Source: Candidatus Woesebacteria bacterium GW2011_GWC1_42_9
GTDB taxonomy: Bacteria; Patescibacteriota; Microgenomatia; UBA8517
Length of the DNA: 64,000 nucleotides
Direction: 5' to 3'
Assembly: GCA_000995185.1 (NCBI GenBank)
Contig: LCET01000001.1
Coordinates: forward strand, 29,327-93,326
Made by a program: the position numbers and the translations under genes. The notes under the pieces were generated by a model. That model was not told the origin of the DNA. It saw only the letters and a list, made by a program, of their open reading frames with translations, and searched no databases. Positions 1 to 64,000 of the stretch are shown here, piece after piece (positions within the stretch are counted from its first letter, which is position 1; every line of letters starts with the position of its first letter).

Positions 1-1
1 T

Positions 2-817
2 TTGCTGACTTTTGGCATCCCATATCAGGTGAACACTCTTGTCGCAGTGGTAAAAGATGATGGAATCATAATAGTGCTTGGAAGATTGCTTGGACTTGAA
101 TCAATGGGGATACTAATCTGGGCACAGAAATGGGCACAAATGCCATTGCGGTTGTTTATGGATCATGTTACTAAAGTTACTTTTCCTGCGTTTTCGAGAA
201 TGCAGAACGAAAAAGAGCATCTATCCAGGAGTGTGACCAGGTCTATTTTTTTCATTTGTTTTTTGGTGTTTCCCGCTATAGCGGGGCTTTTAGTTACAGC
301 ACCAATATTAATACAGATCGTCCCGAGATATGAAAAATGGGCTCCAGCCCTGCTTCCTTTAAGCCTGATTTCTATAAATGTAGTGTTTGCGGCAGTTACA
401 ACCCAACTTACGAATCTACTAAATGCTACGGGAAGGATACGAACAACTTTTAAGTTAATGCTTATGTGGGCGAGCCTTACTTGGTTGATTGTGCCATATG
501 CCGCTATGAAATACGGAGTAGCGGGAGCAGCAGGCGGGTACGCCTTGGTTGGAGCAAGTTCTGTTATTGCAATAATTGTTGTTAAGAAGGTTGTGAACTT
601 TTCTCTTTGGGAAGGAGCAGGTAAGCCAGGATTATCAGCACTTGTGATGGGGATGGTTTTACTGTTTGCAAGAAACACATTAGACCCAAGCCTTCTATCA
701 TTTGTTATATTGGTTGTGATAGGAATTATTGCCTATGGATTTGTTATTTTTGCTCTCGCAAGGGGTGCACTGATTAATGATGTCAAAAAATTTACGAGCA
801 GTCTTTTTTCAAAATAG
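2..817 (+). CDS. Wzx-like polysaccharide flippase, C-terminal part (5' end lies upstream of the window)
   Basis: The ORF runs off the window start. It consists of repeated hydrophobic helices with short loops, typical of the C-terminal half of MOP/Wzx-type polysaccharide biosynthesis proteins. It sits next to glycosyltransferase genes. Confidence 0.55.
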   Translation: MLTFGIPYQVNTLVAVVKDDGIIIVLGRLLGLESMGILIWAQKWAQMPLRLFMDHVTKVTFPAFSRMQNEKEHLSRSVTRSIFFICFLVFPAIAGLLVTAPILIQIVPRYEKWAPALLPLSLISINVVFAAVTTQLTNLLNATGRIRTTFKLMLMWASLTWLIVPYAAMKYGVAGAAGGYALVGASSVIAIIVVKKVVNFSLWEGAGKPGLSALVMGMVLLFARNTLDPSLLSFVILVVIGIIAYGFVIFALARGALINDVKKFTSSLFSK

Positions 818-2435
818 GGCTGCCCTCATATTAATTGCGATTGGTTCTCTGAACTTAAGCCTGACAATGATAAAAAGTGGGCTAGTATATGATGACTTTG
901 GCATGGGATTTTGGGGGGCCAATGGACACGATGGTGTTTGGCATTTGGCTTTGATTAATCATCTTTCTCAAGGATCTCTGAGGCTACCAATTTATTACAA
1001 TGAAAACATTGTTAATTACCATATTGGTTTTGATTTACTTCTCGCTTTAATTTATAAAATTAGCACTATTCCCTCTCCAGTTTTATATTTTCAGATATTT
1101 CCCCCAGTTATAGCCGTGGCTTTAGGAATATCTTCTTATGTATTTGTATATTTATGGCAGAAGTCCAAAAGTGCGGCTTTATGGTCGACTTTCTTTATTT
1201 ATTTCGGCGGTAGTTGGGGTTGGATTATCACTTTAGTTAGGAGACAGGGCTTCGGTGGAGAGTCTATGTTTTGGTCGCAGCAATCTATCTCAACGCTTAT
1301 TAATCCCCCTTTTGCTTTGTCACTAGTGATGATATTCCTCGGATTAATTTTTTTTCTTAAAAGACGTTGGATGTTATCAATTATCGTGTTTGGCGTACTC
1401 ATACAAATAAAATCTTATGCTGGGGTGCTTTGTCTAGGCGGGCTATTGTTATCAGCAATATTTCACTATGTCAAAACTAAAGATAGTCAACTATTGATTA
1501 TGTTTATTGGGTCCTTAGTTGTTTCTATTTTAATTTCCTTCCCTCTCTACAATTATTCGGGAGGAGTATTTATTTACAAGCCCTTGTGGTTTTTGGAAAC
1601 AATGATGGGGTTATCGGATCGTTTTGGCTGGGCTCGGTTTGGAGAGGCAATGGTGAACTATAAATATGGAGGAGTTTGGATTAAAGCATTTATTGCCTAT
1701 TTGTTAGCGTTTTGTTTATTTATTGTGGGAAATTTAGGCACAAGATTAATCTTTTTGTTCAAAAAATGGGGCACAATCTCTTATATCGATGTCTTTATAT
1801 TAACAGTAATCATGGGGGGAATATTTACTCCCATGTTGTTTGTGCAAAAAGGAACTGCGTGGAATACGATCCAGTTTTTTTATTACTCATTGGTATTCGT
1901 CGGAGTTTACGCAGGTATTTCTGTAAATTCGATAAAGAATAAATACATGGGTATATTTATCATTTTGCTTACCCTGCCAACGACATTTGGTTCCTTGAAG
2001 CATTATCTCCCAGGCACTCCTCCCGCAGCATTGCCAAAAGAAGAGATTCAGGCACTAAAATTTTTGGCTAAAGAACCGGAAGGAGTTGTATTAACGTTTC
2101 CCTACGATCGGCTAAGTGTTAAACCAGAATCGCCTATCCCCCTTTATCGGTATGAGTCAACAGGCTATGTTGCCGCATTTAGCGGGAAGCAATTGTTTTT
2201 AGAAGATGAGATGAATCTAGATATTATTGGTTTTGATTGGCGCGCAAGGCGAGAAGCTGTGGAAGAGTTTTACTCAAGTCTTGATGAAGAATTTGTTAGA
2301 AACTTTTTGAAAGATAATGATATTGATTATGTTTATTGGGTAGATGGACAGCGGGCAACGCTTGGAGAAACTCAACTTGGCCTCGAGAGAATTTTTGAGA
2401 ACGCGAGAGTAGATATCTATAAGGTGATAAAATAG
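777..2435 (+). CDS. polytopic membrane protein of unknown function with a C-terminal soluble domain (possible glycan polymerase or GT-C-like)
   Basis: A 552 aa ORF with about 10 or more hydrophobic segments over the N-terminal 400 aa and a hydrophilic C-terminal domain of about 150 aa. I recognise no catalytic motif. Context is a glycan cluster. Confidence 0.45.
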   Translation: MMSKNLRAVFFQNRAALILIAIGSLNLSLTMIKSGLVYDDFGMGFWGANGHDGVWHLALINHLSQGSLRLPIYYNENIVNYHIGFDLLLALIYKISTIPSPVLYFQIFPPVIAVALGISSYVFVYLWQKSKSAALWSTFFIYFGGSWGWIITLVRRQGFGGESMFWSQQSISTLINPPFALSLVMIFLGLIFFLKRRWMLSIIVFGVLIQIKSYAGVLCLGGLLLSAIFHYVKTKDSQLLIMFIGSLVVSILISFPLYNYSGGVFIYKPLWFLETMMGLSDRFGWARFGEAMVNYKYGGVWIKAFIAYLLAFCLFIVGNLGTRLIFLFKKWGTISYIDVFILTVIMGGIFTPMLFVQKGTAWNTIQFFYYSLVFVGVYAGISVNSIKNKYMGIFIILLTLPTTFGSLKHYLPGTPPAALPKEEIQALKFLAKEPEGVVLTFPYDRLSVKPESPIPLYRYESTGYVAAFSGKQLFLEDEMNLDIIGFDWRARREAVEEFYSSLDEEFVRNFLKDNDIDYVYWVDGQRATLGETQLGLERIFENARVDIYKVIK

Positions 2436-2439
2436 AGGG

Positions 2440-3339
2440 ATGAATGGGATTTCAGTGGTAATCAACACGTTGAATGAAGAGGAAAACCTTCCTTTGGCAT
2501 TGGGGTCGATAAAAGAGATTGCAGATGAAATTATTGTGGTTGATATGCAATCTGAGGATAAAACGAGAATTGTTGCAAAAAAAGCCGGTGCGAAAGTATT
2601 TGGTTTCAAGCGCATGGGTTATGTAGAACCAGCAAGGAACTTCGCGATTTCAAAGGCAACCAAGAAGTGGGTTTTGATATTAGATGCTGACGAGGAAATT
2701 CCTTCGTCTCTCTCGCGTAAACTTGTTAATCTCACAAGAGAGACTGAGTATAGTTATTTTAGTATTCCTAGGAAAAATATTATTTTTGGAAAATGGATCA
2801 AGCGGTCGAATTGGTGGCCTGATTATAATATCCGCTTCTTTAAAAAGGGCGCGGTCGATTGGGGAGACGAGATACATTCAGTTCCGGTAACTGTGGGTAA
2901 GGGCATAGATCTTGAAGCCAGGGAACAAAACGCGATCGTTCATCATAATTATCAAACGGTTGAACAATATGTCGAAAGAATGAATCGTTACACATCTATC
3001 CAAGCAAAAGAAAAATATAAGGAAGGAGACAGGTTTAGCTGGAAGGATTTGATTATAAGACCTGTCAACGAATTTAATAGTCGTTATTTCGCAGGGTATG
3101 GATATGAAGATGGAGTTCATGGTCTGGCCCTATCTGGCTTGCAAGCGTTTTCTGAGCTTGTTTTGTATATAAAATTATGGCAGTTTAGTAAATTTGACAG
3201 ACAGAAAGTAAGTACAAAGGAGATAGAGATTGAGATGAGGGCTTCGCATAAAGAGATTGCTTTTTGGGCCCAGGACATGTTGGTAAAAACTGGAGGAGGA
3301 TTAATCTCCAGATTAAAACGAAAATTTAAAGTCATCTAA
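2440..3339 (+). CDS. family 2 glycosyltransferase (WaaE/KdtX-like)
   Basis: N-terminal 'VVINTLNEEENL...IIVVDMQSEDKT' and 'ILDADEEIP' (DxD-type motif), typical of GT-A-fold GT2 enzymes. Confidence 0.8.
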   Translation: MNGISVVINTLNEEENLPLALGSIKEIADEIIVVDMQSEDKTRIVAKKAGAKVFGFKRMGYVEPARNFAISKATKKWVLILDADEEIPSSLSRKLVNLTRETEYSYFSIPRKNIIFGKWIKRSNWWPDYNIRFFKKGAVDWGDEIHSVPVTVGKGIDLEAREQNAIVHHNYQTVEQYVERMNRYTSIQAKEKYKEGDRFSWKDLIIRPVNEFNSRYFAGYGYEDGVHGLALSGLQAFSELVLYIKLWQFSKFDRQKVSTKEIEIEMRASHKEIAFWAQDMLVKTGGGLISRLKRKFKVI

Positions 3340-4256
3340 TGACAAAAGTCTTCATAATAGTATTAAATTGGAAAGGAAAGAAAGATACATTGGATTGTTT
3401 GAAATCGATCAGTAAATTAAACACAAGGGAAATAGAATTAACTACTATAGTTGTTGATAATGCTTCAGCTGACGGCTCCGTTGAGGAAATCAGTAGATTT
3501 GAAGTGGGTAAGGGTAAAATGATCGTGATAGAGAACGACGCAAATCTAGGTTTTTCGGGGGGAAATAATGTTGGAATAAAATATTCCTTAGAGAATGATG
3601 CGGACTATGTCTTAGTAGTGAATAATGACATTGTTCTTGATCATTTATCTCTAATTCAATTAATCAAAGTATTTGAAAATAGTGATAAAATAGGCGCCGT
3701 CTCTCCGATAATTTTTTTCTTTAAGGGCTACGAATATCACAAGAGACGGTACATGAAGAGTGAGTTGGGGAAAGTGGTTTGGTCTGCTGGCGGGAAAATA
3801 GACTGGAAAAATGTTTATGCCCAAAATTTTGGTGTTGACGAGGTGGATCATGGGCAGTTTATTGAGGAGGAGACTGAGTTTGCAACTGGTGCTTGTGTGT
3901 TATACAAAGCAAATATCTTGAAAAAGATAGGGATGTTTGATGAAAAATACTTTTTATATTTTGAAGATACAGATTTATCTATGAGGATCAAAAAAGGTGG
4001 TTATAAAATATTATTTACACCAAATGCTAAAGTTTGGCACAAAGTAGCTCAAAGCTCAGGAATAGGGAGCAATTTAAATGATTATTATACCACTCGCAAT
4101 AGGATGATATTTGGGATGAAATATGCGTCTATGCGTACAAAAATTGCTCTAATTAGAGAAAGTATTTCGTTGTTTTTACATGGTAGAAATTGGCAGAGGG
4201 TTGGAGTAAGGGATTATTATTTAAGACGGTTTTATCAAGGATCATGGCAAAGTTGA
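3339..4256 (+). CDS. family 2 glycosyltransferase (WbbL/rhamnosyltransferase-like)
   Basis: 'IIVLNWKGKKDTLDCLKS...VVDNASADGS' N-terminus plus an 'FEDTDL' motif, a classic GT2 signature. The start overlaps the upstream stop (TAATG). Confidence 0.8.
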   Translation: MTKVFIIVLNWKGKKDTLDCLKSISKLNTREIELTTIVVDNASADGSVEEISRFEVGKGKMIVIENDANLGFSGGNNVGIKYSLENDADYVLVVNNDIVLDHLSLIQLIKVFENSDKIGAVSPIIFFFKGYEYHKRRYMKSELGKVVWSAGGKIDWKNVYAQNFGVDEVDHGQFIEEETEFATGACVLYKANILKKIGMFDEKYFLYFEDTDLSMRIKKGGYKILFTPNAKVWHKVAQSSGIGSNLNDYYTTRNRMIFGMKYASMRTKIALIRESISLFLHGRNWQRVGVRDYYLRRFYQGSWQS

Positions 4257-5017
4257 GCGCAATTGTTATCACAAAGAATGAAGAGTTGATGATCGAAGAT
4301 TGTTTGAAATCGCTCGCGTGGGCTGACGAGATAGTCTTAGTGGATGATCATTCAGAGGATAAGACAGTAAAGATTGCCAAAAAATTTGGAGCAAGGGTGG
4401 TTTTACCCCTTAAAAATAATTCTATGGATTACTCTTTGCCGAGGAATCTTGGATTAGCAAAAGCAAATAATGACTGGGTATTGTACGTGGATGCTGATGA
4501 GCGAGTTACTAGTGATCTCTCGAAAGAAATCCAGAAGGTAATTTCAGATCCGGGATATAATTACTATGCGGTCCCACGTAAAAATATAGTACTTGGGAGG
4601 GAACTGAAACATGGAGGGATGTACCCCGATTATGTAAAAAGATTATTCAAAAAAAAACACCTTAAAGGGTGGAAGGGAAAACTCCATGAAGAACCAAATA
4701 TTATTGGAGAAATAGGGCATCTTGGGTCTGCCTTGGTTCATATAAAGCACGAAACCTTGTCTGAGATGGTTGAAAAAACTAATAAATGGAGTGTAATCGA
4801 GGCAAGATTAATGTATGACGCGAAACATCCCCAAATGAATATCCCTAGATTTGTGACTGCGATGGCAAGAGAATTTTGGAAAAGAATGGTAAGGCACGTA
4901 GCGTTTTTGGACGGCACAATAGGAATTATTTATGCGATGTATCAGGTTTTTAGTCGATTTGTGAGTTATTCAAAATTGTGGGAAATGCAAGTTAAGAATG
5001 AGAGCGGCAATTTATAA
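4244..5017 (+). CDS. family 2 glycosyltransferase
   Basis: 'LSAIVITKNEELMIEDCLKSL..DEIVLVDDHSEDKT' and 'YVDADERV'. The ATG at 4244 (MAKLSAIV) gives a typical GT2 N-terminus. The longer ORF starting at 4190 overlaps the upstream gene more heavily. Confidence 0.75.
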   Translation: MAKLSAIVITKNEELMIEDCLKSLAWADEIVLVDDHSEDKTVKIAKKFGARVVLPLKNNSMDYSLPRNLGLAKANNDWVLYVDADERVTSDLSKEIQKVISDPGYNYYAVPRKNIVLGRELKHGGMYPDYVKRLFKKKHLKGWKGKLHEEPNIIGEIGHLGSALVHIKHETLSEMVEKTNKWSVIEARLMYDAKHPQMNIPRFVTAMAREFWKRMVRHVAFLDGTIGIIYAMYQVFSRFVSYSKLWEMQVKNESGNL

Positions 5018-6020
5018 TCCATATTTAGACACTCTCGGAGGTGGGGAGCTATATACAATGAGCGTTGCCCGCTTATTGTTAGAGAGAGGGTATGTAGTCG
5101 ATGTTCAGTGGCGCGATGTAGATATTAAGAAGAGGATCGAAGATAGATTTAACTTGAAGCTTAAGGAAATCAAGATAGTTAACAATATAAATCGAGGAGA
5201 TGGTTATGATCTTTGTTTTTGGCTTTCGGACGGAAGTATCCCCATTCTCCGATCAAGAAATAACATTCTCCATTTTCAATTTCCATTTAAAAATGTTGGA
5301 GGACGCACGTTAATTAATAAAATGAAGCTTGCCAGGATAAGGCATATTGTATGCAATTCTAATTTTACTAAAAGTCATATCGATAAAGAGTACAGTGTAA
5401 ATAGTACCGTAATATATCCTCCTGTAAATACATCTAAATTTAAGCCGAGTAAAAAAGAAAATGTAATTTTTTATTTGGGCAGATTTTCTAATCTAGCGCA
5501 GCAGAAAAGACAAGATATTTTGGTTGAAGTATTTAAGAAATTTTCTAGGAAAAATCCCGGATGGAGACTAGTTCTTGCAGGCGGTGCAGAAGTGGGTGCA
5601 AAAGAGTTTCTGGAGAAGCTTAAAAAAAGATCTGTAGGATTTAACATTGAGATTCTCGAAAGTCCGGATTTCCGTGAAGTTAAAAGACTTTATGGGGTTT
5701 CAAAATTTTTTTGGAGTGCCGCTGGATATGGTGTAGATCTTGAATCTCATCCGGAGAAAGTTGAACATTTTGGAATCTCAGTTGTTGAAGCGATGGCATC
5801 TGGTTGTGTCCCGGTAGTATTTAGCGCGGGTGGATATAAGGAGATCATTGAGGATAGTATTAATGGATATCTCTGGTCTAAAAAAAAGGAGCTGTTGACT
5901 AAAACACAAAATTTTTTATATGATCCGAAACTCTGGCGAAAAATGAGTATTGCTGGGAGAAAAGACAGTGGAAAATATAGTTATGAAGAGTTTGCTAAAA
6001 ACTTCAAGAGTCTTCTTTAG
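4998..6020 (+). CDS. family 4 glycosyltransferase (GT-B fold, Glycos_transf_1)
   Basis: C-terminal 'FGISVVEAMASGCVPVV' (EX7E-like region) and a 'FYLGRFS...K' linker, typical of GT4. Confidence 0.8.
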   Translation: MRAAIYNPYLDTLGGGELYTMSVARLLLERGYVVDVQWRDVDIKKRIEDRFNLKLKEIKIVNNINRGDGYDLCFWLSDGSIPILRSRNNILHFQFPFKNVGGRTLINKMKLARIRHIVCNSNFTKSHIDKEYSVNSTVIYPPVNTSKFKPSKKENVIFYLGRFSNLAQQKRQDILVEVFKKFSRKNPGWRLVLAGGAEVGAKEFLEKLKKRSVGFNIEILESPDFREVKRLYGVSKFFWSAAGYGVDLESHPEKVEHFGISVVEAMASGCVPVVFSAGGYKEIIEDSINGYLWSKKKELLTKTQNFLYDPKLWRKMSIAGRKDSGKYSYEEFAKNFKSLL

Positions 6021-8412
6021 TTTAGCTATTAAGAATTGGCCAGTATTGCTAATAATTGCTGTTGTTTCTGTGTTTTTTTGGAAAGTGTTTATCTTGGGAT
6101 TTATTCCTTTACCGGGTGACTTTGTGGTTGGAGTATATTATCCATGGCTTGATTACCATTGGGGTTACTCGGTGGGCGTCCCGGTTAAAAATCCGATAAC
6201 AACAGATGTGATATCGCTTATCTATCCGGAGCAAATGCTTGCAATCGACATGATGAAGTCTGGTCAATTGCCCCTTTGGAATCCGTACATTTTGGCAGGA
6301 ACCCCACTCTTTGCGAATTTACAGGCTGCACCTTTTTCTCCAACAAATTTTGTCTATTTATTGGGCGATAAATTAACTGCTTGGAGTATTCAAATTATAC
6401 TTCAGCATTTCTTGACAGGATTTTTTATGTTTCTCTTACTAAGAAGATGGAAGGTGTCCGAGTTCGCATCGGTCCTGGGGAGTGTGGTTTTTGCCTTTTC
6501 CGGCTTTAATATGATTTTTTCCCAATGGAACGGGCACACTCTTTCTTCAGCATTTATTCCATTATCAATTTTATTAACGGATAAATTATTTAAAGAGGAG
6601 AGTTTCTCCAGTTTGGTAGGGCTATCGATTGTTTTGGTGCTACAACTCTTCTCAGGATATCCTCAAACAAGTTTGTATACAGTGGCCGCGATAGGTGTTT
6701 ACTGGCTGGTTCTCTCTTTTTTTAGTAGAAAAAATCTGATCAGGAAGAGTTTTTTGTTGATAGCTTCAGGAATGTTTGCTCTTGGCCTGGCTGCTATTCA
6801 ATTATTGCCTGCTGTGGAGCTATGGAAATTATCCCAGAGAGGATTTGAGCCGCATCCTTTTGAGTGGGCATTTCTCCCTTGGGAAAAAGTAATAACGATA
6901 GTGGCACCGGACTTCTTTGGTAATCACGCGACTGCAAATTATTGGGGGCCTCAGGATTACACGAGTAATACCGCCTATATTGGAGTAATCAGTCTGACAT
7001 TTTCACTTCTGGCGTTAAATTTGATAAGAAAGAATAGGAATATATTGTATTTGTTCCTAATATCATTCTTTTCATTGATAATGTCGTTCCCTACTCCGTT
7101 GTCAGTTTTTTTATGGAATGAAAATATCTTAGGGATGAGAGCCGCGTCAGCTCATAGAATAACAGTAATTTTTACTTTTTCGGCCTCTGCTTTGGCTGCT
7201 TATGGAGCTGAATATTTCATCAAAACAAAAAATCTTAAAATTAAACTTACTTTAATTGTAATTTGGATGTTGATCGGCGGATTTTTTCTGTTTTCTTTGT
7301 ACTTATATATGGGAACTTTTGGGAGCGAGCAATTTTACTTGAGAGGAATTCCAAAATATAAGGTTGCAATTCGGAATCTGATACTGCCCCAGATGCTTCT
7401 TTTGTTCACTACTTTTTCTTTATTGATCTCGCAAAGATTTAGATTTCTGCGCAGAGCAGTTTTGGTGGTTCTATTTGTATTAATGGTCTTTGAGTTTTAT
7501 AGATTTGGCTGGAAATTTACTCCGTTTACCCCTCGCCGTTTAGCCTACCCAAACACCCCTGTTTTGGAATACTTGATGTCCCAGGAAGGACCTTCTAGGA
7601 TAACTGGTAATAGTGTCATCCCTGTTAATATAAGGACACCTTATAAGCTTCAGTCCCTGGAAGGTTATGAGACAATTCATCCCTTAAGGATTTCACAATT
7701 TTTGGCTGCTCTCAACAGTAATAAAAGTGGCGCCCAACCGCTTGGAAGATTTGGAATGGTAGATAATGACACCTCTCGTCTCCTTGAATTAACAAATACC
7801 AAATATCACCTTGCACTGAAGCGTGATTTGAAGGGTAACCCAGATGTAAATGGGCAGATTGGGTCGAAATTTACTCCTGATCGTTTTAAAGTTGTTTTTG
7901 AAGATAGATCGACCTCAGTTTTAGAAAATGTTAGGGCACTTCCAAGGGGATTCATGGTTTATGAGTGGGAGATTATCGATGATGGACAAAAAATCATAAA
8001 CGCTTTATTGGATTTAGATTATCCTTTTGAATCAAAAATCATCCTGGAATCGCCAATTAAAATGGAGCAGTTTATTGGAGATGCACCGAGAAACGAGGTT
8101 AAGTTTATTTATTATAGAGAACAAGAAAGTCTCATTGCGATAAACACAAAAGAGGAGGGATTATTATTTGTTTCTGATGCATATTTCCCTGGGTGGAAAG
8201 CATATCTTGATAATAAAGAAGTTGATGTTTATCGTGCTGATTTTGCGTTTCGAGCAGTGAGAGTGCCTTCGGGAAATCACTTTGTTCGCTTTGTTTATCG
8301 ACCGAATTCTTTTTTGATTGGGGCAGGCATTTCTGCGGCTACATTAATAGGTTTGCTTCTGAGCCCTGTGGCGGCGAGGCTACTGAGAAGATATACTAAA
8401 GCGGAGATATGA
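5983..8412 (+). CDS. YfhO-family GT-C membrane glycosyltransferase
   Basis: About 810 aa. The polytopic N-terminal 500 aa contain 'YYPWLDYHWGY...PLWNPYILAGTPLFANLQA' and are followed by a soluble domain and a terminal TM helix. This architecture and size match bacterial YfhO proteins. The start is ambiguous (ATG at 5950 or 5983). Confidence 0.6.
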   Translation: MKSLLKTSRVFFSLAIKNWPVLLIIAVVSVFFWKVFILGFIPLPGDFVVGVYYPWLDYHWGYSVGVPVKNPITTDVISLIYPEQMLAIDMMKSGQLPLWNPYILAGTPLFANLQAAPFSPTNFVYLLGDKLTAWSIQIILQHFLTGFFMFLLLRRWKVSEFASVLGSVVFAFSGFNMIFSQWNGHTLSSAFIPLSILLTDKLFKEESFSSLVGLSIVLVLQLFSGYPQTSLYTVAAIGVYWLVLSFFSRKNLIRKSFLLIASGMFALGLAAIQLLPAVELWKLSQRGFEPHPFEWAFLPWEKVITIVAPDFFGNHATANYWGPQDYTSNTAYIGVISLTFSLLALNLIRKNRNILYLFLISFFSLIMSFPTPLSVFLWNENILGMRAASAHRITVIFTFSASALAAYGAEYFIKTKNLKIKLTLIVIWMLIGGFFLFSLYLYMGTFGSEQFYLRGIPKYKVAIRNLILPQMLLLFTTFSLLISQRFRFLRRAVLVVLFVLMVFEFYRFGWKFTPFTPRRLAYPNTPVLEYLMSQEGPSRITGNSVIPVNIRTPYKLQSLEGYETIHPLRISQFLAALNSNKSGAQPLGRFGMVDNDTSRLLELTNTKYHLALKRDLKGNPDVNGQIGSKFTPDRFKVVFEDRSTSVLENVRALPRGFMVYEWEIIDDGQKIINALLDLDYPFESKIILESPIKMEQFIGDAPRNEVKFIYYREQESLIAINTKEEGLLFVSDAYFPGWKAYLDNKEVDVYRADFAFRAVRVPSGNHFVRFVYRPNSFLIGAGISAATLIGLLLSPVAARLLRRYTKAEI

Positions 8413-9926
8413 ATAGAAAAATCGTTTTTATGCTGTTTGTCGTTTTTGGTTTTGGATATTTTTTGAGGGTGATGTATCTTCCCAGGCTAGCACTCACTTT
8501 TGGATACGATCAAGCGCGAGACGCATATGTCACACAGCAAATACTTTCAGGTGATTTAAAAATATTAGGGCCGCCAGCTTCAACACAGGGGTTGTACCAC
8601 GGAGTGTTTTATTATTATCTTTTGGCTCCAGCTTATTTTCTTGGGAAGGGAAGTCCTGTTGTGGCTGCTTACTGGATAGCACTTGTAAATAGCCTTACTA
8701 TCCTAGTAGTTTTTTCCTTGGGATTTTTAATGACAAGAAAAATTGGAACGGCTCTACTGTCCGCTTTTTTATATGCAATCTCATTTGAGGCTACTCAATA
8801 TGCAGTATGGCTCTCAAATCCGACAATTGCCGCGTTCTTTGTGCCCCTTTCTTATTTAGGTTTGTGGTTGTGGACAAAAGAGGGTAAAGGTTGGGGTGTT
8901 ATACTGGCCGGTGTTGGACTTGGATTATCAATCCAAGCCGAGGTCTTTCTTCTTTATCATATTGTCCCATTTACAATATGGCTCTTAATAAGAAAAGAAC
9001 AGTTGAATTTTAGGAGTTTGGTTAATTTTTTTGTTGCATTATTTTTCTCACTCCTCACCATGATTATTGCTGAAGTAAAGTTCGGATTTCGCGGAATTAT
9101 TGGAGCAAGTTCTCTTTTTGCTTCTCAAGAGGGGGCAGGTGTGGCCAAAGGACTCGGTGATATATTAGTTCTTTTCTTTAATCAAATTGGAAAGGTGTTT
9201 GCATTCTCGACTTATCCAGGCAATGTTGGATATGGTGGAATATTTGTAATTGTCCTTATTGCATTAACAATCGCCAGCTTAAGGAAAGGAAAAAGTGATA
9301 CATGGCGTTTGTTTTTATTATGTTGGTTGCTAAGTCATCTCACTGTCGTGTCGGTGGGTGGAACTAGTACGCCTTTTTTATTGGTCGGCATAGGTCCAGC
9401 TGTGTGTCTTCTTGTGGGGATAAACATTAGCGAATGGTGGGAGAAAGGGTATAGGCTGTTGGGCCTCGCCGTCTTGTTAATAATTATTTTTGGAAATATT
9501 TCTATGATTAGAAAAGAAAATGTACGGGGTCAAACTATTTTTGCTATACAAAAGGATATGATTTTATCAAAGCAATTATCTGCGATAGATTATACCTACG
9601 AAAGTGCGAAGGGAAATGAATTTAGTATTAATTCACTAACGAGTCCGATGTGGATAAATATTGTCTGGACTTATCTTTATAATTGGTATGGTGAGCCGCT
9701 GTATGGATATGTTCCCTATTGGCACGGGAGAGGGCAAGAAGGGCAACTTTCTAGCCTCAATATATCTGATCATGAGGTGAGCGATTATTATTTGGTAATT
9801 GAGCCAATGGCCGGGATTCCTTTGCGTTATTTACAAGAAACTATCGATATTGAAGATTCTTACTCCAAAATGATAGAAGAGAAGTATTTTGGGGAAATTA
9901 GAATACAAAAAAGAATTAAACAATGA
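8409..9926 (+). CDS. GT-C fold membrane glycosyltransferase, PMT_2/ArnT-like
   Basis: Polytopic 505 aa protein. Its first loop 'FGYDQARDAYV...LGPPASTQGLYHGVFYYYL' resembles PMT_2-family transferases. The start overlaps the upstream stop (ATGA). Confidence 0.5.
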   Translation: MNRKIVFMLFVVFGFGYFLRVMYLPRLALTFGYDQARDAYVTQQILSGDLKILGPPASTQGLYHGVFYYYLLAPAYFLGKGSPVVAAYWIALVNSLTILVVFSLGFLMTRKIGTALLSAFLYAISFEATQYAVWLSNPTIAAFFVPLSYLGLWLWTKEGKGWGVILAGVGLGLSIQAEVFLLYHIVPFTIWLLIRKEQLNFRSLVNFFVALFFSLLTMIIAEVKFGFRGIIGASSLFASQEGAGVAKGLGDILVLFFNQIGKVFAFSTYPGNVGYGGIFVIVLIALTIASLRKGKSDTWRLFLLCWLLSHLTVVSVGGTSTPFLLVGIGPAVCLLVGINISEWWEKGYRLLGLAVLLIIIFGNISMIRKENVRGQTIFAIQKDMILSKQLSAIDYTYESAKGNEFSINSLTSPMWINIVWTYLYNWYGEPLYGYVPYWHGRGQEGQLSSLNISDHEVSDYYLVIEPMAGIPLRYLQETIDIEDSYSKMIEEKYFGEIRIQKRIKQ

Positions 9927-10585
9927 AAGTAATAGATAAAAGCACACAGTCAGCTTCGGATTTACATAGAAACGTTCCGCCTGATTGGTATTTCCGATCT
10001 ATTAAAAGGAATATGGGGCAACGTTTTTGGCACAACACTCGTTTTAAAGAGGTTGAAAAATCTACTGATAAAGTTGAAGGATATATTCTTGATATTGGTT
10101 GTGCTGATGGGGTGTTCACAAAAATTATATTGGATGTGTCAGGAGCGAAGGAGATAATCGGGATCGACGTTCTTAAGGGTTCAATTGATTGGGCGAAAAG
10201 GCACTGGAGAAGAAATCGAAAGATGCGATTTAAACTAGGAAATGCACACAGATTAGGTTTTAGTGCAAATACTTTTGATGCAGTTTTTGCATTAGAGATA
10301 TTGGAACATGTCCCTGAACCAAAGGTTGTATTAAAAGAGATAAAAAGGGTTTTGAAAAAAAGTGGTTATGCGATATTTTTGGTGCCAACAGATAATGGGC
10401 TTTTTAAATTTATTTGGTTTTTTTGGACTAAATTTGGTCCGGGACATATATGGAATGATTGTCATATCCAATCGTATAGAGATGGTTCACTAGAGAAAGT
10501 GTCGCAAGATGTTGGTTTTAAAATAGAAGAAAATAGGAAATTTTTGTTTGATATGCTTCAAATAATTAAAGTAAGAAAAACATGA
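9923..10585 (+). CDS. class I SAM-dependent methyltransferase
   Basis: Motif I 'ILDIGCADGVF' and post-I 'ALEILEHVPEP' (Methyltransf_11-like). Confidence 0.75.
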   Translation: MKVIDKSTQSASDLHRNVPPDWYFRSIKRNMGQRFWHNTRFKEVEKSTDKVEGYILDIGCADGVFTKIILDVSGAKEIIGIDVLKGSIDWAKRHWRRNRKMRFKLGNAHRLGFSANTFDAVFALEILEHVPEPKVVLKEIKRVLKKSGYAIFLVPTDNGLFKFIWFFWTKFGPGHIWNDCHIQSYRDGSLEKVSQDVGFKIEENRKFLFDMLQIIKVRKT

Positions 10586-11478
10586 GAGTATCAATTGTAA
10601 TTCCAAGTTGGAATAGCGAGAGCTTACTGAGGAGAAATCTCCCAAAAGTTCTTGAAGCAAAAAAAATTAAGTCGAACAGGATTAATGAGATTATTATTGT
10701 CGATGATGCTTCCCAAGATAAGACGGTCACATTTCTTGCCAAAGAATATAGGGACAAGATTAGGCTCTTTAGGCATAGAACAAACCGTGGATTTGCTTCT
10801 ACGGTAAATATGGGTGCAAGAATGGCGCGTTCTTCATTGATTTGTTTGTTAAACACCGATGTTATCCCGGAGAAAGATTTCCTAAAAAAAGTTATCCCTC
10901 ATTTTAAAAATAATCAAGTTTTCGCTGTTGGGTTGCACGAGAAAGGCTTTGGTCCTGCAAAGGGAGGATATGAGAACGGGTATATAAAACATTCCCCTTT
11001 GGAGGAAAACGATGAAGTACAACACACTTTTTGGGTGAGTGGTGGAAGCGGGGTATTTAGGAGAAAGGTTTGGCTTGAGCTAGGAGGAATGGATGATCGA
11101 TTATTAAGGCCATTTTATTGGGAAGATGTGGATTTAGGGTACAGGGCGCAGAAGAGAGCGTATTTTATGCTTTGGGAGCCTGGTGCAATGGTGGTTCATA
11201 AGCATGAGTCCATAATAAATGAAACCAATTTTAAGAAAAAATATTTAGAAATCGTAAAAGAGAGAAATCAATTATTGGTGATCTGGAAGAATATCACCAG
11301 CCGAAGTATGTTTAGGAAGCACTTGGAAGCAATGTTTCAGAGGACTGTTTCAAGCCCCGGTTACTTGCGTGTTATTCTGGCGGCACTACTTAGGTTGATC
11401 GTTGTCCGCCAAGGAAGAAAAAGGGAAATTAAACAGTCGATAGTCTCAGATGAGTCGGTATTTTCAAGGTTTAAATAA
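10582..11478 (+). CDS. family 2 glycosyltransferase
   Basis: 'VSIVIPSWNSESLL...IIIVDDASQDKT' and 'YWEDVDLGYR' motifs. Confidence 0.75.
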   Translation: MRVSIVIPSWNSESLLRRNLPKVLEAKKIKSNRINEIIIVDDASQDKTVTFLAKEYRDKIRLFRHRTNRGFASTVNMGARMARSSLICLLNTDVIPEKDFLKKVIPHFKNNQVFAVGLHEKGFGPAKGGYENGYIKHSPLEENDEVQHTFWVSGGSGVFRRKVWLELGGMDDRLLRPFYWEDVDLGYRAQKRAYFMLWEPGAMVVHKHESIINETNFKKKYLEIVKERNQLLVIWKNITSRSMFRKHLEAMFQRTVSSPGYLRVILAALLRLIVVRQGRKREIKQSIVSDESVFSRFK

Positions 11479-12715
11479 CATCAAAAAAATTATCTTAATC
11501 GCACTGTGTTTGCGTTTGTTTTTGGTTCCCTGGTCATATCACTCCGACTTAACGACCAATGAGATTTGGGGGATTTATGCTCAAGAATTTGGGTTAAGGG
11601 GTTTTTATGATTGGCTAAATTTTGGAAATTATGCCCGTCCGGATTATCCTCCTTTGGCAATGCTTTTGTTTTTAGTTCTAAGATGGTTTTATTTGTTAAT
11701 TTTTGAAGTTTTTTGGAAACTGAACATTAATTTTGATGCTTTTCCTTCAGATTTTATCACTTGGTTTGATGTTTACGGATATCGTTCAATCTTGAAACTT
11801 CCAGGAATATTTGCCGATGTGGGAATTGGCCTTGCCATTTACTATTGGATTAAAAAAATTAAGAATATAAAAACTGCAAAATACTCAATGGGTCTGTATT
11901 TGTTTAATCCTGTGACGATTTATTTGTCGGGATCATGGGGGCAGCTGGACTCTGCGGTATCATTATTTGGTTTGTTAGCTGTAGTTTTTGCGATGCAAAA
12001 AAAGTTTCTATTTAGTCTAATTTCAATTTTTATTTCTGTGATGATTAAGGCAACATTTATTCCTTTAGTGCCAATTTTGATAATTTTGTCTATAAAAAAT
12101 AAGATTAGCCCAAAGACTGTTTTCCGACTGATCATAGTCTTAGTTGCTTTGCTTTGGATTTTGGGTTCATTATTTATTGATTCTCATTATCTTTCTTGGA
12201 TAGTAAATATGTATGTAAATAAAATTCTTCCTGGTGCGGTTACTCTTCCATTTATTAATCTCAACTCTTTTAATTTCTGGGGATTAGTCCTCGGGCTTGA
12301 AAGAATCGCTGTCACAAACACGTATCTTGGGATTACATTAGGGAGAATAGCCTGGATTATTGGAGGGGGAGTTGTGATTTTAATAATCAGGAAATTTATT
12401 TTTAACGCGGAAACTTTTATGACTATTATAATGCTTTACTTCTCAATTTTTATGTTTTTCCCCAGGGTTCACGAGAGATATTTATTCCCGATCTTTGTAT
12501 TTTTCCCTTTAGTTTTGGTGAACAAACCAAAACTTAGAAAGTTATATACTATACTTAGCCTGGTATTTCTTGTGAATTTGTACCATTGGTGGTGGTTCCC
12601 TGAGGTTAAGGCGTTAACTATATTTTTCGATTATGAATTAACTGAACGGTTCTTTTCGTTTTTGAACCTTGTAATATTTGTTAAATTTTTGAGGATTTAT
12701 TATGAAGAAGCTTGA
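11450..12715 (+). CDS. GT-C-like polytopic membrane glycosyltransferase, second family (paralog of 17250..18542)
   Basis: 421 aa with about 11 TM segments. It shares 'W.YH.DL' N-terminal and 'HERYLFPIF' C-terminal motifs with the ORF at 17250. I think this is DUF2029/GT87- or PIG-M-like but cannot verify it. Confidence 0.45.
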   Translation: MSRYFQGLNNIKKIILIALCLRLFLVPWSYHSDLTTNEIWGIYAQEFGLRGFYDWLNFGNYARPDYPPLAMLLFLVLRWFYLLIFEVFWKLNINFDAFPSDFITWFDVYGYRSILKLPGIFADVGIGLAIYYWIKKIKNIKTAKYSMGLYLFNPVTIYLSGSWGQLDSAVSLFGLLAVVFAMQKKFLFSLISIFISVMIKATFIPLVPILIILSIKNKISPKTVFRLIIVLVALLWILGSLFIDSHYLSWIVNMYVNKILPGAVTLPFINLNSFNFWGLVLGLERIAVTNTYLGITLGRIAWIIGGGVVILIIRKFIFNAETFMTIIMLYFSIFMFFPRVHERYLFPIFVFFPLVLVNKPKLRKLYTILSLVFLVNLYHWWWFPEVKALTIFFDYELTERFFSFLNLVIFVKFLRIYYEEA

Positions 12716-13514
12716 TCTTTCGATAATTGTCGTTAATTGGAATACCAAAAAACTAACGGTTGACTGTGTGAAGTCGATAATTTCTTCGAAACCAGGAGTT
12801 AGCTACGAGATTATAATGGTGGATAATGCTTCGGCCGATGGAAGTGTCGGGGCATTGCGCGAATTGGAACGGAAGAAGGTTAGATTAATTGAGAATAAGA
12901 ATAATTTAGGTTTTGCTCGGGGGGTTAATCTTGGCGCCAGAGGAGCGAGAGGTAAATATTTATTTCTTTTAAACTCCGATACAAAGATGGCGAGGAATTA
13001 TATCGATGAATTGATCCATTTTGCAAAAAATGCTTCTGAAGCCGGAGTGGTGGGTACGAAATTACTAAATATCGATAGATCTATTCAGCCAAGTTGCTAT
13101 CGTCTACCAACACTTTGGAGGTCTATTCGGCAATATTGGCTTGGAGAAGAGAAAATTTTGGATAAATATGTTCCATCGGGAGAAGATCCTGTCGAAGTGG
13201 AATCAGTGGTGGGGGCCTCATTCTTGATTACCCCAGAGGCGAGATCGAAAGTTGGCCTACTTGACGAGCGGTACTTTATGTATTTTGAAGACCTTGATTA
13301 CTGTAGGAGTGTGCGTAAGGCGGGGCTAAAGGTATATTATTTACCGAATGTGGAAGTAGTCCACTATCATGGTGCTAGCGGTAATAAGGCAGCTGGCAAT
13401 AAAGATCAGCTGGAAAGGTTGACAAGATCGAGCATGATTTATCATGGGATAATTAGACACTATTTAATTTGGTTTGTAATGTGGAGTGGGCAAAAGCTTA
13501 GATTAGTAATATGA
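12702..13514 (+). CDS. family 2 glycosyltransferase
   Basis: 'LSIIVVNWNTKKLTVDCVKSI...IIMVDNASADGS' and 'YFEDLDYC'. Confidence 0.8.
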   Translation: MKKLDLSIIVVNWNTKKLTVDCVKSIISSKPGVSYEIIMVDNASADGSVGALRELERKKVRLIENKNNLGFARGVNLGARGARGKYLFLLNSDTKMARNYIDELIHFAKNASEAGVVGTKLLNIDRSIQPSCYRLPTLWRSIRQYWLGEEKILDKYVPSGEDPVEVESVVGASFLITPEARSKVGLLDERYFMYFEDLDYCRSVRKAGLKVYYLPNVEVVHYHGASGNKAAGNKDQLERLTRSSMIYHGIIRHYLIWFVMWSGQKLRLVI

Positions 13515-15205
13515 AAGTAAAGTATTGCAAATTAGTATTAATTTTGATTATTTTTATCGCTTCATTTTTGAGGTTGTGGAGACTTGATCAAGTACCTGTT
13601 TCTCTGTTTGGAGATGAGTTAGATGTTGGCTATCATGCCTATTCGATATTTAAAACTGGTAAAGATTATATGGGTAATCCTTGGCCTCTGCATTTTCAAT
13701 CTCTTGCCGAGTGGCGGACCCCTCTTTATTTGTACAGTACGGTTCCGACAGTTGCTCTTTTTGGGGTTAGCCCTTGGGGAGTGCGTTTGCCGGCTGCGAT
13801 TTTTGGGATACTCGGTGTGTACATTTTCTTTTTTCTTCTAAAAGAGCTGACAAAAAATGAGAAGCTTTCATTAATAGGTACAGCCGTGTTGGCTTTTTCT
13901 CCTTGGCACATCCAATATAGCCGATCTGCGTTTGAGGTAACTCAACTTCTCTTCTTCTTATTATTGGGGATGTTACTTTTTTTTAAATCATTTAATAACG
14001 GAAAATGGTTGTGGCTGTCTATGGTCTCCTTTGCTTTAATGCCTTGGGTGTATAGTACTGCAAAGTTATTTACTCCCCTTATTTTGGTCTTTTTATTTCT
14101 TGTCTGGAGAAAAAAATTGTTTGGATTACCGAAAAAATATTTGATTCGCGGCGCGGTTGCTTTACTCATTTTTGGTGTGCCGATTGCATATAGCACAATA
14201 TTTGGAGGGGGCTCGCAAAGATTTGGGTATATTAGTGTTTTTACAAATCCAACTACGGAGGCAGAAGTTGGCACTTCGCGGCAGCTCGATGCTCGGATGC
14301 GAGGGGAGCTTGGAGAGGGATTGCATCCAACCTTTATTGACCGCGCTTTCCATAATAAATTTACCTTTTGGGGATCAAATATCGTGAATAATTATTTTGA
14401 GTCTTTCTCTGCTGATTTTTTGTTCAATGTGGGTGATCCAAACTTAAGGCACTCAATTAATGGTATGGGCTTATTTTACAAGATTGAGATTGTGGCATTT
14501 TTTGTTGGCTTAATATACTTCTTTTCAAGAAACAAAATTGACAAGAAGATAAGGCTTTTGGTGCTGTATTGGATTATTATAGGAGTTCTGCCGGCTTCAA
14601 TTACCAGGGATGGTGGTCATCATGCAACTAGATTAATAGTAATCCTGCCTCCGATGGTGATTCTTATCGCCTATGGGATCCACAATTTTAATAAATATGT
14701 TTTGTTAAGTTACTTTTTTCTGTTTATAGCTTGTTTTATTTTTTATCAACACAGTTTTTGGGTTCATAATCCATGGGGGAGTGAGCGCTGGTGGCATGCA
14801 GGTTTTAGAGAGTCAGTTCAATCTATTAAAGAGATTGAAAATGGGTATGAGAAGATTATTATCTCTACTTCAAGTGAACCACCTTGGACCTTTTTTGCGG
14901 CATGGTATGAATATCCGCCTGATAAGTGGCAAAGTGAGTTCCCGTTGGATAATGTAGTTAATTTAGAGGGGGTTGGAAATGTATCACATATTGATAAATA
15001 TTACTTTGGGAGTGTCAAAGGTGGATTATATGATTGGGGAAAGATACTTGATGGAAATACTTTATATCTTGCGTCTGAAAAAGACGTAAATGTTAATCTG
15101 ATTATGGAGCCGGATCGTACCCCCGGCGATCTAAAGTTAATTAAATCTATCCCTTACCCTTCCGGCCAACCAGCATTTTATCTTTTCTCAGGCAAGAGTG
15201 AATGA
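13511..15205 (+). CDS. GT-C glycosyltransferase, PMT_2/ArnT-like (GT39/GT83-type), tandem paralog 1 of 8
   Basis: 564 aa. An N-terminal TM helix is followed by the first-loop motif 'FGDELDVGYHAYSI..TGKDYMGNPWPLHFQS' (DE motif) and more than 10 TM segments, then a C-terminal soluble domain of about 150 aa. ATGA overlap with the upstream gene. Confidence 0.7.
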   Translation: MKVKYCKLVLILIIFIASFLRLWRLDQVPVSLFGDELDVGYHAYSIFKTGKDYMGNPWPLHFQSLAEWRTPLYLYSTVPTVALFGVSPWGVRLPAAIFGILGVYIFFFLLKELTKNEKLSLIGTAVLAFSPWHIQYSRSAFEVTQLLFFLLLGMLLFFKSFNNGKWLWLSMVSFALMPWVYSTAKLFTPLILVFLFLVWRKKLFGLPKKYLIRGAVALLIFGVPIAYSTIFGGGSQRFGYISVFTNPTTEAEVGTSRQLDARMRGELGEGLHPTFIDRAFHNKFTFWGSNIVNNYFESFSADFLFNVGDPNLRHSINGMGLFYKIEIVAFFVGLIYFFSRNKIDKKIRLLVLYWIIIGVLPASITRDGGHHATRLIVILPPMVILIAYGIHNFNKYVLLSYFFLFIACFIFYQHSFWVHNPWGSERWWHAGFRESVQSIKEIENGYEKIIISTSSEPPWTFFAAWYEYPPDKWQSEFPLDNVVNLEGVGNVSHIDKYYFGSVKGGLYDWGKILDGNTLYLASEKDVNVNLIMEPDRTPGDLKLIKSIPYPSGQPAFYLFSGKSE

Positions 15206-15714
15206 AGGGGCTACGAAATAAGTTGTTGTTGCTAATATCTCCAGGTTTTTGGTTTATGTTGCTAAACACTAAAACGGCAGTTGGTGAATGGATGAAAACA
15301 CCTCTTTATATTTCTAGCAAAATAGAATCAATCTTTGCTGTATATAACTTGAGATTTGTTTTTGATTTAAAAGATACTTCCATTTTTTCGCGGCTTTATT
15401 TTGGTAAGTTAGGACTTGTTTTTAACAATATGTCTGAGATATTAAATTTAATTTCTCCGAAAACTTTTTTTGTTGACAGTATGGTATTTGGAAAATGGGA
15501 AATGATCCCGTTCTTTCTCTTTCCTCTGTGGTTTATAGGTGTTTATATATTAGTGAAAACGAATCACTTCGTGCCCTTTCTTGTTTTGGTGTTTACTACA
15601 TTATTTGCATATCTATCGGGCCAACGTAGTGTGTACTTTTTATTTCCCTCATATCTTGTAAATATTTATATCGTTAGTTTTGGTTTAGGCTATCTCTTTA
15701 ATGAAAAAAAGTAG
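15202..15714 (+). CDS. small membrane protein; possible truncated derivative of the tandem GT-C family
   Basis: 170 aa with 3-4 TM segments. The segment 'ISPKTFFVDSMVFGKWEMIPFFLFPLWFIGVYIL' resembles the central 'F.SP.F.F..GD...' region of the full-length paralogs. ATGA overlaps on both sides. Confidence 0.4.
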   Translation: MKGLRNKLLLLISPGFWFMLLNTKTAVGEWMKTPLYISSKIESIFAVYNLRFVFDLKDTSIFSRLYFGKLGLVFNNMSEILNLISPKTFFVDSMVFGKWEMIPFFLFPLWFIGVYILVKTNHFVPFLVLVFTTLFAYLSGQRSVYFLFPSYLVNIYIVSFGLGYLFNEKK

Positions 15715-17275
15715 CAGATTTTTTGGACTAGGAATACTTGTCGTATTTTTACTAGCATTAGTATTAAGAACTTATCGTTTGCCGAATCTTCCGATCAGTC
15801 TTTCGATGGACGAGGTAACTTTTGGGTATGCAGCATATGCCGTTATGGAGACGGGGAGAGATGAACAAGGAAAATTACTTCCATTATATTTCCGCGGTAT
15901 CGGGGATTATAAGCCCCCAATCGATGTTTATCTAAAAATCCCGTTTATTTATATTTTTGGTTTAAACGAGCTTTCGGTTCGATTGCCAGGTGCGATATTG
16001 GGAAGTTTAAGCGTATTATTTGTAATTTTAATACTAATGACGTTGAAATTTAAAGAAAGATATTCACTATTAGCCGGTTTCTGGCTTGCAATATCGGGTT
16101 GGCACATATTTTTTTCAAGGGCTGGTTTTGAGGCGGTGACTGCGCTTTTCTTCTTATTGGCAGGATTATATTTTTTCATGTCTTGGGTTAGAAAAGGATA
16201 TGCTTTGTTTTTCTATTTGTTTATTCTCTCTTTTTCATTATCTGTTTGGAGCTATCATGCCGAGAGATTATTTATCCCGGTTCTTTCCATCGCCTTGATT
16301 GCTCTATATAAAAAAGAGTTTAAGAAACTTGTGACAAACAAAAGAGATTTACTGCAAATATTATTAGTTTTATTGTTTTTTTTGATCCCATTTTTATATA
16401 TTAGTTTATTTACCTTGGGAGTGAGGGCAAGGGCCGAGGATCTATGGATAGGAAAAGAAATCGGATTGTTGGACAACCCATATGGTTTTTTTCGATTATT
16501 GGTGGGTCAATATCTATCATATTTTGATCCGAGGTTTATTTTTTGGAAGGCGATCGGGATGACTCCTAAGGGATATACGGATTTGGGAATAATATATTTT
16601 ATTGACGTTCCAATAATTCTAGCTGGGATTTACTCGGTTATAAAATCAAAAAATAGAGATATAAAAAATATTGTGTATTTGTTTTTATTCTTGGGCCCTT
16701 TACCTGGGGCAGTTGCTAGGGGAGACGCTAGTCCAATTAGAATACTTCAGTGGGTTCCATTGTTTGCGATTTTGTATGCATCTGGGTCCGAATATTTTTT
16801 GGAAAAGCGTGTACCCAAAATAGCAATTTTGGTTTATTCGCTTGCTCTTGTGATTAATGCAAGTTTATTCTGGAGTATTTATCGCAATAGTTTCCATAAA
16901 TATTATGGAGATCTGTGGCACTATGGATATAAGGAGGCAGCTAATTATGTATGCGAGAATCATCAGCGCTATAATGAGATAGTGTTTACCGATAAATACG
17001 GAATTGAGTTACCAAAAGTTAAGACGATCCCGCATTATTATGTACTGTTTCATTGTGGAATTAGCCCAAAGAATTATCTTGATAATGATCAAATATTAAA
17101 TATCGAGTTTAGGCAGCCACAATGGAGACTAGATAAAGAAATGGAAAATGCTTTGTTAATTGGATCGCCTTGGGATTTTCCCGAAGATTTTGATGCCAAA
17201 AGAATAATGAAGATAATACAATTTCCGGGCGGTAAACCTGCGTTTTATTTTGTCGAAACAAATGAAAAAAATTAG
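15701..17275 (+). CDS. GT-C glycosyltransferase, PMT_2/ArnT-like, tandem paralog 2 of 8
   Basis: 'SMDEVTFGYAAYAV..TGRDEQGKLLPLYFRGIGDYKPP' and the same architecture as paralog 1. Confidence 0.7.
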   Translation: MKKSSRFFGLGILVVFLLALVLRTYRLPNLPISLSMDEVTFGYAAYAVMETGRDEQGKLLPLYFRGIGDYKPPIDVYLKIPFIYIFGLNELSVRLPGAILGSLSVLFVILILMTLKFKERYSLLAGFWLAISGWHIFFSRAGFEAVTALFFLLAGLYFFMSWVRKGYALFFYLFILSFSLSVWSYHAERLFIPVLSIALIALYKKEFKKLVTNKRDLLQILLVLLFFLIPFLYISLFTLGVRARAEDLWIGKEIGLLDNPYGFFRLLVGQYLSYFDPRFIFWKAIGMTPKGYTDLGIIYFIDVPIILAGIYSVIKSKNRDIKNIVYLFLFLGPLPGAVARGDASPIRILQWVPLFAILYASGSEYFLEKRVPKIAILVYSLALVINASLFWSIYRNSFHKYYGDLWHYGYKEAANYVCENHQRYNEIVFTDKYGIELPKVKTIPHYYVLFHCGISPKNYLDNDQILNIEFRQPQWRLDKEMENALLIGSPWDFPEDFDAKRIMKIIQFPGGKPAFYFVETNEKN

Positions 17276-18542
17276 TCTTAAAAAGATATTTCTGTTTGCT
17301 TTTTTGTTTCGTTTGATATTTGCCTTTTGGATATGGCATCCAGATTTGAATAATCATATTGATTGGGGTATTAGGTTTTGGGATTATGGAGCGAAAGGGT
17401 TTTATGCGCCTGAATCGAATGTGTGGAATTATACTTGGCCGAATCAGCCCCCGGGAACGATTATAATTTTTGCATTCATATATAAATTATTTAAGTTCAT
17501 ATTTTCATTCTTTTGGTTTTTGAATATAAAGATTCCTTTGTTCCCTTCTCTTGTAATGCTCTTTTTGGAAGATCGTTTATACCCCGCCCTACTTCAACTA
17601 CCGGCGATATTATCTGATTTAGGAATGGCATACTTGATCTACAAAATCCTTGTTAAGTGGAAAAATGTTCAAACTGCGAGGTTTGGAGCGATACTTTTTT
17701 TATTCAATCCTATTATTTGGTATAACTCGGCGGTTTGGGGACAGACCGATGCAACCGTGAATTTTTTTGGGCTTCTTGCTCTATATTTCTTGCTAAATAA
17801 GAAGCTTACGAAAAGCCTCCTTGCGATTGCTATCTCGCTTTATATAAAAGTTTCTTTGGCTATTTTTCTCCCTCTCTTTGCTATTGTTATTGTACGCCAG
17901 AGGCATAAAGTTATAAACATCGTTAAATCTTTATCATTTCCGGTTTTGATTATTCTTGGGGTCACTCTATTTTTTTCGACGAAGGTAGATCCAGCTACAT
18001 GGCTTTATAATATTTATACTAAAAAAGTATTGACCGAACAGCTCCAAGTGATTACGGCAAATGCGTTTAATTTGTGGGCAGCTTTAACTGGCATACATGA
18101 ACAACCTCATATATTGAAGCTTGGGCCGTTGAGTTATCAGTACTGGGGCATGGTTTTGACAGGATTGGTGTTGGCCCCAATTTTTTGGAAATTGTGGAGA
18201 AATCAAGATAAAGAAAATATCTTTTGGTCATTTGTTCTACTTGCGTTTTCGGTGTGGATGTTTAAAACAAACATGCATGAGAGGTATTTATATCCGCTGT
18301 TTCCTTATTTGACCATATTGGTTGCCCGGGACAGAAAGCTGCTTCCAATTTATTGGTCGCTCTCTGGGATTAATCTATTGAATTTGTATAATTTTTGGTG
18401 GGTTCCAAAGGTTGATTTGTTAGTTGGATTTTTGTCTTTTGGGAACAGAGTTATGCCAAGGATATTGGGATTAATTAATCTTGTTATTTTTGTTTATCTT
18501 GCGAGGTCAAGAAGGCTATTTCATCCCAACGATGTGAGCTAA
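17250..18542 (+). CDS. GT-C-like polytopic membrane glycosyltransferase, second family (paralog of 11450..12715)
   Basis: 'WIWHPDLNNHIDWG' N-terminus and 'MHERYLYPLFPYL' near the C-terminus. The TM-rich 430 aa layout is collinear with the ORF at 11450. Confidence 0.45.
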   Translation: MSKQMKKISLKKIFLFAFLFRLIFAFWIWHPDLNNHIDWGIRFWDYGAKGFYAPESNVWNYTWPNQPPGTIIIFAFIYKLFKFIFSFFWFLNIKIPLFPSLVMLFLEDRLYPALLQLPAILSDLGMAYLIYKILVKWKNVQTARFGAILFLFNPIIWYNSAVWGQTDATVNFFGLLALYFLLNKKLTKSLLAIAISLYIKVSLAIFLPLFAIVIVRQRHKVINIVKSLSFPVLIILGVTLFFSTKVDPATWLYNIYTKKVLTEQLQVITANAFNLWAALTGIHEQPHILKLGPLSYQYWGMVLTGLVLAPIFWKLWRNQDKENIFWSFVLLAFSVWMFKTNMHERYLYPLFPYLTILVARDRKLLPIYWSLSGINLLNLYNFWWVPKVDLLVGFLSFGNRVMPRILGLINLVIFVYLARSRRLFHPNDVS

Positions 18543-20069
18543 TACATTGCCTTCTTTGTCCTTCACCACAATTATTCTGTCAACTTCCTTATTAAGTCTG
18601 ACTTCTTCAAGAGGCAGACTGGAAGGGGGTCCTACGAGAAGTGTGTCTTTTGCATATTCATCTTGCCTAAACCAATAGACATCTCGAAATTCATATTTAC
18701 CGAAATTAAAATCCTTTCTGCCTTTGGGATTGTCAGCAATTTTTTTGATCTCCTTTTGATATTTGTCTGGTGAATAATTTGAATAGAATAGAATGAAAAT
18801 ATGCGGCTGTGCAGTTCTGGTTTCAAAAATAATCCTGTTATAATCACCCTCCACCTTTGATGATTCAGTTATGATTTCCTTCATCCCGAATTGCCATGCA
18901 CCTTTGGACGTACCTGGAAAGATATAAGTGATACTACCTATTAGGTGGGTAAGAGACATTATTGTCAGCGGGACGATAAAAAGGAGAGCAAGTTTGTGGC
19001 GCGCAATGGAGACGAAGCCGATACTTATAATAATAGTAAAAAATACGAATAGAGGAAGGACTCTTGCTGGGTAAAACCAATTCCAAGTGAGAATTGCTGG
19101 TAGCGGTGAGATGATAGTAAGCAGGGCAAGGTTCTTATATTTTTTTGGATTTTTGATGATATTAATGATCCCTGCCACCCAGAAAAAAAACCAGAAACTA
19201 TAGAATTCTGCAAAACCCGATATTTGTTGTGTTGGCTCGCCAGTCCCTCTAACAAAGAGGTTTATTGGAGAAAAATAAGATAAATATCTCGAATAGATGG
19301 CGTTAACCAAACTTGACGGTGAAAGATCACTATTCCTTTTTAAAGCGTGATAAAGTGAAGTGGACGACATGCGGCTAGTGGTCTCGGGATTGTTAAAATA
19401 AATAATTGCAAGCGGAAGCAATGTCAAAAGAAACAGCAAAATAGTTTTTTGATTTTTCCTAATCAGAAAGTGATTTGTAAACATAAAAAGTATAAAAGTG
19501 ATTGGTGCAAGGATTTTTTCTGAGTGGTAAGAATATATGGAAAGTGAGAGCAGAAATACAGCCGACACGAGGTGCTTACCGGGAGACTTTGAGTTTATGA
19601 TAAGACAATAAACTCCAGCTAGATAAAAGAGAAGAGCTAAGTTCGCCTCAAATGCTGCCCTTGAAAAGAATATTGCCCAGGGTGATATTGAAATTGCGAG
19701 AGAAGCAAACATTCCGACAATTCGGTTATTAGTTAAATTCTTGGCGAGAAAGTAGGTGACTACTATGATCATGGTTCCAGAAAGAGAAGATAAGAGTCTC
19801 ACCGAGATTTCATTTAGACCAAGGAAATATATAAAAGGAATTGAAAAATAGGCGTAGGCAGAAGATTTATAGTCATCAAAAGACCTTAATAGTATTGGTA
19901 ATTTATATCCAAACTCATCTCTTCCAGTTTTGGACAGGGAATAGGAGTTATATCCGAGGGCAACTTCATCCCAGTTTAACGCAGGCGGAGAGTGATGAAG
20001 CCATAATGCTCTCAAGCCAAATCCAAGCAAAATAATTGACAAGAGGATTACTTTTGTATGCCTATCCAT
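18516..20069 (-). CDS. GT-C glycosyltransferase, PMT_2/ArnT-like, tandem paralog 3 of 8 (inverted orientation)
   Basis: 'NWDEVALGYNSYSL..TGRDEFGYKLPILLRSFDDYK', same architecture. Its 3' end overlaps the convergent upstream gene by 27 nt. Confidence 0.7.
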   Translation of the reverse strand: MDRHTKVILLSIILLGFGLRALWLHHSPPALNWDEVALGYNSYSLSKTGRDEFGYKLPILLRSFDDYKSSAYAYFSIPFIYFLGLNEISVRLLSSLSGTMIIVVTYFLAKNLTNNRIVGMFASLAISISPWAIFFSRAAFEANLALLFYLAGVYCLIINSKSPGKHLVSAVFLLSLSIYSYHSEKILAPITFILFMFTNHFLIRKNQKTILLFLLTLLPLAIIYFNNPETTSRMSSTSLYHALKRNSDLSPSSLVNAIYSRYLSYFSPINLFVRGTGEPTQQISGFAEFYSFWFFFWVAGIINIIKNPKKYKNLALLTIISPLPAILTWNWFYPARVLPLFVFFTIIISIGFVSIARHKLALLFIVPLTIMSLTHLIGSITYIFPGTSKGAWQFGMKEIITESSKVEGDYNRIIFETRTAQPHIFILFYSNYSPDKYQKEIKKIADNPKGRKDFNFGKYEFRDVYWFRQDEYAKDTLLVGPPSSLPLEEVRLNKEVDRIIVVKDKEGNVLAHIVGMK

Positions 20070-21295
20070 AGCTCTTTACCGTGTTCAAAGACGACTTCGT
20101 CTTCTCCTTGTATTTTGTCAATTAGATCAATATTATTCGGAATAATTTCAGTATCAGTGTTCTTCCCTTTTCCCACAAATTCTCCTGAGAGCCCAATGTA
20201 TAAATTCTCAGAGTTATTTTCTTCAGCAAAATAATATGATTTATAAGTGATATTGTTACCCTCAAAATAGTAAGGGATGAACGTCTCAGTGGGTCCAAAT
20301 CTCTGGCTGATTATTATCTGGGGGTAATTATCACTATTTGAATTAAGCCAGCTTCCAATTTTCTGGTAATAGATTAAATCTGTATTTAGAAATTTTTGAG
20401 GGAATTTGTGGTAGAACGCCAAATATTGCGTTGATGAAAAAAATGATAGAAGTAGTAGGAAGTATAGTGCAAACGATGATAGTTTCTCCTCGATATTTTT
20501 GATACCGTTGTAATAAACACTTGCAATAAGGGGAATAACTAAAAAACTAGAATCGGCTAGGTTTTTTTTCTCAAAAATGAGGAATATTCCCACCCCACAC
20601 GCTCCAAGAAATATGAGTTTTGCGCGGGGCTTATATTTAAGTAATCCAAAAAAAACAATAGGGATTTGCCAAGTAAAAAGAATTAATGGATTATTTTTTG
20701 GGGAAAGCCCGCTAAGTTTTATCAATTCATAGGAATCTTTAGGAGATGACCATTGTTCAAAGTCAAAGAAGCTAATAAAGTGAGAGATGGAAATATCGAC
20801 AACATATGTCAACTTGTTATAAGTGATCTTTCTGATTAGATGTTCAGAGATAAATTTTTGTTTTTCATTTACCTCAAGAGTTGCCCGTGCCAAGTCATAA
20901 TTTTTAAGAAAGATTTTTAGTGAGCGATTATTTTGAAGGGCAGTAAAGGTGAGTATAAAGATTAAGATGATTAATGGAGTATTATATTTTTTGGTTCGAT
21001 AGTATACCGCTGATAAGAAGAGAATAATGGTCTCAATAATTCTAAATTCATAAATATAGAGACACCAAGGAATGGTGATATAAAAAAAAAGTCTTTTGGC
21101 GTTGTTTTCTGCAAACATTTGAAAGGCAGATACGAGTATAAATAAGGCAAATATTTTTAGAATATAATTATTGAAGTGGATAAATATCTTGGAACTTGCA
21201 ATCTCAAAATTTACAGGGAGAGGCATTAATATAATTAAAATTATATTAATAGTAATAATTAGAGCGATTGCGACTGGGAAAATGTGACTTTTCAT
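20048..21295 (-). CDS. polytopic membrane protein of unknown function (possible glycan polymerase/ligase-type)
   Basis: 415 aa with about 10 TM segments and a C-terminal hydrophilic tail of about 100 aa. Co-oriented with, and overlapping, the ORF at 18516..20069. No recognisable motif. Confidence 0.4.
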   Translation of the reverse strand: MKSHIFPVAIALIITINIILIILMPLPVNFEIASSKIFIHFNNYILKIFALFILVSAFQMFAENNAKRLFFYITIPWCLYIYEFRIIETIILFLSAVYYRTKKYNTPLIILIFILTFTALQNNRSLKIFLKNYDLARATLEVNEKQKFISEHLIRKITYNKLTYVVDISISHFISFFDFEQWSSPKDSYELIKLSGLSPKNNPLILFTWQIPIVFFGLLKYKPRAKLIFLGACGVGIFLIFEKKNLADSSFLVIPLIASVYYNGIKNIEEKLSSFALYFLLLLSFFSSTQYLAFYHKFPQKFLNTDLIYYQKIGSWLNSNSDNYPQIIISQRFGPTETFIPYYFEGNNITYKSYYFAEENNSENLYIGLSGEFVGKGKNTDTEIIPNNIDLIDKIQGEDEVVFEHGKELWIGIQK

Positions 21296-21322
21296 TTATC
21301 TGTCATTTGCAAGTATAATTAA

Positions 21323-22975
21323 ATGGTTATGAATAAGATAGTTCTATTTGTGCTAGGATTGGCCTTTTTTCTTAGGATATATGGACTTAGTAATCATCCG
21401 GCAGGTTTCACTCCTGATGAAGCTTCATTTGGTTATGACGCGTATTCGATTTTGAGAACTGGTCGTGATCAATGGGGTAATTTCTTTCCTCTTAGCTTTA
21501 AATCTTTCGGAGACTACAAAATGCCTATATATGGGTATTTGACTATTCCTTCTGTTGCAATATTTGGATTAAATGAATTCGCCGTGAGGCTACCGAATGC
21601 CATTTTGGGCATACTTGCTGTATTGGGTACATATTTATTGGTTGATGAGGTTTTTAAAGACAAAAGGACCGCTTATTTGACAGCCTTTTTGTTAGCTGTC
21701 TCTTCATGGCATATTTCAATGTCTCGAGGAGCTTTTGAGGCCAACCTGACTACTTTTTTTATGCCTTTTGGAATATTTCTTTTTTATAAGGGGGTAAAGA
21801 ATTCGAAATATTTTATATGGTCGGCTACTTTTTTTGGCTTAAATCTTTTTACTTATCACTCAGCCCGCTTGGTTACTCCACTAATTGTGGGGTATTTAAT
21901 CGTAGATAATCGTGCAAATTTGAAATTGAGCAAAAAAATGAGATTCCCAATTGGAATTTTTGGACTATTTTGCATAGGCGCTTTGTATACATATCTTACT
22001 GGATCAGGGTCAAGGGCGGTTTCCGCTGGGATATTTAGTTTGGCAAGCAATGTTGGTGGTCAACGTTATGGTGCGGTTATGGTAGGGCTCCCGGATTTTT
22101 TGGCGAGAGTTTTTAATAATAAACTTACTTATCTTTTTTCTATTTTCTTGGGTAATTACGTATCGTATTTTTCCCCGCAGTTTTTATTTACACAAGGTGC
22201 TGGTGAAGGGACATATGGGATGCTCCCAGGTAGAGGTTTGCTTTATTTGATTGAATTGCCTTTACTAGTAGGATTTGTTTGGGGATGGGCATCCGGAAAA
22301 ATAAAGAAGGTTAACTGGCTTGTTGTTTGGCTATTGATAGCACCGGTTCCTGCGGCGTTGTCGATTGGTCCGGGATATGCAGCCAATCGTGCTGTAATTA
22401 TGATGCCGGCTATTTCGATTATTCTGGGCCTTGGCGGCGTACATGTTTTTAAGGAACTCGCGCGATATATTGATCAAAAAATATTAGTTTTCATCTATCT
22501 GTCTATGTTTTTGCTTGGTTTTGTCTTTTTCATTGAAGATTATTTTATTCAACAACCGTCTCGTGAGGCGAAGACGATGATCTATGGCCAGCGGGAATTG
22601 TTTGGCTATTTAGCTCAAATTGAGGGGGATTACCATCAAATAATTATTTCAAAAAAGATTTCTGAGGGACATGTTTATCTAAGTTTTTATAATGGATTTG
22701 ATCCAGCTGAATACCAATCAGAAATTAATTCGTGGGGTTTTGACGAAGGGAAATATAGTTGGGTTGATCAAATCCCAAAATATACTTTAGGAAAATTTGT
22801 GTTCCAGAATATAGATTGGTCATTTCATTCAAGGGTTCCACAGGTATTGTTAGTTGGTGAACCAGGTGAATTCCCTGAGTCCACAGAAGCCATCAAAAAA
22901 ATACTTTATCCAAACAAAACAGAGGCTTATTGGATAGTTGCTCCGACGCAAGAGCTTTATGCGAATAACAAATAA
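21323..22975 (+). CDS. GT-C glycosyltransferase, PMT_2/ArnT-like, tandem paralog 4 of 8
   Basis: 'TPDEASFGYDAYSI..TGRDQWGNFFPLSFKSFGDYKMP', same architecture. A TATAAT hexamer lies 4 nt upstream of the first ATG. A second ATG at 21329 is also possible. Confidence 0.7.
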   Translation: MVMNKIVLFVLGLAFFLRIYGLSNHPAGFTPDEASFGYDAYSILRTGRDQWGNFFPLSFKSFGDYKMPIYGYLTIPSVAIFGLNEFAVRLPNAILGILAVLGTYLLVDEVFKDKRTAYLTAFLLAVSSWHISMSRGAFEANLTTFFMPFGIFLFYKGVKNSKYFIWSATFFGLNLFTYHSARLVTPLIVGYLIVDNRANLKLSKKMRFPIGIFGLFCIGALYTYLTGSGSRAVSAGIFSLASNVGGQRYGAVMVGLPDFLARVFNNKLTYLFSIFLGNYVSYFSPQFLFTQGAGEGTYGMLPGRGLLYLIELPLLVGFVWGWASGKIKKVNWLVVWLLIAPVPAALSIGPGYAANRAVIMMPAISIILGLGGVHVFKELARYIDQKILVFIYLSMFLLGFVFFIEDYFIQQPSREAKTMIYGQRELFGYLAQIEGDYHQIIISKKISEGHVYLSFYNGFDPAEYQSEINSWGFDEGKYSWVDQIPKYTLGKFVFQNIDWSFHSRVPQVLLVGEPGEFPESTEAIKKILYPNKTEAYWIVAPTQELYANNK

Positions 22976-23594
22976 TGTGCGTCATCTTTTGCTATTTTTT
23001 GTTTTGTGTCCTGGTTTTTGGTGGGGAATTATTAACTCGACCAATGTTTTTCGTGAAATAGGTAAATCTCCTCATTATTTTCAGGGTAAATTGGGATCAA
23101 TTTATAGCTATGAGAGGACTGAGAGAATTAAGGCTACCAAAAATGCCAATGTTGACCTTGGGTTGCCAGGTAGACTTGTAGGAGGTTTTTTCTTTAATGA
23201 ATTTACAATAGTAGTCGATGAATTTTTTGATCTTACGTCGTTTTTGAGCCCCCGATTTTTTTTCCAAGCAGGCGATGGTAGTTTGATGTCTCCGCCTCGT
23301 ACTGAGCCAATTCCATTGGTTTTGTTTCCTGCATGGGTTTTAGGGATTATTACCATTGTAAGAAAGAAAAACTTTGGGCTATTAAAGATATTGATAATTT
23401 TGGTATTTATTCCCTACATATTGGGTCAAAAAAATCTTGTTTTCCTCTGGCCGGTGATGATTCTTTATATATTTATAGCAAGGGAAGGGATTATGAATAT
23501 TGGAAACATCAAAACGAAAAATAATTATCTTCATCTTTTTGTTGTTTATGGAGTTTTTGTTGTATTAAGAAGTTTTTATCTTTTATTACGGTAA
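22938..23594 (+). CDS. truncated paralog or remnant of the tandem GT-C family, central TM segment only
   Basis: 218 aa. 'GLPGRLVGGFFFNEFTIVVDEFFDLTSFLSPRFFFQAGDGS' matches by eye 'GLPDFLARVFNNKLTYLFSIFLGNYVSYFSPQFLFTQGAGEG' in the upstream paralog 21323..22975. It lacks the N-terminal DE-motif region. Confidence 0.45.
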   Translation: MLRRKSFMRITNNVRHLLLFFVLCPGFWWGIINSTNVFREIGKSPHYFQGKLGSIYSYERTERIKATKNANVDLGLPGRLVGGFFFNEFTIVVDEFFDLTSFLSPRFFFQAGDGSLMSPPRTEPIPLVLFPAWVLGIITIVRKKNFGLLKILIILVFIPYILGQKNLVFLWPVMILYIFIAREGIMNIGNIKTKNNYLHLFVVYGVFVVLRSFYLLLR

Positions 23595-23595
23595 T

Positions 23596-25212
23596 ATGAA
23601 AGGAATTCGTTTATGCCCACTGTTAATTGTCTTTATCCTAGCTTTTAGTTTTCGTTTCTATAAATTGTCTTCATATCCGGTTAGTCTATCTATTGATGAG
23701 GTGGGGTTTGGATACAATGCATATTCCATAATAAAAACGGGTAGAGATGAATGGGGGATGAAAATGCCATTAGTCTTTAGGGCGATAGGGGATTACAAGC
23801 CGGCAATCGATATTTATCTCACTGTGCCCTCGGTTTATCTTTTTGGTTTGACGGAATTTGGAGTAAGGTTCCCTACCGCACTGCTTGGCGCTTTAACTGC
23901 CGTAATCTTTGTAATGATTTTATTTGAGTTTGGGTTATCACGACCTGCGTCTATTCTTGGGGGTCTTTGGCTAGCGGTAAATCCTTGGCATGTACATTTC
24001 TCCAGGGGAAATTTTGAGGCCATCATCGCGCTTTTCTTTTTGCTAGTTGGGGTATGGAGTTTGCTTCGTTGGAATAAAAGTATGAAAAATAGATATTTAA
24101 GTTTGAGTGTAATGGCTTTTGCCTTGTCTGTTTGGAGTTATAACGCAGAACGGCTGTTCTCTCCCTTATTATTTTTAATCTTGAGCTTTCTGCTTAGGGG
24201 AAATTTGAGAGTTATAATTAGAAATCCCAAACTTCTTATCGCACCGTTAGTTATTTTACTTATCTTTATAACGCCGTATTTTTATCTAGGCTTTTTTACC
24301 GAAGCGATTAGATCTAGACCTTTATCAACATCCATTTTTCGAGAGGCAGGATTAATGGACTCCCTCCACAGAGGAACATATGTCAATTGGATAGAGAGAC
24401 TATTGGATAATGATATTTATTTAATTTTTAGGCATTGGGCGGGAAAATATTTGAACTATTTTGATCTAAGATTTTGGTTTTGGAAAGGAATGGGTTACAC
24501 CCAGCCTGGAGATCCTGATTTGGGGCTTTTTTACATTGTCGATGTAATCCCGATATTATCAGGGACATACCTCGTCTTTTCAAGTAAAAATAAATTATTT
24601 AGAGCCATTGCGGTCACCTGGTTATTTTTGGGCCCACTCCCGGCGTCATTAACAATGAACGAGCAACATACAATAAGATCTCTGACTTGGCTTCCTTTTT
24701 TTGGATTCGCTTATGCGAGTTCTATCGAGTTTGTAATTAAAAATGTTCGGAGATTGAGGACAATTTCTGTAGTATATTTTGCGTTGCTTGCTGTTAATAT
24801 TGCGTACTTCGCTAACTTATATTTTGTGCATTATCCAAAATACTATTCAGAGTATTGGCAATACGGGTACAAGGAAATAGCTCTTTATGCTTGTGGTCAC
24901 ATAGATGAGTATAATGAGGTTATCATTACCGACACTTTCGGTAGCTTGGGGCCCTTAAATACTGGTATTCCATACGCCTATGTTCTATTTTACTGTCAAT
25001 ACGATCCGAACACTTTTCTTGCAAATGGGAGGAGGATTTCGAAGATATCTTTTCGCAGGCCTGACTGGCCAAATGACTCACTGCAAAAAAATAGACTATT
25101 AATTGGTTCTCCCTGGGATTTAGATATTCAGGAAATCCCCATGGAGGCTATAATTAGAGTGACTTATTTTAAAAATAAACAAAGGTCATTTATTTATGCG
25201 GATACTAGATAA
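23596..25212 (+). CDS. GT-C glycosyltransferase, PMT_2/ArnT-like, tandem paralog 5 of 8
   Basis: 'SIDEVGFGYNAYSI..TGRDEWGMKMPLVFRAIGDYKPA'. Confidence 0.7.
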   Translation: MKGIRLCPLLIVFILAFSFRFYKLSSYPVSLSIDEVGFGYNAYSIIKTGRDEWGMKMPLVFRAIGDYKPAIDIYLTVPSVYLFGLTEFGVRFPTALLGALTAVIFVMILFEFGLSRPASILGGLWLAVNPWHVHFSRGNFEAIIALFFLLVGVWSLLRWNKSMKNRYLSLSVMAFALSVWSYNAERLFSPLLFLILSFLLRGNLRVIIRNPKLLIAPLVILLIFITPYFYLGFFTEAIRSRPLSTSIFREAGLMDSLHRGTYVNWIERLLDNDIYLIFRHWAGKYLNYFDLRFWFWKGMGYTQPGDPDLGLFYIVDVIPILSGTYLVFSSKNKLFRAIAVTWLFLGPLPASLTMNEQHTIRSLTWLPFFGFAYASSIEFVIKNVRRLRTISVVYFALLAVNIAYFANLYFVHYPKYYSEYWQYGYKEIALYACGHIDEYNEVIITDTFGSLGPLNTGIPYAYVLFYCQYDPNTFLANGRRISKISFRRPDWPNDSLQKNRLLIGSPWDLDIQEIPMEAIIRVTYFKNKQRSFIYADTR

Positions 25213-26878
25213 GCTAACAAGTCCCGGGGTATTGCTATCTTTGATAGTAATTAATGCGTTTATATTAAGGATTATATTTCTGGATAAAACTCCCCCCTCC
25301 CTTAATTGGGATGAAGTTAGCCACGGATATAATGCCTATTCTATATTGAAGACCGGGAGGGATGAATGGGGAAAGTCTTTTCCTCTTATTTTTCGGGCGT
25401 ATGGAGATTACAAACTACCGGTGTACATTTATGCGGTAGCGGTTAGCGAGTTCTTTATTGGTCCAAGTGAACTTGCAGTTCGATTGCCATCAGCATTAGC
25501 TGGCACATTCAGTGTTTTTTTTGTATACCTATTTACTTACGAGCTATATAAAAATAAAAAAGTTGCATTGTTTTCAGGGGTATTGGTGGCGATTGAACCA
25601 TGGGGATTATTCCTTTCTCGTATCGCCGTTGAAGCAAATCTCGCGCTAATGTTCATTATTTCTGGAGCATATTTTTATATCCGTGGTGTTAGGTTGAGAT
25701 CAAGTAGTATATTGATTGGAATCTCATTGTTAGGAATTTCTGCTTGGACTTATAATTCTGCTAGGATATTTTCTCCATTGTTTTTATTTGGTTTGGCTTT
25801 TATCTATCAAAGAGAAACAAAAGAATTTATTAAGAGAAGGGTGGCCAATCTTGTCCTCTCAATATTATTGATATGCGGTTTGTTTCTGACTATGTTTTGG
25901 CAATTGACCGCCTCAAGCGGGCTTGCACGATACGCCAACGTCCAGATAATAAATGATGGAGCTATTTCTAGGATCGTTGAATCTAGAAATACATCGGAAC
26001 TCCCGGGAGTTTTACCTAGGGTAGTCTATAACAAGGGAACATTCTTCGTTAACGAATACGTAAGAAATTATATATCACATTTTTCACCCACTTTTTTATA
26101 TCTTAAGGGTGGATCGCATTATCAATTTAATATCCCAAATTTTGGACTCCTTTACCTAGTTAATGCGCCTTTTTTGCTCATAGGTATTTTGCATTTAATC
26201 AAAAATAGAAATGTGAGCAGTAAAGTTTTATTGTTATGGATTATAATTGCTCCGATTGCCGCAAGTTTTACTCGCGAATCTCCGCATGCCTTAAGGTCAA
26301 TACTAATTATTCCTATTCCTATGATTTTATCGGCACAAGGGATAATAGTTTCTTGGGAAAGTCTAAAAAATAATCAAAACAGGATGATATTTATGCTACT
26401 TTATTTAGTATTGTTATCTATTTCTGCATATAGTTTTTTAATCAGATACTTAGACTATAAGGATAAGTATTCGTGGGCATGGCAGTATGGGAACAAAGAA
26501 ATGGTCGACTACGTACGAGAAAATTACAATAATTATGACAAGATAATCATTTCTAAAAAATATGGAGAGCCGCACGAATTTTTATTATTTTACTGGCCTT
26601 GGAGACCAGATGTGTACCAAAACGACCAAAAACTTATCCGTTTTTACCAATCAAATTGGTATTGGGTCGATCAGTTTGACAAGTTTTATTTTGTAAATGA
26701 TTGGGATATACCAAACGATTCATCTATGCTGACTTTGGAGAGCGGCAAGGAGGTTGATTGCACAATAGGTAAGTGTTTATTGGTAAGTAGCCCTGAAAAA
26801 AACCTGCACGGATGGGATAAGGTTTATTCAATCAATTTTTTAGATGGTTCAAGAGCGTTTGATATTTATGAAAACTAA
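25196..26878 (+). CDS. GT-C glycosyltransferase, PMT_2/ArnT-like, tandem paralog 6 of 8
   Basis: 'NWDEVSHGYNAYSI..TGRDEWGKSFPLIFRAYGDYKLP'. Confidence 0.7.
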   Translation: MRILDKLTSPGVLLSLIVINAFILRIIFLDKTPPSLNWDEVSHGYNAYSILKTGRDEWGKSFPLIFRAYGDYKLPVYIYAVAVSEFFIGPSELAVRLPSALAGTFSVFFVYLFTYELYKNKKVALFSGVLVAIEPWGLFLSRIAVEANLALMFIISGAYFYIRGVRLRSSSILIGISLLGISAWTYNSARIFSPLFLFGLAFIYQRETKEFIKRRVANLVLSILLICGLFLTMFWQLTASSGLARYANVQIINDGAISRIVESRNTSELPGVLPRVVYNKGTFFVNEYVRNYISHFSPTFLYLKGGSHYQFNIPNFGLLYLVNAPFLLIGILHLIKNRNVSSKVLLLWIIIAPIAASFTRESPHALRSILIIPIPMILSAQGIIVSWESLKNNQNRMIFMLLYLVLLSISAYSFLIRYLDYKDKYSWAWQYGNKEMVDYVRENYNNYDKIIISKKYGEPHEFLLFYWPWRPDVYQNDQKLIRFYQSNWYWVDQFDKFYFVNDWDIPNDSSMLTLESGKEVDCTIGKCLLVSSPEKNLHGWDKVYSINFLDGSRAFDIYEN

Positions 26879-28493
26879 CAAGTATTTGGTTGCTATTGTA
26901 GTTTTATCTTTAGTTTTAAGGGTGTGGGATTTGGGAAATATCCCACCTCATTTGTCAAGCGATGAAGCTTCGTTAGGATACAATGCCTATTCAATTCTGA
27001 AAACTGGACGGGATGAATACGGTAAGTTGTTTCCAATCATTTTTAAGTCATTCGGCGATTATAAGCCTGGTTTGTATATTTATTTCTCAGTACCAGTCGT
27101 TGCAATTTTAGGATTGACGGAATTTGCAATCAGATTACCAAGTGCAATTATGGGGGGCGTTGCGGTTGTATTGGTATATTTTTTATCAAAAAATATTCTG
27201 AATTCACGAAAGATGGGGTTATTTACTGCGTTTGCGTTATCTATTAACCCGTGGCATATTCATTTTTCACGAGGGGCGTGGGAAGCAAATTTAGCGTTTA
27301 CCTTAACAATTGCAGGAATACTCGCTTTTCTTTTATCTTTTGAGAAGCGTAAATGGCTCTATATGTCGGCGTTGTTTTTTGGTTTAACACTGGTTGCATA
27401 TCAGGGAGCAAAATTAACATCACTTATCAGTTTAGTTGCTCTTATTCTTATATATTTCAAGGATTTGAAACAAATTGATAAACAAACTTTGGCAGGGAGC
27501 TTTTTTGTAGGGCTAATTATATCTTCACCGATAATTTACAGTTTCTTTGTAGGCCAGACAGGTAGACTTGAAGTTTTTAGCATTTTTTCTTATCCGAGAG
27601 AAAGTTGGTATGTAGATAAATTATTAAGTGAAGGGGAGGAACAGAGAGGTAGTGCAAGTTACTTGCTTTATCATTCAGAACTTTTAAGTTTTTTTCAAGG
27701 GATAGTAGGGAGATGGTTTAATCACTTTTCGGGAAGATTTCTATTTTTTCAGGGTGATTGGGAAAATTCTCGGCATGGCATACCAGGATTGGGGCAACTC
27801 CTTTTTGCAGATCTATTAGCGCTCTTGATCGGAACTTTTTATTTGATAAAAAGTAAGAGTATTGCAACAAAGAGTAAATTATTATTAATGATGTTGTTTT
27901 TGTTATCTCCGCTACCGGCTGCGCTTTCTCGCAGTCAGGTGAACGCGGTAAGAAGCATGAATATGATATTGCCTCTGGTAATTATCTTGGGGATTGGGAT
28001 GAACTATATGTTTGCTCAAAAAAGATGGGTATTTTTATATTTCGCAATGTATATATTTTCTTTTATTTACTTTGTAGATGCTTACTTCGTGCACCTCCCT
28101 GTTCATAATGTTCGGTCGTGGAATTGGGGGTATCGAGAAATGGTTAATTATGTATTAATCGTTGAGTCTGATTATGATGAAATTCAAATTCAACAAAGTT
28201 ATCGGCAGCCATACATATATTTCTTATTTTACGGAGGATATGATCCTTCTAGTTATCAAAAAACATCTCATTTATTAGAAAATGAGTTTGGAGATGTGGG
28301 GCTAGTCGAAAGTTTTGATAAATATGTTTTTAAGTCTATAAATTGGCCGGTTGGAGAGACCGATAAAAGGATCTTGTATATTGGGGACGAAGTAACGATC
28401 GCTCGTGAGCTTGGTTCATCAAAAAATTACGTTTTAGAAAAAGAGATTAAATATTTAGATGGGACAACCGCTTTTATGGCAATTCATGATTAA
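26868..28493 (+). CDS. GT-C glycosyltransferase, PMT_2/ArnT-like, tandem paralog 7 of 8
   Basis: 'SSDEASLGYNAYSI..TGRDEYGKLFPIIFKSFGDYKPG'. I prefer the ATG at 26868 (MKTNKY..), which overlaps the upstream stop by 11 nt. The ORF could also start at 26844. Confidence 0.7.
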   Translation: MKTNKYLVAIVVLSLVLRVWDLGNIPPHLSSDEASLGYNAYSILKTGRDEYGKLFPIIFKSFGDYKPGLYIYFSVPVVAILGLTEFAIRLPSAIMGGVAVVLVYFLSKNILNSRKMGLFTAFALSINPWHIHFSRGAWEANLAFTLTIAGILAFLLSFEKRKWLYMSALFFGLTLVAYQGAKLTSLISLVALILIYFKDLKQIDKQTLAGSFFVGLIISSPIIYSFFVGQTGRLEVFSIFSYPRESWYVDKLLSEGEEQRGSASYLLYHSELLSFFQGIVGRWFNHFSGRFLFFQGDWENSRHGIPGLGQLLFADLLALLIGTFYLIKSKSIATKSKLLLMMLFLLSPLPAALSRSQVNAVRSMNMILPLVIILGIGMNYMFAQKRWVFLYFAMYIFSFIYFVDAYFVHLPVHNVRSWNWGYREMVNYVLIVESDYDEIQIQQSYRQPYIYFLFYGGYDPSSYQKTSHLLENEFGDVGLVESFDKYVFKSINWPVGETDKRILYIGDEVTIARELGSSKNYVLEKEIKYLDGTTAFMAIHD

Positions 28494-30093
28494 GAAATAT
28501 AATTTATTATTAGTTGGAATTTTTGCTTTGGGATTGGTGTTGCGGCTATATCAACTAGGGAATTATCCTGCATTAAATGCCGACGAGGCAGCGCTTGGGT
28601 ATAATGCATACTCTCTATTGGAGACCGGTAAAGATGAACATGGAAACAGTTGGCCTATTCATTTCCAGTCCTTTAATGATTATAAGCCGGGACTGACAGT
28701 ATATTTGATCCTGCCGTTTGTGAAATTATTTGGGTTAAATATTTGGTCAGTAAGAATATTCCCAATGTTTCTGAGCTCTCTCACCATTCTTGCAATATAT
28801 TACCTAGTACAAGAACTTTTTAGTAACAGGAGATTTTCATTATTATCGGCATTGTTTTTATCTATTAGTCCATGGCATATTCATTTCTCTCGTGGTGCCT
28901 GGGAAGTGAGCATTGCGACATTTTTTATGACCTTCGGAATGTGGTCTTTTCTCCGCGCCCGATCATCCCCAAAATTATATTTATTGAGCGTTTTGGTGTT
29001 TGCAGCGTCGTTATACACTTATCATTCCGCCCGTTTAGTTACCCCATTGTTAGGGTTGGGATTATTGGTTTTCCAATACAAAAATATGTTGAACGACAAG
29101 GCGATTATTGGGTTATCAATTGGACTGGGTATTATAGTCTTAACCCCACTAATATTGGATTTGATGGGTCCAGCAGGTATTTCGCGTGCCTCAGGCGTAG
29201 GAATTACAGCTGATATGGGCACAGTTTCCCGAATTAATGAACAAAGAGGAGAACACGCAAACCAAGATGGCTTGTGGACAAAAGCACTCCACAATAAATT
29301 AGTGAATTTTGGTTTAGTCTTTACTAAAAATTGGAGTGATCATTACTGGGGAGAGTTTTTATTTAATTCTGGTGATGAGATCCAAAGAAATAAAGTACCT
29401 GAAATGGGGCAAATGTATATATTTGACATTATTTTTATTTTGATAGGGTTTGCCGGAATTGTAAAATTAAAAGTCAAAAATAATTGGAAACTTGTCATTT
29501 GGTGGCTTATTGTTGCCCCAGTTGCCTCCGCTTTAACCTTTCAATCTCCTCATGCTCTTCGCGCACATAATATGGTTATTCCGATGGTTATTATTAGTGC
29601 TTACGGGTTTTCGGTAATGATGAATAGAATCCATAGAGTAGGATTAATTTTGTTTATTGTTTTGATTGTTTTGGGTGTTAGCCGTTATCTTCATTTGTAT
29701 TGGGTACATACCGCGAAAGCGTATCCATATTCTTCTCAATATGGTGTGAGTGAATTAGTCGGGTATTTATCGGGGAAGACTGGTGAGTACAAAAAGATAT
29801 TGGTTACAGACAGATATGATCAGCCGTATATATTGTTTCTATTTTATTCTAAATTTCCTCCAGAAAAGTTTCAGCAAGAACATGTATTAACTGATAGGGA
29901 CAGGTTTGGATTTTCGACTGTCAGGGAGTTTGGGAATTATCATTTTGAGAGAATAGATTTTGAAAAAATTAGGGGTAGTTCTTCGGATAGTCTAATAGTG
30001 GGGACCTCTAAGGAAATCCCGTCGGATGCGAATATAGTTAAAACGATAGCTTTCCCAAATGGGGAAGATGCCTTTAGAGTAGTTGAAAACTGA
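28486..30093 (+). CDS. GT-C glycosyltransferase, PMT_2/ArnT-like, tandem paralog 8 of 8
   Basis: 'NADEAALGYNAYSL..TGKDEHGNSWPIHFQSFNDYKPG'. The ATG at 28486 (MIKKYN) overlaps the upstream TAA. Confidence 0.7.
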   Translation: MIKKYNLLLVGIFALGLVLRLYQLGNYPALNADEAALGYNAYSLLETGKDEHGNSWPIHFQSFNDYKPGLTVYLILPFVKLFGLNIWSVRIFPMFLSSLTILAIYYLVQELFSNRRFSLLSALFLSISPWHIHFSRGAWEVSIATFFMTFGMWSFLRARSSPKLYLLSVLVFAASLYTYHSARLVTPLLGLGLLVFQYKNMLNDKAIIGLSIGLGIIVLTPLILDLMGPAGISRASGVGITADMGTVSRINEQRGEHANQDGLWTKALHNKLVNFGLVFTKNWSDHYWGEFLFNSGDEIQRNKVPEMGQMYIFDIIFILIGFAGIVKLKVKNNWKLVIWWLIVAPVASALTFQSPHALRAHNMVIPMVIISAYGFSVMMNRIHRVGLILFIVLIVLGVSRYLHLYWVHTAKAYPYSSQYGVSELVGYLSGKTGEYKKILVTDRYDQPYILFLFYSKFPPEKFQQEHVLTDRDRFGFSTVREFGNYHFERIDFEKIRGSSSDSLIVGTSKEIPSDANIVKTIAFPNGEDAFRVVEN

Positions 30094-30094
30094 T

Positions 30095-30952
30095 ATGAAA
30101 TTATCTGTAGTGTTAGCCACAAAAAATGAGGAGGAAAATATAGGGGATTGCTTGAGGTCAGTCAGAGGAATTGCGGATGAAATAATCATTTACGATGAAT
30201 ATTCCACAGATAAAACGCGTGAGATTGCCAAAAAATATGAGGCTCATGTATTTAAATGGAGGCATCAAAAAAATTTTCATGAAACAAAACAAAGGGCGCT
30301 TAGAAAAGCAAAAGGGGAATGGATCCTTCAGCTTGATGCCGACGAAAGGGTCGGTAAAAGTTTGTCAGATGAGATTTCAAGAATAATTAACCTAAACCAT
30401 AAACAAATCAGGTCTCGAGAAATACCGCGAGAAAAAAGAAGGTTATTTGAGAAGCATCAGAAGCTTGTTGAAGAAAGGGATGGAGGAATCGGTAAAGTAA
30501 CTGGCGAAGTCGTTGCTTTTTTCATTCCAAGAGTTAATTATTTTTTAGGCAAGCCTTTAATACACGCTGGTGTGTATCCTGATGGGGTGATACGTTTAGT
30601 TAAAAATGGTAAAGCACATTTTCCGGCAAAGTCTGTTCACGAGCAGATAGTTATTGATGGAGAAGTGGCATGGCTAATGGGAGATTTGGAACACCACGAT
30701 TCTCCAACCTTAAGTAGATATTTGTTTCGCTTGAATCGATATACCGACTTGAGAGCAAGTGATTTTGCGAATAGTAAATTACCAAAAAATATATTTTTCC
30801 TTCTTTTCTACTCGACACTAAAACCATTTTTTGTATTTTTGAAGTTATTTATTAGACATAGAGGATATAAAGATGGAATTAGAGGATTTTTATGGTCGAT
30901 GTTTTCATCAATGCATTATCCGATTGCTTATTATAAATATTGGAGCATATGA
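30095..30952 (+). CDS. family 2 glycosyltransferase (WaaE-like)
   Basis: 'KLSVVLATKNEEENIGDCLRSV..DEIIIYDEYSTDKT' and 'QLDADERV'. The ATG at 30095 sits just after the upstream TGA. The six-frame track used an upstream TTG. Confidence 0.75.
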   Translation: MKLSVVLATKNEEENIGDCLRSVRGIADEIIIYDEYSTDKTREIAKKYEAHVFKWRHQKNFHETKQRALRKAKGEWILQLDADERVGKSLSDEISRIINLNHKQIRSREIPREKRRLFEKHQKLVEERDGGIGKVTGEVVAFFIPRVNYFLGKPLIHAGVYPDGVIRLVKNGKAHFPAKSVHEQIVIDGEVAWLMGDLEHHDSPTLSRYLFRLNRYTDLRASDFANSKLPKNIFFLLFYSTLKPFFVFLKLFIRHRGYKDGIRGFLWSMFSSMHYPIAYYKYWSI

Positions 30953-32016
30953 GAGTAGCGGTAGATATTGCTCCGCTCTACGGCGGACATGCGGCGCGAG
31001 GAATGGGTGTGTATACAAAGAATTTGCTTGATTCCCTTCAGAGAATATCTAGCGACTTTAGGGTAGAGGTTGAGGGATTTCAGTTTTCTAAAGACAAAGG
31101 TAGGATTAAAAAGTATGATTTAGTTCACTATCCATATTTTGATTTATTCTATTTAAGTCTTCCATTTGTTAAATATACTAAGACTGTAGTAACAGTTCCC
31201 GACGTGATTCCTCTCCTTTACCCAAATCGGTATCCACCAGGAACTAGAGGAAAAATCAAACATTTTTTGCAAAAGAAATCTTTAAATGAATGTGAAGCAG
31301 TGATCACTTTATCTGAAACATCAAAAAAAGATATTGTGAGATATTTGGGAGTCCCAGAAGACAGGGTGTATCCAATCCATTTGGCTCCGGGATTTAACTT
31401 TGCAAAGCAGGATAGACAAGCACTAAGGATGGTCCGAAGTAAATATAAGTTGCCACAGCATTATGTATTATACGTTGGAGATGTTAATTATAATAAGAAT
31501 TTACTTCAATTGATTAAAGCAGTAAAAAGGACAAATATGGCCATTATTATTGTTGGCAAGCAAGCCTCGATCAATGAATTTGACAGAGATCATATAGAAA
31601 ATCTCTCTTTAAAAATATTGCAAGATAGATATAGGAAGGACAAAAACGTTATCAGGCTTGGATATCTAGAAGGAAGTGAATTTATGTCAATATGGCAGAT
31701 GGCAACTGTGTATTGTCAACCTTCGTTATATGAAGGATTTGGATTACCGATACTTGAAGCATTTCAAGTTGGCCTGCCTGTGGTTGCATCAAAAATACAA
31801 ACACACATTGAAATTGCAGGAGATGCGGCGGTATATTTTGACCCTAAAAATTCTAAAGACCTTGAAGAAAAATTAAGATTAATAACTAATAACAAAGTAC
31901 AGGATAAGAACGATGTTAATAAGGGCAAAAAATGTTTAGCAAAATACTCGTGGTTAAAAACCGCTAGGCAAACCATGGCAATATATCAAAAGGTAGTCAA
32001 TAATGAAAAAGAATGA
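30940..32016 (+). CDS. family 4 glycosyltransferase
   Basis: 'LYVGDVNYNKNL' linker and 'EGFGLPILEAFQVGLPVVAS' C-terminal GT4 signature. Confidence 0.8.
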   Translation: MEHMRVAVDIAPLYGGHAARGMGVYTKNLLDSLQRISSDFRVEVEGFQFSKDKGRIKKYDLVHYPYFDLFYLSLPFVKYTKTVVTVPDVIPLLYPNRYPPGTRGKIKHFLQKKSLNECEAVITLSETSKKDIVRYLGVPEDRVYPIHLAPGFNFAKQDRQALRMVRSKYKLPQHYVLYVGDVNYNKNLLQLIKAVKRTNMAIIIVGKQASINEFDRDHIENLSLKILQDRYRKDKNVIRLGYLEGSEFMSIWQMATVYCQPSLYEGFGLPILEAFQVGLPVVASKIQTHIEIAGDAAVYFDPKNSKDLEEKLRLITNNKVQDKNDVNKGKKCLAKYSWLKTARQTMAIYQKVVNNEKE

Positions 32017-33151
32017 TTTTTGGTATTTGATAACGATGTTTACTCTTTGGAGGGTTTATCTTTTTCTTGTGGCGTTATCTGCGACAAAAATGATTCCGTT
32101 GCAACAAAATTTTCTTGGCGGGGGGATGAGCAATTATCAATCAGCCCCTTGGATTTGGGGATGGGCGAACTTTGATGGAGAACATTTTTTGTCAATTGCC
32201 CGGTATGGGTATAAACCTCTTCAGTTTTTTTACTTTCCGGTTTATCCGCTTGTTGTAAGGAAAATTTCTTATTTTCTTGGGTCGGGGGTTGATGGTTTTC
32301 TTTTTTCTGGGATTTTGTCGTCTAATCTTGCCTTTTTCTTGGGATTAATTGGATTTTGGAAATTGATTGAAATAGATTACGGAAAAAATATCACTCGATT
32401 GTCAGTGTTGCTTCTATTGATTTTTCCCACTTCATTTTATTTCGGAAGTTTTTATTCGGAGGCGTTATTTTTGTGTTTATCGGTTTGGGCCTTTTATTTT
32501 GCTCGAAAGAAAAAGTGGTTTGTGGCGGTAGTGCTAGCAAGCATTGCATCGGCAACTAGGGTGATAGGAATAATTCTTTTGCCTGCATTGGCTTGGGAAA
32601 TGTTGAGTCAAAACAAAAGCACCGGAAAAATTATAAATTGCAAACTTCTATTTTTGTTAATTATCCCAGTAGGTCTACTCATTTATATGAGATATTTGTA
32701 TTTTCGCACAGGTGATTATTTGGAGTTTTTACATTCCGTTGAAATTTTTGGATCCCAACGATCCTCGAGTTTTATAGTATTGCCGCAAGTTTTTTATCGT
32801 TATTTTTTTAAGATACTTCCCAGCTTGAATCATTCTATTTCCCCAGTTATTTTTACTACATATTTAGAGCTTTTTTCTGCTATATTTTTTTTGACTTTGT
32901 GTGTCTTGGGATGGTGGAAGATTCGGAGAAGCTACTGGCTATTTATGGCGAGTGGCTATTTATTACCCACTTTATCTGGTAGTTTTTCATCAATGCCTAG
33001 ATATGTTTCAGTCCTTTTCCCTGGATTTATATTATTAGCGCAATACAATTGTAGAATACCTTTATTAATGCAAAAACTATTAATTATTTTATTACTGGTT
33101 GGTCTAGCTATAACATCGGGATTATTTATTAGAGGATATTGGATTGCATAA
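32003..33151 (+). CDS. GT-C-like membrane mannosyltransferase-type protein (PIG-V/DUF2029-like)
   Basis: 382 aa with about 9 TM segments. The first-loop segment 'WANFDGEHFLSIARYGYKP' is reminiscent of PIG-V-type GT-C mannosyltransferases that are frequently annotated in CPR genomes. Confidence 0.45.
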   Translation: MKKNDFWYLITMFTLWRVYLFLVALSATKMIPLQQNFLGGGMSNYQSAPWIWGWANFDGEHFLSIARYGYKPLQFFYFPVYPLVVRKISYFLGSGVDGFLFSGILSSNLAFFLGLIGFWKLIEIDYGKNITRLSVLLLLIFPTSFYFGSFYSEALFLCLSVWAFYFARKKKWFVAVVLASIASATRVIGIILLPALAWEMLSQNKSTGKIINCKLLFLLIIPVGLLIYMRYLYFRTGDYLEFLHSVEIFGSQRSSSFIVLPQVFYRYFFKILPSLNHSISPVIFTTYLELFSAIFFLTLCVLGWWKIRRSYWLFMASGYLLPTLSGSFSSMPRYVSVLFPGFILLAQYNCRIPLLMQKLLIILLLVGLAITSGLFIRGYWIA

Positions 33152-33154
33152 CTC

Positions 33155-34420
33155 ATGAAATTAAAAAAAATATTAAATAACAATTCGTTGTTGGCCGGCA
33201 GCGCGGTCATGATTTTTGGCAGCCTTGGTGTTAACGCGATTAATTATTTTTACCACATTGTTATGGGGAGGTTGCTTGGTCCAGCCGATTATGGGGAGTT
33301 AATAAGTTTGTATGCGATTTTGTACATAATTAGTGTTGCCCCTATGTCAACAAGTTATGCAATAGTGAAAGAAATTTCCCGCGCAAAAAACAAAAAAGAA
33401 CGGTCAATTGTGTATTATTCACTAAGGAGATATCTTTGGCGATTCGCTATTGCGTCCTCTATTTTTTTTGTTTTTATGTCGCCGATAATCGCCCATTTTT
33501 TGCATATCGAAGGAGTTTTTTCAACCGCGACCGTTGGTTTTACTCTCTTTTTTATGTTAGTTTTACTTGAGGATCAGGCAGCACTTCAAGGGACGCTTAA
33601 TTTTTTTGGGGTAGTGGCATCTAATCTTGCCAGTAGTCTTATTAAGTTAATATTTGGGGTGATCTTCATAGTTTTGGGGTTATCGGTCCCTGGTGCCATG
33701 ATGGCAATTCTTTTAGCAGTAGTTGCCTCTTATTGTGTGGCTTCTCTCATGGTCAGGGGAGTTATTAGTACACGACCACCGAAAAAAGAAATTCCCCTTG
33801 CACCTTTTTTGAAATTTGCCTTTCCCGTTTTATTGCAAGCTCTAGCCTTTGTGTCGTTGATGTCCACTGATATCATTCTTGTTAAACATTTTTTATCTCC
33901 GAAAGATGCTGGGCTTTATGGAGCTCTCTCGACATTAGGCAAAATAATTTATTTTGCTGCACAACCAGTCACCGCTGTGATGTTCCCCTTAGTTTCTGGT
34001 AGAAAGTCAAGAGGAGAGCATTACCGTCATATATTTTACGCGTCTTTTGTCTTGACCTTACTAATTTCATCGTGTGTGGTGTTTATATATTATCTCATCC
34101 CTCATGTCGCCATAGGAATATTGTATGGCGGGGAATATTTGGAAGCTAAGTCGGAATTAGTCTGGATGGGCCTGTTTATAACTTTTTATACAGCCTCTTA
34201 TTTGGTTGTTAACTTTCTATTATCTATCAATAGAGTAAAGATAGTTATCCTGCCTCTAGTCGCCTCGATTGCACAAATCGTAATGATTTGGAGTTATCAC
34301 GTTAACCTGTTGGCTGTTATAAAGTCATCGTTGACAATTTCTATTCTATTGTTTTTAAGTTTAGGTTTTTACCTTGCTAATTATCAGTTTAGACTCATGT
34401 ATGCCAACAAAAAATCTTAA
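33155..34420 (+). CDS. Wzx-like oligosaccharide flippase (polysaccharide biosynthesis protein, MOP superfamily)
   Basis: 421 aa with about 12-14 TM segments. N-terminal 'LAGSAVMIFGSLGVNAINYFYHIVMGRLLGPADYGEL' is typical of the Wzx/Polysacc_synt family. Confidence 0.65.
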   Translation: MKLKKILNNNSLLAGSAVMIFGSLGVNAINYFYHIVMGRLLGPADYGELISLYAILYIISVAPMSTSYAIVKEISRAKNKKERSIVYYSLRRYLWRFAIASSIFFVFMSPIIAHFLHIEGVFSTATVGFTLFFMLVLLEDQAALQGTLNFFGVVASNLASSLIKLIFGVIFIVLGLSVPGAMMAILLAVVASYCVASLMVRGVISTRPPKKEIPLAPFLKFAFPVLLQALAFVSLMSTDIILVKHFLSPKDAGLYGALSTLGKIIYFAAQPVTAVMFPLVSGRKSRGEHYRHIFYASFVLTLLISSCVVFIYYLIPHVAIGILYGGEYLEAKSELVWMGLFITFYTASYLVVNFLLSINRVKIVILPLVASIAQIVMIWSYHVNLLAVIKSSLTISILLFLSLGFYLANYQFRLMYANKKS

Positions 34421-35159
34421 GACACTTTCGGTAATAATTCCCGCCTATAAAGAAGCAAAGACAATTCGGCGGGACCTTAATAATATTGAGAGGACTCTCA
34501 AAGGAGGTCTAAGTGGAAACTTTCACTATGAAATAATTTGTATTGTGGACGGAGAAGTAGATGATACGTGTAGGGAAGCAAAAAAAGTGTCATCTCCGAG
34601 TGTAAAAATATATTCCTACAAAATTAATAGGGGAAAAGGTTATGCTGTCCGTTTTGGGATGAAAAAAGCTAAGGGAGAATTAATTTCGTTTTTAGATGCT
34701 GGGCGCGATATAAAGCCGGCTGGCATAATGATGCTTTTGGCTCATATGGAGTGGTATGGAGCGGACGTGATAGTGGGATCAAAAAGACACCCAGTTTCTA
34801 AATTAAATTACCCGTGGTTTCGACAAATATTGAGTATTGGCTACCAAGTTGGAATTCGAATATTGTTTAATCTTAATCTTCGCGATACCCAAAGTGGAAT
34901 AAAGATATATAAGCGGAAAGTTATTAAAAAAATATTACCGAAACTAAAGGTTGATCGTTTTGCTATGGATATTGAGATGCTTGCTTTGGCTAGACATTAT
35001 GGTTTTAAACGAATTTATGAGGCTCCAATAGAAGTTAATTTTAATAAAGCTAGTAAGATCCAGTATCTACCTATAACGAACCCAAATTCTCCGGTGCGGA
35101 TGGCATGGGATACATTAATTGTTTTTTGGGAGTTGAAGGTATTAGGGAAATATAATTAA
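34401..35159 (+). CDS. polyprenol-phosphate sugar synthase, GT2 (DPM1/GtrB/CsbB-like)
   Basis: 'LSVIIPAYKEAKTI' N-terminus, 'FLDAGRDIKP' (DxD-like) and 'RDTQSGIKIYKR', typical of dolichol-/undecaprenol-phosphate glycosyltransferases. Confidence 0.7.
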   Translation: MPTKNLKTLSVIIPAYKEAKTIRRDLNNIERTLKGGLSGNFHYEIICIVDGEVDDTCREAKKVSSPSVKIYSYKINRGKGYAVRFGMKKAKGELISFLDAGRDIKPAGIMMLLAHMEWYGADVIVGSKRHPVSKLNYPWFRQILSIGYQVGIRILFNLNLRDTQSGIKIYKRKVIKKILPKLKVDRFAMDIEMLALARHYGFKRIYEAPIEVNFNKASKIQYLPITNPNSPVRMAWDTLIVFWELKVLGKYN

Positions 35160-35174
35160 ACTTGTTTACTGTCC

Positions 35175-35597
35175 ATGGGATACGATTTATTTATTGATGA
35201 GATTCTGCACGGAGTGGTGGCGCTTCCGTTTGCAGTATTTATTTTTTATAAAACCAAAAATTGGAAATTGCCCTTGATCACTCTTTTTGCTATATATGCA
35301 ATTGATACGGACCATATTTTGGATTTTTGGAGATTTAGGGCGTTTAGCATAGATGTGGGATTATTTTTCCAGCTTGATTATTTTGACCAAACAGGAAAGG
35401 CATTAGTGTTATTTCATGCTTGGGAGTGGCTACTGATAATGGCATATTTTTCGATTAAGAAAGGCTGGAATTATTGGCTTACGGCAGTTAGCTTGGGGAT
35501 ATTTGCGCATTTATTGTGGGATTCCCATACTGTGGGGAGTATTATGTTTTACTCTTTTATTTATCGGGCTTCGACAGGTTTTTCCATTCCGTTTTGA
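35175..35597 (+). CDS. small 4-TM membrane protein (candidate GtrA-like lipid-linked-sugar flippase)
   Basis: 140 aa with about 4 hydrophobic helices, immediately downstream of the DPM1/GtrB-like gene. This position and size class match GtrA in gtrABV operons. I recognise no sequence motif. Confidence 0.3.
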   Translation: MGYDLFIDEILHGVVALPFAVFIFYKTKNWKLPLITLFAIYAIDTDHILDFWRFRAFSIDVGLFFQLDYFDQTGKALVLFHAWEWLLIMAYFSIKKGWNYWLTAVSLGIFAHLLWDSHTVGSIMFYSFIYRASTGFSIPF

Positions 35598-35614
35598 TAT
35601 ACTCTGTATTTAGT

Positions 35615-36742
35615 ATGGATATTTTAGTTATGTCTTGGCGCGACCCGAAACATCCCCAGGCAGGCGGGGCGGAGCAGGTGATGCATGAGCACATGAAGGG
35701 GTGGATCGAAGCTGGTCACGAGGTGACCCTTTTTTCTTCAAAGATTCATGGTCAGCCCAAAAGAGAAGAGCTAGATGGGATAAAAATTGTGAGGTCCGGC
35801 CATCAGTATCTTGGCGTTCAAATATCTGGATTTATTTATTGGATAAAAAATTGTAAGAAGTACAGCTTGGTGGTTGATCAATTTCATGGTATTCCCTTTT
35901 TTACACCTCTTTATGTTAGTAAGCCAAAATTGGCTGTTTTACAGGAGGTTGCCCGTGAGGTTTGGTTCACAAATCCGATGCCTTGGCCATTTAATTGGAT
36001 TATTGGCGTAATTGGTTATTTGAGTGAGTTTTTTATTTTTCAGTTGTACCGGGCTACTCCTTTTATGGTTGGCAGTAGTTCTGCCAAGAAGGATCTTGAG
36101 AGGATGGGTATCCCTGCCAAGAAAATTATCATTATCCCCCACGGAGTAATTATTAGACGGCCAAAGTTGATGCCAAAAAAAGAAACTCAGCCAACAGTTA
36201 TCTTTTTAGGAGCTTTGACAAAGGATAAAGGGGTAGAAGATGCGATAAAATGTTTTGCTATTTTAGCAAGGGATAGTAATTATTGCTTTTGGATTGTTGG
36301 TAGGGCAGAGGATAGATTATATCTTCTCAGATTAAGGAGGATTGTAGGTAAATTAAACTTGAAAAATCGTGTAAAATTTTGGGGATTTGTAGGGCAAGAA
36401 AGAAAATTTGAACTTTTAGCTAGAGCACACGTTATGGTTAACCCTTCTATGCGAGAAGGATGGGGGTTAGTTAATATTGAGGCAAATGCTATGGGGACGC
36501 CTGTTGTCGGCTACCACTCATCTGGATTGGTTGATTCAATCCGGAACGGAGAGACTGGCGTTGTCATCAAAAAAAATTTGCCAGAGGAACTGGCAGTGGC
36601 AGTATCCACTCTTTTGGACAATACTGAAAGATTAGACGAACTCCGAAGAGGTGCTATTTCTTGGAGTAGGGGGTTTAGTTGGATAAAGTCAAAGGAAATA
36701 AGCATTAATTATCTTAAAAAGGTACAAAATGGCCAGGTCTAA
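35615..36742 (+). CDS. family 4 glycosyltransferase
   Basis: 'MDILVMSWRDPKHPQAGGAEQVMHEH' N-terminus and 'EGWGLVNIEANAMGTPVVG' C-terminal motif. I prefer the ATG at 35615 to the long upstream extension. Confidence 0.8.
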   Translation: MDILVMSWRDPKHPQAGGAEQVMHEHMKGWIEAGHEVTLFSSKIHGQPKREELDGIKIVRSGHQYLGVQISGFIYWIKNCKKYSLVVDQFHGIPFFTPLYVSKPKLAVLQEVAREVWFTNPMPWPFNWIIGVIGYLSEFFIFQLYRATPFMVGSSSAKKDLERMGIPAKKIIIIPHGVIIRRPKLMPKKETQPTVIFLGALTKDKGVEDAIKCFAILARDSNYCFWIVGRAEDRLYLLRLRRIVGKLNLKNRVKFWGFVGQERKFELLARAHVMVNPSMREGWGLVNIEANAMGTPVVGYHSSGLVDSIRNGETGVVIKKNLPEELAVAVSTLLDNTERLDELRRGAISWSRGFSWIKSKEISINYLKKVQNGQV

Positions 36743-37373
36743 ACAATACCAACAATCAAAAAAGTGGGAAAGAGCTTGTTTGGATACAAGGCGGAGCTTG
36801 GGATCCAGAAAAAAAAGACTTGCAAAGTTTCGGATTTCCTCTGGGTTAAAAGTTCTTGACTTGGGATGCGGTGATGGCTTGAATACCAATATTTTATTCG
36901 AGCAGACAAGAAATATAGTTGGGGTAGATATCTCTGGGGATCTAATAAAAATTGCTAGAATGAAAAATCCTCGAGTCAAATTTTATATTGGTACAGCCGA
37001 GAAAATACCTTTAAGGGCTAATCAATTTGACGTCGTATTGGTAGATTCCGTTTTTCATCATATTTTGGATTACAAAAAAGCTGTTGGCGAAATTAAAAGA
37101 GTTTTGATTAGTGGAGGGGTCTTATGTTTCATCGAGCCTGATAATTCTCTAATCAGGAGATTTATTGATTACCTATGTACATTAAAAGTAAGTAAGTATA
37201 TGCCTATTTTAAATAAAAGAAGAATAACTTATTTAGAAGAGAAAGATCTCATGGAACATTGGCTTGGCACTAAGAATGAGTTTTTGAACGTTCTTAAAAA
37301 ATATAATTTTAGAAAGATTTTCCTTAATAACGATTTTCTGAGTATTATCGGAAAATATAAAGTTAAAAAATAG
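36729..37373 (+). CDS. class I SAM-dependent methyltransferase
   Basis: 'VLDLGCGDGLNT' motif I and 'VLVDSVFHHI'. Confidence 0.75.
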   Translation: MARSKQYQQSKKWERACLDTRRSLGSRKKRLAKFRISSGLKVLDLGCGDGLNTNILFEQTRNIVGVDISGDLIKIARMKNPRVKFYIGTAEKIPLRANQFDVVLVDSVFHHILDYKKAVGEIKRVLISGGVLCFIEPDNSLIRRFIDYLCTLKVSKYMPILNKRRITYLEEKDLMEHWLGTKNEFLNVLKKYNFRKIFLNNDFLSIIGKYKVKK

Positions 37374-37383
37374 CTTTTGCCCC

Positions 37384-37412
37384 TTGATTTTCTAATATCT
37401 GAGAATGATAAT
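37384..37412 (+). promoter_or_regulatory. candidate sigma70-like promoter (TTGATT, 17 nt spacer, TGATAAT) giving a near-leaderless transcript for the downstream ORF
   Basis: TTGATT at 37384-37389 and GATAAT at 37407-37412, preceded by TG, with a 17 nt spacer. The predicted TSS falls 3-4 nt before the ATG at 37423. In AT-rich DNA this could be chance. Confidence 0.25.
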
Positions 37413-37971
37413 CAATGGAGCGATGTTTAGCCGTATTCATAAAATAATTATAATCTTTCTCTTTTTTGCTTTCTCATTTATTGCCTTGGGTGCGGGGTTA
37501 GCGGGAGCAAAGGGAGAGGCAGTCGAAGAGCCCAAAGTTACTAACGTTAATTCGTATGAACTTTTTTGGCCGTTGGTGGCGGGCAAAACTAAAGGAGAGT
37601 CGCTCTATTCGTTGAAGCTTTTTAAAGAGAAGGCGCGGGGGGCACTAATTTTTGGTGCTTTTAAGAAAGTTGATTACGAGGTCTTTCTGGCCACAAAAAG
37701 AGTAATTGAGGCAGAGAAGTTGCTTAACTCTGGGAAACAAGACTTAGCAAATGAGTCTCTCAATTTGGCCGCAGTCCATCTAGAAAATGCACAAAAGAAG
37801 ATGGAGGACATGGGAAATGAATATAAAGTCAAAGCTAAGGTCGATGAGGTCAATAATAAACTTAATAATTTGGAAACATTCTTATCTTGGTTGACGCCTC
37901 AATATGAGGTCTCCTCCGATGAGATTAAGGAGGTTCTTGTTAGGGTTCAAGATCTTAACCAAAAGATCTAG
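37405..37971 (+). CDS. secreted or membrane-anchored hypothetical protein (coiled-coil rich)
   Basis: An N-terminal hydrophobic signal/anchor 'IIIIFLFFAFSFIALGAGLAGA' is followed by a charged, helix-forming sequence. No known domain. The start may be the ATG at 37423. Confidence 0.5.
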   Translation: MIINGAMFSRIHKIIIIFLFFAFSFIALGAGLAGAKGEAVEEPKVTNVNSYELFWPLVAGKTKGESLYSLKLFKEKARGALIFGAFKKVDYEVFLATKRVIEAEKLLNSGKQDLANESLNLAAVHLENAQKKMEDMGNEYKVKAKVDEVNNKLNNLETFLSWLTPQYEVSSDEIKEVLVRVQDLNQKI

Positions 37972-38010
37972 CCTATATATTTGAGGTATCAACAAGCTTC
38001 ACATGATCCC

Positions 38011-38019
38011 TGATATAAT
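38011..38019 (+). promoter_or_regulatory. candidate extended -10 element (TGATATAAT) 8 nt upstream of the ATG at 38028
   Basis: An exact TGnTATAAT match lies in the 53 nt intergenic gap before the GT-C/discoidin gene. There is no convincing -35. Confidence 0.2.
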
Positions 38020-38024
38020 CACAA

Positions 38025-40004
38025 GTGATGCGAAATAATTTTTGTGGTTTGATTGTCGCTTTAAGTTTTTTTGTTGTTAGTGTCTTCACTCTTTCGGATT
38101 ATGGGATTAATGTTGATGAGCCAGCTCACTTCATACGCGGTCAGGCTTACGCCGAGTTTTTATTAACAGGAAGAAAGACTTATTTGGCGAAAGATCTAGA
38201 GTCATCTAGAGTCAGCGCGTGGAAACTTCCGCTTTATGATGGGTACTTTTATATGGAGAGAGACACTGGCCATCCGCCTTTAAATGGCATTTTGGCGGCA
38301 CTAACAAACAGGGTTTTCTATGAAAAATTTGGGATATTTGGAGACCTAGAGTCATATCATTTATTTGAAGTTTTTGTTTCAAGTCTTCTGGTTCTTCTGG
38401 TTTATGTTTTTACTTCCCGGCATTATGGTCAGTTTGCTGGAGTCATTGCGGCTTTATCAATTAGTCTGTATCCGCTCTTTTTTGGTGAATCACATTTTAA
38501 TATTAAGGATCCTGTTGAGACTACTTTTTATGCCTTCACTCTCTATTTTTTCTATTGGGGGCTTGAAAAAAACCAAGGACGCTTTTTTTTGGCATCCAGC
38601 CTTTTTTTTGCATTAGCTTTAGGTACAAAATTTAATATTTTATTCTTGATACCTACTATTTTTCTTTATTTAGTGATATCCCATTACCCTATCAAAAGGA
38701 TTTCCATTCAAGTTTGGGTTAGCTTGATAGCCTACCCTGTGATAGTTTTGACGATATATTTTTTAACCAGACCTTATTTCTGGGCTGATCCGATTGGTCG
38801 TTTTTTTGAAACCTATCAGTATTATCATGAGATGGGTACTGGCGGGTTTTCGGATAGCCGGTTTTTAATAGGCAAATGGAATACTTATCCTTTAGTTTTT
38901 GTAATAGTTTCCACTCCTCTTGTTATTCTTTTCTACTCACTAGTTGGAATTATTTCAGGCTTATTGGGGGAGAGAAAAGATAGGAAGAAATTTTCAATCA
39001 TGATTTTTTTGTGGCTAACAATCCCTATTGTACGGGTTTCGTTGCCCGGGATGTCAATTTATAGCGGTGTTAGACAAATTATGGAATATATTCCCGCGAT
39101 GGCGATCTTTGCAGGACGAGGTGCTTTAGCTGTAAAAGAGTTACTGCCTAAGCGTATTGGCGACGGGTTTTCGAATGCTTTGATATTAGCTAGCTTTGTT
39201 CCTCTTCTTTTAACACTTATTAGATTACATCCGAATGAAAATGTGTTTATTAACTCATTGGTGGGTGGTTTGTCTGGAGCAGTAGAGAAAAGGATTCCAG
39301 GGGCGGGCGAGAGCATGGGTAATGTATACCTTCAGGGAATATGGTGGCTTAATGAGAATGCGCCAGATGACGCTCATTTTGGATTACCTGTGGGACTTAA
39401 GTCAAACGTCCCAGATCAATACTTAGAAAGAGGGATCGGAGTGGGTCCATACTTTTCAGGAATGAGCAGAGATGGTGAGTATATGATGGAAAAGATTTCT
39501 GTTGGCCAGCCAATAAATCCCAATCTTTATAATTTTGCTTATTTAGAGAGATTTTTAGATCCAGTTTACGAAGTTAAAGTAGATGGTGTTACGCTTTTGA
39601 AAATTTGGCAAAATGATGATGCTCACACCAGATCTGGTTTCATTAGTGAAGAGGAAATTAATTATCATATGACTATTGATGAAAACAAAGATTTTCGATT
39701 TGACTTTGACAAACCCCGCCAGCTAACAAGACTGGAAATAGATCACTCTTCATATAATTGCGAGCTTGATGCGAAAGGAGTGATTAGCTACTCGGCCGAT
39801 GGTGCTTCAGGGATTATTTCTGGTGATCTTTATTCCCTTCAAGGGCCATATGCAAGTTCTTTGAGGACAAACTCGCACCATGTTTATTTTTTTGCCGCCG
39901 AAGAAGCCAAATGGGTTAAAGTATCAATTAGTACGAAGAATTCTTGCATAGCGCGGATCGATCAGGTAAAGATATTTGGACTAGAAAATATCAAAAGTGA
40001 ATAA
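38025..40004 (+). CDS. GT-C PMT_2-like membrane glycosyltransferase fused to a C-terminal discoidin/galactose-binding-like domain
   Basis: 'YGINVDEPAHFIRGQAY' DE motif and a TM-rich core of about 450 aa. The C-terminal segment of about 150 aa, 'LTRLEIDHS..AKWVKVSIST', resembles F5/8 type C. A candidate extended -10 sequence (TGATATAAT) lies 8 nt upstream. Confidence 0.6.
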   Translation: MMRNNFCGLIVALSFFVVSVFTLSDYGINVDEPAHFIRGQAYAEFLLTGRKTYLAKDLESSRVSAWKLPLYDGYFYMERDTGHPPLNGILAALTNRVFYEKFGIFGDLESYHLFEVFVSSLLVLLVYVFTSRHYGQFAGVIAALSISLYPLFFGESHFNIKDPVETTFYAFTLYFFYWGLEKNQGRFFLASSLFFALALGTKFNILFLIPTIFLYLVISHYPIKRISIQVWVSLIAYPVIVLTIYFLTRPYFWADPIGRFFETYQYYHEMGTGGFSDSRFLIGKWNTYPLVFVIVSTPLVILFYSLVGIISGLLGERKDRKKFSIMIFLWLTIPIVRVSLPGMSIYSGVRQIMEYIPAMAIFAGRGALAVKELLPKRIGDGFSNALILASFVPLLLTLIRLHPNENVFINSLVGGLSGAVEKRIPGAGESMGNVYLQGIWWLNENAPDDAHFGLPVGLKSNVPDQYLERGIGVGPYFSGMSRDGEYMMEKISVGQPINPNLYNFAYLERFLDPVYEVKVDGVTLLKIWQNDDAHTRSGFISEEEINYHMTIDENKDFRFDFDKPRQLTRLEIDHSSYNCELDAKGVISYSADGASGIISGDLYSLQGPYASSLRTNSHHVYFFAAEEAKWVKVSISTKNSCIARIDQVKIFGLENIKSE

Positions 40005-41181
40005 AGCTTTGAAAGTAATATTTGTTACATCAACCTTTTCTTTTAAGAAAAATGACTCATTGGTGCCTTGGATGAGAAGATTAGTTGTGGAACTTAGGTC
40101 TGGAGGAGTAGACATAAAAGTACTTGCCCCGGCCGTGAAGGGTTCCCCTAGTCACGAAGTTTCAAAGATACCGGTTTATCGGTTCCGATATGCCCCCGCT
40201 TCGCTTGAAATTTTGACTCAAGATGAAGGGGCAGTAACCAAGATTCACAATAACCCATTTTTAGCTTTATTGGCAGTTCCTTATATTTTTTTTGGGACAA
40301 TTGCTGGGATACGCCGGTCAATCGGGGCTCACTACGACGTAGTTCATGTGAATTGGCCTTTCCCGCTTGGGATTATAGGATTAATAATAAAATGGGTAAG
40401 TGGTGCCAAATTAGTGCTTACTTTTTATGGAGCGGAGTTTGTGCTAGTGAACAAATTTCCTTTTGGAAAATTAATCTTGGCATTTATCATCAAGAGAGCA
40501 GACAAAGTAATTGCGATTTCTAGTCACACCAAAGCAATGGTTCAACAAATTGCTGACGTGGATGTGTCGGTCATTCCATTCACTTCAGGAATTCAGATAA
40601 CAGCGCCCAAGAGTATTAACCGAAAGCAATCTAGGACTAAACGTATTTTGTTCGTTGGCCGATTGATTGAACGTAAGGGAGTGAAATATTTGGTTGATGC
40701 AATTCCGGACGTACGCGGATCAATGAAAGTAGAGGTTGACATCGTGGGCGGTGGACCTCTTATTACTGAGCTTAAGAAACAAACTAATAGAAAAGGGTTA
40801 AATAACACAGTGACGATTCATGGGAAAGTTAGTAAAGATAAGTTAAAGAAACTATATTTGATGAGTGATGTTTTTGTTTTGCCTGCCATTATTGACCAGT
40901 GGGGAGACACAGAAGGACTGGGGGTAGTGCTTCTTGAGGCGATGAGTATTTCCAAGCCTGTAATTGCCAGTAAAGTCGGAGGGATAACTGATATTGTTAA
41001 ACATAATAAAACTGGTTATTTAGTACCGGAGAAGAATTCTCCAGCACTATCCAAAGCTTTAGTTAAAATTCTAAGTGATCAAAAGCTAGCGAATAGGTTG
41101 GCTAAATCAGGCCAGCAATTTGTCCAAGAAAAGTTTGACTGGAACGTGATCATTAAGCGGACATTAAAAATATATCAATGA
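39997..41181 (+). CDS. family 4 glycosyltransferase
   Basis: 'LFVGRLIERKGVKYLVDA' and 'EGLGVVLLEAMSISKPVIAS'. Confidence 0.8.
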   Translation: MNKALKVIFVTSTFSFKKNDSLVPWMRRLVVELRSGGVDIKVLAPAVKGSPSHEVSKIPVYRFRYAPASLEILTQDEGAVTKIHNNPFLALLAVPYIFFGTIAGIRRSIGAHYDVVHVNWPFPLGIIGLIIKWVSGAKLVLTFYGAEFVLVNKFPFGKLILAFIIKRADKVIAISSHTKAMVQQIADVDVSVIPFTSGIQITAPKSINRKQSRTKRILFVGRLIERKGVKYLVDAIPDVRGSMKVEVDIVGGGPLITELKKQTNRKGLNNTVTIHGKVSKDKLKKLYLMSDVFVLPAIIDQWGDTEGLGVVLLEAMSISKPVIASKVGGITDIVKHNKTGYLVPEKNSPALSKALVKILSDQKLANRLAKSGQQFVQEKFDWNVIIKRTLKIYQ

Positions 41182-43208
41182 GGTCGGTCAAGAAGAAGTC
41201 CATTTTGGCTGCCCTTATTTTTTTTGTAGCCGGTGTAATCACATTACCTCATTATGGAATTAATTGGGATGCAATTAATCATCTTTCTCGCGGTCAGGCC
41301 TACTTAAATTATTTCCTAACTGGGAGTGAAGATTTTTCTAATAGACCACCTTATTTTGACAATTGGCCAGAGCCGGGCGATGACGGCGGGTGGTATTTAC
41401 AGAATCCGGATAATCTTTTCTTCGACCCTGACCGCCCCAAGGAAGAGGTTAGTCCAAGGAGTATGTATGAACTGCCCACTCTAACAATGGCTCTATATCG
41501 AAATAGTGATGGCGGTCACCCGCCTTTGTCAGATATATTATCCTCACTTTTTAATCGAATTCTTTTTGGAGAATTGAGACTTATCAATGATATTGATGCT
41601 TACAGAATATATGGTGTATTGTTGGCGGCTTCCTTAGTAGGTCTTATTTTTTATTGGGTTAGTGAAATATATGGAGGTTTTGCTGGGTTAATAGCGGCAT
41701 TGTCTCTTTCTCTTTATCCCCTTTTTTGGGCTGAAAGCCATTTCAATACAGAAAAAGATGTACCAGAGACCGTGTATTGGTCATTTTTAATGTTTACAAT
41801 ATGGAAGGGAGTAGAGACAAAAAAATGGCAGTGGATATTATCCTCTGGAGTATTTTTTGGACTAGCACTGGGAACAAAATTTAATGTACTTTTCGCCATT
41901 CTAGTAATTATCCCTTGGTTAGCTCTTACTTCTAGAAAATTAATCATGCAAAAGTGGTTTCTTGTTTCTGGAACCACAGCATTATTAATTGGTCTTATGA
42001 TCTTTGTAGGCTCCTGGCCATATCTATGGGGAGATCCAATCATGCGAATCTCAGAAGTGGGTAATTTTTATAAAACGATCGGCACATCACCAAGAAATCA
42101 CATACTTAACATCTATCCATTGGAATGGATATTTTATACAACACCAATTGCTTTTCTCATCCTTTTTGCTACTGGGATATATGGGTGTGTTAAAAGAATT
42201 TTTGCTGATCAAGATAAGGTCACTTTACTTTTTTTATTTTGGCTAATTGTCCCCATTGGCCGGGTTGTGTGGCCTGGAACTGTAGTTTATGGCGGCATTA
42301 GGCAGGCGATGGAGTATATTCCGGCTTTTTGTGTCTTTGTAGGTATTGGCGCACAGGCTGTCAGGATGCGACTTAATAATCTATTTGGGACCGCGATTGT
42401 TTTATTGATGTTTATCCCCATCACCCTAAAGCTGATTGAGATTCATCCGAATGAAAACGTGTATTTCAATCAATTAATTGGAGGTTTGGCGGGAGCAAAA
42501 AAGCACAATTTTCCTTATTGGGGATTTTCTTTCGGTGCTCCTTATCGCCAGGGTGCCAATTGGCTTAATGAAAATGCTCCTATGGGAGCAGATGTAGCGT
42601 ACTCATATGAATTAATTCCAAATTTGCCAAGGATTTTTTTGAGGAGGGATTTGAATTTGCATAATATAAACCGCAGTGGTTATTTGAGAAACGGTGAGTA
42701 TGCGATGACTTTAACTTACCAAGGGACGGCAGAGCGCTCTTATTACGATATGTATCTTGAGAAGTTTATCGATCCAGTTTATCAGGTTACTATTGACGGG
42801 GTAGCCATTTTTAAAATTTGGAAGAATGATAGCGAGCATTTAAAATTTAATTGGAGTGAAAAATTATCTAACGAAGCCAAAGTTCAAAAGGAAAACAATC
42901 GCTTGATTTTTGATTTATCTGAGCCTCGTCCACTGTCACGATTGGAGATCGACTATTCGGAAGAAAATTGCTCTCTTATGAATGAGGGATATGTCCAAAT
43001 TTCAGTGGATGGAAATAAATGGCAAAGACTACCTGGGATCCTCAGTGAAGAGGAGGCCAAAATACCTGCTCTTGGTCCACAGCCGAAAAATGGTCATTTT
43101 ATCGAACCGTTTGTAGGGCAAGAAGCTAGGTTTATTGAAATCAAGATGCCTGAGAAAACTTGCCTTGGAAACTTGCGTCATTTTGATATATATTATTTTG
43201 ACCTATGA
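41178..43208 (+). CDS. GT-C PMT_2-like membrane protein fused to a discoidin-like domain; paralog of 38025..40004 with an altered catalytic-motif position (DA instead of DE)
   Basis: It is collinear with the ORF at 38025 ('YGINWDAINHLSRGQAY' against 'YGINVDEPAHFIRGQAY'; shared 'IHPNENV..N.L.GGL.GA'). The C-terminal 'LSRLEIDYSEENCSL...ARFIEIKM' is discoidin-like. Confidence 0.6.
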   Translation: MRSVKKKSILAALIFFVAGVITLPHYGINWDAINHLSRGQAYLNYFLTGSEDFSNRPPYFDNWPEPGDDGGWYLQNPDNLFFDPDRPKEEVSPRSMYELPTLTMALYRNSDGGHPPLSDILSSLFNRILFGELRLINDIDAYRIYGVLLAASLVGLIFYWVSEIYGGFAGLIAALSLSLYPLFWAESHFNTEKDVPETVYWSFLMFTIWKGVETKKWQWILSSGVFFGLALGTKFNVLFAILVIIPWLALTSRKLIMQKWFLVSGTTALLIGLMIFVGSWPYLWGDPIMRISEVGNFYKTIGTSPRNHILNIYPLEWIFYTTPIAFLILFATGIYGCVKRIFADQDKVTLLFLFWLIVPIGRVVWPGTVVYGGIRQAMEYIPAFCVFVGIGAQAVRMRLNNLFGTAIVLLMFIPITLKLIEIHPNENVYFNQLIGGLAGAKKHNFPYWGFSFGAPYRQGANWLNENAPMGADVAYSYELIPNLPRIFLRRDLNLHNINRSGYLRNGEYAMTLTYQGTAERSYYDMYLEKFIDPVYQVTIDGVAIFKIWKNDSEHLKFNWSEKLSNEAKVQKENNRLIFDLSEPRPLSRLEIDYSEENCSLMNEGYVQISVDGNKWQRLPGILSEEEAKIPALGPQPKNGHFIEPFVGQEARFIEIKMPEKTCLGNLRHFDIYYFDL

Positions 43209-43966
43209 AAAAAGAAATTGTTGGCATTTTAGGGAAAGGTGAAATTGGTACAGCCATAGCTAAGATTTCTCGTGAGGCTGGGTATAAAGTTTTAGTACGA
43301 GAAATAAAATATGATCAAATGGCAGGTAATACCGTCGATTTTTTACATGTGAATATTCCAGAGAAGAATAACAAAAAGTTTGTTGATTTAGTTGTGGCCA
43401 ATATCTTAGAGCTCGAGCCGCGTTTGACCGTGATAAACAGTTCTGTGACTCCAGGGACAACAAGAAAAATTTTTAATCGGGCCAACAAACCTATTGTCCA
43501 TTCGCCGGTAATTGGTATACATCCCCAGTTGTATAAATCGATAAAGGTATATTTCAAGAAAGTTATTGGCCCAACCGACAAAAAATCTTTAAATCTCGCA
43601 AAAAAACATTTTAAAAAATTGGGCTTGAATGTTCAGACTTATGATAGTGCAGAAAATTCGGAGTCAGCTAAACTTTTAGATCTGATTTATTATGCCTGGA
43701 ATATAGTTTTTTGTAAGTGGGTAGATGAAATTAGTAAGGAATTAAAACTTAATTTCAATCAAGTTTATACTATCAATAATCAAATTTATAATCAGGGATA
43801 TAAAAAGCTTCGGCCTAATGTAATAAGACCGGTATTAACTCCAACTTTAGGACCAATTGGCGGACACTGTACGGTAGAAGATACGATACTTTTTGATCGC
43901 TATTATAAAAGTAGATTCACAAAATTTATTTTAGGTGAAAATGAAAGATATAAAAAAAATAAATAA
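43205..43966 (+). CDS. NAD(P)-binding Rossmann protein, possibly a short nucleotide-sugar dehydrogenase-like enzyme
   Basis: N-terminal 'IVGILGKGEIGTAIA' (GxGxxG) and a C-terminal 'GPIGGHCTVED' resembling the catalytic-cysteine 'GGxC..KD' motif of the UDP-glucose/GDP-mannose dehydrogenase family. At only 253 aa it has no C-terminal UDP-binding domain. Confidence 0.35.
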   Translation: MKKEIVGILGKGEIGTAIAKISREAGYKVLVREIKYDQMAGNTVDFLHVNIPEKNNKKFVDLVVANILELEPRLTVINSSVTPGTTRKIFNRANKPIVHSPVIGIHPQLYKSIKVYFKKVIGPTDKKSLNLAKKHFKKLGLNVQTYDSAENSESAKLLDLIYYAWNIVFCKWVDEISKELKLNFNQVYTINNQIYNQGYKKLRPNVIRPVLTPTLGPIGGHCTVEDTILFDRYYKSRFTKFILGENERYKKNK

Positions 43967-44984
43967 TTGGCCAAAAGTGTCGGTTATTGTCCCTGTCTTT
44001 AATCGCCAGTGGTGTATCGGGAAGTGTTTGGCTTCAATACAAAAACAGAATTACCCCTCGAAAAAAATTGAGGTGCTTTTGGTTGATGCCTGGTCCACTG
44101 ACGAAACACTAAAAATTGCCAGAGATTTTCAGAAACGAAAGGGACCGATGGACTTAAAGATTATTATGATTGATGACCCTTTAGCTCAGAAAATTGGCGA
44201 GCCTGGCAAGGTATTAGGATATAAGAAGATGACAGGTGATTTTTATTTTTATCTTGATAGTGATGCAGAGTTTGTTTCTAAAAACTTTGTCAGAGATTTA
44301 ATCTTCCCTTTTTTAGACGACCCAGAGATTGCAGGGAGTTTCACTTGCTACCTGCCAAATAAAAGACAAAACACATTTAATCGTTATGTTTCTTATAATG
44401 AGCTTCAACTCTGGCCGATGCTTGCTTATTTAGTACCCAAAATTAAAGAAATAATTATCGTTAAGAGGCAGGGGTATGATTTGGTGAATATTGATCCCGA
44501 TAAATCGCCTCCGATAGGAATGGCGTTCTTTAGAAAAAGTTTTTTGGATAAAGTTATTACTGAGGTTAACAAATTTAATTATGTAGATATTGCTATTCCA
44601 CTACAATTATCTGAGGCGGGACATAATAAATTTGCCTATGTTAGAAAAGCAGGAATGTACCATTTTCGAGCCGGTTTAGGCCGTGAGTTTTGGCGTCAAA
44701 AACGTGATGTTACAATTACTTATCTACCAGTCGTTAAGAGTAGAAAATTCCAATATGTTAATTTTAGAAATCCAGTTGATTTAGCAAAGATCATTTGTTG
44801 GATAATTTGGGTTAATTTAATTATCCCTAGTTTTTTAGTAGGAGTATATAAAAGCCTTAAATATCGTGATTGGGCAGGCATGTATGAGCTACCAACTAAC
44901 TTTATTTTAACTAATTACATAATCTATCTTTTTATGAATGATCCAAACGGACGCCGGCTAATTAAACATGTTGTTTTTGGGTAG
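43935..44984 (+). CDS. family 2 glycosyltransferase
   Basis: 'VSVIVPVFNRQWCIGKCLASI...VLLVDAWSTDET' and 'YLDSDAEF'. Confidence 0.7.
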   Translation: MKMKDIKKINNWPKVSVIVPVFNRQWCIGKCLASIQKQNYPSKKIEVLLVDAWSTDETLKIARDFQKRKGPMDLKIIMIDDPLAQKIGEPGKVLGYKKMTGDFYFYLDSDAEFVSKNFVRDLIFPFLDDPEIAGSFTCYLPNKRQNTFNRYVSYNELQLWPMLAYLVPKIKEIIIVKRQGYDLVNIDPDKSPPIGMAFFRKSFLDKVITEVNKFNYVDIAIPLQLSEAGHNKFAYVRKAGMYHFRAGLGREFWRQKRDVTITYLPVVKSRKFQYVNFRNPVDLAKIICWIIWVNLIIPSFLVGVYKSLKYRDWAGMYELPTNFILTNYIIYLFMNDPNGRRLIKHVVFG

Positions 44985-45001
44985 GGTGTCTAGGGGGGAT
45001 C

Positions 45002-45940
45002 TTATAATTCTTGATCTATGAAGTTTACATCCCGGCCCTTTTTTTGGCTTAAGTTGACGATCATTTCTGCCACAAGTCCGGTGGTAACAAGCTGAATACC
45101 AATAATCATCAGGAGTATGCCGAAAAATAAAAGCGGGTGTCGGTACTGGATGCTTCCTGTGGCAATCCTTAAGTAGGTGATATATAAACCTATCATAAAA
45201 CCAGACGAAAAAAGAATTATACCCCACGTTCCAAAAAAGTGAGCCGGCCTTTTTAAATATACCGTGAGAAAAACAATGGTTATCATATCTAGAAAGCCCT
45301 TCATGTTCCTTTCCCAGCCAAATTTGCTTTGACCATATTTTCTTTTATGGTGTTTGACAATAACTTCTGAAACTTTGAAATTTTGTTTTTCTGCCAAAAC
45401 GGGAATATATTTGTAGAGTTCACCATAAAGATTAAGATTTTCTATTACTTCTCGTCGGTAAACTTTATATCCACAGTTTAAATCGTGAATAGAGATCCCT
45501 GTTAGTAGTCTAGTGGCAAAATTACCAATTTTAGAGGGGAGTGTTTTGCTAATTGGATCATAACGTTGTTTTTTCCACCCGGAAACCAGATCGTAACCTT
45601 CTTCTAGTTTATTTAATAACTTTGGTAATTCCGCAGGGTCGTCTTGCAAGTCGGCGTCCATTGTGACAACTATTTTGCCCCTTGATCTTTCAAAGCCAAC
45701 TTGTAAAGCCGTAGATTTACCAAAGTTGCCACGTAGCTTAATAACTTTCACTTTGTTGTTTTTTTTGGTTAATTTAGAGAGGACTTCGAATGTTGTGTCT
45801 GTGGAGCCATCGTCAATAAATATTATTTCATAGGTCTTCCTTGTTTTTGAGATTACCTCGAGTATTTTTTTGTATAGTTTTTCGACTGATTTTTCTTCAT
45901 TTTTGGCCGGGATGATGAAGGATAATTCAACTTTATTCAT
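45002..45940 (-). CDS. polyprenol-phosphate sugar synthase, GT2 with C-terminal TM helices (GtrB/ArnC/DPM1-like)
   Basis: 'LSFIIPAKNEEKSV...IIFIDDGSTDTT', 'TMDADLQDDP' and 'IHDLNCGYKVYRR'. Two C-terminal TM helices give the classic GtrB/ArnC architecture. Confidence 0.8.
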   Translation of the reverse strand: MNKVELSFIIPAKNEEKSVEKLYKKILEVISKTRKTYEIIFIDDGSTDTTFEVLSKLTKKNNKVKVIKLRGNFGKSTALQVGFERSRGKIVVTMDADLQDDPAELPKLLNKLEEGYDLVSGWKKQRYDPISKTLPSKIGNFATRLLTGISIHDLNCGYKVYRREVIENLNLYGELYKYIPVLAEKQNFKVSEVIVKHHKRKYGQSKFGWERNMKGFLDMITIVFLTVYLKRPAHFFGTWGIILFSSGFMIGLYITYLRIATGSIQYRHPLLFFGILLMIIGIQLVTTGLVAEMIVNLSQKKGRDVNFIDQEL

Positions 45941-45958
45941 GAAAACAACTGTATTATA

Positions 45959-46855
45959 ATGTCACAGATGAATTACAACAAGTGGAAGTGCATTGTTTGC
46001 GGAGGAGATAGAAAGAAGCTTCTTTATAGAGAAAAGAGGATTACTAAAAGTAAAATAACTCCAAAGGAAGCAGTCTGTACAGGCGAGATTGGCTCAAGAG
46101 GTAGACACGGAAAAATTTGGAAATGCGATACTTGTGGGTTTGTTTGCCAAGATTTTACTTTTTCGGAAAATGAGTTAAATAATGCCTACAAAGGGGGTAC
46201 TGATGAAATATATTTTGAACAATATAAAGAGCGGGAACATCTTTTTGAGAAGTGTCTAGATAGGATACACCAACATATTAAACCTCCAGGGAAAATGCTT
46301 GACATTGGATGCAACGCGGGGATATTTCTTAATACAGCAAGAAGAATGGGATGGAAAACGGAAGGTATAGAGCCCTCTTCTTGGGCTGCAAGGGTTGCCC
46401 GTGAGCGGTTTGAATTAAAAGTTAGAACAGGAATATTTGAGAAGACCAGATATAAGCCTGGGACCTACGACGTTATTACTAGTTGGGATGTTTTAGAACA
46501 TTTTGTCGACCCCGTTATGGTTCTTGATAAGATTCATAAATTACTTAAGAAGGATGGTGTCCTAGTTTTATCCACGATTGACATAAATAGCTGGTTTTCG
46601 CTGGTTTTAGGATCTCATTGGCCTTGGCTCATTAGAGTTCATCTCTGGTACTTCACTCCGGATACCTTTAGGCGGTTAGTTGAAAATAGCGGTTTTGAAA
46701 TATCCTGGATGGGGCCGCAGATCAGATGGTTTTCACTGCCCTACTTATTGACTAGGTTTACTGGTAAAAATTTTTCTTGGATGCCAACTATTTCCCTGCC
46801 GGCGCCAACAGGCGATATTATTTATCTTGTTGCTAGAAAAAAACAAAGTGACTGA
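45959..46855 (+). CDS. SAM-dependent methyltransferase with N-terminal 4-Cys zinc-ribbon
   Basis: 'CIVCGG...CDTCGF' followed by 'MLDIGCNAGIF' motif I and 'SWDVLEHFVDP'. Confidence 0.7.
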   Translation: MSQMNYNKWKCIVCGGDRKKLLYREKRITKSKITPKEAVCTGEIGSRGRHGKIWKCDTCGFVCQDFTFSENELNNAYKGGTDEIYFEQYKEREHLFEKCLDRIHQHIKPPGKMLDIGCNAGIFLNTARRMGWKTEGIEPSSWAARVARERFELKVRTGIFEKTRYKPGTYDVITSWDVLEHFVDPVMVLDKIHKLLKKDGVLVLSTIDINSWFSLVLGSHWPWLIRVHLWYFTPDTFRRLVENSGFEISWMGPQIRWFSLPYLLTRFTGKNFSWMPTISLPAPTGDIIYLVARKKQSD

Positions 46856-47855
46856 ATATCCCTTAGTATCGATAATAATTGTTAATTGGAATGGGGGCAA
46901 GGTTTTTGAAAATTGTTTGATTTCTCTTAAGAAGATTGACTACTTAAATTGGGAACTAATTATTGTGGATAATGGTAGTACGGATGGCACCCAAAGGTAT
47001 GCAACGATAAAAAATAAAAGGAATGTCGGATTTGCGCGAGCGAATAATCAAGGTTATAGAAAATGCAAAGGTAAGTACGTTTTATTATTGAATAATGATA
47101 CTAGGGTTGAGAAACGATTTTTGACTAAGTTAGTTGGAAGAATTGAAAAAGAACCCCAAATTGGCATAATTCAACCCAAGATTTTAGTGATGGATAAGCC
47201 GACTCATCTTGATAGTGTGGGGTCATTTCTAACGCGGACTGGCTTTTTAGAGCATTATGGATTTCTTGCTAAAGATTCAAAAAAATATGACAAAGAATTG
47301 CTAATTTTTTCCGCCAAAGGCGCTTGTATGCTTGTTCGGAGAGAGGTAATTGAAAAGGTGGAATTATTTGATGGTGATTATATTTCTTATTTAGAAGAAA
47401 CTGATTTTTGCTGGCGAGTTTGGCTAGCTGGCTATAAGATCTTATATTTTCCTCAGTCGAAGATCTTGCATAAAGTCGGCATGACCTCGAAAAGATTAAA
47501 CCAAGTGATAGTTAATTATCATTCTTTTAAGAACCGCTTAATTACGCTTTTTAAAAATTTGAATGGTCTCAATATTATATTAATTGGCGGTTTGCATTTG
47601 GTTATTATTTTAGGATTGAGCTTTTATTATTTAATTCACTTTCGGTTTAAAGAAGCAATTATGGTTTGGAGGGCAATTTATTGGAATTTATCTCATTTGC
47701 CAAGCTTGGTCCGTAAAAGAAGAAAGGTGCAAAAAATAAGAACGGTAACTGACAAAGAAGTTTTTAGGTATATTTTAAAACCTGTTGATTGGCAAGAAAT
47801 GTTTGGCCATTTTTTGCGTTCAGAGAGGATGCTGGCGGGGAAGCATGAGATTTAG
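46848..47855 (+). CDS. family 2 glycosyltransferase (rhamnosyltransferase-like)
   Basis: 'PLVSIIIVNWNGGKVFENCLISL...LIIVDNGSTDGT' and 'YLEETDFC'. No in-frame ATG lies near the 5' end. The likely start is GTG at 46848 or TTG at 46827. Confidence 0.7.
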   Translation: MTEYPLVSIIIVNWNGGKVFENCLISLKKIDYLNWELIIVDNGSTDGTQRYATIKNKRNVGFARANNQGYRKCKGKYVLLLNNDTRVEKRFLTKLVGRIEKEPQIGIIQPKILVMDKPTHLDSVGSFLTRTGFLEHYGFLAKDSKKYDKELLIFSAKGACMLVRREVIEKVELFDGDYISYLEETDFCWRVWLAGYKILYFPQSKILHKVGMTSKRLNQVIVNYHSFKNRLITLFKNLNGLNIILIGGLHLVIILGLSFYYLIHFRFKEAIMVWRAIYWNLSHLPSLVRKRRKVQKIRTVTDKEVFRYILKPVDWQEMFGHFLRSERMLAGKHEI

Positions 47856-49459
47856 GAGTTACCACTTCTTAGGATGTGGGAAGGTAGGCCTTGTCCCATC
47901 GAGTGTTCAAACTGCCTCGCAGCAACTGTCTGAATTTCTGGAAGCTGTAGATATTTTCTGGTGGTTCTTTCAGCGTGATCTCGAATCACTACCAACTCTT
48001 GAGGGTTAAGGTGATCGGTCCAAATATAAGCTGTGTAGTCACCAGGAATTCCTTTGTAAAAATTGGTGTCTTTGGCGTAGTTTAACTCGTCGCTCCATAG
48101 CCTGAGTGGTTGATGAGTATGAGGGTCGGCGATGGTATAGACCCAGGCTTTTTTTTCTGGTATGAAGATCGATTCATCATAATATGGTGTTCCGGGGTAT
48201 TGAGTTATAATTGTCCAATCTATTTCGTCTCCATGTTTAAGGTTATTTACTACCCAATCTATCGATTCTTCAACCGTTTGCGATGATTCTCCGGGATGGC
48301 CAATTGACATGAGGGCTTTGAATCGTAGTCCCGCCTGATGGGCAAGATTGACGCACCTGGCATTTGTTTCGCGGCTAGTACCCTTGTTCATCGCTCTAAG
48401 CATTTGGTCCGATCCTGATTCCACTCCGCTAAGTACGACCCTAAATCCGGCTTTATACATTAATTCTGCCTGTTCAGAGGTGAAGAGTTCTGCTTTAATA
48501 AAGCCTCGAAAACGCATTTCGATACCTAATTCCTTCTGCATCTTGATTAACCCAAGACAAAGGTTTTCAAGGGTGCCTGGGTTAATATTTAGCTCATCAT
48601 CATAAAACATCACCCCTCGGAGGGGCTCTGCCCAGTTTTTTGATCCGATTATAACCTGTCTGATTTCATCAATTGTATTGCCAATTTCTCTCTGTCTGGC
48701 CATGCGGAAAACTTGTGATTTTCGGCCGCCGCAGAATCCACATCCAAAGGGGCAACCAAGCTGGGAGATAACACTAAAAGTACGATACCGTTGGCCTTGA
48801 TCAGTAATATAATATTTATAACTTTCGTGGTCGATAAGATGTCGTGCTGGCCAGGCATATTGGTCAAGTGTACCCTTGGCAAGAAAAAGTGGTGATTTGT
48901 TATTGCCCGCGTCAACGATATTATCAAGATAATCGGGATCTATAGCATAAAAAATAGCAGCTTCACCATCTCCGACAACAATCTTGTCGACGTATTTGGT
49001 AAGTTGTTCAAAAGCGCGTGTACCTCTTCGTGGAGCACCAAATTTTATGTCCTCCTTCATGGCTGTATGGGTGAGAGTGGCGTGCGGACCGCCAAGAATG
49101 ATATGTGATTCAGGGGAAATTGTTTTAATTCGTTCGGCAATTTGCATTGTAGCTGGGATTTGCGGGGTGGTTGCGGTAATTCCAAAGACATGTCTTCCAT
49201 TTTGAGAGACATATTGATCGATAATATCCAGGTAATTTTGATGTCCGGAAAGGTCGAGGACCTTGATAGGATTCCCATTTCTTTCTAATTCAGCAGCAAT
49301 TTTAAGTGCGCCGAGAAAAGGGAAAACGCGTTCATCTGCCAAGAAAGTGGAGGGAGGGATGATAATACAAACTGGAATATCTCTAACTTTATCTTTTTGG
49401 GACTCCAGACTGGGGAATTTTTCAGGGCCTAGGTACACTAATCGTTCATTCACAGACAT
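47852..49459 (-). CDS. B12-binding radical SAM enzyme (class B radical SAM, candidate methyltransferase)
   Basis: Cys triad 'CPFGCGFCGG' (CxxxCxxC). The N-terminal 130 aa, 'PVCIIIPPSTF...IAAELERNG', have cobalamin-binding-domain character. Confidence 0.75.
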   Translation of the reverse strand: MSVNERLVYLGPEKFPSLESQKDKVRDIPVCIIIPPSTFLADERVFPFLGALKIAAELERNGNPIKVLDLSGHQNYLDIIDQYVSQNGRHVFGITATTPQIPATMQIAERIKTISPESHIILGGPHATLTHTAMKEDIKFGAPRRGTRAFEQLTKYVDKIVVGDGEAAIFYAIDPDYLDNIVDAGNNKSPLFLAKGTLDQYAWPARHLIDHESYKYYITDQGQRYRTFSVISQLGCPFGCGFCGGRKSQVFRMARQREIGNTIDEIRQVIIGSKNWAEPLRGVMFYDDELNINPGTLENLCLGLIKMQKELGIEMRFRGFIKAELFTSEQAELMYKAGFRVVLSGVESGSDQMLRAMNKGTSRETNARCVNLAHQAGLRFKALMSIGHPGESSQTVEESIDWVVNNLKHGDEIDWTIITQYPGTPYYDESIFIPEKKAWVYTIADPHTHQPLRLWSDELNYAKDTNFYKGIPGDYTAYIWTDHLNPQELVVIRDHAERTTRKYLQLPEIQTVAARQFEHSMGQGLPSHILRSGNS

Positions 49460-49546
49460 GTGTATTTTATAGCCTTAACCACTCTATGTATGAGGCTAAT
49501 AAATTTACTGTGGAGTGTCAATAACTAAAATTTTTTTTACAGTAAA

Positions 49547-50329
49547 CTACTTTATTATGGATTTTTTGAAGAATGCGGTATTTGCACGGACATAGCCTTT
49601 AGGCGTGCCGGTGTCATAAGTATGTCCGATAATTTTGATCCCATAAACATTTTGGCGAGCTTCAAGGGCGGCATGAAGAGCGTCGACATCGGTGATTTCA
49701 GTTTTAATTCTATTTTTTAACAAACTTTTTATGATTGGAAAAATTTTTGTGGTAAAAATGAAACGTCCAGACATCCTGATTTTATTATTTTTGTGGTGTG
49801 GTTTTTTGCTTGAGACTTTCGAACAAAAATGTCTAATAATTAACTTGTCGAACTTTTTTTGTGTGAGGCATTCGCCGTAGAGATCTAGGTTTTCAGGAGG
49901 AAACTTATCAAAAGAGATATAGTGAGATTTTTCTTTTAGGTAGACATTAATGAGCTGTTTTAATGCGGGTTTTTTGGAAATTATCGGGAGGTCAGGAAGG
50001 GAAACACAGAAAACGTCTTTCTTTATTAAGTTACGACAACACCAAATAGCATGAGCGATTCCCTTTGGACTTTTTTGATAAACGAATGTGTATTGTATAT
50101 TTACATGGTGCTTCTTTGTATTCACCAAATATTTTTTGATAAGTTCTTTCTGCTTATTGATTACAATGATTATGTTTTTGCATCCTGAGTAAATTGCCTC
50201 ATCAACTGTCCACTCAATCACAGGCTTATCTATAAGAGGAAGCATTTCCTTTGGGAGATATCCGGAGATTGGGGCCCATCGGGAACCTCTTCCAGCAGCA
50301 GGGATGATGCAATAATCAATTTTCCCCAA
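49547..50329 (-). CDS. sugar-1-phosphate nucleotidylyltransferase (GalU-like UTP-glucose-1-phosphate uridylyltransferase)
   Basis: 'CIIPAAGRGSRWAPISGYLPKEMLPLIDKPVIEW' matches the GalU-type signature G-x-G-T-R-x-L-P-x-T-K-x-x-P-K-E-M-L-P. Confidence 0.7.
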   Translation of the reverse strand: MGKIDYCIIPAAGRGSRWAPISGYLPKEMLPLIDKPVIEWTVDEAIYSGCKNIIIVINKQKELIKKYLVNTKKHHVNIQYTFVYQKSPKGIAHAIWCCRNLIKKDVFCVSLPDLPIISKKPALKQLINVYLKEKSHYISFDKFPPENLDLYGECLTQKKFDKLIIRHFCSKVSSKKPHHKNNKIRMSGRFIFTTKIFPIIKSLLKNRIKTEITDVDALHAALEARQNVYGIKIIGHTYDTGTPKGYVRANTAFFKKSIIK

Positions 50330-50333
50330 CGAA

Positions 50334-51062
50334 CTATTTAAACTTTATTTCATACCATAGCTGGAGTGCACTTTGAAAAGTTTGTCGAACGACTTTGAGT
50401 TTTGCGTTCTTGACTTCACCCGCAATTCTAGGATGATAATAACTTGGAGCCTCGATTATCTTGTATTTCTTTTGTTTGAAACGGACAAGAATTTCGGTTA
50501 GAAGGAAGATGCCTCCAGTGTAACGCATGGGAATTCGCTTGATTTTGCTTGTTCGCCATATATTGACCCAGCCAACATCCATGTATTTGATGTCAAAAAG
50601 TAGTAGTAGTAGGAGGAGATATCCGTACGAAAAGAAAATGCGTCGAGTGGCATAGTCTGACCGGCCCCCGCGGTAGCCAAGGACAAGATCTGCACCTTTC
50701 ATAACTTCAAAGCAATGACGCATATCATCGACTAAAAACTGACCATCAGCAGGCATGTAAGCAACAAATTCTTTTTTACTGGCTTTAATGCCTGCAAGCA
50801 TTGCTTGGCTATAGCCGCCATTTGATTGGTGGATGACACGTACACTTTTATTTCTTTTAGCGATTTGATCAGCTATTTTTCCTGTCTTATCAGTGCTGCC
50901 GTCATTAACAACTATTATTTCGTAATCTTTAAAATAATTTGGGAGGGATTTAAGAGTATTTTTGAGAATTGTCCGAATATTTTCTGCCTCGTTGTATGCA
51001 GGGATGACGACAGCAAGACTTGCTGATATTTTACTCTGTTTCATTTGGCAGAATATTAACAT
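50334..51062 (-). CDS. polyprenol-phosphate sugar synthase-like GT2 (DPM1-like)
   Basis: 'LAVVIPAYNEAENI...IIVVNDGSTDKT', 'YMPADGQF'. The start may be a downstream ATG (MKQSK). Confidence 0.7.
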   Translation of the reverse strand: MLIFCQMKQSKISASLAVVIPAYNEAENIRTILKNTLKSLPNYFKDYEIIVVNDGSTDKTGKIADQIAKRNKSVRVIHQSNGGYSQAMLAGIKASKKEFVAYMPADGQFLVDDMRHCFEVMKGADLVLGYRGGRSDYATRRIFFSYGYLLLLLLLFDIKYMDVGWVNIWRTSKIKRIPMRYTGGIFLLTEILVRFKQKKYKIIEAPSYYHPRIAGEVKNAKLKVVRQTFQSALQLWYEIKFK

Positions 51063-51068
51063 ATTTTA

Positions 51069-51746
51069 GTGAAGGATGTTATTGATAAATATTTGTGGTT
51101 TAATATGTTGGCGATGGATGAGGTTATAAAGCTGTATCAGAAAGACGGCGGTTTTGTAAGAGTGTTTTCAAAAATTAGATTTTGGGACGCTCCGTATAGT
51201 ATTGTCGAAAGAATCGTACCGGAAAAAGGGAACATTGTTGAAATTGGCTGCGGGGAGGGAATATTTACCAATTATTTAGGGATAACTTCTCAAAAGCGAG
51301 ATATTCTAGGGATTGAGATAAATAGGAAAAGACTTGGCAAGGCGAATCGAGGCATTAGAAATGTAAAGTTTAAATATGGGGATGCAACTAAAGTTAAGTT
51401 GCCGAGAGCAGACTCAATTATTTTGTTTCATTTATTGCACCACTTGCTATCTTTCAGTGATCAAGAGAAGGTAATTAGGAAATGTCTTTTGGCGCTCAAG
51501 CCAGGAGGAAAATTAATTATTGTAGAAGTAGATAAGAAGTTTAGTTTAAAGTATTTATTTACTTGGTTGACTGACCATTTTTTTGTGCCCTGGGTATTTG
51601 AAGGACGCTTTTATTCTCCGATTTTTTTTAGGAGTGGGAAAGATTGGTTGAGTGTTTTGAATAATCTGGGGATGAAGTGTAAAGCTAGATCGGCAGAAAA
51701 AGGAATGCCATTTACCCACATTATCATCAGCGGGGTTAAATATTAA
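51069..51746 (+). CDS. class I SAM-dependent methyltransferase
   Basis: 'IVEIGCGEGIFT' and 'LKPGGKLIIVE'. Confidence 0.7.
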   Translation: MKDVIDKYLWFNMLAMDEVIKLYQKDGGFVRVFSKIRFWDAPYSIVERIVPEKGNIVEIGCGEGIFTNYLGITSQKRDILGIEINRKRLGKANRGIRNVKFKYGDATKVKLPRADSIILFHLLHHLLSFSDQEKVIRKCLLALKPGGKLIIVEVDKKFSLKYLFTWLTDHFFVPWVFEGRFYSPIFFRSGKDWLSVLNNLGMKCKARSAEKGMPFTHIIISGVKY

Positions 51747-52484
51747 TTATTTTTTTTGGAGCGTGATCGTAGCGAACATGCTAATTTGTGGGACTTGTGT
51801 GCTGATAAGGTTATCAATTATTCTAATTGGGTTATAGAGAAAGCTTGGGAGAAGTTGTGGGAGTTTGAGCCCGCCTGAGAGTAAATAAAGGAATGGAGTG
51901 TGAAGTCTGATTGAGATTAGTTTTAGACCTGGAAAGATATCATTTAGTTTCTCCTTGTCGCGGTAGAATATAATCCATGGTAATGCTGTATTTGAATCAG
52001 ACATTCTCCCCCTACCACTAGTTTTCCAATTTTTAGTTTTAGGATCATAGTGTTCGTGATGCAGGTATTTATAGACGAATTTCCCCCAGAGTGAATTCCA
52101 AGGCTCGATCATGATGATTTTCCCTTTTGACTTTAATGTACGCTCCATCTCATAAAGTGCTTTTTGAGGATCTTTAATATGATGAAAAACATCAAGCATA
52201 ATGTATGCCGAAATTGAAGAATCCTTATACGGGATTTTGGTGGCGGAAAAAACTTTATCAATACCCGGCCCTTTGATAATGTCAGAAGTAGTGAGATTGC
52301 CAATAACGTCTTTAGTAAAACCACCACCAGATCCAAGTTCGATAATTGGACCTTCAGGGATCCTTTTTGGATTTAATTGGCTATAGAAATTAAGATAAAT
52401 CTGTTTTAAAAAATACTTTTCTAGAATTTTCCGCTTATCAGATGATATGTTTTCTGGATTGTCGATAGTTTTCATTTTAATCAA
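51747..52484 (-). CDS. class I SAM-dependent methyltransferase
   Basis: 'IIELGSGGGFTK' and 'LKSKGKIIMIEPW'. Confidence 0.7.
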   Translation of the reverse strand: MIKMKTIDNPENISSDKRKILEKYFLKQIYLNFYSQLNPKRIPEGPIIELGSGGGFTKDVIGNLTTSDIIKGPGIDKVFSATKIPYKDSSISAYIMLDVFHHIKDPQKALYEMERTLKSKGKIIMIEPWNSLWGKFVYKYLHHEHYDPKTKNWKTSGRGRMSDSNTALPWIIFYRDKEKLNDIFPGLKLISIRLHTPFLYLLSGGLKLPQLLPSFLYNPIRIIDNLISTQVPQISMFATITLQKK

Positions 52485-52509
52485 ATGGTAATATATCGAG
52501 ACATAAAAA

Positions 52510-53787
52510 ATGAGACATAGTTATTATTTTGAGAAAAATTTAAAAACCTTAGAGTTTTTACTTCCCAAAAATTGTAAGGTATTAGTTAACGGCGAACAAG
52601 GGGGTTTCATTTCTCGAAAATTGAAACATGTTCGGCCCGATCTAACGGTTGATACCACTGATAGAAAGATGAGTGGAAAGTATGATTATATTTTTTTATA
52701 TGGACAGCTTGGGAAGAGCGAGAACATAATGCAGTTGCTATATGAGACAAAAAAATTAGCGAAACCTACTTCAAGGGTGATTATCTATCAGCACAATCAT
52801 CTTTGGCAAGGAATATTAACATTATTGGAACAATTAGGAGCGAAAAGGAAAGAAGGGATTTTTAATTGGTTGTCTGTCGGAGATGTCAAATCATACACGA
52901 GCGCTTCAGGGATAGAAGTGACGAGAATTTATAGGAGAACTTTGATCCCAGTTGAGTTGTTTGGGTTGGGGAAATTAGTTAATAAATTGGCTGTTATCCT
53001 TCCGTTTTTTGATTTTTTAAAACTCGATCAATATCTTGTTTGTAGGGTGATTATGCCGGAGACGAAGTCGATGGGTTTAACGATTTGTATTACAGTTCGC
53101 AATGAGAAAGAAAACATTGAACCGATTGTTAAATCATTGCCAATCTTGACCGAAAATCAGGAAATATTATTTGTTGAGGGAAACTCGACTGACGGGACAA
53201 GAGAGGAGATTAGGCGTGTCTTGAGAAAATATCCAAGAAAAAGTGTGCGTGTAATTGGTCAGCCTGGGAAGGGCCAGGGAGACGCGATCAGAGTAGGTTT
53301 TAAACACGCCGCGTACGAGGCGGTTGTGTTATATGAAGGGGATGGAACTTCCGATCCTGATGACGTTAGATTTTACTTTGACGCACTTCGTAGTGGCCAA
53401 GCAGAATTTATTGAGGGAAGTCGATTTGTTTATCCTAGAGAGCGTGAGGCAATGCCGTTTGTAAAACAAGTTGGAAATATCTTTTTTGCTGTTTGGTTTA
53501 GTTTCTTTTTGGGGCAGAGAACCACAGATGTATTAAGCGGTATAAAGGCAATAAGAAAAGATCTTTATTTAAGGATTTACGACAATTGGGGATATTTGGG
53601 AGTATCTGATCCTTTTGGGGATTTTGAACTTCTCTTTGGCGCTGCCAGGTGGGGTTTGAAATTTGGTGAGATTCCTATGAGATATTATCCAAGACAATAT
53701 GGTCGTCCCAAAACCAATGTGTTAACACATGGCCCCGTGCTGTTAAAAATGGCAGTGATTGGGCATTGGGTATTTCGTGGTAATTAA
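52510..53787 (+). CDS. two-domain protein: N-terminal Rossmann-like (degenerate methyltransferase-like) domain fused to a DPM1-like GT2 domain
   Basis: The C-terminal half carries 'LTICITVRNEKENI...FVEGNSTDGT' and 'YEGDGTSDPDD'. The N-terminal 190 aa form an alpha/beta-like domain without a clear GxGxG motif. Confidence 0.6.
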   Translation: MRHSYYFEKNLKTLEFLLPKNCKVLVNGEQGGFISRKLKHVRPDLTVDTTDRKMSGKYDYIFLYGQLGKSENIMQLLYETKKLAKPTSRVIIYQHNHLWQGILTLLEQLGAKRKEGIFNWLSVGDVKSYTSASGIEVTRIYRRTLIPVELFGLGKLVNKLAVILPFFDFLKLDQYLVCRVIMPETKSMGLTICITVRNEKENIEPIVKSLPILTENQEILFVEGNSTDGTREEIRRVLRKYPRKSVRVIGQPGKGQGDAIRVGFKHAAYEAVVLYEGDGTSDPDDVRFYFDALRSGQAEFIEGSRFVYPREREAMPFVKQVGNIFFAVWFSFFLGQRTTDVLSGIKAIRKDLYLRIYDNWGYLGVSDPFGDFELLFGAARWGLKFGEIPMRYYPRQYGRPKTNVLTHGPVLLKMAVIGHWVFRGN

Positions 53788-53812
53788 TTCCTTGACGGCG
53801 GACTTATAATGT

Positions 53813-55684
53813 ATGAATATGAAGATACCTCAAATTGAACCATATATAGGGAATGAGGAATATAGAGAGTTGAAGTCTTGCTTTGATAATAAATGGGTGA
53901 CTGAGGGACCAAAGACCCAAGAGTTTCAAAAAGAATTGTTAAAGTTAATTGGAGCAAAGTATGGTGTCTTTGCGCCCAATGGCACTTTGGCCTTGTATCT
54001 GGCTCTAAAGGCGATTGGCGTTGGAGAAGGCCATGAAGTAATAGTCCCCGATTTTACATTTATTGCTTCAGCGACATCAGTGATTATGGCAGGTGCAAAG
54101 CCTGTATTTATAGATGTTAACCGGAAAAATTTTCAGATTGATGTAAATTTAGCACAGAGTTTGATTAACAAGAGGACCAGAGCAATAATGCCCGTACACA
54201 TGTATGGAACGATGTGTGAGATGGGTCCGATAATGGACTTTGCGAATACTAATAAATTAAAGGTAATAGAAGATGCAGCGCAAGCAGTTGGAGTTAAATA
54301 CAGAGGAAAGCATGCGGGAACATGGGGGGACATAGGTTGCTTTTCTTTTTTTGCTGACAAAACCATTACAATTGGCGAGGGCGGCTTCATTGTCACCAAT
54401 AGTGAGAGTGTATATGATAAATTACTTTATTTAAGGAACCAAGGGAGGAAAGATAGAGGGACTTTTATCCATCCAGAGATAGGTTATAATTTTAGGATTA
54501 CTGATTTCCAGAGCGCTGTCGGACTTGCACAACTCAGAAAACTTCCTCGAATAATTCAGCTTAAAAAGGAGATTTTATCTTATTACTTGAGAAATTTATC
54601 ACACATAGAGGGAGTAAAGATATTTGAGCCGTTTGTTGGTTATGATTGGATCCCATTTCGTGTAGGTATTATGGTGGACAATGCTGATATGTTAATGGAG
54701 TATATGGAAAGTAAGGGGATTCAAACTAGAGGTTTTTTTTACCCATTACACAAACAACCGGCATTTAAAAGCATCGTCGGTTATCAGGAAAATGATGTGT
54801 CTTTTCCCAATTCATCCTGGGGTTACAAAAGTGGAGTCTGCCTTCCCACATATCCGACACTAAGTAAAGATGAAATCAGATATATATGTAAGACAATTAA
54901 AGATTTTGTTCACAGCCAAAGAAGTATGTTTTATAAATATTATGATTTGATGTATTCGGAAAAAAATTATGAAAAAGAAACCGATTTTGTCTTCAAAGTA
55001 GTAGGTCTTGGAGACAGTGGAAAAACAAAAAAAATAAAAGTACTCGAAATAGGCTGTGGGACCGGAAACCACACCAGAAAAATACTTGACAGAAAAAAAG
55101 TTGGAAAGTTGATAGCGATTGATATCGATGAAAAAATGATTAATCTGGCAAAAAAGAAACTCGGAGGAGAAAAAAAACTATCGATTTATTGCAGTGAAGT
55201 ATCTGCTCTTGGTGAAAAGGAATTTGACTTAGCATTGGCTTTATTTAATGTTGTTACCTATATTTCAAAGGAAAGTGAGTTAGAAGAATTTTTCAAGGCT
55301 ATTTACGAAAGGTTAAAGAGTGGGGGGTATTTTGTCTTTGATGCATGGAATGGTGTGGCGGCCATAAAATATCCACCAAAAAAGAAGAAAACTATTTATA
55401 AGATTAGTAAGGGCTTTCTTGAAGTAAGTATTTTACCCCAAGTTAATATCTTGGACCAGAAGGTTGATTTGAATTATCAAATGAGGAAATCATTTAATGG
55501 TGCGGAGAAGAAATCAAACTATATTATTAATCAATATCTTTGGACACCAAACCAATTGAGGAATATATACCAAAAAGTTGGGTTTGAACAGAAGGCTATC
55601 AGGTCTATGGACGAACCAGATCACGAGGCAACTAAAGATGACTGGAAAATAATCTACGTATTGGTTAAACGTTCAGAAAAATAA
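53813..55684 (+). CDS. fusion of DegT/DnrJ/EryC1-family PLP sugar aminotransferase (N-terminal) and class I SAM methyltransferase (C-terminal)
   Basis: The N-terminal 380 aa carry 'GHEVIVPDFTFIASATSVIMAGAKPVFIDV', 'IEDAAQAVGVKYRGKHAGTWGDIGCFSFFADKTITIGEGG' (PLP-lysine region) and 'LRNQGR'. The C-terminal domain carries 'VLEIGCGTGNHT' and 'LKSGGYFVFDAWNG'. Confidence 0.75.
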   Translation: MNMKIPQIEPYIGNEEYRELKSCFDNKWVTEGPKTQEFQKELLKLIGAKYGVFAPNGTLALYLALKAIGVGEGHEVIVPDFTFIASATSVIMAGAKPVFIDVNRKNFQIDVNLAQSLINKRTRAIMPVHMYGTMCEMGPIMDFANTNKLKVIEDAAQAVGVKYRGKHAGTWGDIGCFSFFADKTITIGEGGFIVTNSESVYDKLLYLRNQGRKDRGTFIHPEIGYNFRITDFQSAVGLAQLRKLPRIIQLKKEILSYYLRNLSHIEGVKIFEPFVGYDWIPFRVGIMVDNADMLMEYMESKGIQTRGFFYPLHKQPAFKSIVGYQENDVSFPNSSWGYKSGVCLPTYPTLSKDEIRYICKTIKDFVHSQRSMFYKYYDLMYSEKNYEKETDFVFKVVGLGDSGKTKKIKVLEIGCGTGNHTRKILDRKKVGKLIAIDIDEKMINLAKKKLGGEKKLSIYCSEVSALGEKEFDLALALFNVVTYISKESELEEFFKAIYERLKSGGYFVFDAWNGVAAIKYPPKKKKTIYKISKGFLEVSILPQVNILDQKVDLNYQMRKSFNGAEKKSNYIINQYLWTPNQLRNIYQKVGFEQKAIRSMDEPDHEATKDDWKIIYVLVKRSEK

Positions 55685-56065
55685 CTTATCTTCTTTGTAT
55701 GGTCCGTTTTTTAGTTCCAATATTTTTGTGTCTTCAAGAATTTTGAATTCGTGTCCGCCAGATAGGGTGAGAAGTGCTTCTCCTGAAGTTAGGGTAACTG
55801 ATCGGATAAATATTTGTTTATCGGAATACAATTTAATTTTTATTTTACCGGAAATGACTATGAAACACTCCTGAAGAATGCTTGTAGTTCGTTTTGTCGG
55901 TTTGTGTTGGTGTCTTTTGAGAGTAGATCCTTTTTTGTGATTCAATGTCAAAAGGCCTAACGCTTCTTCACCTTTGCCTAAGCCGGTGTGTGGCACTGAG
56001 CCCTCTGGGTATTCACCATTTATAATAATGGCAATGGCTTTTTTGCCATCGAAAACCGTTTTCAC
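55673..56065 (-). CDS. small cupin-fold protein, possible nucleotide-sugar 3,4-ketoisomerase (FdtA/WxcM-like) or epimerase
   Basis: 130 aa with beta-rich '[28 protein letters not shown]' (a His-containing cupin core). It overlaps gmd by 4 nt and lies next to the aminotransferase gene. Confidence 0.4.
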
Positions 56066-57141
56066 TTTAGGTTGATTTTACCATGTTGAACTTCCACCTT
56101 GAAACCAGTTTTTGATTCCTTTTTAGCGAGGTCATAATCGTGTTTTGTCATTAAAGTAGCAAGAGCACTAAAAGTTACCTTTGGTTTCCATCCGAGGATT
56201 TCCCGAGCTTTTGAAGAATCACCTATAAGAATATCAACTTCAGATGGTCTAAAATAGACAGGGTCGATTTCGATGACTGTCTTATTTGTGTTTTTATCGA
56301 TACCTTTCTCATCTACACCTTTCCCTTTCCAAATAATATCCATATCAAGATTTTTTCCGACTTCTTGTACAAATTCCCGCACGGTATGTGTTTCACCAGT
56401 CGCGATTACAAAATCATCCGGCTCATGATGTTGGAGGATACTCCAAATCGCGTTTACGTAATCCTTGGCATATCCCCAGTCTCTTTTGGCATCGAGATTT
56501 CCAAGCTTAAGCACTTCTTGGACGCCGTGTTTAACTCGCGAGAGACCGAGCGTGATCTTCCTAGTTACAAATGTGTAGCCCCGCCGCGGGGACTCGTGAT
56601 TAAATAATATTCCATTTGAAGCAAATAATCCGTAACTATTACGGTACACTTTGGTGATATAAAAGGCAAAAGTTTTTGACACACCATATGGAGATTGCGG
56701 GTTAAATGGAGTAGTTTCTCTTTGAGGGGTTTCAAGGACTTTGCCAAACATTTCGGAGGAACTTGCTTGGTAATATTTGGATGGAATTTTGAGATCACGA
56801 ATTGCATCTAGTAGTCTCAGTGCGCCCAGACCATTCACTTCCGCAGTGTATTCGGGAACATCAAAACTTACTTTTACATGGCTTTGAGCGCCGAGGTTAT
56901 ATATTTCATCAGGATCGATTTTAGAAATTATGCGGCTCAGATTAGAACTTTCTGAAAGATCGCCGTATAAAGTGGAAAATTGTGGGTATTGGGGATTGTC
57001 AAAGATGTGATCTATTCGATAGGTATTACTTAAGCTGCTTCGCCTTTGTATGGCATATACTTCGTACCCTTTTTCCAAAAGAAGCTCGGCGAGGTATGAA
57101 CCATCCTGACCTGTGACTCCGGTGACTAAAGCTCTTTTCAT
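56062..57141 (-). CDS. gmd: GDP-mannose 4,6-dehydratase
   Basis: It is near-collinear with E. coli Gmd: '[25 protein letters not shown]', '[14 protein letters not shown]', '[35 protein letters not shown]', '[20 protein letters not shown]', '[13 protein letters not shown]'. Confidence 0.93.
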
Positions 57142-57170
57142 AATTTGAAAGCAATATAGCAGATTTGCGC

Positions 57171-58679
57171 CTACTGTAAAAACTTAATTTTTTCTCCTGC
57201 CCGATACTTCTCGGTTAAATTGATGACCTTCCCTCTTGCAGGATCAAAACTACTACCACTTCTTTCGTAATCGTAATCAAATATAAAGACGTTTTCGCTA
57301 TTACTTCTGAATTCTTCTTCCCACCCTGGAAGTGGCAGAGCGAATGCAAACCCAAGAGGTGCGTAAAAGAGTTTAAACATCGGATTTGGCCAGCCGAGAT
57401 ATGACGGGGTAATCATGATGGACTCAGAGGTAAACTGGTCTGAAATTGATTTCGTGTAGGTTATAAATCTTTGCATCATTTCGGACGAGTATTGGATAGA
57501 GTCGATATGTTTGTTGATAATAATTGAATTGGAGATGACATAGATTGTTAGGATAATCAGAGAAGAAAAAAAGTATAGGCGCTGTCTTTTGGAGAACAAC
57601 ACATAGAGAATAATTGACCAGACGATCGAAAGCAAAATAGTTGAAAGGAAAAATTGCCTGCTTTGACCAATGCCTTTGTAGACATCAAGCTTTACATCCA
57701 CATAAACATAAAGAAACATGATCGATAATGCTCCGAGGAGACTTGTCAAATAAAGCTTTGTTAATCGACTCTCACCTTTGCGTATCCAGAAAATTACTCC
57801 AATATAAATTATGAGTAATACCTTTGTAGATAAATCAACGGCTTTAGTAAACGGATAGCTGAGTGAACCGTTCGGCCAATTTTTTGCGATCAATTTGATT
57901 ATGTCCGGCGGGAGGCTGATGATAGGGACTTGATAGGTAGTTTTTTGTATAACCCTGTCTTGAATAAGAACGAATTTTAGAGGATTTGTGGTTGGTTTTT
58001 GACCATCTTGGCTGTTGAAAATGTAGCTGATGGCGACAAACGGAATTGTGAGTGTGACCCCTAATGCGAGGCTTTTTATTTTAGATTTGCTGTCAATGAA
58101 TTGAACCAGCGGTAAAATAACAAACACGGGCAACATGAAAGTAGAAAAATGAGCCAGAAAAACGGCCATCATGAACAAAGCAACAGAAGTTACATAAAAT
58201 ATAAATCTTTTTTTTAGGAAAAACTTTTCTAGATAGTAAAAAGCGATGAGAGTAGGGAGCATGCCAGGGACTCGTTGAAGAAACCATTGATATTGCCCTG
58301 CGGCCATCATGCCAAATGAACCAATATAATTAGCCAGGAAGAAAACCGCGGATGAAAATCCGATAAGTGGGCTTTTAGTTATTTTAGTAATGATTAAAAA
58401 GAGAGTTGCATGCAAACTGCTTATAGTCAGCAAGAGGAAAAGTTGATAAAGGCGGATATTGTCACCAAATATTGGCGGAAGAATATCAAAGATTATTTTG
58501 GCAAAAATATCAAGTTGTTCCAAGGGTTTAAAATTATCCAATTTCGAAAAGAAGTCTTGGGATCGATCGAAATAATAATACCCTTCACCTAAGAATACCT
58601 GGTCAAGAATCTTGTGCCAGACAATAAAATCCAAGGCGAAAATAACTGTGATGATTAAAAAGAGTCGGCTTTTATTCAT
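57171..58679 (-). CDS. polytopic membrane protein of unknown function (possible glycan polymerase or GT-C-like)
   Basis: 502 aa with about 12 or more hydrophobic segments and a C-terminal soluble tail of about 100 aa. No recognisable motif. Embedded in the glycan cluster. Confidence 0.4.
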
Positions 58680-58715
58680 TAAAATTTGTCATGATGGTGT
58701 TAGAATGGCATTGAT

Positions 58716-60899
58716 ATGCCACAACTTATAGCTTTTGTCCGTAAAAATCAATGGTTGCTTTTGATACTCTTTTTAGCATTTCTATTTCGATTTGTTGGCG
58801 TCAGGCCAGGCTATAACTCTTTTCATCCCGATGAGCCGATCTTAACAGGAAAGGCCATACAGATGATTAAAAGAGGAAACTTAGATCCTGGACGATACGA
58901 CTATCCAACATTGTCAATATATATCGATTTTCTATTTTTCAAATTTTTTTTCACTCCCATTTATTGGATGAAATATTACTTGACTAATATCGTTGGTATT
59001 ATTGACGGAGTAATCCATATCCCCCCAAGCGCATTGGAGGCCAAGCGGCTTTTTCAGGTTGAAATATTAGGAGTAAGAGACATTAGCGCTTTATTTTGGG
59101 GGAGGTATGTGTCGGCATTATTTAGTTTAGGATGTGTTTTTTTAATTTATCTATTGGGATGTAAATTATTTAATAAATCTATCGGCCTAGTTGCAGCCTT
59201 TTTGTTAATTTTTAATTTTAAGCATGTTGCTAATTCACATATCAACTTACCAGACACTTATAACTCGTTCTTTTTACTTTTATCAATTATTGCGAGCGTT
59301 AATCTTTGGCAGAGACCTTCCAAAAAAAATTATATATTGGGTGGTATTGCTGCAGGACTATTTTTTTCAACAAAGTATCAATTTTTTGCCCTATTCCCTT
59401 TTGGACTAGCACATTTATATCGCTCAAGAAACCCCTTTAGTTATATTTTTATATCCTCGGGATTGGTGTTTCTTTTGGTGTTTTTAATTTTAAATGCTTA
59501 TTTTTTTATAAACATAGAACTTGCGTTGTATTGGATGGCAAGTGTTTCTGGACGATATGCAGTTGGAACAAATAATCTAAATTTATTTCCTCTTTCTTAT
59601 CTTTATAAAGTTGACTACGGGCAATTCGAGTCGATCATGATCTTGATTGGAAGCATTTTAATTCTGAGAAAATCTTTTCGAAAAGGTTCGTTTCTTTTTG
59701 TAACAGTTATTCCTTTCGCTTTTATGTTTCTTTATTATACAGGCGGGGGATTGTTTGTTAGAAATTTCATTACTATCACGCCAATCTTATTATTATTGGC
59801 GGCTTATGGTATTTGGAATATATATAAGTTTTTTAACAAGAGGATAATACCAGCTTTTTCTACATTAGTTTTGTTTTTTTTGTTGTTGGGGTCAGTTTAT
59901 GTCCCTGCTAAAAATAGTTTGATTAATTCTTATTACTATACTAAGCCGTGGAATATTAATGTTTTAAAAGATTGGCAAAGACAAATTTTACCCGACAGTG
60001 TTGCGATCGCTGCCCACCCCTTTGATCCCGTTGAAGGACCGTCTAATGTCATCCGATCTGAATTTGAAATAAGTGGCAATTACTCTTTGAATGAGCACAG
60101 GGAAGCTGGGGCTGACTGGGCTTTAGTTAACCTAATGTGGGCAGCTAACCCTTTTTATTTTTGGATGGGCTATGGTTTTAAGGATTTAAATATTTATTGG
60201 GATAAGCCAATTGACCAATTGCGCAACATGTACCACGGCTTGGCTACAGAGGAGCTATTTCGTTATCAAGTTTTTTCGGTCACTAAGCCTTGGCAGGCGC
60301 CCGAGTTTAATTATGTGATGATCAAGTTTCCGGAGTGGCCTGAGGTGCAGATGAAAGCACTTAAATTATTTGATTTTAGCGACGGTACACAGGGGTGGAG
60401 TTTTGGTTATGACGACAAGATAGGCCACAGTAGCCCCGGATCTATCGCGGTAGAGTTATCTGGAGATAAGTTTCCTTATAAGCGAATAACTTCTGAACCA
60501 ATGGAAGTGAAACCTGGCCGCCTTTATAAAGTGGAAGGTTTCCTAAAGACAGGAGCGATACTCCCTTCAAATCAGAGAGATGGTTTGTTGCGAATTGATT
60601 TTTACAGTGAAGTTATTTATTCTGCTGATAGAGTTGGCTTGATTAGTTCAGTTTCGTCACGTGCGTGGGGACCAGATGATTGGTTTAAGAAGCAAGTAAT
60701 TGAGCGTGCTCCTGGCGGTGCAAAATACATGGTTGTAAGTTTGCAGGTTGGTTCATCTGGAAGGACTAAAATATGGGCTGACGATATCGTAGTAGAAGAG
60801 TCAGATTCTGAAATTGTTGAGATAACATCTCAACCTCCGTATCTTGACAAACCTATCGATTTAAATTTACTTTACTTTAATTCAATTGGTAATTTATGA
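58716..60899 (+). CDS. GT-C PMT_2-like membrane glycosyltransferase fused to a C-terminal carbohydrate-binding (CBM_4_9-like) domain
   Basis: 'FHPDEPILTGKAIQMIKRGNLDPGRYDYP' DE motif and a TM-rich core of about 420 aa. The C-terminal 'FDFSDGTQGWSFGYDDKIGHSSPGSIAVELSGD...GRLYKVEGFLKTG' has a CBM beta-sandwich character. Confidence 0.55.
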   Translation: MPQLIAFVRKNQWLLLILFLAFLFRFVGVRPGYNSFHPDEPILTGKAIQMIKRGNLDPGRYDYPTLSIYIDFLFFKFFFTPIYWMKYYLTNIVGIIDGVIHIPPSALEAKRLFQVEILGVRDISALFWGRYVSALFSLGCVFLIYLLGCKLFNKSIGLVAAFLLIFNFKHVANSHINLPDTYNSFFLLLSIIASVNLWQRPSKKNYILGGIAAGLFFSTKYQFFALFPFGLAHLYRSRNPFSYIFISSGLVFLLVFLILNAYFFINIELALYWMASVSGRYAVGTNNLNLFPLSYLYKVDYGQFESIMILIGSILILRKSFRKGSFLFVTVIPFAFMFLYYTGGGLFVRNFITITPILLLLAAYGIWNIYKFFNKRIIPAFSTLVLFFLLLGSVYVPAKNSLINSYYYTKPWNINVLKDWQRQILPDSVAIAAHPFDPVEGPSNVIRSEFEISGNYSLNEHREAGADWALVNLMWAANPFYFWMGYGFKDLNIYWDKPIDQLRNMYHGLATEELFRYQVFSVTKPWQAPEFNYVMIKFPEWPEVQMKALKLFDFSDGTQGWSFGYDDKIGHSSPGSIAVELSGDKFPYKRITSEPMEVKPGRLYKVEGFLKTGAILPSNQRDGLLRIDFYSEVIYSADRVGLISSVSSRAWGPDDWFKKQVIERAPGGAKYMVVSLQVGSSGRTKIWADDIVVEESDSEIVEITSQPPYLDKPIDLNLLYFNSIGNL

Positions 60900-63538
60900 G
60901 ACGGTATAAAGTATTTTTATTAATTACTGTCCTTATTTCTTATGGCCAGATATTGGGGATGGGTGTATGGAAAGATGATAACGCTATTTTTTTTAAATTT
61001 ACCCATGTCAACGAACCGACAGGGTTTTTCGGGACTGGTATTTTGGGTCAAGGACCATACCGGTTTTCAATCACTCCATATTGGTTTGTCTATCAATTGG
61101 TCGGATATGAACACATTTGGGCATATTATCTACTAATTTTATTTTTTTATTTTTTGATTGCCTTCTTGGTTTATAAGGTCTTTTCTAGAATAATATCACC
61201 ATTGGGTGGTCAGGTTGCAGGATTACTTTTCGCAGCTGGATATGTCGCTTCGGAAGGATACTTTTGGGTTGCAAACGCGATGTTAGCAAATGCGAGTATG
61301 GTGATTGACCTCTTGATCCTACTATTTTATCACCTCTATTTTCAAAAAAAGAGATTGACCTATTACTTATTTGCATTAGGGCTTTATTGGTTGGTTTCTT
61401 TCCTTATCCCCTTGAGGAACTATTACTTTGTTTCTATTGTGATAATTTTTGAGTTAATACACATAAATTTGCGAAATCTACCCAGAGCAATCTTAACATC
61501 ACTAATAAGATTGGTTCCTTTTGGGATAGTTTTTCAACGTTATTTTTTGAGCCAGATGGATGGTAGAGCAGTTTCGGTACAGAATTTTTTTGTCTCATTG
61601 AGGGGTGGTGATTTATATCTGACACAAGGATTCTTGTCGTCAATTGCCAGCTTGATTATCCCAGACTGGTTCGTGTTTTGGTTGTTCCGATATTTTCCAC
61701 CGAGGATCGCTCTTTTTTGTGTCATTTCACTATTTTTTATTGTTTTGTTTTTTCTTTTTAGGAGCCAGAGAAGAAAGTTTTTAAAGATTGTTTGTTTTAA
61801 TTTGTTTGGTATTGTTTGGTTGATTGTTTCTAGAAATCTATATGATACGCCCGTCCTTGCACTTGTCCCTGTCAGAATATTTATTATCCGGTTGGGGGGT
61901 CTAGTTTTAATCTTAGCTTTAAGTCTTCTTTTTACTCTCCCAAAAAAAATGAAGGGCCAGTTCTTCTTTTTCTTTTCTTGGTTTGTGATCAGTATTGCCG
62001 GGTATACTTTTTACGAACCAAAGGCATACCTGGGGACGACCCATCGTTATTTTGCGCATTCTCTGGTTCCTTTGGCCGGGGTTTTAGCTGTTGTTTTTGT
62101 TGCCGTAAAACCAAAAAATCTCTGGACTAAACTGGTTAGATCAATGATTATTTTTTGGGGACTTACGAATTTAGTTAGCTCGGTGATTTATCAAAATAAA
62201 ATATTGAAAGAACGAAGTATTCCAGTTAGGAATTTCTATGTGCAGTTAAAAGATCACCTTGAAAGGGTTAAACCCGGGGATGTTTTTTACTTTGATGTAG
62301 CGAAAGAGTCAGCATCACAATTTGGAGATGCCTTCAAGGTTTCTTCAATGCCGAATGAAACTGCGATAGCGTGGCGTTATGGTGTTGACAGGAATGACTT
62401 TCGTCTTTTTGACGATTTTGATAGTTTTATTATTTGGGTTTGGGATAATAAGCTCACAAGAGAGCAAATTCACACTTATTATTATTCCAAAGAAGGGTTG
62501 GTTGATACTTCAGTACAGACTTGGCACTATTTAAAAAACAAAGAGGGATACAAGGAATTGAACGTAACTGCGCAGAGAAGCAACGGAGGATTGGAAATTG
62601 CCTTTGACGAACCGATTAATTCTGTTTCTCCTCTTGAATTTGAACTTGGTATAAGTGCAAAGCCATTAGCAGTTTCAGAGCTTTCTTTTCCATATCACAA
62701 TGATGTGGCTTTATTTTCAAATAAGTTGGCCGGAGATTCTTCTTTACGCCAGAGCGCCTTTGACTATCAAAAACAAAAAGAGTCGTTGATGGCAAGGGCG
62801 AGAATTAGCACCAATAGTACATGGTTTGGAGATGTGGCTGACCACTTGATAGATGGTAATTTAGGGAGTGTTTGGCGCTCTCATAGAGTATTATGGTCAA
62901 AGGAAAAGTCAACGAATTTAACCGTAGATCTAACCACGGAATTGTCAGTTGATAGATTTGTTTGGTATAACGCTTACTCTAATAATACGCCTACGAGATA
63001 CCGGCTCGAGCTATCTTCTGATAATCAAGATTGGCTAACAGTTTATGAGTCGGAAGGTCAATATCGAATTGAGCCCAACGAGATACAGGTCATAAAGTTT
63101 AATCCCAGAAGAGCGAGATATGTTCGGATGACTATTACTAAAACCTTGAGTGATGATTCACCAGGGGTAGCTGAAGTTTGGGTAGTGCCGTCCAGTTTCG
63201 ATAATTTAGATATTGTAGAGGCAGAGTCGTTTCTGTCGCAGCCATTTGCATTCGTACCCAATGGGCAAGATTATTTGGACACCCTAAGGAATGTCGGCTA
63301 TATAGGTAGGGCGACGATCTATTGGGAAGATAATCAACGAAAAGAATGGACGACGAAGTTTGGATCAGAGGTCCGGCCCATGTATAACTCTAGCGATCAT
63401 TTATACACAGTTTATGTGCCCTCAAGAGGAACAAAAATTGAAAAAATAAGAATAGCTGATACAACAATACCAGGGGAGATTGAGATAACTAGTGTGAGAT
63501 ATAGACATCTTACTCTGGAGGAGATTTTGATAAGATGA
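60896..63538 (+). CDS. large polytopic membrane protein (GT-C-like) with a C-terminal F5/8 type C (discoidin) domain
   Basis: A TM-rich N-terminal 430 aa is followed by a soluble region. The C-terminal 'FGDVADHLIDGNLGSVWRSH...LTVDLTTELSVDRFVWYN...YRLELSSDNQDWLTVY...ARYVRMTI' fits the discoidin consensus closely. Confidence 0.6.
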   Translation: MRRYKVFLLITVLISYGQILGMGVWKDDNAIFFKFTHVNEPTGFFGTGILGQGPYRFSITPYWFVYQLVGYEHIWAYYLLILFFYFLIAFLVYKVFSRIISPLGGQVAGLLFAAGYVASEGYFWVANAMLANASMVIDLLILLFYHLYFQKKRLTYYLFALGLYWLVSFLIPLRNYYFVSIVIIFELIHINLRNLPRAILTSLIRLVPFGIVFQRYFLSQMDGRAVSVQNFFVSLRGGDLYLTQGFLSSIASLIIPDWFVFWLFRYFPPRIALFCVISLFFIVLFFLFRSQRRKFLKIVCFNLFGIVWLIVSRNLYDTPVLALVPVRIFIIRLGGLVLILALSLLFTLPKKMKGQFFFFFSWFVISIAGYTFYEPKAYLGTTHRYFAHSLVPLAGVLAVVFVAVKPKNLWTKLVRSMIIFWGLTNLVSSVIYQNKILKERSIPVRNFYVQLKDHLERVKPGDVFYFDVAKESASQFGDAFKVSSMPNETAIAWRYGVDRNDFRLFDDFDSFIIWVWDNKLTREQIHTYYYSKEGLVDTSVQTWHYLKNKEGYKELNVTAQRSNGGLEIAFDEPINSVSPLEFELGISAKPLAVSELSFPYHNDVALFSNKLAGDSSLRQSAFDYQKQKESLMARARISTNSTWFGDVADHLIDGNLGSVWRSHRVLWSKEKSTNLTVDLTTELSVDRFVWYNAYSNNTPTRYRLELSSDNQDWLTVYESEGQYRIEPNEIQVIKFNPRRARYVRMTITKTLSDDSPGVAEVWVVPSSFDNLDIVEAESFLSQPFAFVPNGQDYLDTLRNVGYIGRATIYWEDNQRKEWTTKFGSEVRPMYNSSDHLYTVYVPSRGTKIEKIRIADTTIPGEIEITSVRYRHLTLEEILIR

Positions 63539-64000
63539 AAAAACCGAAAATCATAGTCGTTATGCCTGCATACAATGCTGAAAAAACGCTGAAAAAAACT
63601 TATCGGGATATCCCCAAAGGCCTAGTGAATGAGGTAATTTTGGTAGATGATGGTTCAAAGGATAAGACGGTTGCCCTGGCCAAGAAACTTGGTATTACCG
63701 TTTTTGAGCATCCTAATAACTTAGGATATGGAGGTAATCAGAAGACTTGTTATTGGGAGGCACTGCAAAAGAATCCCGATGTGGTAGTGATGCTTCACCC
63801 AGATTATCAGTATGATTCCTCTTTGATAGGCGAGCTGGTTAGGCCGATTCTCCAAGGTAGGTTTGACTATATGTTTGGATCCAGAGTTAGGACGAGGAAG
63901 GAAGCTTTGGAAGGAGGAATGCCAGCGATCAAGTATTTAGTTAATAGAATTTATTCGCTCATTGCCAACTTAATTATGGGAGTAAATTTTACAGAGCACA
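63535..64000 (+). CDS. family 2 glycosyltransferase (DPM1-like), 3' end beyond window
   Basis: The ATG at 63535 overlaps the upstream TGA. 'KIIVVMPAYNAEKTLKKTYRDIP...VILVDDGSKDKT', 'HPDYQYD'. The ORF runs off the window end. Confidence 0.7.
   Translation, partial: MKKPKIIVVMPAYNAEKTLKKTYRDIPKGLVNEVILVDDGSKDKTVALAKKLGITVFEHPNNLGYGGNQKTCYWEALQKNPDVVVMLHPDYQYDSSLIGELVRPILQGRFDYMFGSRVRTRKEALEGGMPAIKYLVNRIYSLIANLIMGVNFTEH

Follow-up and report, generated by a model that had tools for sequence, protein, structure and literature searches.

Actinobacteria carry many GT-C enzymes per genome, a group overlooked by the initial annotation of the DNA described here, which had put the usual bacterial number at zero to three. 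In the known three-component systems side-chain sugars are added after polymerisation (PMC11127046), and the Pgf system attaches sugars to membrane-associated proteins at regions rich in Ser/Thr (PMC12041528). The literature that we searched held no experiments or glycan structures for the lineage treated below.

The stretch analysed (the window) comprises 64 kb from a tiny genome of Candidatus Woesebacteria (Candidate Phyla Radiation, Microgenomates) from Rifle groundwater. With 54 genes it is 99% coding; 44 of the 54 genes lie on one strand and 33 of the 43 same-strand junctions overlap or abut, a gene packing that is operon-like. Pfam and NCBIfam assignments cover 51 ORFs, and nearly all assignable genes are glycan-related. 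The cluster continues for at least 9 kb upstream, with six more GT-C-like genes, and for at least 9.5 kb downstream, the whole locus spanning at least 83 kb, of which at least 19 kb lie outside the window. An assembly artefact was ruled out because identical proteins recur on 10 to 21 contigs from several sources. The initial statement that nothing but glycan synthesis is encoded was nearly right: the exceptions are a DUF5667 secreted or anchored helical protein (37405-37971, Pfam), a 140-aa membrane ORF from the ORF scan (35175-35597) with no significant Pfam match, and three truncated GT-C-like proteins. Genes are cited below by their first position in the window, those on the reverse strand being marked (-).

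Membrane glycosyltransferases of the GT-C fold

The window encodes about 19 GT-C enzymes, 12 above Pfam cut-offs (11 PMT_2/PMT proteins and one YfhO protein) and seven assigned from distant homology or a fold prediction: two proteins of the Gpi18/PIG-M type (11450, 17250), a PIG-V-like protein (32003), a PMT-like protein with a DQ motif (8409), an 880-aa CBM32 fusion (60896), its 502-aa relative (57171(-)), and a 552-aa Pfam orphan (777). The initial count of at least 16 was thus too low, and the polytopic proteins belong to the GT-C enzymes, not to the transporters. An acidic motif in loop 1 is conserved in each GT-C family compared: A; 8409 (D34); C (H30 and D32); 32003 (D58, invariant); 60896 (D27-D28); and 777 (H51-D52).

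Eight proteins, already recognised as PMT_2/ArnT-like paralogs, constitute family A; they are mutually paralogous, 26-41% identical in pairs, all detected by Pfam, and all eight have an invariant D-E in loop 1. Five are core PMT_2 members (13511-15205; 21323-22975, with 60 bits; 25196-26878; 26844-28493; and 28459-30093), and the others are a PMT protein (15701-17275) and two PMT_2 proteins (18516-20069 (-) and 23596-25212). Three truncated family-A-like proteins accompany them: a small membrane protein without the DE loop (15202-15714), which is a paralog of 22938 (blastp E 1e-16) and has orthologs in other loci; a second small membrane protein (22938-23594; family A HMM positions 251-400, E 2e-5); and a membrane protein whose N-terminal DE loop is missing (20048-21295 (-); positions 161-468, E 1e-4).

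The remaining GT-C enzymes are more diverse. The YfhO-family protein of 820 aa (5950-8412) scores 95.6 bits with Pfam YfhO, as had been proposed. Its neighbour 8409 (8409-9926) is PMT_2-related, with D34-Q35 replacing the D-E motif; its profile aligns with family A over 405 columns (hhalign 97.4%, E 1e-11), and its ortholog in locus L008 has a weak PMT_2 match. Family C comprises two paralogs that are 33% identical (11450-12715 and the conserved core member 17250-18542), whose homologs match no Pfam families outside the GT-C clan and are named 'Gpi18-like' by JGI. The latter matches Pfam PIG-U with 28.5 bits; among its 589 homologs the Pfam matches are exclusively to GT-C families, and the family profile finds the solved GPI mannosyltransferase 1 (GPI-MT1) in the PDB at E 1.1e-5. 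The PIG-V-like assignment of the 382-aa protein 32003 (32003-33151; 9960 homologs) also held, Pfam Mannosyl_trans2 (PIG-V) being matched by 18 of 38 homologs (best E 1.5e-12).

Four GT-C enzymes had been described as lectin-fused, and only one, the 880-aa protein (60896-63538), carries a CBM32/discoidin carbohydrate-binding domain above the cut-off (F5/8-type C). In family B, two PMT_2 proteins of 659 and 676 aa that are 36% identical, the extracytoplasmic C-terminal domain of about 250 aa in 38025-40004 (PMT_2, 57.6 bits) gave no support for a lectin, and that of 41178-43208 (Pfam PMT_2) is possibly discoidin-like, with a sub-threshold F5_F8_type_C match (E 0.0019) and an hhalign probability of 46.6% to the CBM32 region of 60896. 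The fourth, a PMT_2/PMT protein of 727 aa (58716-60899, Pfam), has an unassigned C-terminal domain of about 300 aa in which Pfam found no match and F5/8-type C is absent. The 502-aa protein 57171-58679 (-), with no Pfam match, is a probable GT-C akin to the membrane domain of 60896: in a single-sequence comparison it aligns in register with the 60896 family (hhalign 95.1%, E 3.3e-8).

Candidate synthases, flippases and cytoplasmic enzymes

Four GT2 enzymes resemble polyprenol-phosphate-sugar synthases, in agreement with the initial estimate of at least four; their best NCBIfam and PDB matches are the Dol-P-Man synthase 5mlz, GtrB (5ekp), and ArnC, not soluble GT2 clades, and for three of the four no solved structure matches better than the P. 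furiosus Dol-P-Man synthase. The protein 45002-45940 (-) is of the full-length ArnC/GtrB/PgfS type, a GT2 domain followed by two C-terminal TM helices (residues 241-297), and matches NCBIfam ArnC with 183 bits over residues 5-297. The others are DPM1-like and candidate synthases: 34374-35159 (5mlz as top PDB match, E 3.5e-12; partial NCBIfam matches to PgfS, PpgS, and ArnC); 50334-51062 (-) (5mlz, E 4.9e-13 over residues 14-221; partial matches to AglJ, DPhHxTase, and PpgS); and 52510-53787, in which an unassigned 190-aa N-terminal extension precedes the GT2 domain (residues 191-406; NCBIfam AglJ, 90.6 bits; sole PDB match 5mlz, E 2.8e-10). These three have no TM segments and score far below the NCBIfam cut-offs, so we infer their lipid-phosphate acceptor from the best matches. 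At the window's edge lies the 5' part of a further DPM1-like gene (63535-64000), encoding 245 aa and ending at the equivalent of position 64272 (Pfam GT2 in L006 12640-13377); by blastp it groups with the DPM1-like set.

Both Wzx-type flippases previously noted were found by Pfam: the 3' part of a gene that starts upstream (2-817, Polysacc_synt_3 E 3.5e-19; 488 aa in full and complete in loci L007 and L044), and 33155-34420 (Polysacc_synt_3 and Polysacc_synt). Directly 3' of the first lies the Pfam orphan 777-2435 (552 aa), predicted to have a GT-C fold with an AglB/STT3-like C-terminal globular domain; it is an OST-like candidate from which the OST motifs are absent. Searches of the window for a canonical STT3, WaaL or LCP ligase, an initiating phosphoglycosyl transferase, a Wzy polymerase, and a GtrA-type flippase detected none.

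The other glycosyltransferases identified by Pfam are eight GT2 enzymes (2440-3339, of cytoplasmic type; 3339-4256, rhamnosyltransferase-like, NCBIfam TIGR01556 E 2.7e-17, below cut-off; 4190-5017; 10582-11478; 12702-13514; 30083-30952; 43935-44984, with a C-terminal TM segment; and 46827-47855) and four GT4 enzymes (4998-6020, Glycos_transf_1; 30940-32016; 35516-36742; and 39997-41181), the first GT2 matching Glycos_transf_2. Pfam also assigns five SAM methyltransferases (9923-10585, 36729-37373, 45959-46855, 51069-51746, and 51747-52484 (-)), a GDP-mannose 4,6-dehydratase (56062-57141 (-), GDP_Man_Dehyd 467 bits), and a DegT-type sugar aminotransferase (362 bits) fused to methyltransferase domains (53813-55684). 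Four assignments have NCBIfam matches below cut-off: a GalU-like sugar-1-phosphate nucleotidyltransferase (49547-50329 (-), Pfam; galU E 1e-46); a B12-binding radical SAM enzyme, probably a methyltransferase (47852-49459 (-), Pfam; PhpK family E 6e-30); a short NDP-sugar dehydrogenase-like protein (43205-43966, TIGR03026 E 1.8e-10); and a 130-aa WbuC-family cupin (55673-56065 (-), TIGR04366 E 7.5e-9). The 3' end resembles an Arn sub-module, with Gmd, the aminotransferase, an ArnA-type formyltransferase, a deacetylase-family enzyme, a DPM1-like GT2, and three GT-C genes together.

Conserved gene order and the proposed pathway

Five of the eight family A paralogs have one-to-one orthologs, in unchanged order, in 17 to 27 species loci; the order kept is 13511, 17250, 21323, (23596), 25196, 26844, 28459. 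Taken individually, each core member has a clear ortholog in between 17 and 27 species loci (27 for 13511 and 25 for 21323), with 42-66% identity to the ortholog versus about 30% to the next paralog. Judged by these comparisons, the cluster core is conserved across the Microgenomates lineage and the eight PMT_2 paralogs are ancient and non-redundant. The family and fold identity of the parts, their ancient paralogy, and the conserved order are directly supported.

We consider it rather probable that the window covers the middle of a locus for cell-surface glycan biosynthesis that operates in five steps, a reading strengthened both by the one-to-one orthologs in fixed order across many Microgenomates species and by the position of the OST-like gene immediately behind the first Wzx gene. 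GT2 and GT4 enzymes in the cytoplasm would start from nucleotide sugars, including methylated sugars and 4-amino-6-deoxyhexose-type sugars derived from GDP-mannose, and assemble one or more polyprenol-linked oligosaccharides; the Wzx flippases would carry the intermediates to the outer face of the membrane; the DPM1/GtrB/ArnC-type GT2 enzymes (four in the window, six with the flanks) would put single sugars onto polyprenol phosphate; some 19 GT-C enzymes of at least seven subfamilies, each expected to be specific for a donor, linkage or acceptor of its own, would use these lipid-phosphate sugars outside the membrane to extend and decorate the glycan; and the product would pass to an envelope acceptor, protein or glycopolymer, with the orphan at 777-2435 as candidate enzyme. 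The ALG-like assembly line proposed initially fits this parts list, its GT-C subfamilies, synthase-like GT2 enzymes, flippases, and GT2/GT4 enzymes being real; we infer the topology, the lipid-phosphate donors, the acceptor, and the successive action of the enzymes on one shared substrate. A single glycan built in succession and separate modifications made in parallel fit the sequence alike, and it does not distinguish between the two.

The locus might instead be a bundle of independent decoration modules, comparable to the Gtr, Arn, CsbB-YfhO or Pgf systems, each pairing a polyprenol-phosphate-sugar synthase with a GT-C enzyme that transfers single sugars to an acceptor of its own (S-layer or pilus proteins, teichoic-acid-like polymers, peptidoglycan), the clustering reflecting co-regulation. 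This is possible, if rather unlikely. Post-polymerisation addition of side-chain sugars by three-component systems gives a precedent, known decoration systems are marked by YfhO and by a synthase of the ArnC/PgfS type, and synthase and GT-C genes form local pairs: a 249-aa DPM1-like GT2 upstream of the window adjoins an ArnT-like 517-aa PMT_2 protein, and the 245-aa GT2 follows the 880-aa GT-C. However, GT-C genes (at least 19) far exceed synthases (4-6), the core of family A, five or six paralogs, forms an uninterrupted tandem run with no synthases in between and an order fixed across species, and the searches of the window detected no GtrA-type flippases.

Nor do we think it probable that family A consists of protein O-glycosyl(mannosyl)transferases, like actinobacterial Pmt or streptococcal PgfM, diversified for different secreted proteins rather than glycan acceptors. 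Both the PMT and PMT_2 Pfam models match family A, and the synthase 45002(-) matches PgfS with 137 bits; yet neither a MIR domain nor a gene for a Ser/Thr-rich substrate occurs in the window, Wzx, GT2, GT4, and sugar-modification genes, a set typical of the assembly of lipid-linked glycans, dominate the locus, and the CBM32 fusion points to at least one enzyme with a carbohydrate acceptor. That many paralogs are duplication remnants, non-catalytic or redundant, and that their high count means little functionally, seems very improbable and largely contradicted by conservation: the three truncated proteins without the catalytic loop would suit it, but R135 and E139, like D-E, are present in each of the eight full-length members of family A, up to 27 species-level genomes retain the orthologs in order, in a lineage known for reducing its genomes, and orthologs of the 22938-type protein, truncated as it is, occur in six loci.

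Extent and gene content of the locus

The proteins of the window recur in identical form on 10 to 21 contigs in ENA, JGI and Logan (the longest contig being 707,797 bp), and identical proteins are recorded for two metagenome-assembled genomes at NCBI, Candidatus Woesebacteria bacterium GW2011_GWB1_43_14 and GW2011_GWA1_39_11b. The window itself occupies positions 145189-209188 of a 298,377-bp contig from Rifle groundwater. The sequence is therefore of CPR (Microgenomates) origin and no assembly artefact. A scan of the GTDB species representatives with the PMT_2 protein 21323 alone gave no match, so this exact genome is absent from the species representatives. The G+C content is 37.3% and there are no tRNA genes. 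Fifty-four genes, 44 of them on the plus strand, take up 99.4% of its length; of the 43 same-strand junctions, 33 overlap or abut. On the plus strand G exceeds C throughout (1-64000), with a GC skew of +0.17 overall, +0.21 in plus-strand genes and still +0.08 in minus-strand genes; a strong strand-wide G/C disparity has been reported for some Microgenomates of the order UBA1400 (PMC7143001).

The gene inventory was drawn from Pfam and NCBIfam scans of every ORF of at least 150 aa; the start codons chosen for 777-2435 and 2440-3339 differ from those of the called genes. Besides the GT-C proteins it comprises: twelve GT2 and four GT4 proteins; two Wzx proteins (Polysacc_synt_3); five stand-alone SAM methyltransferases; and one each of a DegT aminotransferase-methyltransferase fusion, a GDP-mannose 4,6-dehydratase, a WbuC cupin, a GalU-like nucleotidyltransferase, a B12-radical SAM enzyme, an NDP-sugar dehydrogenase-like fragment and a DUF5667 protein. 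The claim of the initial annotation that every recognisable gene has a part in glycan synthesis is thereby borne out, the only exceptions being proteins without known function. The DUF5667 protein (37405-37971), an N-terminal hydrophobic segment followed by a helical region, is the product of the cluster's only clearly non-enzymatic gene.

On both sides the cluster runs beyond the window. The upstream 9.2 kb encodes a partial PMT_2 protein, two GT-C proteins resembling that at 8409, a PTPS_related/YfhO-like protein of 569 aa, a 474-aa protein similar to the N-terminus of family A (the PMT_2 paralogs described below) and the start of the first Wzx gene, as well as a DPM1-like GT2 followed directly by an ArnT-like PMT_2 protein with an FADEAIY motif. 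The last two form a textbook synthase/GT-C pair. In all, the stretch directly before the window (positions 1-10038 of the upstream flank, L044) adds six GT-C-like genes. The downstream 9.5 kb contains the rest of a DPM1-like GT2 whose 5' end is in the window, an ArnA-type formyltransferase, a Polysacc_deac_1 enzyme, two more GT2 proteins, WbqC, a radical SAM/SPASM enzyme, a second DegT-type aminotransferase and three methyltransferases. Since the end of the cluster is reached on neither side, the locus measures 83 kb or more. Measured against the only complete related genome seen, that of another Woesebacteria member and not the host's own (CP011214.1, 819,458 bp), it would take up about one tenth of the genome, a large investment.

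GT-C proteins and candidate polyprenol-P-sugar synthases

The window encodes 19 GT-C proteins, 12 above curated cut-offs and 7 recognised by remote homology or fold. Eleven match PMT_2 and/or PMT above the gathering score (families A and B, and 58716), and one matches YfhO with 95.6 bits. That the polytopic proteins might instead be transporters, the outcome against which the initial annotation had set its GT-C assignment, is excluded: only the two Wzx proteins are transporters.

All-against-all BLASTP grouped the polytopic proteins into four families, A to D, and singletons. Family A comprises eight PMT_2 paralogs of 517-564 aa with pairwise identities of 26-41%, at 13511, 15701, 18516(-), 21323, 23596, 25196, 26844 and 28459 (genes are named by their start coordinate, with (-) for the minus strand). 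Family B consists of 38025 and 41178 (36% identity), family C of 11450 and 17250 (33% identity), and family D of two small membrane proteins, 15202 and 22938. The residues D32-E33 in the first loop, R135 and E139 are invariant across all eight family A paralogs, and by these motifs all eight look catalytically competent; their basic N-termini would, by the positive-inside rule, place loop 1 outside the membrane. The N-terminal catalytic loop is missing from three family-A-like proteins, 15202-15714, 22938-23594 and 20048-21295(-), whose homology to family A covers its middle or its C-terminal part. Orthologs of the 22938 type are found at the same place in the loci of six other species, so that a conserved accessory subunit seems a better reading of this type than a pseudogene.

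Family C has 589 homologs. All the named ones are Patescibacteria, and their sole Pfam matches are to GT-C families (PIG-U, ALG3, GT87, ALG6_ALG8, Mannosyl_trans4 and PMT_2). JGI labels some of them 'Gpi18-like mannosyltransferase', and a profile of 27 sequences matches the solved GPI mannosyltransferase 1 (E 1.1e-5). An EpsG/Wzy-type polymerase was considered for 11450 and rejected, the EpsG match being below cut-off and the family resolving to GT-C. The family of 32003 has 9960 representatives, and 18 of 38 sampled members match Pfam PIG-V (best E 1.5e-12). The protein at 8409, taken with ten orthologs, aligns with family A over 405 columns in hhalign (97.4% probability, E 1e-11) and carries D-Q at the position of the family A D-E.

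The 880-aa protein at 60896 has 47 homologs (E <= 0.001), nearly all full-length with the same C-terminal F5/8 type C domain, and a conserved D27-D28 in loop 1 of the family. In its AlphaFold2 model (pLDDT 91.6) the predicted multi-helix membrane domain is superposable on solved GT-C enzymes, and AftD, a mycobacterial GT-C enzyme with CBMs, is among the Foldseek matches (E 8e-8). The F5/8 type C domain scores above cut-off and has the CBM32 fold, making 60896 a CBM32/discoidin lectin fusion. Lectin fusions proposed for 58716 and 38025 were rejected on Pfam evidence. As a single sequence 57171(-) aligns in register with the 880-aa family (hhalign, 95.1%, E 3e-8); among 11450, 17250, 32003, 8409 and 57171(-) its GT-C assignment is the weakest. 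Sequence searches of the PDB, whether started from one protein or from a profile, yielded no useful match for 17250, 32003 and the families A5 and A8 (the latter that of 777-2435), and only a marginal one for A1. Hhalign runs of the single sequences 777, 57171(-) and 60896 against family A were uninformative without deeper alignments or structure models. The probabilities for 32003 against family C (9%) and for 58716 against the 60896 family (2%) were too low to use.

Family membership of the GT-C proteins, together with the synthase-like GT2 genes beside them, points to lipid-phosphate-linked sugars as putative donors. The GT2 at 45002-45940(-) aligns end to end with ArnC (residues 7-296 of 316; 183 bits against an equivalog cut-off of 529 bits) and with PgfS (137 bits), and its two C-terminal hydrophobic segments (residues 241-297) give it the architecture of the GtrB/ArnC type. 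For 50334(-), 34374 and the C-terminal domain of 52510 the top PDB match is 5mlz, the P. furiosus Dol-P-Man synthase (E 3e-10 to 5e-13), with 50334(-) matching other GT2s at similar E-values; all three also match the AglJ, haloarchaeal Dol-P-hexose transferase and PpgS models with scores far below the NCBIfam cut-offs. BLASTP places the four together with two GT2 genes just outside the window. Because the scores lie well below the equivalog cut-offs, 'polyprenol-P-sugar synthase' is the best-supported reading of these four proteins and not a demonstrated one. The protein at 52510-53787 has a 190-aa N-terminal extension with neither a Pfam match nor a predicted membrane segment.

Conserved gene order and the proposed pathway

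Searched with the family C profile, the species-representative genomes yielded 34 loci. In those of CPR type that exceed about 8 kb (L010-L033, L035 and L036), three to seven family A ORFs lie within 10 kb of the family C gene, usually along with YfhO and 8409-like genes. Titled loci are from Woesebacteria, Blackburnbacteria, Microgenomates or 'Patescibacteria group', and none of these neighbour genes occurs at four distant non-CPR matches (L040-L043). When each family A ORF was assigned to its best window paralog, clear orthologs were counted in 27 loci for 13511, 25 for 21323, 22 for 25196, 19 for 26844 and 17 for 28459, figures that depend on the thresholds used. The orthologs are one-to-one, share 42-66% identity and score about twice as many bits as the next paralog. 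Their order is invariably 13511 > family C (17250) > 21323 > (23596) > 25196 > 26844 > 28459, and the upstream block is also collinear: GT2-GT2-GT4-(YfhO)-MTase-GT2-(8409 or family C)-GT2. The family A paralogs thus arose before these lineages diverged, and every one of them has been retained, which argues for distinct, non-redundant functions. Some species representatives (L010, L011, L014, L017, L019, L021, L023, L026 and L031) are titled 'uncultured Gammaproteobacteria bacterium' despite their Microgenomates-type cluster; from the gene content this looks like a mislabel.

The best-supported explanation of the locus, and probably the right one, is a two-stage pathway of cytoplasmic assembly followed by extracytoplasmic extension. 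A glycan would be built on polyprenol phosphate in the cytoplasm, Wzx would flip the intermediates across the membrane, a large number of specialised GT-C enzymes would extend the glycan outside with sugars supplied by several polyprenol-P-sugar synthases, and the product would finally be attached to an envelope acceptor. Of the parts of a Wzx/Wzy-dependent pathway (Wzx, Wzy and an initiating phosphoglycosyl transferase) the window holds only Wzx, in two copies; Wzy, O-antigen ligase, Bac_transf and Glycos_transf_4 have no match in the window and could be encoded elsewhere in the genome. The local synthase/GT-C gene pairs would also fit independent decoration modules that serve different acceptors and are bundled together. 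Against such bundling stand the GT-C to synthase ratio of 19:4 and the uninterrupted tandem run of family A with its conserved order; we consider it distinctly the less likely arrangement, and the choice between it and the two-stage pathway lies beyond sequence alone. It is improbable that family A represents diversified protein O-mannosyltransferases. Decaying duplicates are a highly improbable account of the GT-C paralogs, since the retention of orthologs argues against recent amplification, pseudogenisation and a hypervariable locus.

CPR bacteria (Patescibacteria) are ultrasmall and have reduced genomes, and many appear attached to host cells; to our knowledge their envelope chemistry is essentially uncharted. 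That many species preserve the order of the core genes implies that the glycan product is central to the biology of the cell, where it could serve in host attachment, S-layer or pilus function, or protection against phages.

Comparison with known systems and inferred sugar chemistry

The 552-aa protein at 777-2435, whose gene lies directly after a Wzx gene and before the cytoplasmic GT block, belongs to a family of at least 1437 members. Its membrane domain is, in the model, superposable on solved GT-C enzymes, and a C-terminal globular 'CC' unit follows it, as in oligosaccharyltransferases (OST). The sequence hallmarks of STT3, AglB and PglB are two DXD motifs, WWDYG and DK/MI (PMC3703281). 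All of them are absent from 777: loop 1 has H51-D52 instead of DXD, and the place comparable to WWDYG holds a conserved L456-Y-x-Y459-E-S-T-A-Y464. Invariant in the family are H51-D52-G-x-W-H, N80-Y-H-x-G-x-D86, G161-E-S-x-F-W, T360-x-W-N-T-I-Q-F, L456-Y-x-Y-E-S-T-A-Y464 and E476-D477. None of 36 members matches Pfam STT3, and the family profile has no PDB match by sequence. For these reasons 777 was rejected as a canonical member of the STT3/AglB/PglB family; with its OST-type architecture it is the locus's best candidate for the final transfer step.

In its logic the locus matches the ER N-glycan pathway (ALG1/2/11, Rft1, DPM1/ALG5, ALG3/9/12/6/8/10, STT3): both have GT-A/GT-B steps in the cytoplasm, a flippase of the MOP superfamily, GT2s of the Dol-P-sugar synthase kind or resembling it, a range of distinct GT-C enzymes and a GT-C that is an OST or OST-like. 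In addition, family C resembles GPI mannosyltransferase 1 and its homologs match the ALG3, ALG6_ALG8 and PIG-U models, while homologs of 32003 match PIG-V of GPI synthesis. The window, however, is bacterial and gene-clustered, most of its GT-C proteins are of the PMT_2/ArnT type (GT-C_A) and not of the ALG type, and 777 lacks the motifs of the ER OST; the likeness to ALG enzymes would be one of architecture, not orthology. A complete N-glycosylation-like pathway of eukaryotic-ER layout in Microgenomates (a lipid-linked oligosaccharide flipped by Wzx, extended by a GT-C series fed by several synthases, and transferred en bloc to envelope proteins by the divergent OST-like 777 family with its AglB-type C-terminal domain and other motif set) is an unlikely extension. 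If true, it would mean that multi-step 'lumenal-type' glycan extension is no eukaryotic invention, and that CPR bacteria possess a new class of oligosaccharyltransferase.

In Haloferax, AglD/AglR/AglS and AglB include a DPM1-like synthase, a flippase, an extracellular GT-C Dol-P-Man mannosyltransferase and an OST, and we know of a single extracellular GT-C step in the archaeal system. GT2s of the window match the AglJ and haloarchaeal Dol-P-hexose transferase models, whereas the canonical motifs of AglB are absent from 777. The synthesis of mycobacterial and corynebacterial arabinogalactan/LAM (EmbA/B/C, AftA-D, PimE, MptA-C, Ppm1, DPA) is alike in its many different GT-C enzymes, some with a CBM (AftD being a Foldseek match of the 880-aa model), its polyprenol-phosphate sugars and its wall glycan made outside the membrane. 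Multi-GT-C wall assembly is established in mycobacteria, where its genes are scattered over a 4.4 Mb genome, whereas those studied here are contiguous and the genome of a related organism measures 819 kb; no arabinose pathway genes (DprE, UbiA-type) were seen. Three-component systems combine a GT2 polyprenol-phosphate-sugar synthase with a GT-C enzyme acting outside the membrane, and GT-C/CBM fusions are already known in GT136 ORF12, EmbA/B/C and AftD (PMC11127046), with 60896 as the counterpart here. The window resembles such systems (GtrA/GtrB/Gtr*, ArnC/ArnE-F/ArnT, CsbB/GtcA/YfhO, PgfS/PgfM, GT136) in its ArnC/PgfS-type 45002(-), its YfhO and its ArnT-like PMT_2 proteins. They have one, rarely two, GT-C enzymes per locus for side-chain sugars, whereas here there are at least 19 from at least 7 subfamilies, with only 4-6 synthases; no small flippase of the GtrA, SMR or MATE type was recognised.

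The component families are all of known kinds, and we know of no denser GT-C array. In the literature searched for GT-C, PMT_2, ArnT or OST in CPR, a locus of this type is not described, neither for the density of the array, nor for its lineage-wide order in CPR, nor for several Pfam-orphan GT-C families, among them the OST-like family. The closest published statements concern '29 glycosyl transferase genes' in one Microgenomates genome (PMC7143001) and about eight genes annotated as Dol-P-Man-transferase in Peregrinibacteria (PMC4736985). The analysis brings to light the OST-like 777, 880-aa GT-C-CBM32, 8409 DQ-motif and truncated family-A-like families, with their conserved residues defined. 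The locus would offer a compact bacterial model of multi-step extracytoplasmic glycan assembly, a process examined until now in the ER of eukaryotes and the walls of mycobacteria.

The 3' end of the window (53813-57141) encodes Gmd, the DegT-type aminotransferase-methyltransferase fusion and the WbuC cupin, and just downstream (within 12640-15060 of locus L006) lie the ArnA-type formyltransferase and the polysaccharide-deacetylase-family enzyme. This sub-module is flanked by a DPM1-like GT2 (its start at 63535-64000) and three GT-C genes. In the Arn pathway an amino sugar is N-formylated, transferred to undecaprenyl phosphate (ArnC), deformylated (ArnD) and passed on (ArnT). The 3' gene set would parallel these steps with a precursor derived from GDP-mannose, and suggests that polyprenol phosphate carries an amino-6-deoxyhexose in formylated or deformylated form. 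Heavy methylation of the sugars is suggested by the stand-alone methyltransferases (five within the window, three just downstream), along with the DegT fusion and the B12-radical SAM enzyme.

Follow-up and report, generated by a model that had tools for sequence, protein, structure and literature searches.

A conserved small membrane protein corresponding to the rear half of GT-C glycosyltransferases is genomically paired with one clade of full-length GT-C enzymes in Microgenomates-type bacteria

What is the nature of a short open reading frame that is packed between two full-length GT-C glycosyltransferase genes and resembles only the central part of such enzymes? This question is raised by a small plus-strand gene in the window (the whole 64 kb stretch of DNA analysed here), which the original prediction had described as a truncated, core-only paralog lying directly downstream of a full-length GT-C gene. 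The first part of the window (1..40000) is a large, nearly unbroken plus-strand glycosylation locus that encodes GT2 and GT4 transferases, methyltransferases, a YfhO protein, a Wzx-type flippase and two EpsG/PIG-U-like membrane proteins, and in which GT2 polyprenyl-phosphate glycosyl synthase-like genes are plentiful. We identified eight closely related PMT/PMT_2-type GT-C genes in this locus (517-564 aa; at 13511, 15701, 18516, 21323, 23596, 25196, 26844 and 28459). More distant GT-C candidates are found at 38025, which has a PMT_2 match, and at 777 and 8409, which have no Pfam match and share 15-18% identity with the gene at 21323.

The longest form of the small ORF, whose presence we confirmed, opens at TTG 22938 (22938..23594, plus strand). 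The likely start is ATG 22959, giving a 211 aa product (22959..23594, plus strand; small gene type 1), and we adopt it because this is the form used in the public annotation of UV74_C0013G0368, a 211 aa hypothetical protein of Candidatus Woesebacteria GW2011_GWB1_43_14 that is 100% identical to the product. In public data the identical protein is present on 10 contigs. Upstream, the small ORF overlaps by 17-38 nt with a full-length GT-C gene of what we term the U type (21323..22975, plus strand, 550 aa); downstream, a full-length PMT/PMT_2 GT-C gene (23596..25212, plus strand, 538 aa) starts 1 nt past the small-gene stop. The heptamer GCAAGAG at 22948..22954 (plus strand), 4 nt before ATG 22959, is a possible Shine-Dalgarno-like element, as judged from sequence only; the 64 kb window contains it no more than 5 times, and one of these copies lies at 15192..15198, 3 nt before ATG 15202. 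This second ATG opens another small gene (15202..15714, plus strand, 170 aa), whose start overlaps the upstream stop (ATGA) and which shares its last 14 nt with the beginning of the next gene. The original prediction had listed it as a fragment of the same kind, and it is indeed a true paralog, as the two small ORFs are homologous in pairwise BLAST (26% identity over 174 aa, E 1e-16), with 15202..15714 representing a divergent family member that lacks the last transmembrane (TM) helix.

Homology between the small ORFs and the full-length paralogs is hardly visible in pairwise comparison, where BLAST gives weak matches (E 0.01-0.7) and the match of the small ORF to the upstream paralog (E 0.32) is not significant alone. 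The weak matches of this ORF to five full paralogs nonetheless share one central region, at residues ~240-365. Profile methods bring out the relationship: the two small ORFs compared with the eight full paralogs give E 1.6e-4, and a 76-member profile of the small family aligned by hhalign to the window paralogs gives a probability of 97.2% and E 2.9e-11 over 161 columns (small 16-189, full 216-384). The latter alignment contains the pairing of LPGRLVGGFFFNEF with LPDFLARVFNNKL that had originally been drawn by eye, and thus upholds the claim that the ORF is alignable to the central region of the full paralogs. When the target alignment consisted mostly of homologues of 23596..25212, hhalign gave a similar register (96.1%, E 2.8e-9; small 9-185, residues 218-384 of 23596..25212). 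Searches with hidden Markov models are significant in both directions, as the full-length HMM matches the small proteins at E 7e-11 and 1e-9 and the small-family HMM matches paralogs of the type found at 25196 at E 1e-13 to 4e-15. Apart from these searches, MAFFT run on a fused alignment of small proteins and enzymes of the downstream type placed the C-terminal 120 residues of the small-only rows onto the central region of the enzymes, which lends incidental support to homology. Neither small ORF matched Pfam, including PMT/PMT_2, or NCBIfam (E<=1, noise aside), and the small family, used as a sequence query, matched no PDB entry at E<=10.

To place the small protein on the GT-C fold, we compared predicted structures. 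An AlphaFold2 model of the small protein made with the family alignment (pLDDT 94.7, pTM 0.88) has five TM helices and a helical periplasmic loop of ~95 aa that bears the motif SPRFFFQAGDGS...TEPIP. Its first TM helix (5-25) is kinked at a conserved Pro and leads into this loop, and the four further TM helices span 120-135, 140-155, 164-179 and 184-210. Lys/Arg clusters are found at the N-terminus and in the loops at 136-139 and 180-184, so that under the positive-inside rule the GQKN loop and the long loop would both be extracytoplasmic, and the residues most conserved in the family lie where the membrane meets the periplasm. In fold comparison the model matches GT-C enzymes and not transporters, the closest structures being ALG12/ALG9, Pmt4 and ArnT. 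In the model of the full-length protein 23596..25212 (pLDDT 95.5, pTM 0.94), the first TM helix is followed by a loop with the DE motif (D34/E35), helices to residue 209, a helix at 211-234, a helical loop at 240-295, TM helices at 314-328, 333-351, 363-383 and 387-417, and an alpha/beta domain at 425-538.

GT-C(A) enzymes consist of a conserved 7-TM module followed by a variable module, which has four TM helices in ALG9/ALG12 and through which acceptor contacts are chiefly made (PMC13503287), and in ArnT the flexible loop PL4 is located between TM7 and TM8 (PMC7801869). Because of the hhalign register on this architecture, we infer that the small protein corresponds to TM7, EL4/PL4 and the four-helix variable module (TM8-11), with TM numbering taken from the DSSP strings of the models. 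The family thus shares homology and fold with the C-terminal, variable TM module of GT-C(A) enzymes, but it has no N-terminal seven-TM module with a catalytic Asp/Glu in the first extracytoplasmic loop. Consistent with the original description, which had noted the absence of the DE-motif region and of the C-terminal domain, no counterpart of either was found in the small protein in the profile alignment or the models. Glycosyltransferase activity of the small protein by itself is therefore implausible, since the N-terminal catalytic module with its Asp-Glu motif appears to have been lost.

The small protein belongs to a family of considerable extent. An exhaustive HMM search of 1.84e9 representative proteins (clusters at 50% identity) with a two-sequence query profile recovered 94 representatives, 85 of them with E<=1e-10, nearly all of which are 130-230 aa long and matched end to end; the single long protein (634 aa, E 3e-4) was matched centrally, at 289-400. 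A word-indexed homologue search returned only the ORF itself when the ORF was the query and five proteins when the family alignment was used. Shared motifs include SPxFWW in the first TM helix, ELRW, FYNK, SPRxYFQAGDGxxxSPxxVEPIP, GQ(K/R)N and FLxP, and both window ORFs have the length and motifs of the family, with HMM scores of 228 bits for the ORF at 22938 and 159 bits for that at 15202. Among independent orthologue pairs dN/dS is 0.23-0.31, indicating purifying selection. The hosts found here are only Microgenomates-type CPR bacteria, namely Woesebacteria, Amesbacteria, Shapirobacteria and relatives. A literature search for CPR GT-C accessory proteins or truncated GT-C paralogs found nothing relevant, and, with no Pfam or NCBIfam model and no published account found, we regard the family as undescribed and consider it best called a stand-alone GT-C variable module.

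The genomic neighbourhood of the family is dominated by one type of enzyme. Loci were retrieved through the small-family motif PR[IFL]YFQ[AS]GD, taken from a tighter 18-sequence alignment, which yielded 5 genome and 24 metagenome loci; this sampling rests on the motif and on word-indexed searches, and divergent members are under-sampled in it. Wherever sequence could be read beyond the small gene (2 loci in the window, 5 in genomes and ~13 distinct metagenome loci; three contigs end too early), the next gene is a full-length GT-C in the same orientation, at a distance of -35 to +7 nt. In a neighbour-joining (NJ) tree of 50 distinct full-length GT-Cs, all of these downstream partners fall into one clade, here called D. 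The upstream type and the remaining paralog types lie outside it, each in an orthologous group of its own that spans genomes. The small gene is hence directly upstream of, and co-oriented with, a D-clade GT-C gene in both window copies and at all testable loci. The window pairs are 22959 with 23596 and 15202 with 15701, the latter partner being a 524 aa enzyme (15701..17275, plus strand) that, together with the partner at locus L032, forms the deepest branch of the clade. The DE motif is invariant across the D clade, which indicates that the D partner is catalytically competent.

Sampling in the reverse direction gave the same picture. Eleven homologues of 23596..25212 were collected (36-50% identity), and in nine of the ten with readable upstream sequence a small-family gene lies directly upstream and ends a few nt inside their start (HMM E 1e-19 to 1e-76). 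The sole exception, L033, has no small-family gene and branches as a sister outside the D clade; NJ bootstrap support for the clade of partner-bearing enzymes is 78/100 and rises to 100/100 once the partner-less sister is added. The paired small/D set comprises ~19 pairs, and the small-protein NJ tree, which is weakly resolved, agrees with the D tree in the sister groupings L002/L007, L003/L004 and L009/L036 and not in others. The U-type GT-C gene, to which the original prediction had tied the small gene, is a frequent and not an obligatory neighbour: an upstream GT-C is absent at several loci (L003, L004, L013, L021, L034, L035 and L039), and at four of these (L003, L004, L034 and L039) the pair of small and D genes stands alone, with no other GT-C gene nearby. 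A full gene accompanied by a fragment, the arrangement that the original prediction had proposed to look for, does recur in related genomes, yet the constant neighbour is the downstream GT-C and the upstream one is dispensable. The conserved unit is a small gene plus a D-type GT-C gene, not a full gene plus a downstream fragment.

The ancestry of the family also points away from the upstream gene. Among the paralog types, that of 25196..26878 receives the highest score from the small-family HMM (43 bits), with similar values at L001, L023 and L033, and D-type enzymes stay below the threshold, which suggests that the small family probably descends from a non-D paralog. Descent from the upstream paralog 21323..22975, the specific relative originally put forward, was rejected on its BLAST E of 0.32 and on the HMM preference for the 25196 type.

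On balance, we consider it probable that the small protein represents an undescribed, conserved Microgenomates membrane family that arose as a partial GT-C duplicate and serves as a non-catalytic partner of the D-clade enzyme. Partial duplication of a PMT_2/ArnT-like GT-C(A) gene would have given rise to the family, with TM7, EL4 and TM8-11 being kept and the catalytic Asp-Glu module and C-terminal periplasmic domain being lost after duplication. As the small and D genes overlap or abut on one strand, they would be co-transcribed and probably translationally coupled, and the small protein would sit beside the D-type enzyme in the membrane. We hypothesize that the motifs SPRxYFQAGDG, VEPIP, GQ(K/R)N and FLxP, in the periplasm-facing loop and helix ends, might add a surface to which the acceptor or a polyprenyl-phosphate-linked donor could bind, the role that variable modules have inside GT-C(A) enzymes. 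That the small protein supplies a region missing from the D enzyme was ruled out, as the central region and variable module of D are complete, and it therefore fills no obvious defect. The small protein may be a physical subunit of the D enzyme. Short members lack either TM1 (L032 and L038, 130-133 aa) or TM5 (15202..15714), so that the interface, if any, would be confined to the loop and TM2-4.

Two readings would deny the small gene any function of its own. The overlap of 17-38 nt with the upstream gene and the abutting downstream gene might be taken as a sign that one long GT-C gene had been split artificially, through misassembly or a frameshift, but we give this next to no credence: both neighbours are complete GT-Cs, each with an N-terminal DE motif and a C-terminal domain, the three-gene arrangement recurs in independent assemblies, and the same protein is found unchanged on all of the 10 public contigs mentioned above. 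Where syntenic genomes were checked for an intact long gene, which the original prediction had named as the sign of such an artefact, they carry the same small gene instead. A decaying, functionless pseudogene fragment, which was one half of the alternative originally posed, is hardly more credible. It would explain why the product falls short of its relatives in length and has no catalytic region, why pairwise similarity to the paralogs is very low, and why the small gene is broken into two ORFs on one metagenome contig (L029). Against this stand the ~90 diverged representatives with the same length and motifs, the low dN/dS, the confidently predicted fold, and a position that is conserved and tightly packed in Woesebacteria, Amesbacteria, Shapirobacteria and others; relaxed selection, a disrupted frame and conservation limited to close relatives, the marks of a pseudogene, do not characterize the family. 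The other half of that alternative, a retained non-catalytic membrane protein, stands, and the suspicion that something functional had been retained, which had rested on two occurrences, is now backed by the full-length representatives and the purifying selection acting on them.

Readings that grant the protein a function centre on the lipid carrier. The small protein could handle this carrier independently, drawing on the half of the GT-C fold that it has kept and that binds polyprenyl-phosphate, and flipping, scrambling, delivering or recycling polyprenyl-phosphate or polyprenyl-phosphate-sugar with no stable complex with the enzyme. Three-component glycosylation systems are a known pattern (PMC11127046). 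Small proteins of the GtrA and ArnE/F type, found next to GT-C genes, are the flippase components of such systems. Here, too, the gene for a small multi-TM protein adjoins a GT-C gene, and GT2 polyprenyl-phosphate glycosyl synthase-like genes abound in the locus; no GtrA domain turned up in those window ORFs that were scanned, and conservation is highest at the periplasmic membrane interface. However, the protein has no homology to known flippase families and no Pfam or NCBIfam matches, and a Wzx-type flippase is already present in the window. We regard independent carrier handling as rather unlikely, because a strict one-to-one pairing with a single clade, out of 8-10 GT-C paralogs, points to a specific partner and not a general service, and because a GT2-GtrA fusion adjoins the small and D pair at L035, where a GtrA-type function can evidently coexist with it. 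A more speculative possibility, to which we attach a low likelihood, is a trans-acting lipid device, in which the GT-C-derived small protein would serve its partner by capturing, flipping or handing over polyprenyl-phosphate-linked sugars or the carrier after its release. In a milder version, it would be an exchangeable acceptor-specificity subunit, and the D enzyme would be a two-component GT-C.

In current descriptions of GT-C enzymes, a conserved catalytic module is joined to a variable one that is thought to set substrate specificity. A stand-alone variable module that is under selection and locked to one enzyme clade suggests that such a module can fold and function independently, and the small family may be viewed as a natural experiment on GT-C modularity in uncultured bacteria. 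As a candidate non-catalytic partner for a bacterial GT-C, the small protein is also a compact and confidently modelled target for probing variable-module binding. More generally, a structural identity can now be given to ~90 clusters of "hypothetical proteins" in CPR genomes, and the large arrays of GT-C paralogs in Microgenomates can be annotated more precisely. If the trans-acting lipid device were true, carrier-lipid translocation or binding would require no more than part of the GT-C fold, a result of relevance to the polyprenyl-phosphate-sugar flippases, whose identity has long been unsolved.

Comparison with known systems sets the small protein closest to the GT-C(A) enzymes of the PMT_2/ArnT/PMT type (CAZy GT39/GT83-like), with which it has TM7, EL4 and the four-helix variable module in common by profile and fold, as well as the same inferred topology with the long loop outside. 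Core residues F295, G298 and G323 of the enzyme 23596..25212 correspond to F102, G105 and G129 of the small protein. Unlike these enzymes, it is without six of the seven conserved-module helices, the catalytic EL1 Asp/Glu loop and the C-terminal periplasmic domain, and an Arg that is invariant in full-length proteins (R361 in 23596..25212) aligns to a non-basic residue. The small protein can therefore not be classed as a glycosyltransferase.

GtrA and ArnE/ArnF resemble the small protein in being short multi-TM proteins encoded in the same orientation beside a GT-C in polyprenyl-phosphate-sugar-dependent glycosylation loci. The small protein is unrelated to them in sequence and fold, belonging neither to PF04138 (GtrA_DPMS_TM) nor to the SMR/DMT fold; it is also larger, has a conserved 95-aa periplasmic loop and is itself a homologue of the enzyme. 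Among heteromeric GT-C pairs are yeast Pmt1-Pmt2 and mycobacterial EmbA-EmbB, in which both members are full-length and catalytic. These are paralogous GT-C-fold pairs, as is proposed here for the small and D proteins, whereas the small partner is half-size and non-catalytic. PIG-U/Gab1 of the GPI transamidase is a non-catalytic, lipid-substrate-binding subunit with a GT-C fold in a larger membrane complex. PIG-U is among the fold matches of the full-length partner 23596..25212, and a Pfam scan found no PF06728 match in the small protein. PIG-U/Gab1 thus provides a precedent for a GT-C-derived subunit in which catalysis has been lost, with the difference that PIG-U keeps the whole GT-C TM fold and is joined to unrelated subunits, whereas only the rear half survives in the small protein, whose paired GT-C paralog is catalytically intact.

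The GT-C paralog array is old and syntenic, and is not the result of recent tandem duplication. Its order, running from the U-type gene (the upstream full-length GT-C) through the small gene, which encodes a stand-alone GT-C variable module, and its full-length D-type partner to the 25196-, 26844- and 28459-type full-length paralogs (each named by its start coordinate in the window), is kept across several Microgenomates genomes, as compared over window positions 21323..30093 and the related loci L001, L005, L009, L023, L027 and L036. Every paralog type in the array forms a separate orthologous clade.

Within the small family, the invariant core consists of the periplasmic loop and three TM helices. 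The product of the window gene at 15202..15714 is without the last TM helix, while the short members of 130-146 aa (L032 2603..3004, L034 2564..3004 and L038 2127..2519), in which the start falls inside the periplasmic loop, seem to be without the first. When small-only and fused small-linker-D sequences were aligned together with MAFFT, the last ~120 residues of nearly every small protein were placed on the D central region rather than on the small part of the fused sequences. This placement is an alignment artefact, yet one that shows how alike the two regions are. On metagenome contigs, one small gene is divided between two ORFs (L029 656..1293) and, on another contig, a D-type gene is in two parts (L024 5613..7200); such splits either stem from frameshifts in the sequencing or mean that the genes are now and then truly inactivated.

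Of the five copies of the heptamer GCAAGAG present in the 64 kb window, two (22948..22954 and 15192..15198) are located 3-4 nt 5' of the ATGs of the two small genes. Both lie within the 3' ends of upstream genes that are non-orthologous to each other. No obvious Shine-Dalgarno sequence was seen at most other genes of the window locus.

We also identified a third paralog lacking the catalytic module, a 415-aa protein encoded at 20048..21295 (-) with no Pfam match. In an hhalign comparison with the full-length GT-C profile (95.7%, E 1e-8), residues 151-345 of this protein match profile positions 265-460, corresponding to the central region and the beginning of the C-terminal domain, and its N-terminal 150 aa are unrelated. 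A full-length GT-C gene (18516..20069, -) lies directly downstream, with a 22-nt overlap. In L002, the orthologue of this downstream gene (11994..13685, -) directly follows a different truncated GT-C paralog, a 269-aa ORF (13687..14496, -) matched by the full-length GT-C HMM at positions 252-399 only (E 6e-7). BLAST detected no similarity between the products of this ORF and of window 20048..21295, which suggests that the truncated variable-module paralogs preceding full-length GT-Cs may have more than one origin.

Two other long products, membrane proteins of 552 aa (777..2435) and 505 aa (8409..9926), neither with a Pfam match, align loosely with the GT-C paralogs at 15-18% identity and are possibly very divergent members. 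In three loci, the divergent small/D pair (the 15202 plus 15701 type) is followed by a gene for a membrane protein of ~425-430 aa (window 17250..18542, L032 4593..5882 and L038 4026..5303). The L032 gene, whose product has no Pfam match, was assigned to this group by position and length alone. The window and L038 products are alike by eye at their N-termini (HPDxNNHIDWGIRFW..YTWPNQPPG), and the window product has a PIG-U/EpsG-like Pfam match. The genes for the small protein, D and this membrane protein may constitute a conserved three-gene unit.

Follow-up and report, generated by a model that had tools for sequence, protein, structure and literature searches.

Two neighbouring genes in a 64,000-nucleotide stretch of the genome of Candidatus Woesebacteria bacterium GW2011_GWC1_42_9 (hereafter the window) encode related glycosyltransferases of the GT-C type that differ at the first-loop motif, where the upstream copy (A) carries Asp-Glu and the downstream copy (B) Asp-Ala. 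A preliminary description of the locus suggested that loss of the glutamate has left B inactive, turned it to a regulatory or acceptor-binding role, or altered its catalysis, and the question raised by the locus is whether the absence of this residue carries any such meaning. The features concerned, with positions counted from the first letter of the window, are:

37405..37971, plus strand, DUF5667 protein, conserved locus member (PF18915 E 5e-12, synteny)
38025..40004, plus strand, copy A, GT-C glycosyltransferase, 659 aa, GTG start (PF13231, AF2, Foldseek)
38115..38120, plus strand, D31-E32 codons of copy A, gat gag (first-loop motif)
39642..40001, plus strand, CBM32/discoidin-like beta-sandwich of A, ~aa 540-659 (AF2 strands 542-653)
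39997..41181, plus strand, GT4 glycosyltransferase, GT-B fold, cytoplasmic (PF00534 E 1e-42, PF13439)
41178..43208, plus strand, copy B, GT-C glycosyltransferase with the architecture of A, 676 aa, ATG start
41268..41273, plus strand, D31-A32 codons of copy B, gat gca
41751..41759, plus strand, E192-K193-D194 of B in loop 2, gaa aaa gat
42840..43205, plus strand, CBM32/discoidin-like beta-sandwich of B, ~aa 555-676
45002..45940, minus strand, ArnC/GtrB/PgfS-like GT2 polyprenyl-phosphate glycosyltransferase (NCBIfam)

The two proteins are collinear paralogs, as had been proposed, and can be aligned over their full length with 36% identity and 53% positives (BLASTP, E 3e-136), a sequence similarity far above chance. 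The codons given for the first-loop dipeptide were likewise read correctly, gat gag encoding D31-E32 in A and gat gca D31-A32 in B. Among the motifs listed earlier as common to both copies, YGIN.D....H..RGQAY, GHPPL and L(T/S)RLEID.S..NC are indeed found in each, but IHPNENV occurs only in B, the corresponding sequence of A being LHPNENV. The gene between them does encode a GT4 enzyme, as its PF00534 match attests, and overlaps the stop of A by 8 nt and the start of B by 4 nt.

Both proteins match the PMT_2 family (PF13231, gathering score 26.1), A with 57.6 bits (E 2e-15) and B with 53.9 bits (E 3e-14). The AF2 model of A (pLDDT 95.0, pTM 0.93) consists of a membrane module of ~11 TM helices, a periplasmic alpha/beta domain and a CBM32/discoidin-like beta-sandwich, and its Foldseek matches include STT3, ArnT, PglB, Pmt4 and CBM32. 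The multi-span membrane module can be superposed on solved GT-C structures of class A (ArnT/PMT/STT3-like), and the beta-sandwich fits CBM32/discoidin structures, that of A matching 5xnr and 4a42. The fusion of a GT-C enzyme to a discoidin/CBM32-like domain that had been noticed from the sequence is therefore present in both copies, and the C-terminal domain contains an invariant Cys pair (C579/C641 in A, C598/C662 in B). In Pfam searches PF00754 remained below its gathering score of 28.2, with 16.3 bits (E 0.011) in B and no match in A; some homologs (P0073, P0101, P0221) carry a precomputed match. The soluble part is C-terminal, and neither Pfam nor the models gave a MIR domain (beta-trefoil) in A or B. 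The NCBIfam ArnT model is matched by neither protein. A and B are GT-C glycosyltransferases of the PMT_2/ArnT-like type and belong to a family that is of an ordinary GT-C kind and uncharacterised; a literature search for a GT-C/CBM32 family in Patescibacteria returned nothing relevant.

D31 comes immediately after TM1 in both AF2 models, where it N-caps the first loop helix (32-48). Direct mapping to solved structures was marginal: searches of PDB sequences with the HMMER family profile left the motif uncovered (TMEM260, E 0.05; Pmt2, E 0.63; ArnT 5ezm, E 0.99, short of an equivalog-level likeness to ArnT), and hhalign comparison of the family profile with a CtPmt4 fragment aligned HPPL and misplaced the N-terminus (probability 1.3%). 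Equivalence of the motif was therefore assessed through transitive profile alignments via ArnT-like paralogs encoded elsewhere in the window, together with the position after TM1. The D31-x32 dipeptide aligns to the DE of these paralogs (hhalign, probability 96.4%), which in turn aligns, in a weak leg (E 0.15-0.45), to the FDEVHFG motif of Pmt4. As judged from these alignments, the dipeptide corresponds to the "DE" motif of PMTs and ArnT, and the earlier assignment of the GT-C first-loop catalytic site is upheld; the Glu that directly follows the catalytic Asp in the PMT clan is present in A and missing from B. A set of 115 sequences from both clades shows no variation at four further positions: H114 (in HPPL), D194 (at the N-terminal end of TM4), K234 (following TM5) and R375 (preceding TM10). 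Equivalence of H114 to the PMT-clan motif derives from hhalign alignments via the ArnT-like paralogs and Pmt4. D194, K234 and R375 are the probable equivalents of ArnT D158, K203 and the loop-5 Arg (PMC7801869), a correspondence made by helix position in the AF2 model, which is coarser than a residue-level structural alignment. The remaining mapped residues for catalysis and ligand binding are as invariant in B as they are in A.

Conservation of the two motif residues is very uneven. Across 314 family sequences D31 never varies, and it is found in 115 of 116 representatives of 50%-identity clusters, whereas the residue that follows is Glu in 52 of these representatives, Ser in 28, Ala in 18 and Thr in 8, so that 64 of the 116 lack Glu. 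Position 32 has changed ~11 times on a UPGMA tree. Within the B clade (n=138) it is never Glu, being Thr in 118 members, Ala in 16, Ser in 2, and Ile and Val in 1 each, and a further 16 family members outside this clade also lack Glu. Orthologs of the 41178 copy are thus uniform in lacking the glutamate but not in carrying DA. The 14 closest homologs of B all have D-T, for example TGG GAT ACG in a sister genome (L004), and the Ala32 codon of the window is a single-nucleotide variant of the Thr that is the norm in the clade. Replacement of Glu by Ala in B is, on these alignments, ordinary variation within the family, at a position where an acidic residue is not required, and carries no mark of inactivation.

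The surroundings of the two genes differ in how far they are conserved. The order GT4, B-type GT-C and, on the opposite strand, ArnC-like GT2 recurs across Microgenomates; in most related loci the GT4 gene is immediately upstream of the B-type gene, with which the GT2 gene is also syntenic. The GT2 protein of the window matches the NCBIfam ArnC model over nearly its full length (E 5e-54, below the equivalog cutoff) and the PgfS model (E 5.5e-40), and likely supplies the lipid-phosphate-sugar donor. Sites conserved only within one clade number ~25 in B versus 3 in the A group. By synteny and conservation, B is the conserved core gene of a Microgenomates glycan locus and A the optional copy.

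These observations bear on the proposal that B is a catalytically dead, regulatory or acceptor-binding pseudo-enzyme that assists A. Such a role would be in keeping with the missing canonical Glu and with the tightly overlapping operon formed by A, GT4 and B, and the DE pair has been called indispensable in yeast PMT by some of the literature: in a secondary account (PMC7801869), replacement of either D77 or E78 of Pmt1 is said to abolish function, E78 positioning D77 through a salt bridge. These reports indicate that the Glu matters in some GT-Cs. In Streptomyces coelicolor Pmt, however, E114A complements fully and D113A does not (PMC8698208). B moreover retains every other invariant active-site residue, its clade is more conserved than the A group, variants without Glu account for over half of the family diversity, and B-type genes always occupy the locus core beside the donor synthase. 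Of the 19 B loci flanked on both sides by 8 kb or more, 12 contain no partner from the family within 10 kb. A pseudo-enzyme is accordingly highly improbable, and the reading of Glu loss as a sign of inactivity, regulation or altered catalysis finds no support. Within this Patescibacteria family of GT-Cs the so-called "DE motif" is in fact a "D-x" motif, and a missing Glu is therefore unfit for calling pseudo-enzymes.

The distribution of partners is equally relevant to the idea that the two proteins are obligate partners in a heterodimer that pairs a canonical with a variant active site, like yeast Pmt1-Pmt2. PMTs are known to function as dimers (PMC12705809), and A and B are adjacent and co-oriented both in the window and in L004, a B-type gene also adjoining an A-type gene in L002, L014, L024 and L026. 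Nevertheless, a second family member is missing from the vicinity of most B loci, and the partners that do occur come from four different subclades, vary in position and orientation, and in two cases carry D-S rather than D-E; the complete chromosome CP066686.1 (L064) has an A-type match and no B-type match among the 80 of 144 genome hits covered. A fixed A/B partnership was rejected on these grounds, and obligate heterodimerization is considered very unlikely.

A further difference between the clades is found in loop 2, where B has HFNTEKD and A has HFNI-KD (38505-38510), the K-D pair being invariant family-wide. The single residue inserted in B, E192, is peculiar to the B clade, in which it is 98% conserved, and is absent from 121 of 121 A-type sequences. 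It is conceivable, though rather unlikely, that B is active with a remodelled site in which the role of E32 has been taken over by E192; the resulting E-x-D recalls the DxD/ExD loop-2 motif of oligosaccharyltransferases and could entail changed metal or donor handling. An x-E-K-D sequence is carried by 136 of the 154 members without Glu32 among the 314 sequences, and the whole B motif has been reshaped, from D-E-P-x-H to D-[TA]-[IV]-N-H, with N34 94% conserved. D194 would also be the helix-position equivalent of ArnT D158 and of CtPmt4 D197, the latter lying beside the first-loop Asp and positioned for Mn2+ (PMC12705809; PMC7801869). The association between loss of Glu32 and insertion of E192 is, however, essentially a single evolutionary event at the B clade. 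The insertion is missing from the 16 non-B sequences without Glu32 and from ~60 of the 64 non-Glu cluster representatives, Gln replaces the inserted Glu in two members of the B clade, and three D-E members likewise have a one-residue insertion at this place (V-Q-K-D). Strict compensation, with every loss of E32 accompanied by the insertion, was rejected as a general rule because the non-B sequences without E32 have none, and it is unlikely that, within the B clade, E192 has changed the active site from the "DE + D" layout of PMT/ArnT to a "D + ExD" layout resembling that of OST. Were relocation of the carboxylate true, it might mark a change in metal dependence or in donor/acceptor chemistry within one GT-C family.

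The best explanation is probably that A and B are both active extracytoplasmic GT-Cs, B the core enzyme and A an accessory one, with the Glu difference being ordinary variation. Paralogy, fold, motif position, conservation and synteny are shown by the analysis, whereas donor, acceptor, activity and the way in which the two copies share the work are inferred. The donor would be a polyprenyl-phosphate sugar, of which the ArnC-like GT2 (45002-45940) is the probable synthase and which would be flipped to the outer face of the membrane, the dependence of A and B on such a donor being predicted from the synteny of the ArnC/PgfS-like gene with B. From this donor, both enzymes would pass the sugar on to a glycan or glycoconjugate at the cell surface, with the invariant Asp31 after TM1 as the putative acceptor-activating residue and the C-terminal periplasmic domain and CBM32-like module as candidates for holding the glycan acceptor. 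B (D-T/A type) would serve as the core enzyme of the glycan-assembly locus, and A (D-E type), present as an accessory paralog in some genomes, is most likely used for a different decoration, acceptor or linkage.

The locus appears to represent a conserved, uncharacterised surface-glycan assembly line in Microgenomates, a group for which we know of no cultured representatives. As its probable core extracytoplasmic transferase, the B-type GT-C/CBM32 protein is a reasonable first target for learning about Microgenomates cell-coat glycans. The natural variants of the family, with E, S, A or T at position 32 and with or without the loop-2 Glu, also provide material with which the role of the second motif residue can be probed.

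ArnT (GT83; Cupriavidus metallidurans 5ezm/5f15), the undecaprenyl-phosphate-L-Ara4N:lipid A transferase, has only ~14% identity to A and B. It possesses 13 TM helices, whereas ~11 are counted from the AF2 helices of the A/B family, in which, moreover, the first loop is much longer, a CBM32-like domain is added at the C-terminus and the second motif residue varies. Patescibacteria are not known to make LPS, and the acceptor of A and B is therefore almost certainly something other than lipid A.

The GT39 PMTs (yeast Pmt1/2/4, CtPmt4 and bacterial Pmt), to the solved members of which the family has a marginal HMMER likeness (E 0.6), differ in several respects. Eukaryotic PMTs have a lumenal MIR domain between TM7 and TM8, in place of which A and B have the C-terminal alpha/beta and CBM32 module, and the two proteins bear no sign of a protein Ser/Thr acceptor. 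The DE motif has been described as invariant in PMTs (PMC12705809), whereas in the A/B family only the Asp is.

Adjacency of a GtrB/ArnC-like GT2 gene to a GT-C gene recalls the three-component systems of the GtrA/GtrB/GtrC type (GT2, flippase and GT-C), as does the putative catalytic Asp beside TM1, a placement also proposed for ORF12, the founder of GT136 (PMC11127046), although no dedicated small GtrA-type flippase was identified adjoining B, and the Microgenomates locus is far larger, with many GT-Cs. In its overall architecture the family resembles mycobacterial EmbC and AftD, which likewise combine a polyprenyl-phosphate-sugar-dependent GT-C domain, a dependence that is predicted for A and B, with extracytoplasmic carbohydrate-binding modules. 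AftD and Emb are among the Foldseek matches, and in enzymes of this type the carbohydrate-binding modules hold the growing glycan (PMC3044687).

Two paralogous ORFs, A (D31-E32) and B (D31-A32), flank a GT4 gene on the forward strand:

38025..40004 (+), A, a 659-aa ORF with a GTG start
39997..41181 (+), the GT4 gene (PF00534, E 1e-42)
41178..43208 (+), B, a 676-aa ORF

This placement had been given in the preliminary description, together with the GT4 gene and the collinear paralogy of A and B, and all three were borne out: A and B share 36% identity (E 3e-136) in an alignment that spans the entire length of both. The codons reported for the two motifs are likewise present, gat gag at 38115-38120 (A) and gat gca at 41268-41273 (B). 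The shared motifs quoted for the pair occur in both proteins except IHPNENV, which is the form in B and reads LHPNENV in A. With overlaps of 8 nt and 4 nt between neighbours, A, GT4 and B constitute one compact and probably co-translated unit; the GC content of the window is ∼37%. A sequence identical to B is on record (P0001, from Candidatus Woesebacteria bacterium GW2011_GWB1_43_14). The homolog search that returned it contained no sequence identical to A, for which the best match had 69% identity; A begins GTG ATG, and the deposited gene call may use another start or be missing.

Both proteins match Pfam PMT_2 (PF13231) far over threshold, and very confident AlphaFold2 models from 115-sequence alignments (pLDDT 95.3 and pTM 0.94 for B, 95.0 and 0.93 for A) gave similar Foldseek results, in agreement with the earlier description of the pair as GT-C/discoidin fusions. 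By sequence alone, the discoidin domain (PF00754) is sub-threshold in B (E 0.011) and gives no Pfam match in A. An invariant Cys pair in the C-terminal tail (C598/C662 in B, C579/C641 in A) and a basic N-terminus preceding TM1 are consistent with a topology in which the tail would be extracytoplasmic.

The D-E and D-A pairs had been assigned to the GT-C first-loop motif, with which all of the indirect lines of evidence, comprising transitive profile alignments and the position of D31 after TM1, agree. In both models D31 is the N-cap residue of the first loop helix and lies ∼10 residues past TM1. Aligned at 96.4% probability with a profile of eight ArnT-like paralogs from the window, the A/B family profile pairs GINW-D-E-P-x-H with the D-E that is invariant in the paralogs, and GHPPL with their D-Y-K-P-P. 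The D-E of the paralog profile falls on FDEVHFG in ScPmt4 and CtPmt4, and the K-P-P of this profile on K-P-P in CmArnT; these matches are weak (E 0.01-0.45) but exact at the motif. The CtPmt4 residues concerned, F83-D84-E85-V86-H87 as numbered from the aligned fragment, have been assigned to acceptor binding (PMC12705809). Further landmarks of the PMT clan are an Asp at the TM4 N-terminus, a Lys after TM5 and an Arg before TM10 (PMC7801869); B carries D194 (TM4 N-terminus), K234 (past TM5) and R375 (ahead of TM10), which are invariant in both clades and, judging from helix position in the model, are probably equivalent to the ArnT residues.

Average-linkage clustering of 242 family sequences first split them into 121 that group with B (the B clade; DT 106, DA 11, DS 2, DI 1, DV 1, DE 0) and 121 A-type sequences (DE 117). 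In a set enlarged to 314 sequences with genome-derived members, the expectation that orthologs of B consistently carry DA held as regards the missing Glu (0/138 B-clade members) but not as regards Ala, since Thr is the usual residue at position 32 (118) and Ala is found in 16. All 14 nearest relatives of the window's B read D-T, and the codons GAT GCA of the window are GAT ACG in the sister genome, so that the window's Ala is one nucleotide from the Thr typical of the clade. Position 32 in the B clade tolerates T, A, S, V and I, and its side chain therefore has no essential role. Sixteen non-B members of the enlarged set also have S, A, T or D there; on a UPGMA tree, switches between Glu and another state number ∼11 by Fitch parsimony. 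When 1.84 billion cluster representatives were searched exhaustively by profile, 1,074 proteins were recovered at E <= 1e-30; of 116 new representatives in which both motif columns are aligned, 115 have the Asp, followed by E in 52, S in 28, A in 18, T in 8 and, more rarely, N (3), D (2), G (2) or F (2). From this spread the family motif is YG(I/V/M)NW-D-x, and on these alignments Glu is no hallmark of the family. By analogy with published mutants, the Glu is not always required: in Streptomyces coelicolor Pmt, E114A gives full complementation and D113A does not, and DE mutants of Mycobacterium tuberculosis Pmt have lowered but not abolished activity (PMC8698208); yeast Pmt1 is reportedly more sensitive to changes in the motif (PMC7801869). 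The proposal that loss of the Glu altered catalysis in B is thus not upheld, as position 32 varies family-wide, B is constant at its locus (see below) and E114A is functional elsewhere (PMC8698208). The DA of B is ordinary variation.

Loop 2 of the B clade contains a one-residue insertion, a Glu (E192 in B) that is 98% conserved and directly adjoins the invariant K-D (HFN-T-E-K-D in B vs HFN-I-K-D in A). By helix position, D194 of this K-D would be the counterpart of ArnT D158 and of CtPmt4 D197, which is adjacent to the first-loop Asp and positioned for Mn2+ (PMC12705809, PMC7801869), so that the carboxylate lost from loop 1 could have its substitute in the inserted Glu, which would yield an OST-like E-x-D. 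Such compensation is unlikely, and three observations speak against it as a rule: ∼60 of 64 non-Glu cluster representatives are without the insertion, two B members have Gln in its place, and in three D-E members the insertion at this site is an unrelated one (V-Q-K-D).

Loci fetched around B-type genes were examined jointly with 71 from GTDB species representatives, the genome search covering 80 of 144 matches. The gene order kept in Microgenomates is GT4, PIG-V-like GT-C, Wzx-like flippase, GT2, GT4, DUF5667, in many cases a methyltransferase, and then GT4, B-type GT-C, ArnC/GtrB-like GT2 on the opposite strand and a further GT2. The GT2 in the window is:

45002..45940 (-), ArnC-like GT2 (ArnC model E 5e-54 over nearly full length; PgfS E 5.5e-40)

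Among 19 B loci with >=8 kb on either flank, 12 are without a second family member; in the other seven the partners belong to four different subclades, are found on either side of B and in either orientation, and carry D-S in two cases. Since partners are absent or varied, it is B that stays constant and the DE copy that is accessory, the reverse of what is predicted if B were a degenerate second copy. Conserved clade-specific positions number ∼25 in the B clade vs 3 in the more diverse A group; those of B are spread over loops 1 and 2, the periplasmic domain and the CBM, a distribution that would fit a single conserved acceptor.

The DUF5667 protein (37405-37971, +), with an N-terminal anchor and a helical region, is a conserved locus member also found in L001-L029, where its gene usually follows the second GT4 and precedes the GT4/B-type pair; the protein could serve as the substrate for glycosylation, or act in assembly or in setting chain length. 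A putative radical-SAM-like protein, by sequence reading (47852-49459, -; 535 aa), is strongly conserved in the glycan locus of L004, L011, L012 and L023 (phmmer 644-731 bits). Some Gottesmanbacteria/Microgenomates genomes (L030 5333-11977, L031, L034, L040) carry A-type genes in tandem, two or three copies each, and lack a B-type; in L030, L031 and L034 one copy apiece combines D-E with the loop-2 Gln insertion (V-Q-K-D). Many MAG records titled 'uncultured Gammaproteobacteria bacterium' (e.g., L010 OZ246419.1, L011, L012, L015) contain a Microgenomates-type locus with full synteny, and these titles look like mislabels.

The 64-kb window encodes at least 14 GT-C-like genes. Besides A and B, its membrane proteins of GT-C or polymerase-like type include:

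5950-8412, YfhO (E 3.5e-27)
11450-12715, EpsG-like (sub-threshold)
13511..15205, 15701..17275, 18516..20069(-) and 21323..22975, ArnT/PMT_2-like paralogs 1-4
23596..25212, 25196..26878, 26844..28493 and 28459..30093, ArnT/PMT_2-like paralogs 5-8
17250-18542, PIG-U-like
32003-33151, PIG-V/Mannosyl_trans2-like (via orthologs in L001/L003)
58716-60899, 727-aa PMT/PMT_2 protein with 'HPDEP'

The eight ArnT/PMT_2-like paralogs (13511-30093; 517-564 aa, 27-35% mutual identity), five of them in a head-to-tail run, all have the first-loop motif 'DE..GY.AYS', and the array is unusually dense for a small CPR genome. A 505-aa membrane protein (8409-9926, +), with no match in Pfam or NCBIfam, has 'FGYDQARDAY' past TM1, in which the residue next to a GT-C-like first-loop Asp is Gln, not Glu. 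The window's second membrane-protein/discoidin fusion, unrelated to A/B, is an 880-aa multi-span protein (60896-63538, +). Its F5/8 type C domain gives a strong match (PF00754 E 2e-15, aa 638-749), and at its N-terminus 'VWKDDN' follows the first hydrophobic segment.

Alongside the observed fold, motif conservation and synteny, we infer a mechanism, with its donor, acceptor and activity, in which cytoplasmic GT4 and GT2 enzymes would assemble a lipid-linked glycan for export by the flippase, and the ArnC-like GT2 would load a sugar onto polyprenyl phosphate. Outside the membrane, the B-type GT-C would then pass this sugar to the exported glycan or glycoconjugate, with D31 activating the acceptor hydroxyl, the D194-K234-R375 set binding the donor and the CBM32-like module holding the acceptor glycan. 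A would perform an analogous reaction with another acceptor or linkage.

The literature search found no paper on the A/B family, and NCBI labels its homologs 'glycosyltransferase family 39 protein' or 'ArnT family glycosyltransferase'. As they have no NCBIfam ArnT match, A and B are not ArnT equivalogs; nor are they PMTs, because the MIR domain is absent and DE is not invariant. They represent a new family among known kinds of GT-C, one that by analogy probably works like ArnT or PMT-type enzymes and resembles the GT-C/CBM fusions EmbC and AftD.

Follow-up and report, generated by a model that had tools for sequence, protein, structure and literature searches.

What would a Candidatus Woesebacteria cell do with a radical SAM enzyme that carries a B12-binding domain and is encoded among genes for handling sugars? 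Class B radical SAM enzymes are among the largest and least-charted enzyme groups, and the sugar-directed members that we know of so far belong to antibiotic and hopanoid pathways. The class comprises more than 100 sequence groups, most of them without a known function (PMC12931638). The window (the whole stretch of 64,000 nucleotides analyzed here) encodes one such protein, called rSAM below. Our leading reading, put forward tentatively and with slightly less than even confidence, is that rSAM is a cobalamin-dependent class B enzyme that tailors a hexose for a cell-surface glycan, most probably by C-methylation. It is a worthwhile target for enzymology rather than a surprising one. The gene and its parts are as follows.

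47852 to 49459, minus strand: rSAM, a radical SAM enzyme of class B with a B12-binding domain; open reading frame of 535 aa.
48905 to 49372, minus strand: N-terminal Rossmann-type cobalamin-binding domain, aa 30–185, from the translation and the secondary structure of the model.
48731 to 48754, minus strand: cluster motif CPFGCGFC (C236, C240, C243), a canonical CX3CX2C, from the translation.
48170 to 48784, minus strand: radical SAM partial TIM-barrel core, aa 226–430, from Pfam Radical_SAM and the model.
47855 to 48169, minus strand: C-terminal cap specific to the rSAM family, aa 431–535, from conservation.

The protein is deposited as KKS97224.1 (GenBank) and UniRef100_A0A0G1DHQ8, and it is a 100% match to a protein of Candidatus Woesebacteria GW2011_GWB1_43_14. 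An earlier note on this DNA had described a B12-binding radical SAM enzyme in a three-gene minus-strand unit; the open reading frames are as it claimed, and both Pfam domains were matched, B12-binding at residues 49–152 (44.0 bits, E 2.4e-11, gathering cut-off 32.1) and Radical_SAM at residues 231–403 (63.6 bits, E 3.3e-17). The cluster motif at aa 236–243 does not vary across the family. No auxiliary-cluster motif was found in the sequence, since just three cysteines are conserved. Further invariant residues of the core are F-Y-D287-D288-E289-L-N291 at the position of the GGE motif, G345-V-E347-S-G at that of the ribose motif, and G387-H-P-G-E391. The cap conserves W439, Y468-K469-G470, Y475, T481, R493, R501, and FEHSMGQ, and it has no counterpart in the AprD4-like or generic class B sequences compared. 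By analogy with class B structures (PMC9204698), it presumably binds the substrate.

The next matter is whether the N-terminal domain can hold cobalamin. The AF2 model of rSAM (pLDDT 91.5, pTM 0.90) has a five-stranded Rossmann domain, with five beta/alpha units over aa 30–172, as well as a TIM barrel, and its top fold matches are all class B-type enzymes. In base-off/His-off binding, the beta1-alpha1 loop is long and free of His, beta3 is followed by Gx(S/T)xX, beta4 carries Gly-Gly, and alpha5 begins with Gly-Glu (PMC9204698). In rSAM, the loop (aa 35–48) is long and contains no His, G93-I-T95-A-T97 follows beta3, G123-G124-P-H126 lies on beta4, and G165-E166 opens alpha5. HMMER aligns the GxTxT to G65-x-T67-x-R69 of TsrM. 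The three tail motifs (GxTxT, GG, and GE) are invariant in 58 close homologs and mostly kept in 58 distant representatives, and PF02310 is annotated in 119 of the 120 close homologs. The earlier note had made its reading hinge on a cobalamin-binding fold, and that fold is present, with all three motifs conserved. The competence of the family for cobalamin binding is thus well supported by its motifs, and rSAM itself probably binds the cofactor. The predicted lower-axial position is occupied by Thr/Thr/Pro/Gln (T97, T98, and Q100 being small and polar), where TsrM has Arg, TokK has Trp, and OxsB has Asn. The solved class B enzymes TsrM, TokK, OxsB, MgmA, and CysS are only 13–21% identical to rSAM and have a different C-terminal cap.

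The best solved relative of rSAM, both by sequence profile and by fold, is AprD4 (PDB 6fd2), a radical SAM 1,2-diol dehydratase of apramycin biosynthesis whose substrate is a sugar ring. Both proteins have an N-terminal Rossmann-like domain and a radical SAM core. However, AprD4 does not bind cobalamin (PMC12931638), and 10 of 11 AprD4-like controls had no Pfam B12 match. AprD4-like proteins carry CX3CX3C (CPYPCxYYC) and lack GxTxT, GG-P-H, and DDE, whereas the rSAM family retains all of these together with CX3CX2C. The acidic DDE motif is common to rSAM and the cobalamin binders TsrM and OxsB: the DDELN of rSAM aligns to DSEFN in TsrM and DEEF in OxsB, while AprD4 has DPVFS there. It is architecture plus tail motifs that leads to the class B assignment; AprD4 shows that architecture alone does not prove cobalamin binding. 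Membership in the AprD4 family was rejected, as rSAM scored 54.3 bits on NF033070 (cut-off 500) over the core only and has CX3CX2C and the full cobalamin motifs.

Which known subfamily, then, does rSAM belong to? The earlier note had proposed comparing it with Fom3, GenK, and TsrM, and no placement in a known subfamily resulted. Every curated NCBIfam model scored far below its cut-off (bits/cut-off): PhpK was best at 104/600, followed by HpnJ at 79.2/578 over the core only. Among the methylase models, MgmA reached 59/360, RiPP C-MT 55/282, HpnR 40/650, TsrM 20/500, and KedN5 17/700. BchE (66.8/481), rSAM_ladder_B12 (63.7/360), and BzaD (48.2/450) were considered as homes for the protein and rejected, and the JGI labels of “Mg-protoporphyrin cyclase” on its homologs are generic. 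Grouping with a non-methylating clade such as BchE had been named as a result that would count against methylation. The BchE score speaks against such a grouping, but the nearest fold, AprD4, is non-methylating and cobalamin-free, and the check is no clean discriminator because neither sequence nor structure separates non-methylating class B enzymes from methylases (PMC12931638). The family of rSAM is an orphan, sharply conserved but without a characterized member or a curated model.

If no relative reveals the function, the neighboring genes may do so. The unit and the genes beside it are listed here.

50334 to 51062, minus strand: short Dpm1/AglJ-type GT2, 242 aa, first gene of the unit; Pfam Glycos_transf_2, 96.4 bits.
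49547 to 50329, minus strand: GalU-like sugar-1-phosphate nucleotidyltransferase, 260 aa, TTG start at 50329; Pfam NTP_transferase, 88 bits.
46827 to 47855, plus strand: GT2, 342 aa, convergent with rSAM, the 3' ends overlapping by 4 nt; Pfam.
45959 to 46855, plus strand: class I SAM methyltransferase of 298 aa whose N-terminal segment is Cys-rich; Pfam Methyltransf_23.
45002 to 45940, minus strand: ArnC/GtrB-type polyprenyl-phosphate glycosyltransferase (GT2) of 312 aa whose C-terminus is hydrophobic; ArnC model.
51069 to 51746, plus strand: class I SAM methyltransferase of 225 aa, oriented divergently to the unit; Pfam.

The unit runs on the minus strand from 51062 down to 47852 in the order GT2, nucleotidyltransferase, rSAM; the span 47852–50329 holds only the last two, and the GT2 lies just beyond it. 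Four nucleotides separate the GT2 stop from the TTG, and 87 separate the nucleotidyltransferase stop from the rSAM ATG. No terminator-like or promoter-like site was found on the minus strand in either gap, and the gene order is kept in relatives; co-transcription is therefore plausible. The description of the second gene as GalU-like was borne out: its best PDB matches are all GalU, led by H. pylori GalU (3juj, 115 bits, full length), and its best NCBIfam model is galU (TIGR01099), which aligns in two stretches and scores 159.5 bits where the cut-off is 326.8. The GenBank version (KKS97223.1) starts later and has 232 aa; the TTG start retains the nucleotide-binding motif IIPAAGRGSRW (G-x-G-x-R). 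The first gene had been called DPM1-like, and its best solved relative is indeed a dolichol-phosphate-mannose synthase, that of P. furiosus (5mlz, residues 14–221). Chondroitin synthase and GalT1 come next, over the N-terminal part only, and then GtrB and ArnC. The AglJ model aligns over its full length at 48.5 bits (cut-off 325). This gene is a putative polyprenyl-phosphate hexose synthase.

Several of these genes travel with rSAM in related genomes. Orthologs of the short GT2 lie directly upstream of rSAM or of the nucleotidyltransferase gene at loci L006, L009–L012, and L014. At the same loci, the GT2 at 46827–47855 has orthologs in the equivalent convergent position (328–581 bits), making it a conserved member of the module, and the GT2 at 45002–45940, which the NCBIfam ArnC model aligns over its full length at 183 bits, has orthologs as well (434–531 bits). 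The methyltransferase at 45959–46855 has an equally placed ortholog in L012, and orthologs of the one at 51069–51746 flank the module in L009, L010, L011, and L014. The island around the unit encodes 13 GT-C transferases. It also encodes about eight ordinary SAM methyltransferases, which are neutral as to C-methylation.

The evidence from other phyla is broader. Glycosyltransferases (GT2, GT4, GT47, and GT-C) make up at least 49 of the 119 immediate neighbors of rSAM, counted over about 70 loci that span more than 10 phyla. Among specific partners, the short Dpm1/AglJ-type GT2 recurs most often (24 of 70 loci); in other phyla, the partners are soluble GT4, GT9, and GT47 enzymes whose acceptors are not lipids. 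An rSAM-GT47 fusion protein exists, and GT47 also adjoins rSAM at other loci. In subsets of loci, the gene stands next to one for an NTP transferase, for a GHMP kinase resembling galactokinase, or for NDP-sugar SDRs. The link to glycan biosynthesis, which the earlier note had drawn from one locus, is well supported independently of this window, and because relatives adjoin glycosyltransferases in so many phyla, rSAM most likely tailors a cell-surface sugar. The three-gene arrangement itself fared unevenly: the Dpm1-like GT2 is widely recurrent, but partnership with the nucleotidyltransferase is limited to the Microgenomates subclade (6 loci), and that gene is absent from three of the loci with the closest synteny (L009, L010, and L014) and from nearly all distant loci.

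What reaction, then, might rSAM carry out? In the pathway that we propose, the GalU-like enzyme would convert a hexose-1-phosphate into an NDP-hexose. The rSAM enzyme would cleave SAM reductively at its single [4Fe-4S] cluster and strip an unactivated carbon of the sugar of a hydrogen, and a methyl group would then pass, most probably, from methylcobalamin to the sugar, with a second SAM regenerating methylcobalamin. The Dpm1-like GT2 would put the modified sugar on polyprenyl phosphate, and after flipping, a GT-C transferase of the island would attach it, on the outer side of the membrane, to a glycan or a protein. An NDP-sugar is favored over a lipid-linked sugar as substrate because the neighboring classes of glycosyltransferase all use NDP-sugars while their acceptors differ, and yet rSAM stays 45–63% identical across phyla; the NTP transferase, GHMP kinase, and NDP-sugar SDRs that adjoin it in some loci point the same way. 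Methylation is the prior expectation because C-methyltransferases occur in every characterized group of radical SAM enzymes that depend on B12 (PMC12931638), and C-methylation of an NDP-hexose would be the likeliest chemistry. Of the proposal that a C-methylated or otherwise radical-modified sugar enters the glycan, the connection to a glycan has held up, but the C-methylation is a prior and not a result. Counted against it are the nearest fold, that of AprD4, a cobalamin-free dehydratase of a sugar diol, and the second-best model, HpnJ, a putative sugar ring-contraction enzyme with a GT2 partner. The patchy occurrence of the nucleotidyltransferase gene, and the failure to find cobalamin transport or salvage genes in about 85 kb, also weigh against the proposed pathway. 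Non-methylating class B enzymes are indistinguishable from methylases by sequence or structure, according to a 2026 review (PMC12931638).

The strongest alternative, though an unlikely one, is a cobalamin-dependent enzyme that contracts a ring or forms a carbocycle in the manner of OxsB, HpnJ, or calditol synthase. Once the Dpm1-like GT2 had installed the sugar, such an enzyme would turn the hexose, linked to an NDP or to polyprenyl phosphate, into a unit that is ring-contracted or of the cyclitol type. In the hopanoid cyclitol-ether pathway, HpnJ acts downstream of the GT2 HpnI on lipid-linked glucosamine, and calditol synthase (Cds) likewise acts on lipid-linked glucose (PMC13459092). Like these, rSAM is partnered with a GT2, and its most recurrent partner is a GT2 of the lipid-phosphate sugar synthase type. 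Also, T97, T98, and Q100 resemble the Asn in OxsB more than they do the bulky residues of two methylases, Arg in TsrM and Trp in TokK. However, the HpnJ score is low and covers the core only, and the soluble GT4, GT9, and GT47 partners in other phyla, which have non-lipid acceptors, fit an NDP-sugar substrate better. Ring contractions are a small minority among known class B reactions (PMC12931638), and no hopanoid or tetraether genes were found near rSAM, unlike the settings of HpnJ and Cds.

It is quite unlikely that rSAM performs some other radical chemistry (epimerization, oxidation, or C-C coupling) or acts on a non-sugar substrate such as the polyprenyl carrier or a glycoprotein residue. 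The class B enzymes HpnP/HpnR, Grs, and Gmm modify lipids (PMC13459092), a carrier lipid as substrate would also be compatible with the Dpm1-type and GT-C enzymes found in association, and sequence does not reveal the reaction type (PMC12931638). A carrier lipid would, however, leave unexplained the GT47 fusion, the adjoining GT4 and GT9 genes, the NDP-sugar SDRs, the sugar kinase, and the nucleotidyltransferase. An AprD4-like, cobalamin-free 1,2-diol dehydratase, which with an NAD(P)-dependent reductase would yield a deoxy-hexose, has the nearest solved fold in its favor and the retained cobalamin motifs against it and is improbable.

C-methylation of a sugar, the preferred reading, has precedents. 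The substrates of GenK and GenD1, which are encoded within a glycosyltransferase-rich cluster, are modified at unactivated carbons of a sugar. The two enzymes join a B12-binding domain to a radical SAM core, as rSAM does, and are Csp3-methyltransferases of class B (PMC12931638). No subfamily relationship between them and rSAM was detectable with the curated NCBIfam models. They belong to secondary metabolism and work on an aminoglycoside pseudo-oligosaccharide that is already complete, whereas genes of the rSAM family, in CPR, DPANN, and many other phyla, are found in clusters for envelope glycans, together with those for NDP-sugar and polyprenyl-phosphate enzymes. Fom3 methylates its substrate only once a nucleotidyltransferase, the cytidylyltransferase domain of Fom1, has nucleotide-activated it. 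The nucleotidyltransferase-rSAM pair parallels Fom1-Fom3, and PhpK is likewise a class B methylase of a phosphonate pathway. However, the nucleotidyltransferase here resembles the GalU (sugar-1-phosphate) type rather than a phosphonate cytidylyltransferase, and no PEP mutase or other phosphonate-pathway gene appeared in the Pfam listings of the window and its flanks.

It is possible, though we would sooner expect otherwise, that the family is the first of cobalamin-dependent radical SAM enzymes to tailor an NDP-hexose or polyprenyl-phosphate-hexose for primary envelope glycans, by C-methylation or carbocycle formation. The ultra-small CPR bacteria and the DPANN archaea are not known to synthesize B12, and no cobalamin transport or salvage genes were found in the Pfam listings of the window and about 20 kb past its end (about 85 kb in all). 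If the proposal is true, the surface glycans of these organisms would depend on cobalamin scavenged from the community, a vitamin dependency at the cell surface, and envelope glycobiology would gain a new modified sugar or radical reaction. The family is compact and occurs in 349 species genomes, including those of CPR, DPANN, Elusimicrobiota, Nitrospira, and Acidobacteriota. Its function is directly testable because it is also present in cultured organisms, namely Nitrospira moscoviensis, Acanthopleuribacter pedis, and Sulfidibacter corallicola.

The 535-aa B12-binding radical SAM protein encoded here (rSAM) belongs to a real, well-defined and uncharacterised family of class B (cobalamin-type) radical SAM enzymes that is wired into envelope glycan synthesis. 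The earlier note had placed its gene in a minus-strand unit with a GalU-like gene and a lipid-sugar synthase-like gene, and three consecutive open reading frames match that description:

50334-51062, minus strand: GT2, 242 aa, first of the three consecutive minus-strand ORFs
49547-50329, minus strand: nucleotidyltransferase, 260 aa, ORF from a TTG start
47852-49459, minus strand: radical SAM protein, 535 aa, ORF

The rSAM sequence is exactly that of KKS97224.1 from Candidatus Woesebacteria bacterium GW2011_GWB1_43_14 (CPR, Microgenomates; a groundwater genome). The GT2 is closest to the dolichol-phosphate-mannose synthase of Pyrococcus, followed by GtrB and ArnC. The closest solved match of the nucleotidyltransferase is GalU (PDB 3juj, 115 bits), and the NCBIfam galU model scores it at 159.5 bits, below the cut-off of 326.8. 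The public model of this protein, KKS97223.1, has 232 aa, starts at an internal ATG and lacks the IIPAAGRGSRW nucleotide-binding motif, while translation from the TTG at 50329 yields a full protein of 260 aa that contains it. Judged from the sequence, the TTG must be the true start, because the motif is thereby preserved. The gap from the GT2 stop to this TTG is 4 nt, and that from the nucleotidyltransferase to the rSAM gene is 87 nt. Neither intergenic gap holds a terminator-like or promoter-like site on the minus strand, in a scan that was at background level overall (12 against 10 expected, and 5 against 3.5 expected) and so gives no positive support for a transcription unit. Co-transcription of the three genes is plausible.

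The Pfam B12-binding domain matches rSAM at residues 49-152 (44.0 bits, cut-off 32.1) and the Radical_SAM domain at residues 231-403 (63.6 bits). CPFGCGFC is the cluster motif, and no auxiliary-cluster motif is present, as the conserved cysteines number just three. In a confident AF2 model (pLDDT 91.5, pTM 0.90), residues 30-172 form a five-stranded Rossmann domain. Searched by itself against PDB sequences, the N-terminal domain gave chance matches only, so the motif comparison was based on a profile alignment to TsrM and on published definitions (PMC9204698). Four features are common to the class B enzymes of known structure: a long beta1-alpha1 loop that has no His, Gx(S/T)xX following beta3, Gly-Gly on beta4 and Gly-Glu where alpha5 begins (PMC9204698). 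All four features are found in rSAM at corresponding positions: a His-free loop at 35-48, G93-I-T95-A-T97 (aligned by HMMER with G65-x-T67-x-R69 of TsrM), G123-G124-P-H126 and G165-E166. These motifs are unchanged in 58 close homologs. In a distant set (58 representatives), G93 is kept in 55/59, the two glycines of the Gly-Gly motif in 59 and 58, H126 in 57, G165 in 46 and E166 in 39. The counterparts of the invariant D287-D288-E289-L-N are DSEFN in TsrM and DEEF in OxsB, two enzymes that bind cobalamin. At the sequence level the family thus passes all the tests for class B, with cobalamin binding predicted; the Pfam match and the four motif features bear out the cobalamin-binding fold that had been proposed for the N-terminal domain.

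The whole 64-kb window is one glycosylation island, with 11 PMT/PMT_2 genes, YfhO and a PIG-U type GT-C, about 15 GT2, 5 GT4, about 8 class I methyltransferases and 2 flippases, and it extends past the window by 20 kb or more. Almost every gene in the window adjoins glycosyltransferases, and a functional link therefore has to come from related loci, not from the window alone. Open reading frames were called in about 75 loci and clustered, which gave 119 immediate neighbours of rSAM genes from about 70 loci.

Immediate neighbours of rSAM genes (count out of 119)
GT2: 31
GT1/GT4: 10
Glyco_trans_1_2: 7
Class I methyltransferase: 7
NTP_transferase: 6
NDP-sugar epimerase/dehydratase: 5
GT47: 4
PMT_2: 4

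At least 49 of the 119 are glycosyltransferases, so the proposed glycan link holds across loci. One homolog (P0156) is itself fused to a GT47 domain, and a GT47 gene lies directly upstream of rSAM in four Patescibacteria loci. With strict clustering, the commonest specific partner is a short (~246 aa) GT2, present in 24/70 loci that span several phyla; in 14 it is next to rSAM. Distant members of this cluster have ArnC and Dol-P-Man synthase as their best PDB matches, and AglJ, ArnC and PpgS as their best NCBIfam models. The nucleotidyltransferase was rejected as a universal partner, being adjacent in only 6 of about 70 loci. Of the two partners named in the earlier note, the main conserved one is the putative lipid-sugar synthase (Dpm1-like GT2) rather than the nucleotidyltransferase.

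The closest clade (the window and loci L006 and L009-L016) keeps a conserved module: MT_225; GT2_242, an optional nucleotidyltransferase and rSAM; then a convergent GT2_342, an optional MT_298 and an ArnC-like GT2_312. Six of these loci have the nucleotidyltransferase, and L009, L010 and L014 do not. The gene before the nucleotidyltransferase in L006 and L016 encodes a galactokinase-like GHMP kinase, which the window lacks. Further afield, an NDP-sugar SDR is the direct neighbour of rSAM in Acanthopleuribacter pedis and Sulfidibacter corallicola, and the gene of Nitrospira moscoviensis is set among GT4, GT9, Glyco_trans_1_2 and GT2 genes.

The neighbouring transferases (GT2, GT4, GT9 and GT47) differ in their acceptors, and their donors are all NDP-sugars. 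The rSAM protein, including a family-specific C-terminal cap, is strongly conserved across these differing contexts. The simplest reading is that rSAM would modify a single kind of NDP-hexose for use by the transferases next to it. The kinases, nucleotidyltransferases and SDRs encoded nearby in some loci fit such a substrate. ArnC and ArnT provide the model for loading of a sugar onto polyprenyl phosphate followed by GT-C delivery. By analogy, in the window island the Dpm1-like GT2 would load the modified sugar onto polyprenyl phosphate, and a GT-C enzyme would deliver it.

As to the chemistry, methylation is the best prior, which we infer because every characterised sequence group of B12-rSAM enzymes includes C-methyltransferases; the non-methylating members are unrecognisable from structure (PMC12931638). 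The earlier note had proposed a C-methylated sugar built into the glycan; its glycan link and cobalamin fold stand, and the C-methylated sugar stays hypothetical. One could also consider contraction of the hexose ring to a carbocycle. Radical SAM enzymes that act on a lipid-linked hexose do exist: HpnJ, which works after the GT2 HpnI, and calditol synthase both set a precedent (PMC13459092). The residues under the predicted cobalt (T97, T98 and Q100) are small and polar, more like OxsB than TsrM or TokK. No solved structures are known for GenK, Fom3, HpnJ and Cds.

Dehydration of the kind carried out by AprD4, a cobalamin-free sugar diol dehydratase, is weakened by a motif control. AprD4-like proteins were retrieved with a core fragment of AprD4; AprD4 itself was absent, so the control consists of homologs, namely P0274 (45% identical over the core fragment) and two more distant ones. 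The Pfam B12 match is missing in 10/11 AprD4-like proteins. In alignment they lack GxTxT and GG-P-H, both kept by the rSAM family, and have F-R-D-P; their cluster motif is CX3CX3C, in contrast to CX3CX2C, and AprD4 has DPVFS in place of D287-D288-E289-L-N. Membership of rSAM in the AprD4 family failed on this control and on its score of 54 bits against 500. A non-sugar substrate would leave the GT47 fusion and the NDP-sugar enzyme neighbours unexplained. None of the NCBIfam models scored against rSAM reaches its cut-off, which makes the family an orphan subfamily.

NCBIfam models scored against rSAM (bits; cut-off)
PhpK: 104; 600
HpnJ: 79; 578
BchE: 67; 481
Ladderane type: 64; 360
MgmA: 59; 360
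AprD4: 54; 500
TsrM: 20; 500

Close homologs, 47-63% identical, are found in Woesebacteria, Daviesbacteria, a Chloroflexota MAG and Nanoarchaeota. When 1.84 billion representatives were searched exhaustively, 187 clusters (50% identity) matched at E <= 1e-30 and 7303 at E <= 1e-10, and the family is therefore separated from the bulk of class B enzymes. With one genome per species, relatives occur in 349 of 185,579 genomes, still at 44-49% identity, in phyla that include Elusimicrobiota, Omnitrophota, Planctomycetota, Acidobacteriota, Nitrospirota, Patescibacteria and Nanoarchaeota. Three carriers are cultured: N. moscoviensis NSP M-1, A. pedis KCTC 12899 and S. corallicola M133. In a literature search the family was undescribed, and no class B radical SAM enzyme was reported in O-antigen, capsule or CPR glycan clusters; the radical SAM genes of the Elusimicrobia paper are others. 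The family is a good, directly testable target for enzymology, of moderate rather than high surprise. Four tandem B12-rSAM polyproteins (P0190, P0224, P0240 and P0256; ~27% identity) were uninformative on substrate.

Many homologs in the range P0125-P0253 carry inteins (Intein_splicing and LAGLIDADG), and the window gene is intein-free. The junctions, taken from BLAST segment boundaries, fall at or beside C236, C240 and C243, the [4Fe-4S] cysteines (window 48731-48754), and look like three independent insertion sites inside one 8-residue motif. The YDDELN motif (about aa 286-292) and the GHPGE motif (about aa 386) hold additional sites. Loci L009-L011 and L014-L016 come from MAGs titled 'uncultured Gammaproteobacteria', and they have the Woesebacteria-type module in the same gene order, with rSAM 53-62% identical; these TPA assemblies seem to be mislabelled as to taxon.

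Neither an Rfam scan nor a tRNA scan of the window gave a match. The earlier note took the enzyme to imply that the organism must acquire or use cobalamin; over the roughly 85 kb examined, no cobalamin genes are present. The Chloroflexota relative has a gene for a CbiA-type cobyrinic acid a,c-diamide synthase (L004 3842-5179) two genes away from rSAM; it is the only cobalamin-related neighbour in any locus examined and may be a coincidence. Beyond the window (L090 12640-22643) lie an ArnA-like formyltransferase, a polysaccharide deacetylase, WbqC and more GT2 and methyltransferase genes. A second, unrelated Radical_SAM and SPASM gene (322 aa; L090 16780-17748, about 4-5 kb past the window end) sits between a WbqC-family gene and a DegT-type aminotransferase gene, which points to a possible second radical-based modification of sugars within this island. 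Within the window, a 623-aa fusion protein joins a DegT/DnrJ/EryC1 aminotransferase to a class I methyltransferase domain (53813-55684, plus strand). An 880-aa protein that carries discoidin (F5/8 type C) carbohydrate-binding domains (60896-63538, plus strand) is encoded immediately after a PMT gene, whose stop overlaps its start; it may be a glycosylation target or a lectin. GC skew is above 0 in every 2-kb bin and the cumulative skew climbs monotonically; the genes are mostly on the plus strand, and the rSAM unit is among the few minus-strand blocks.
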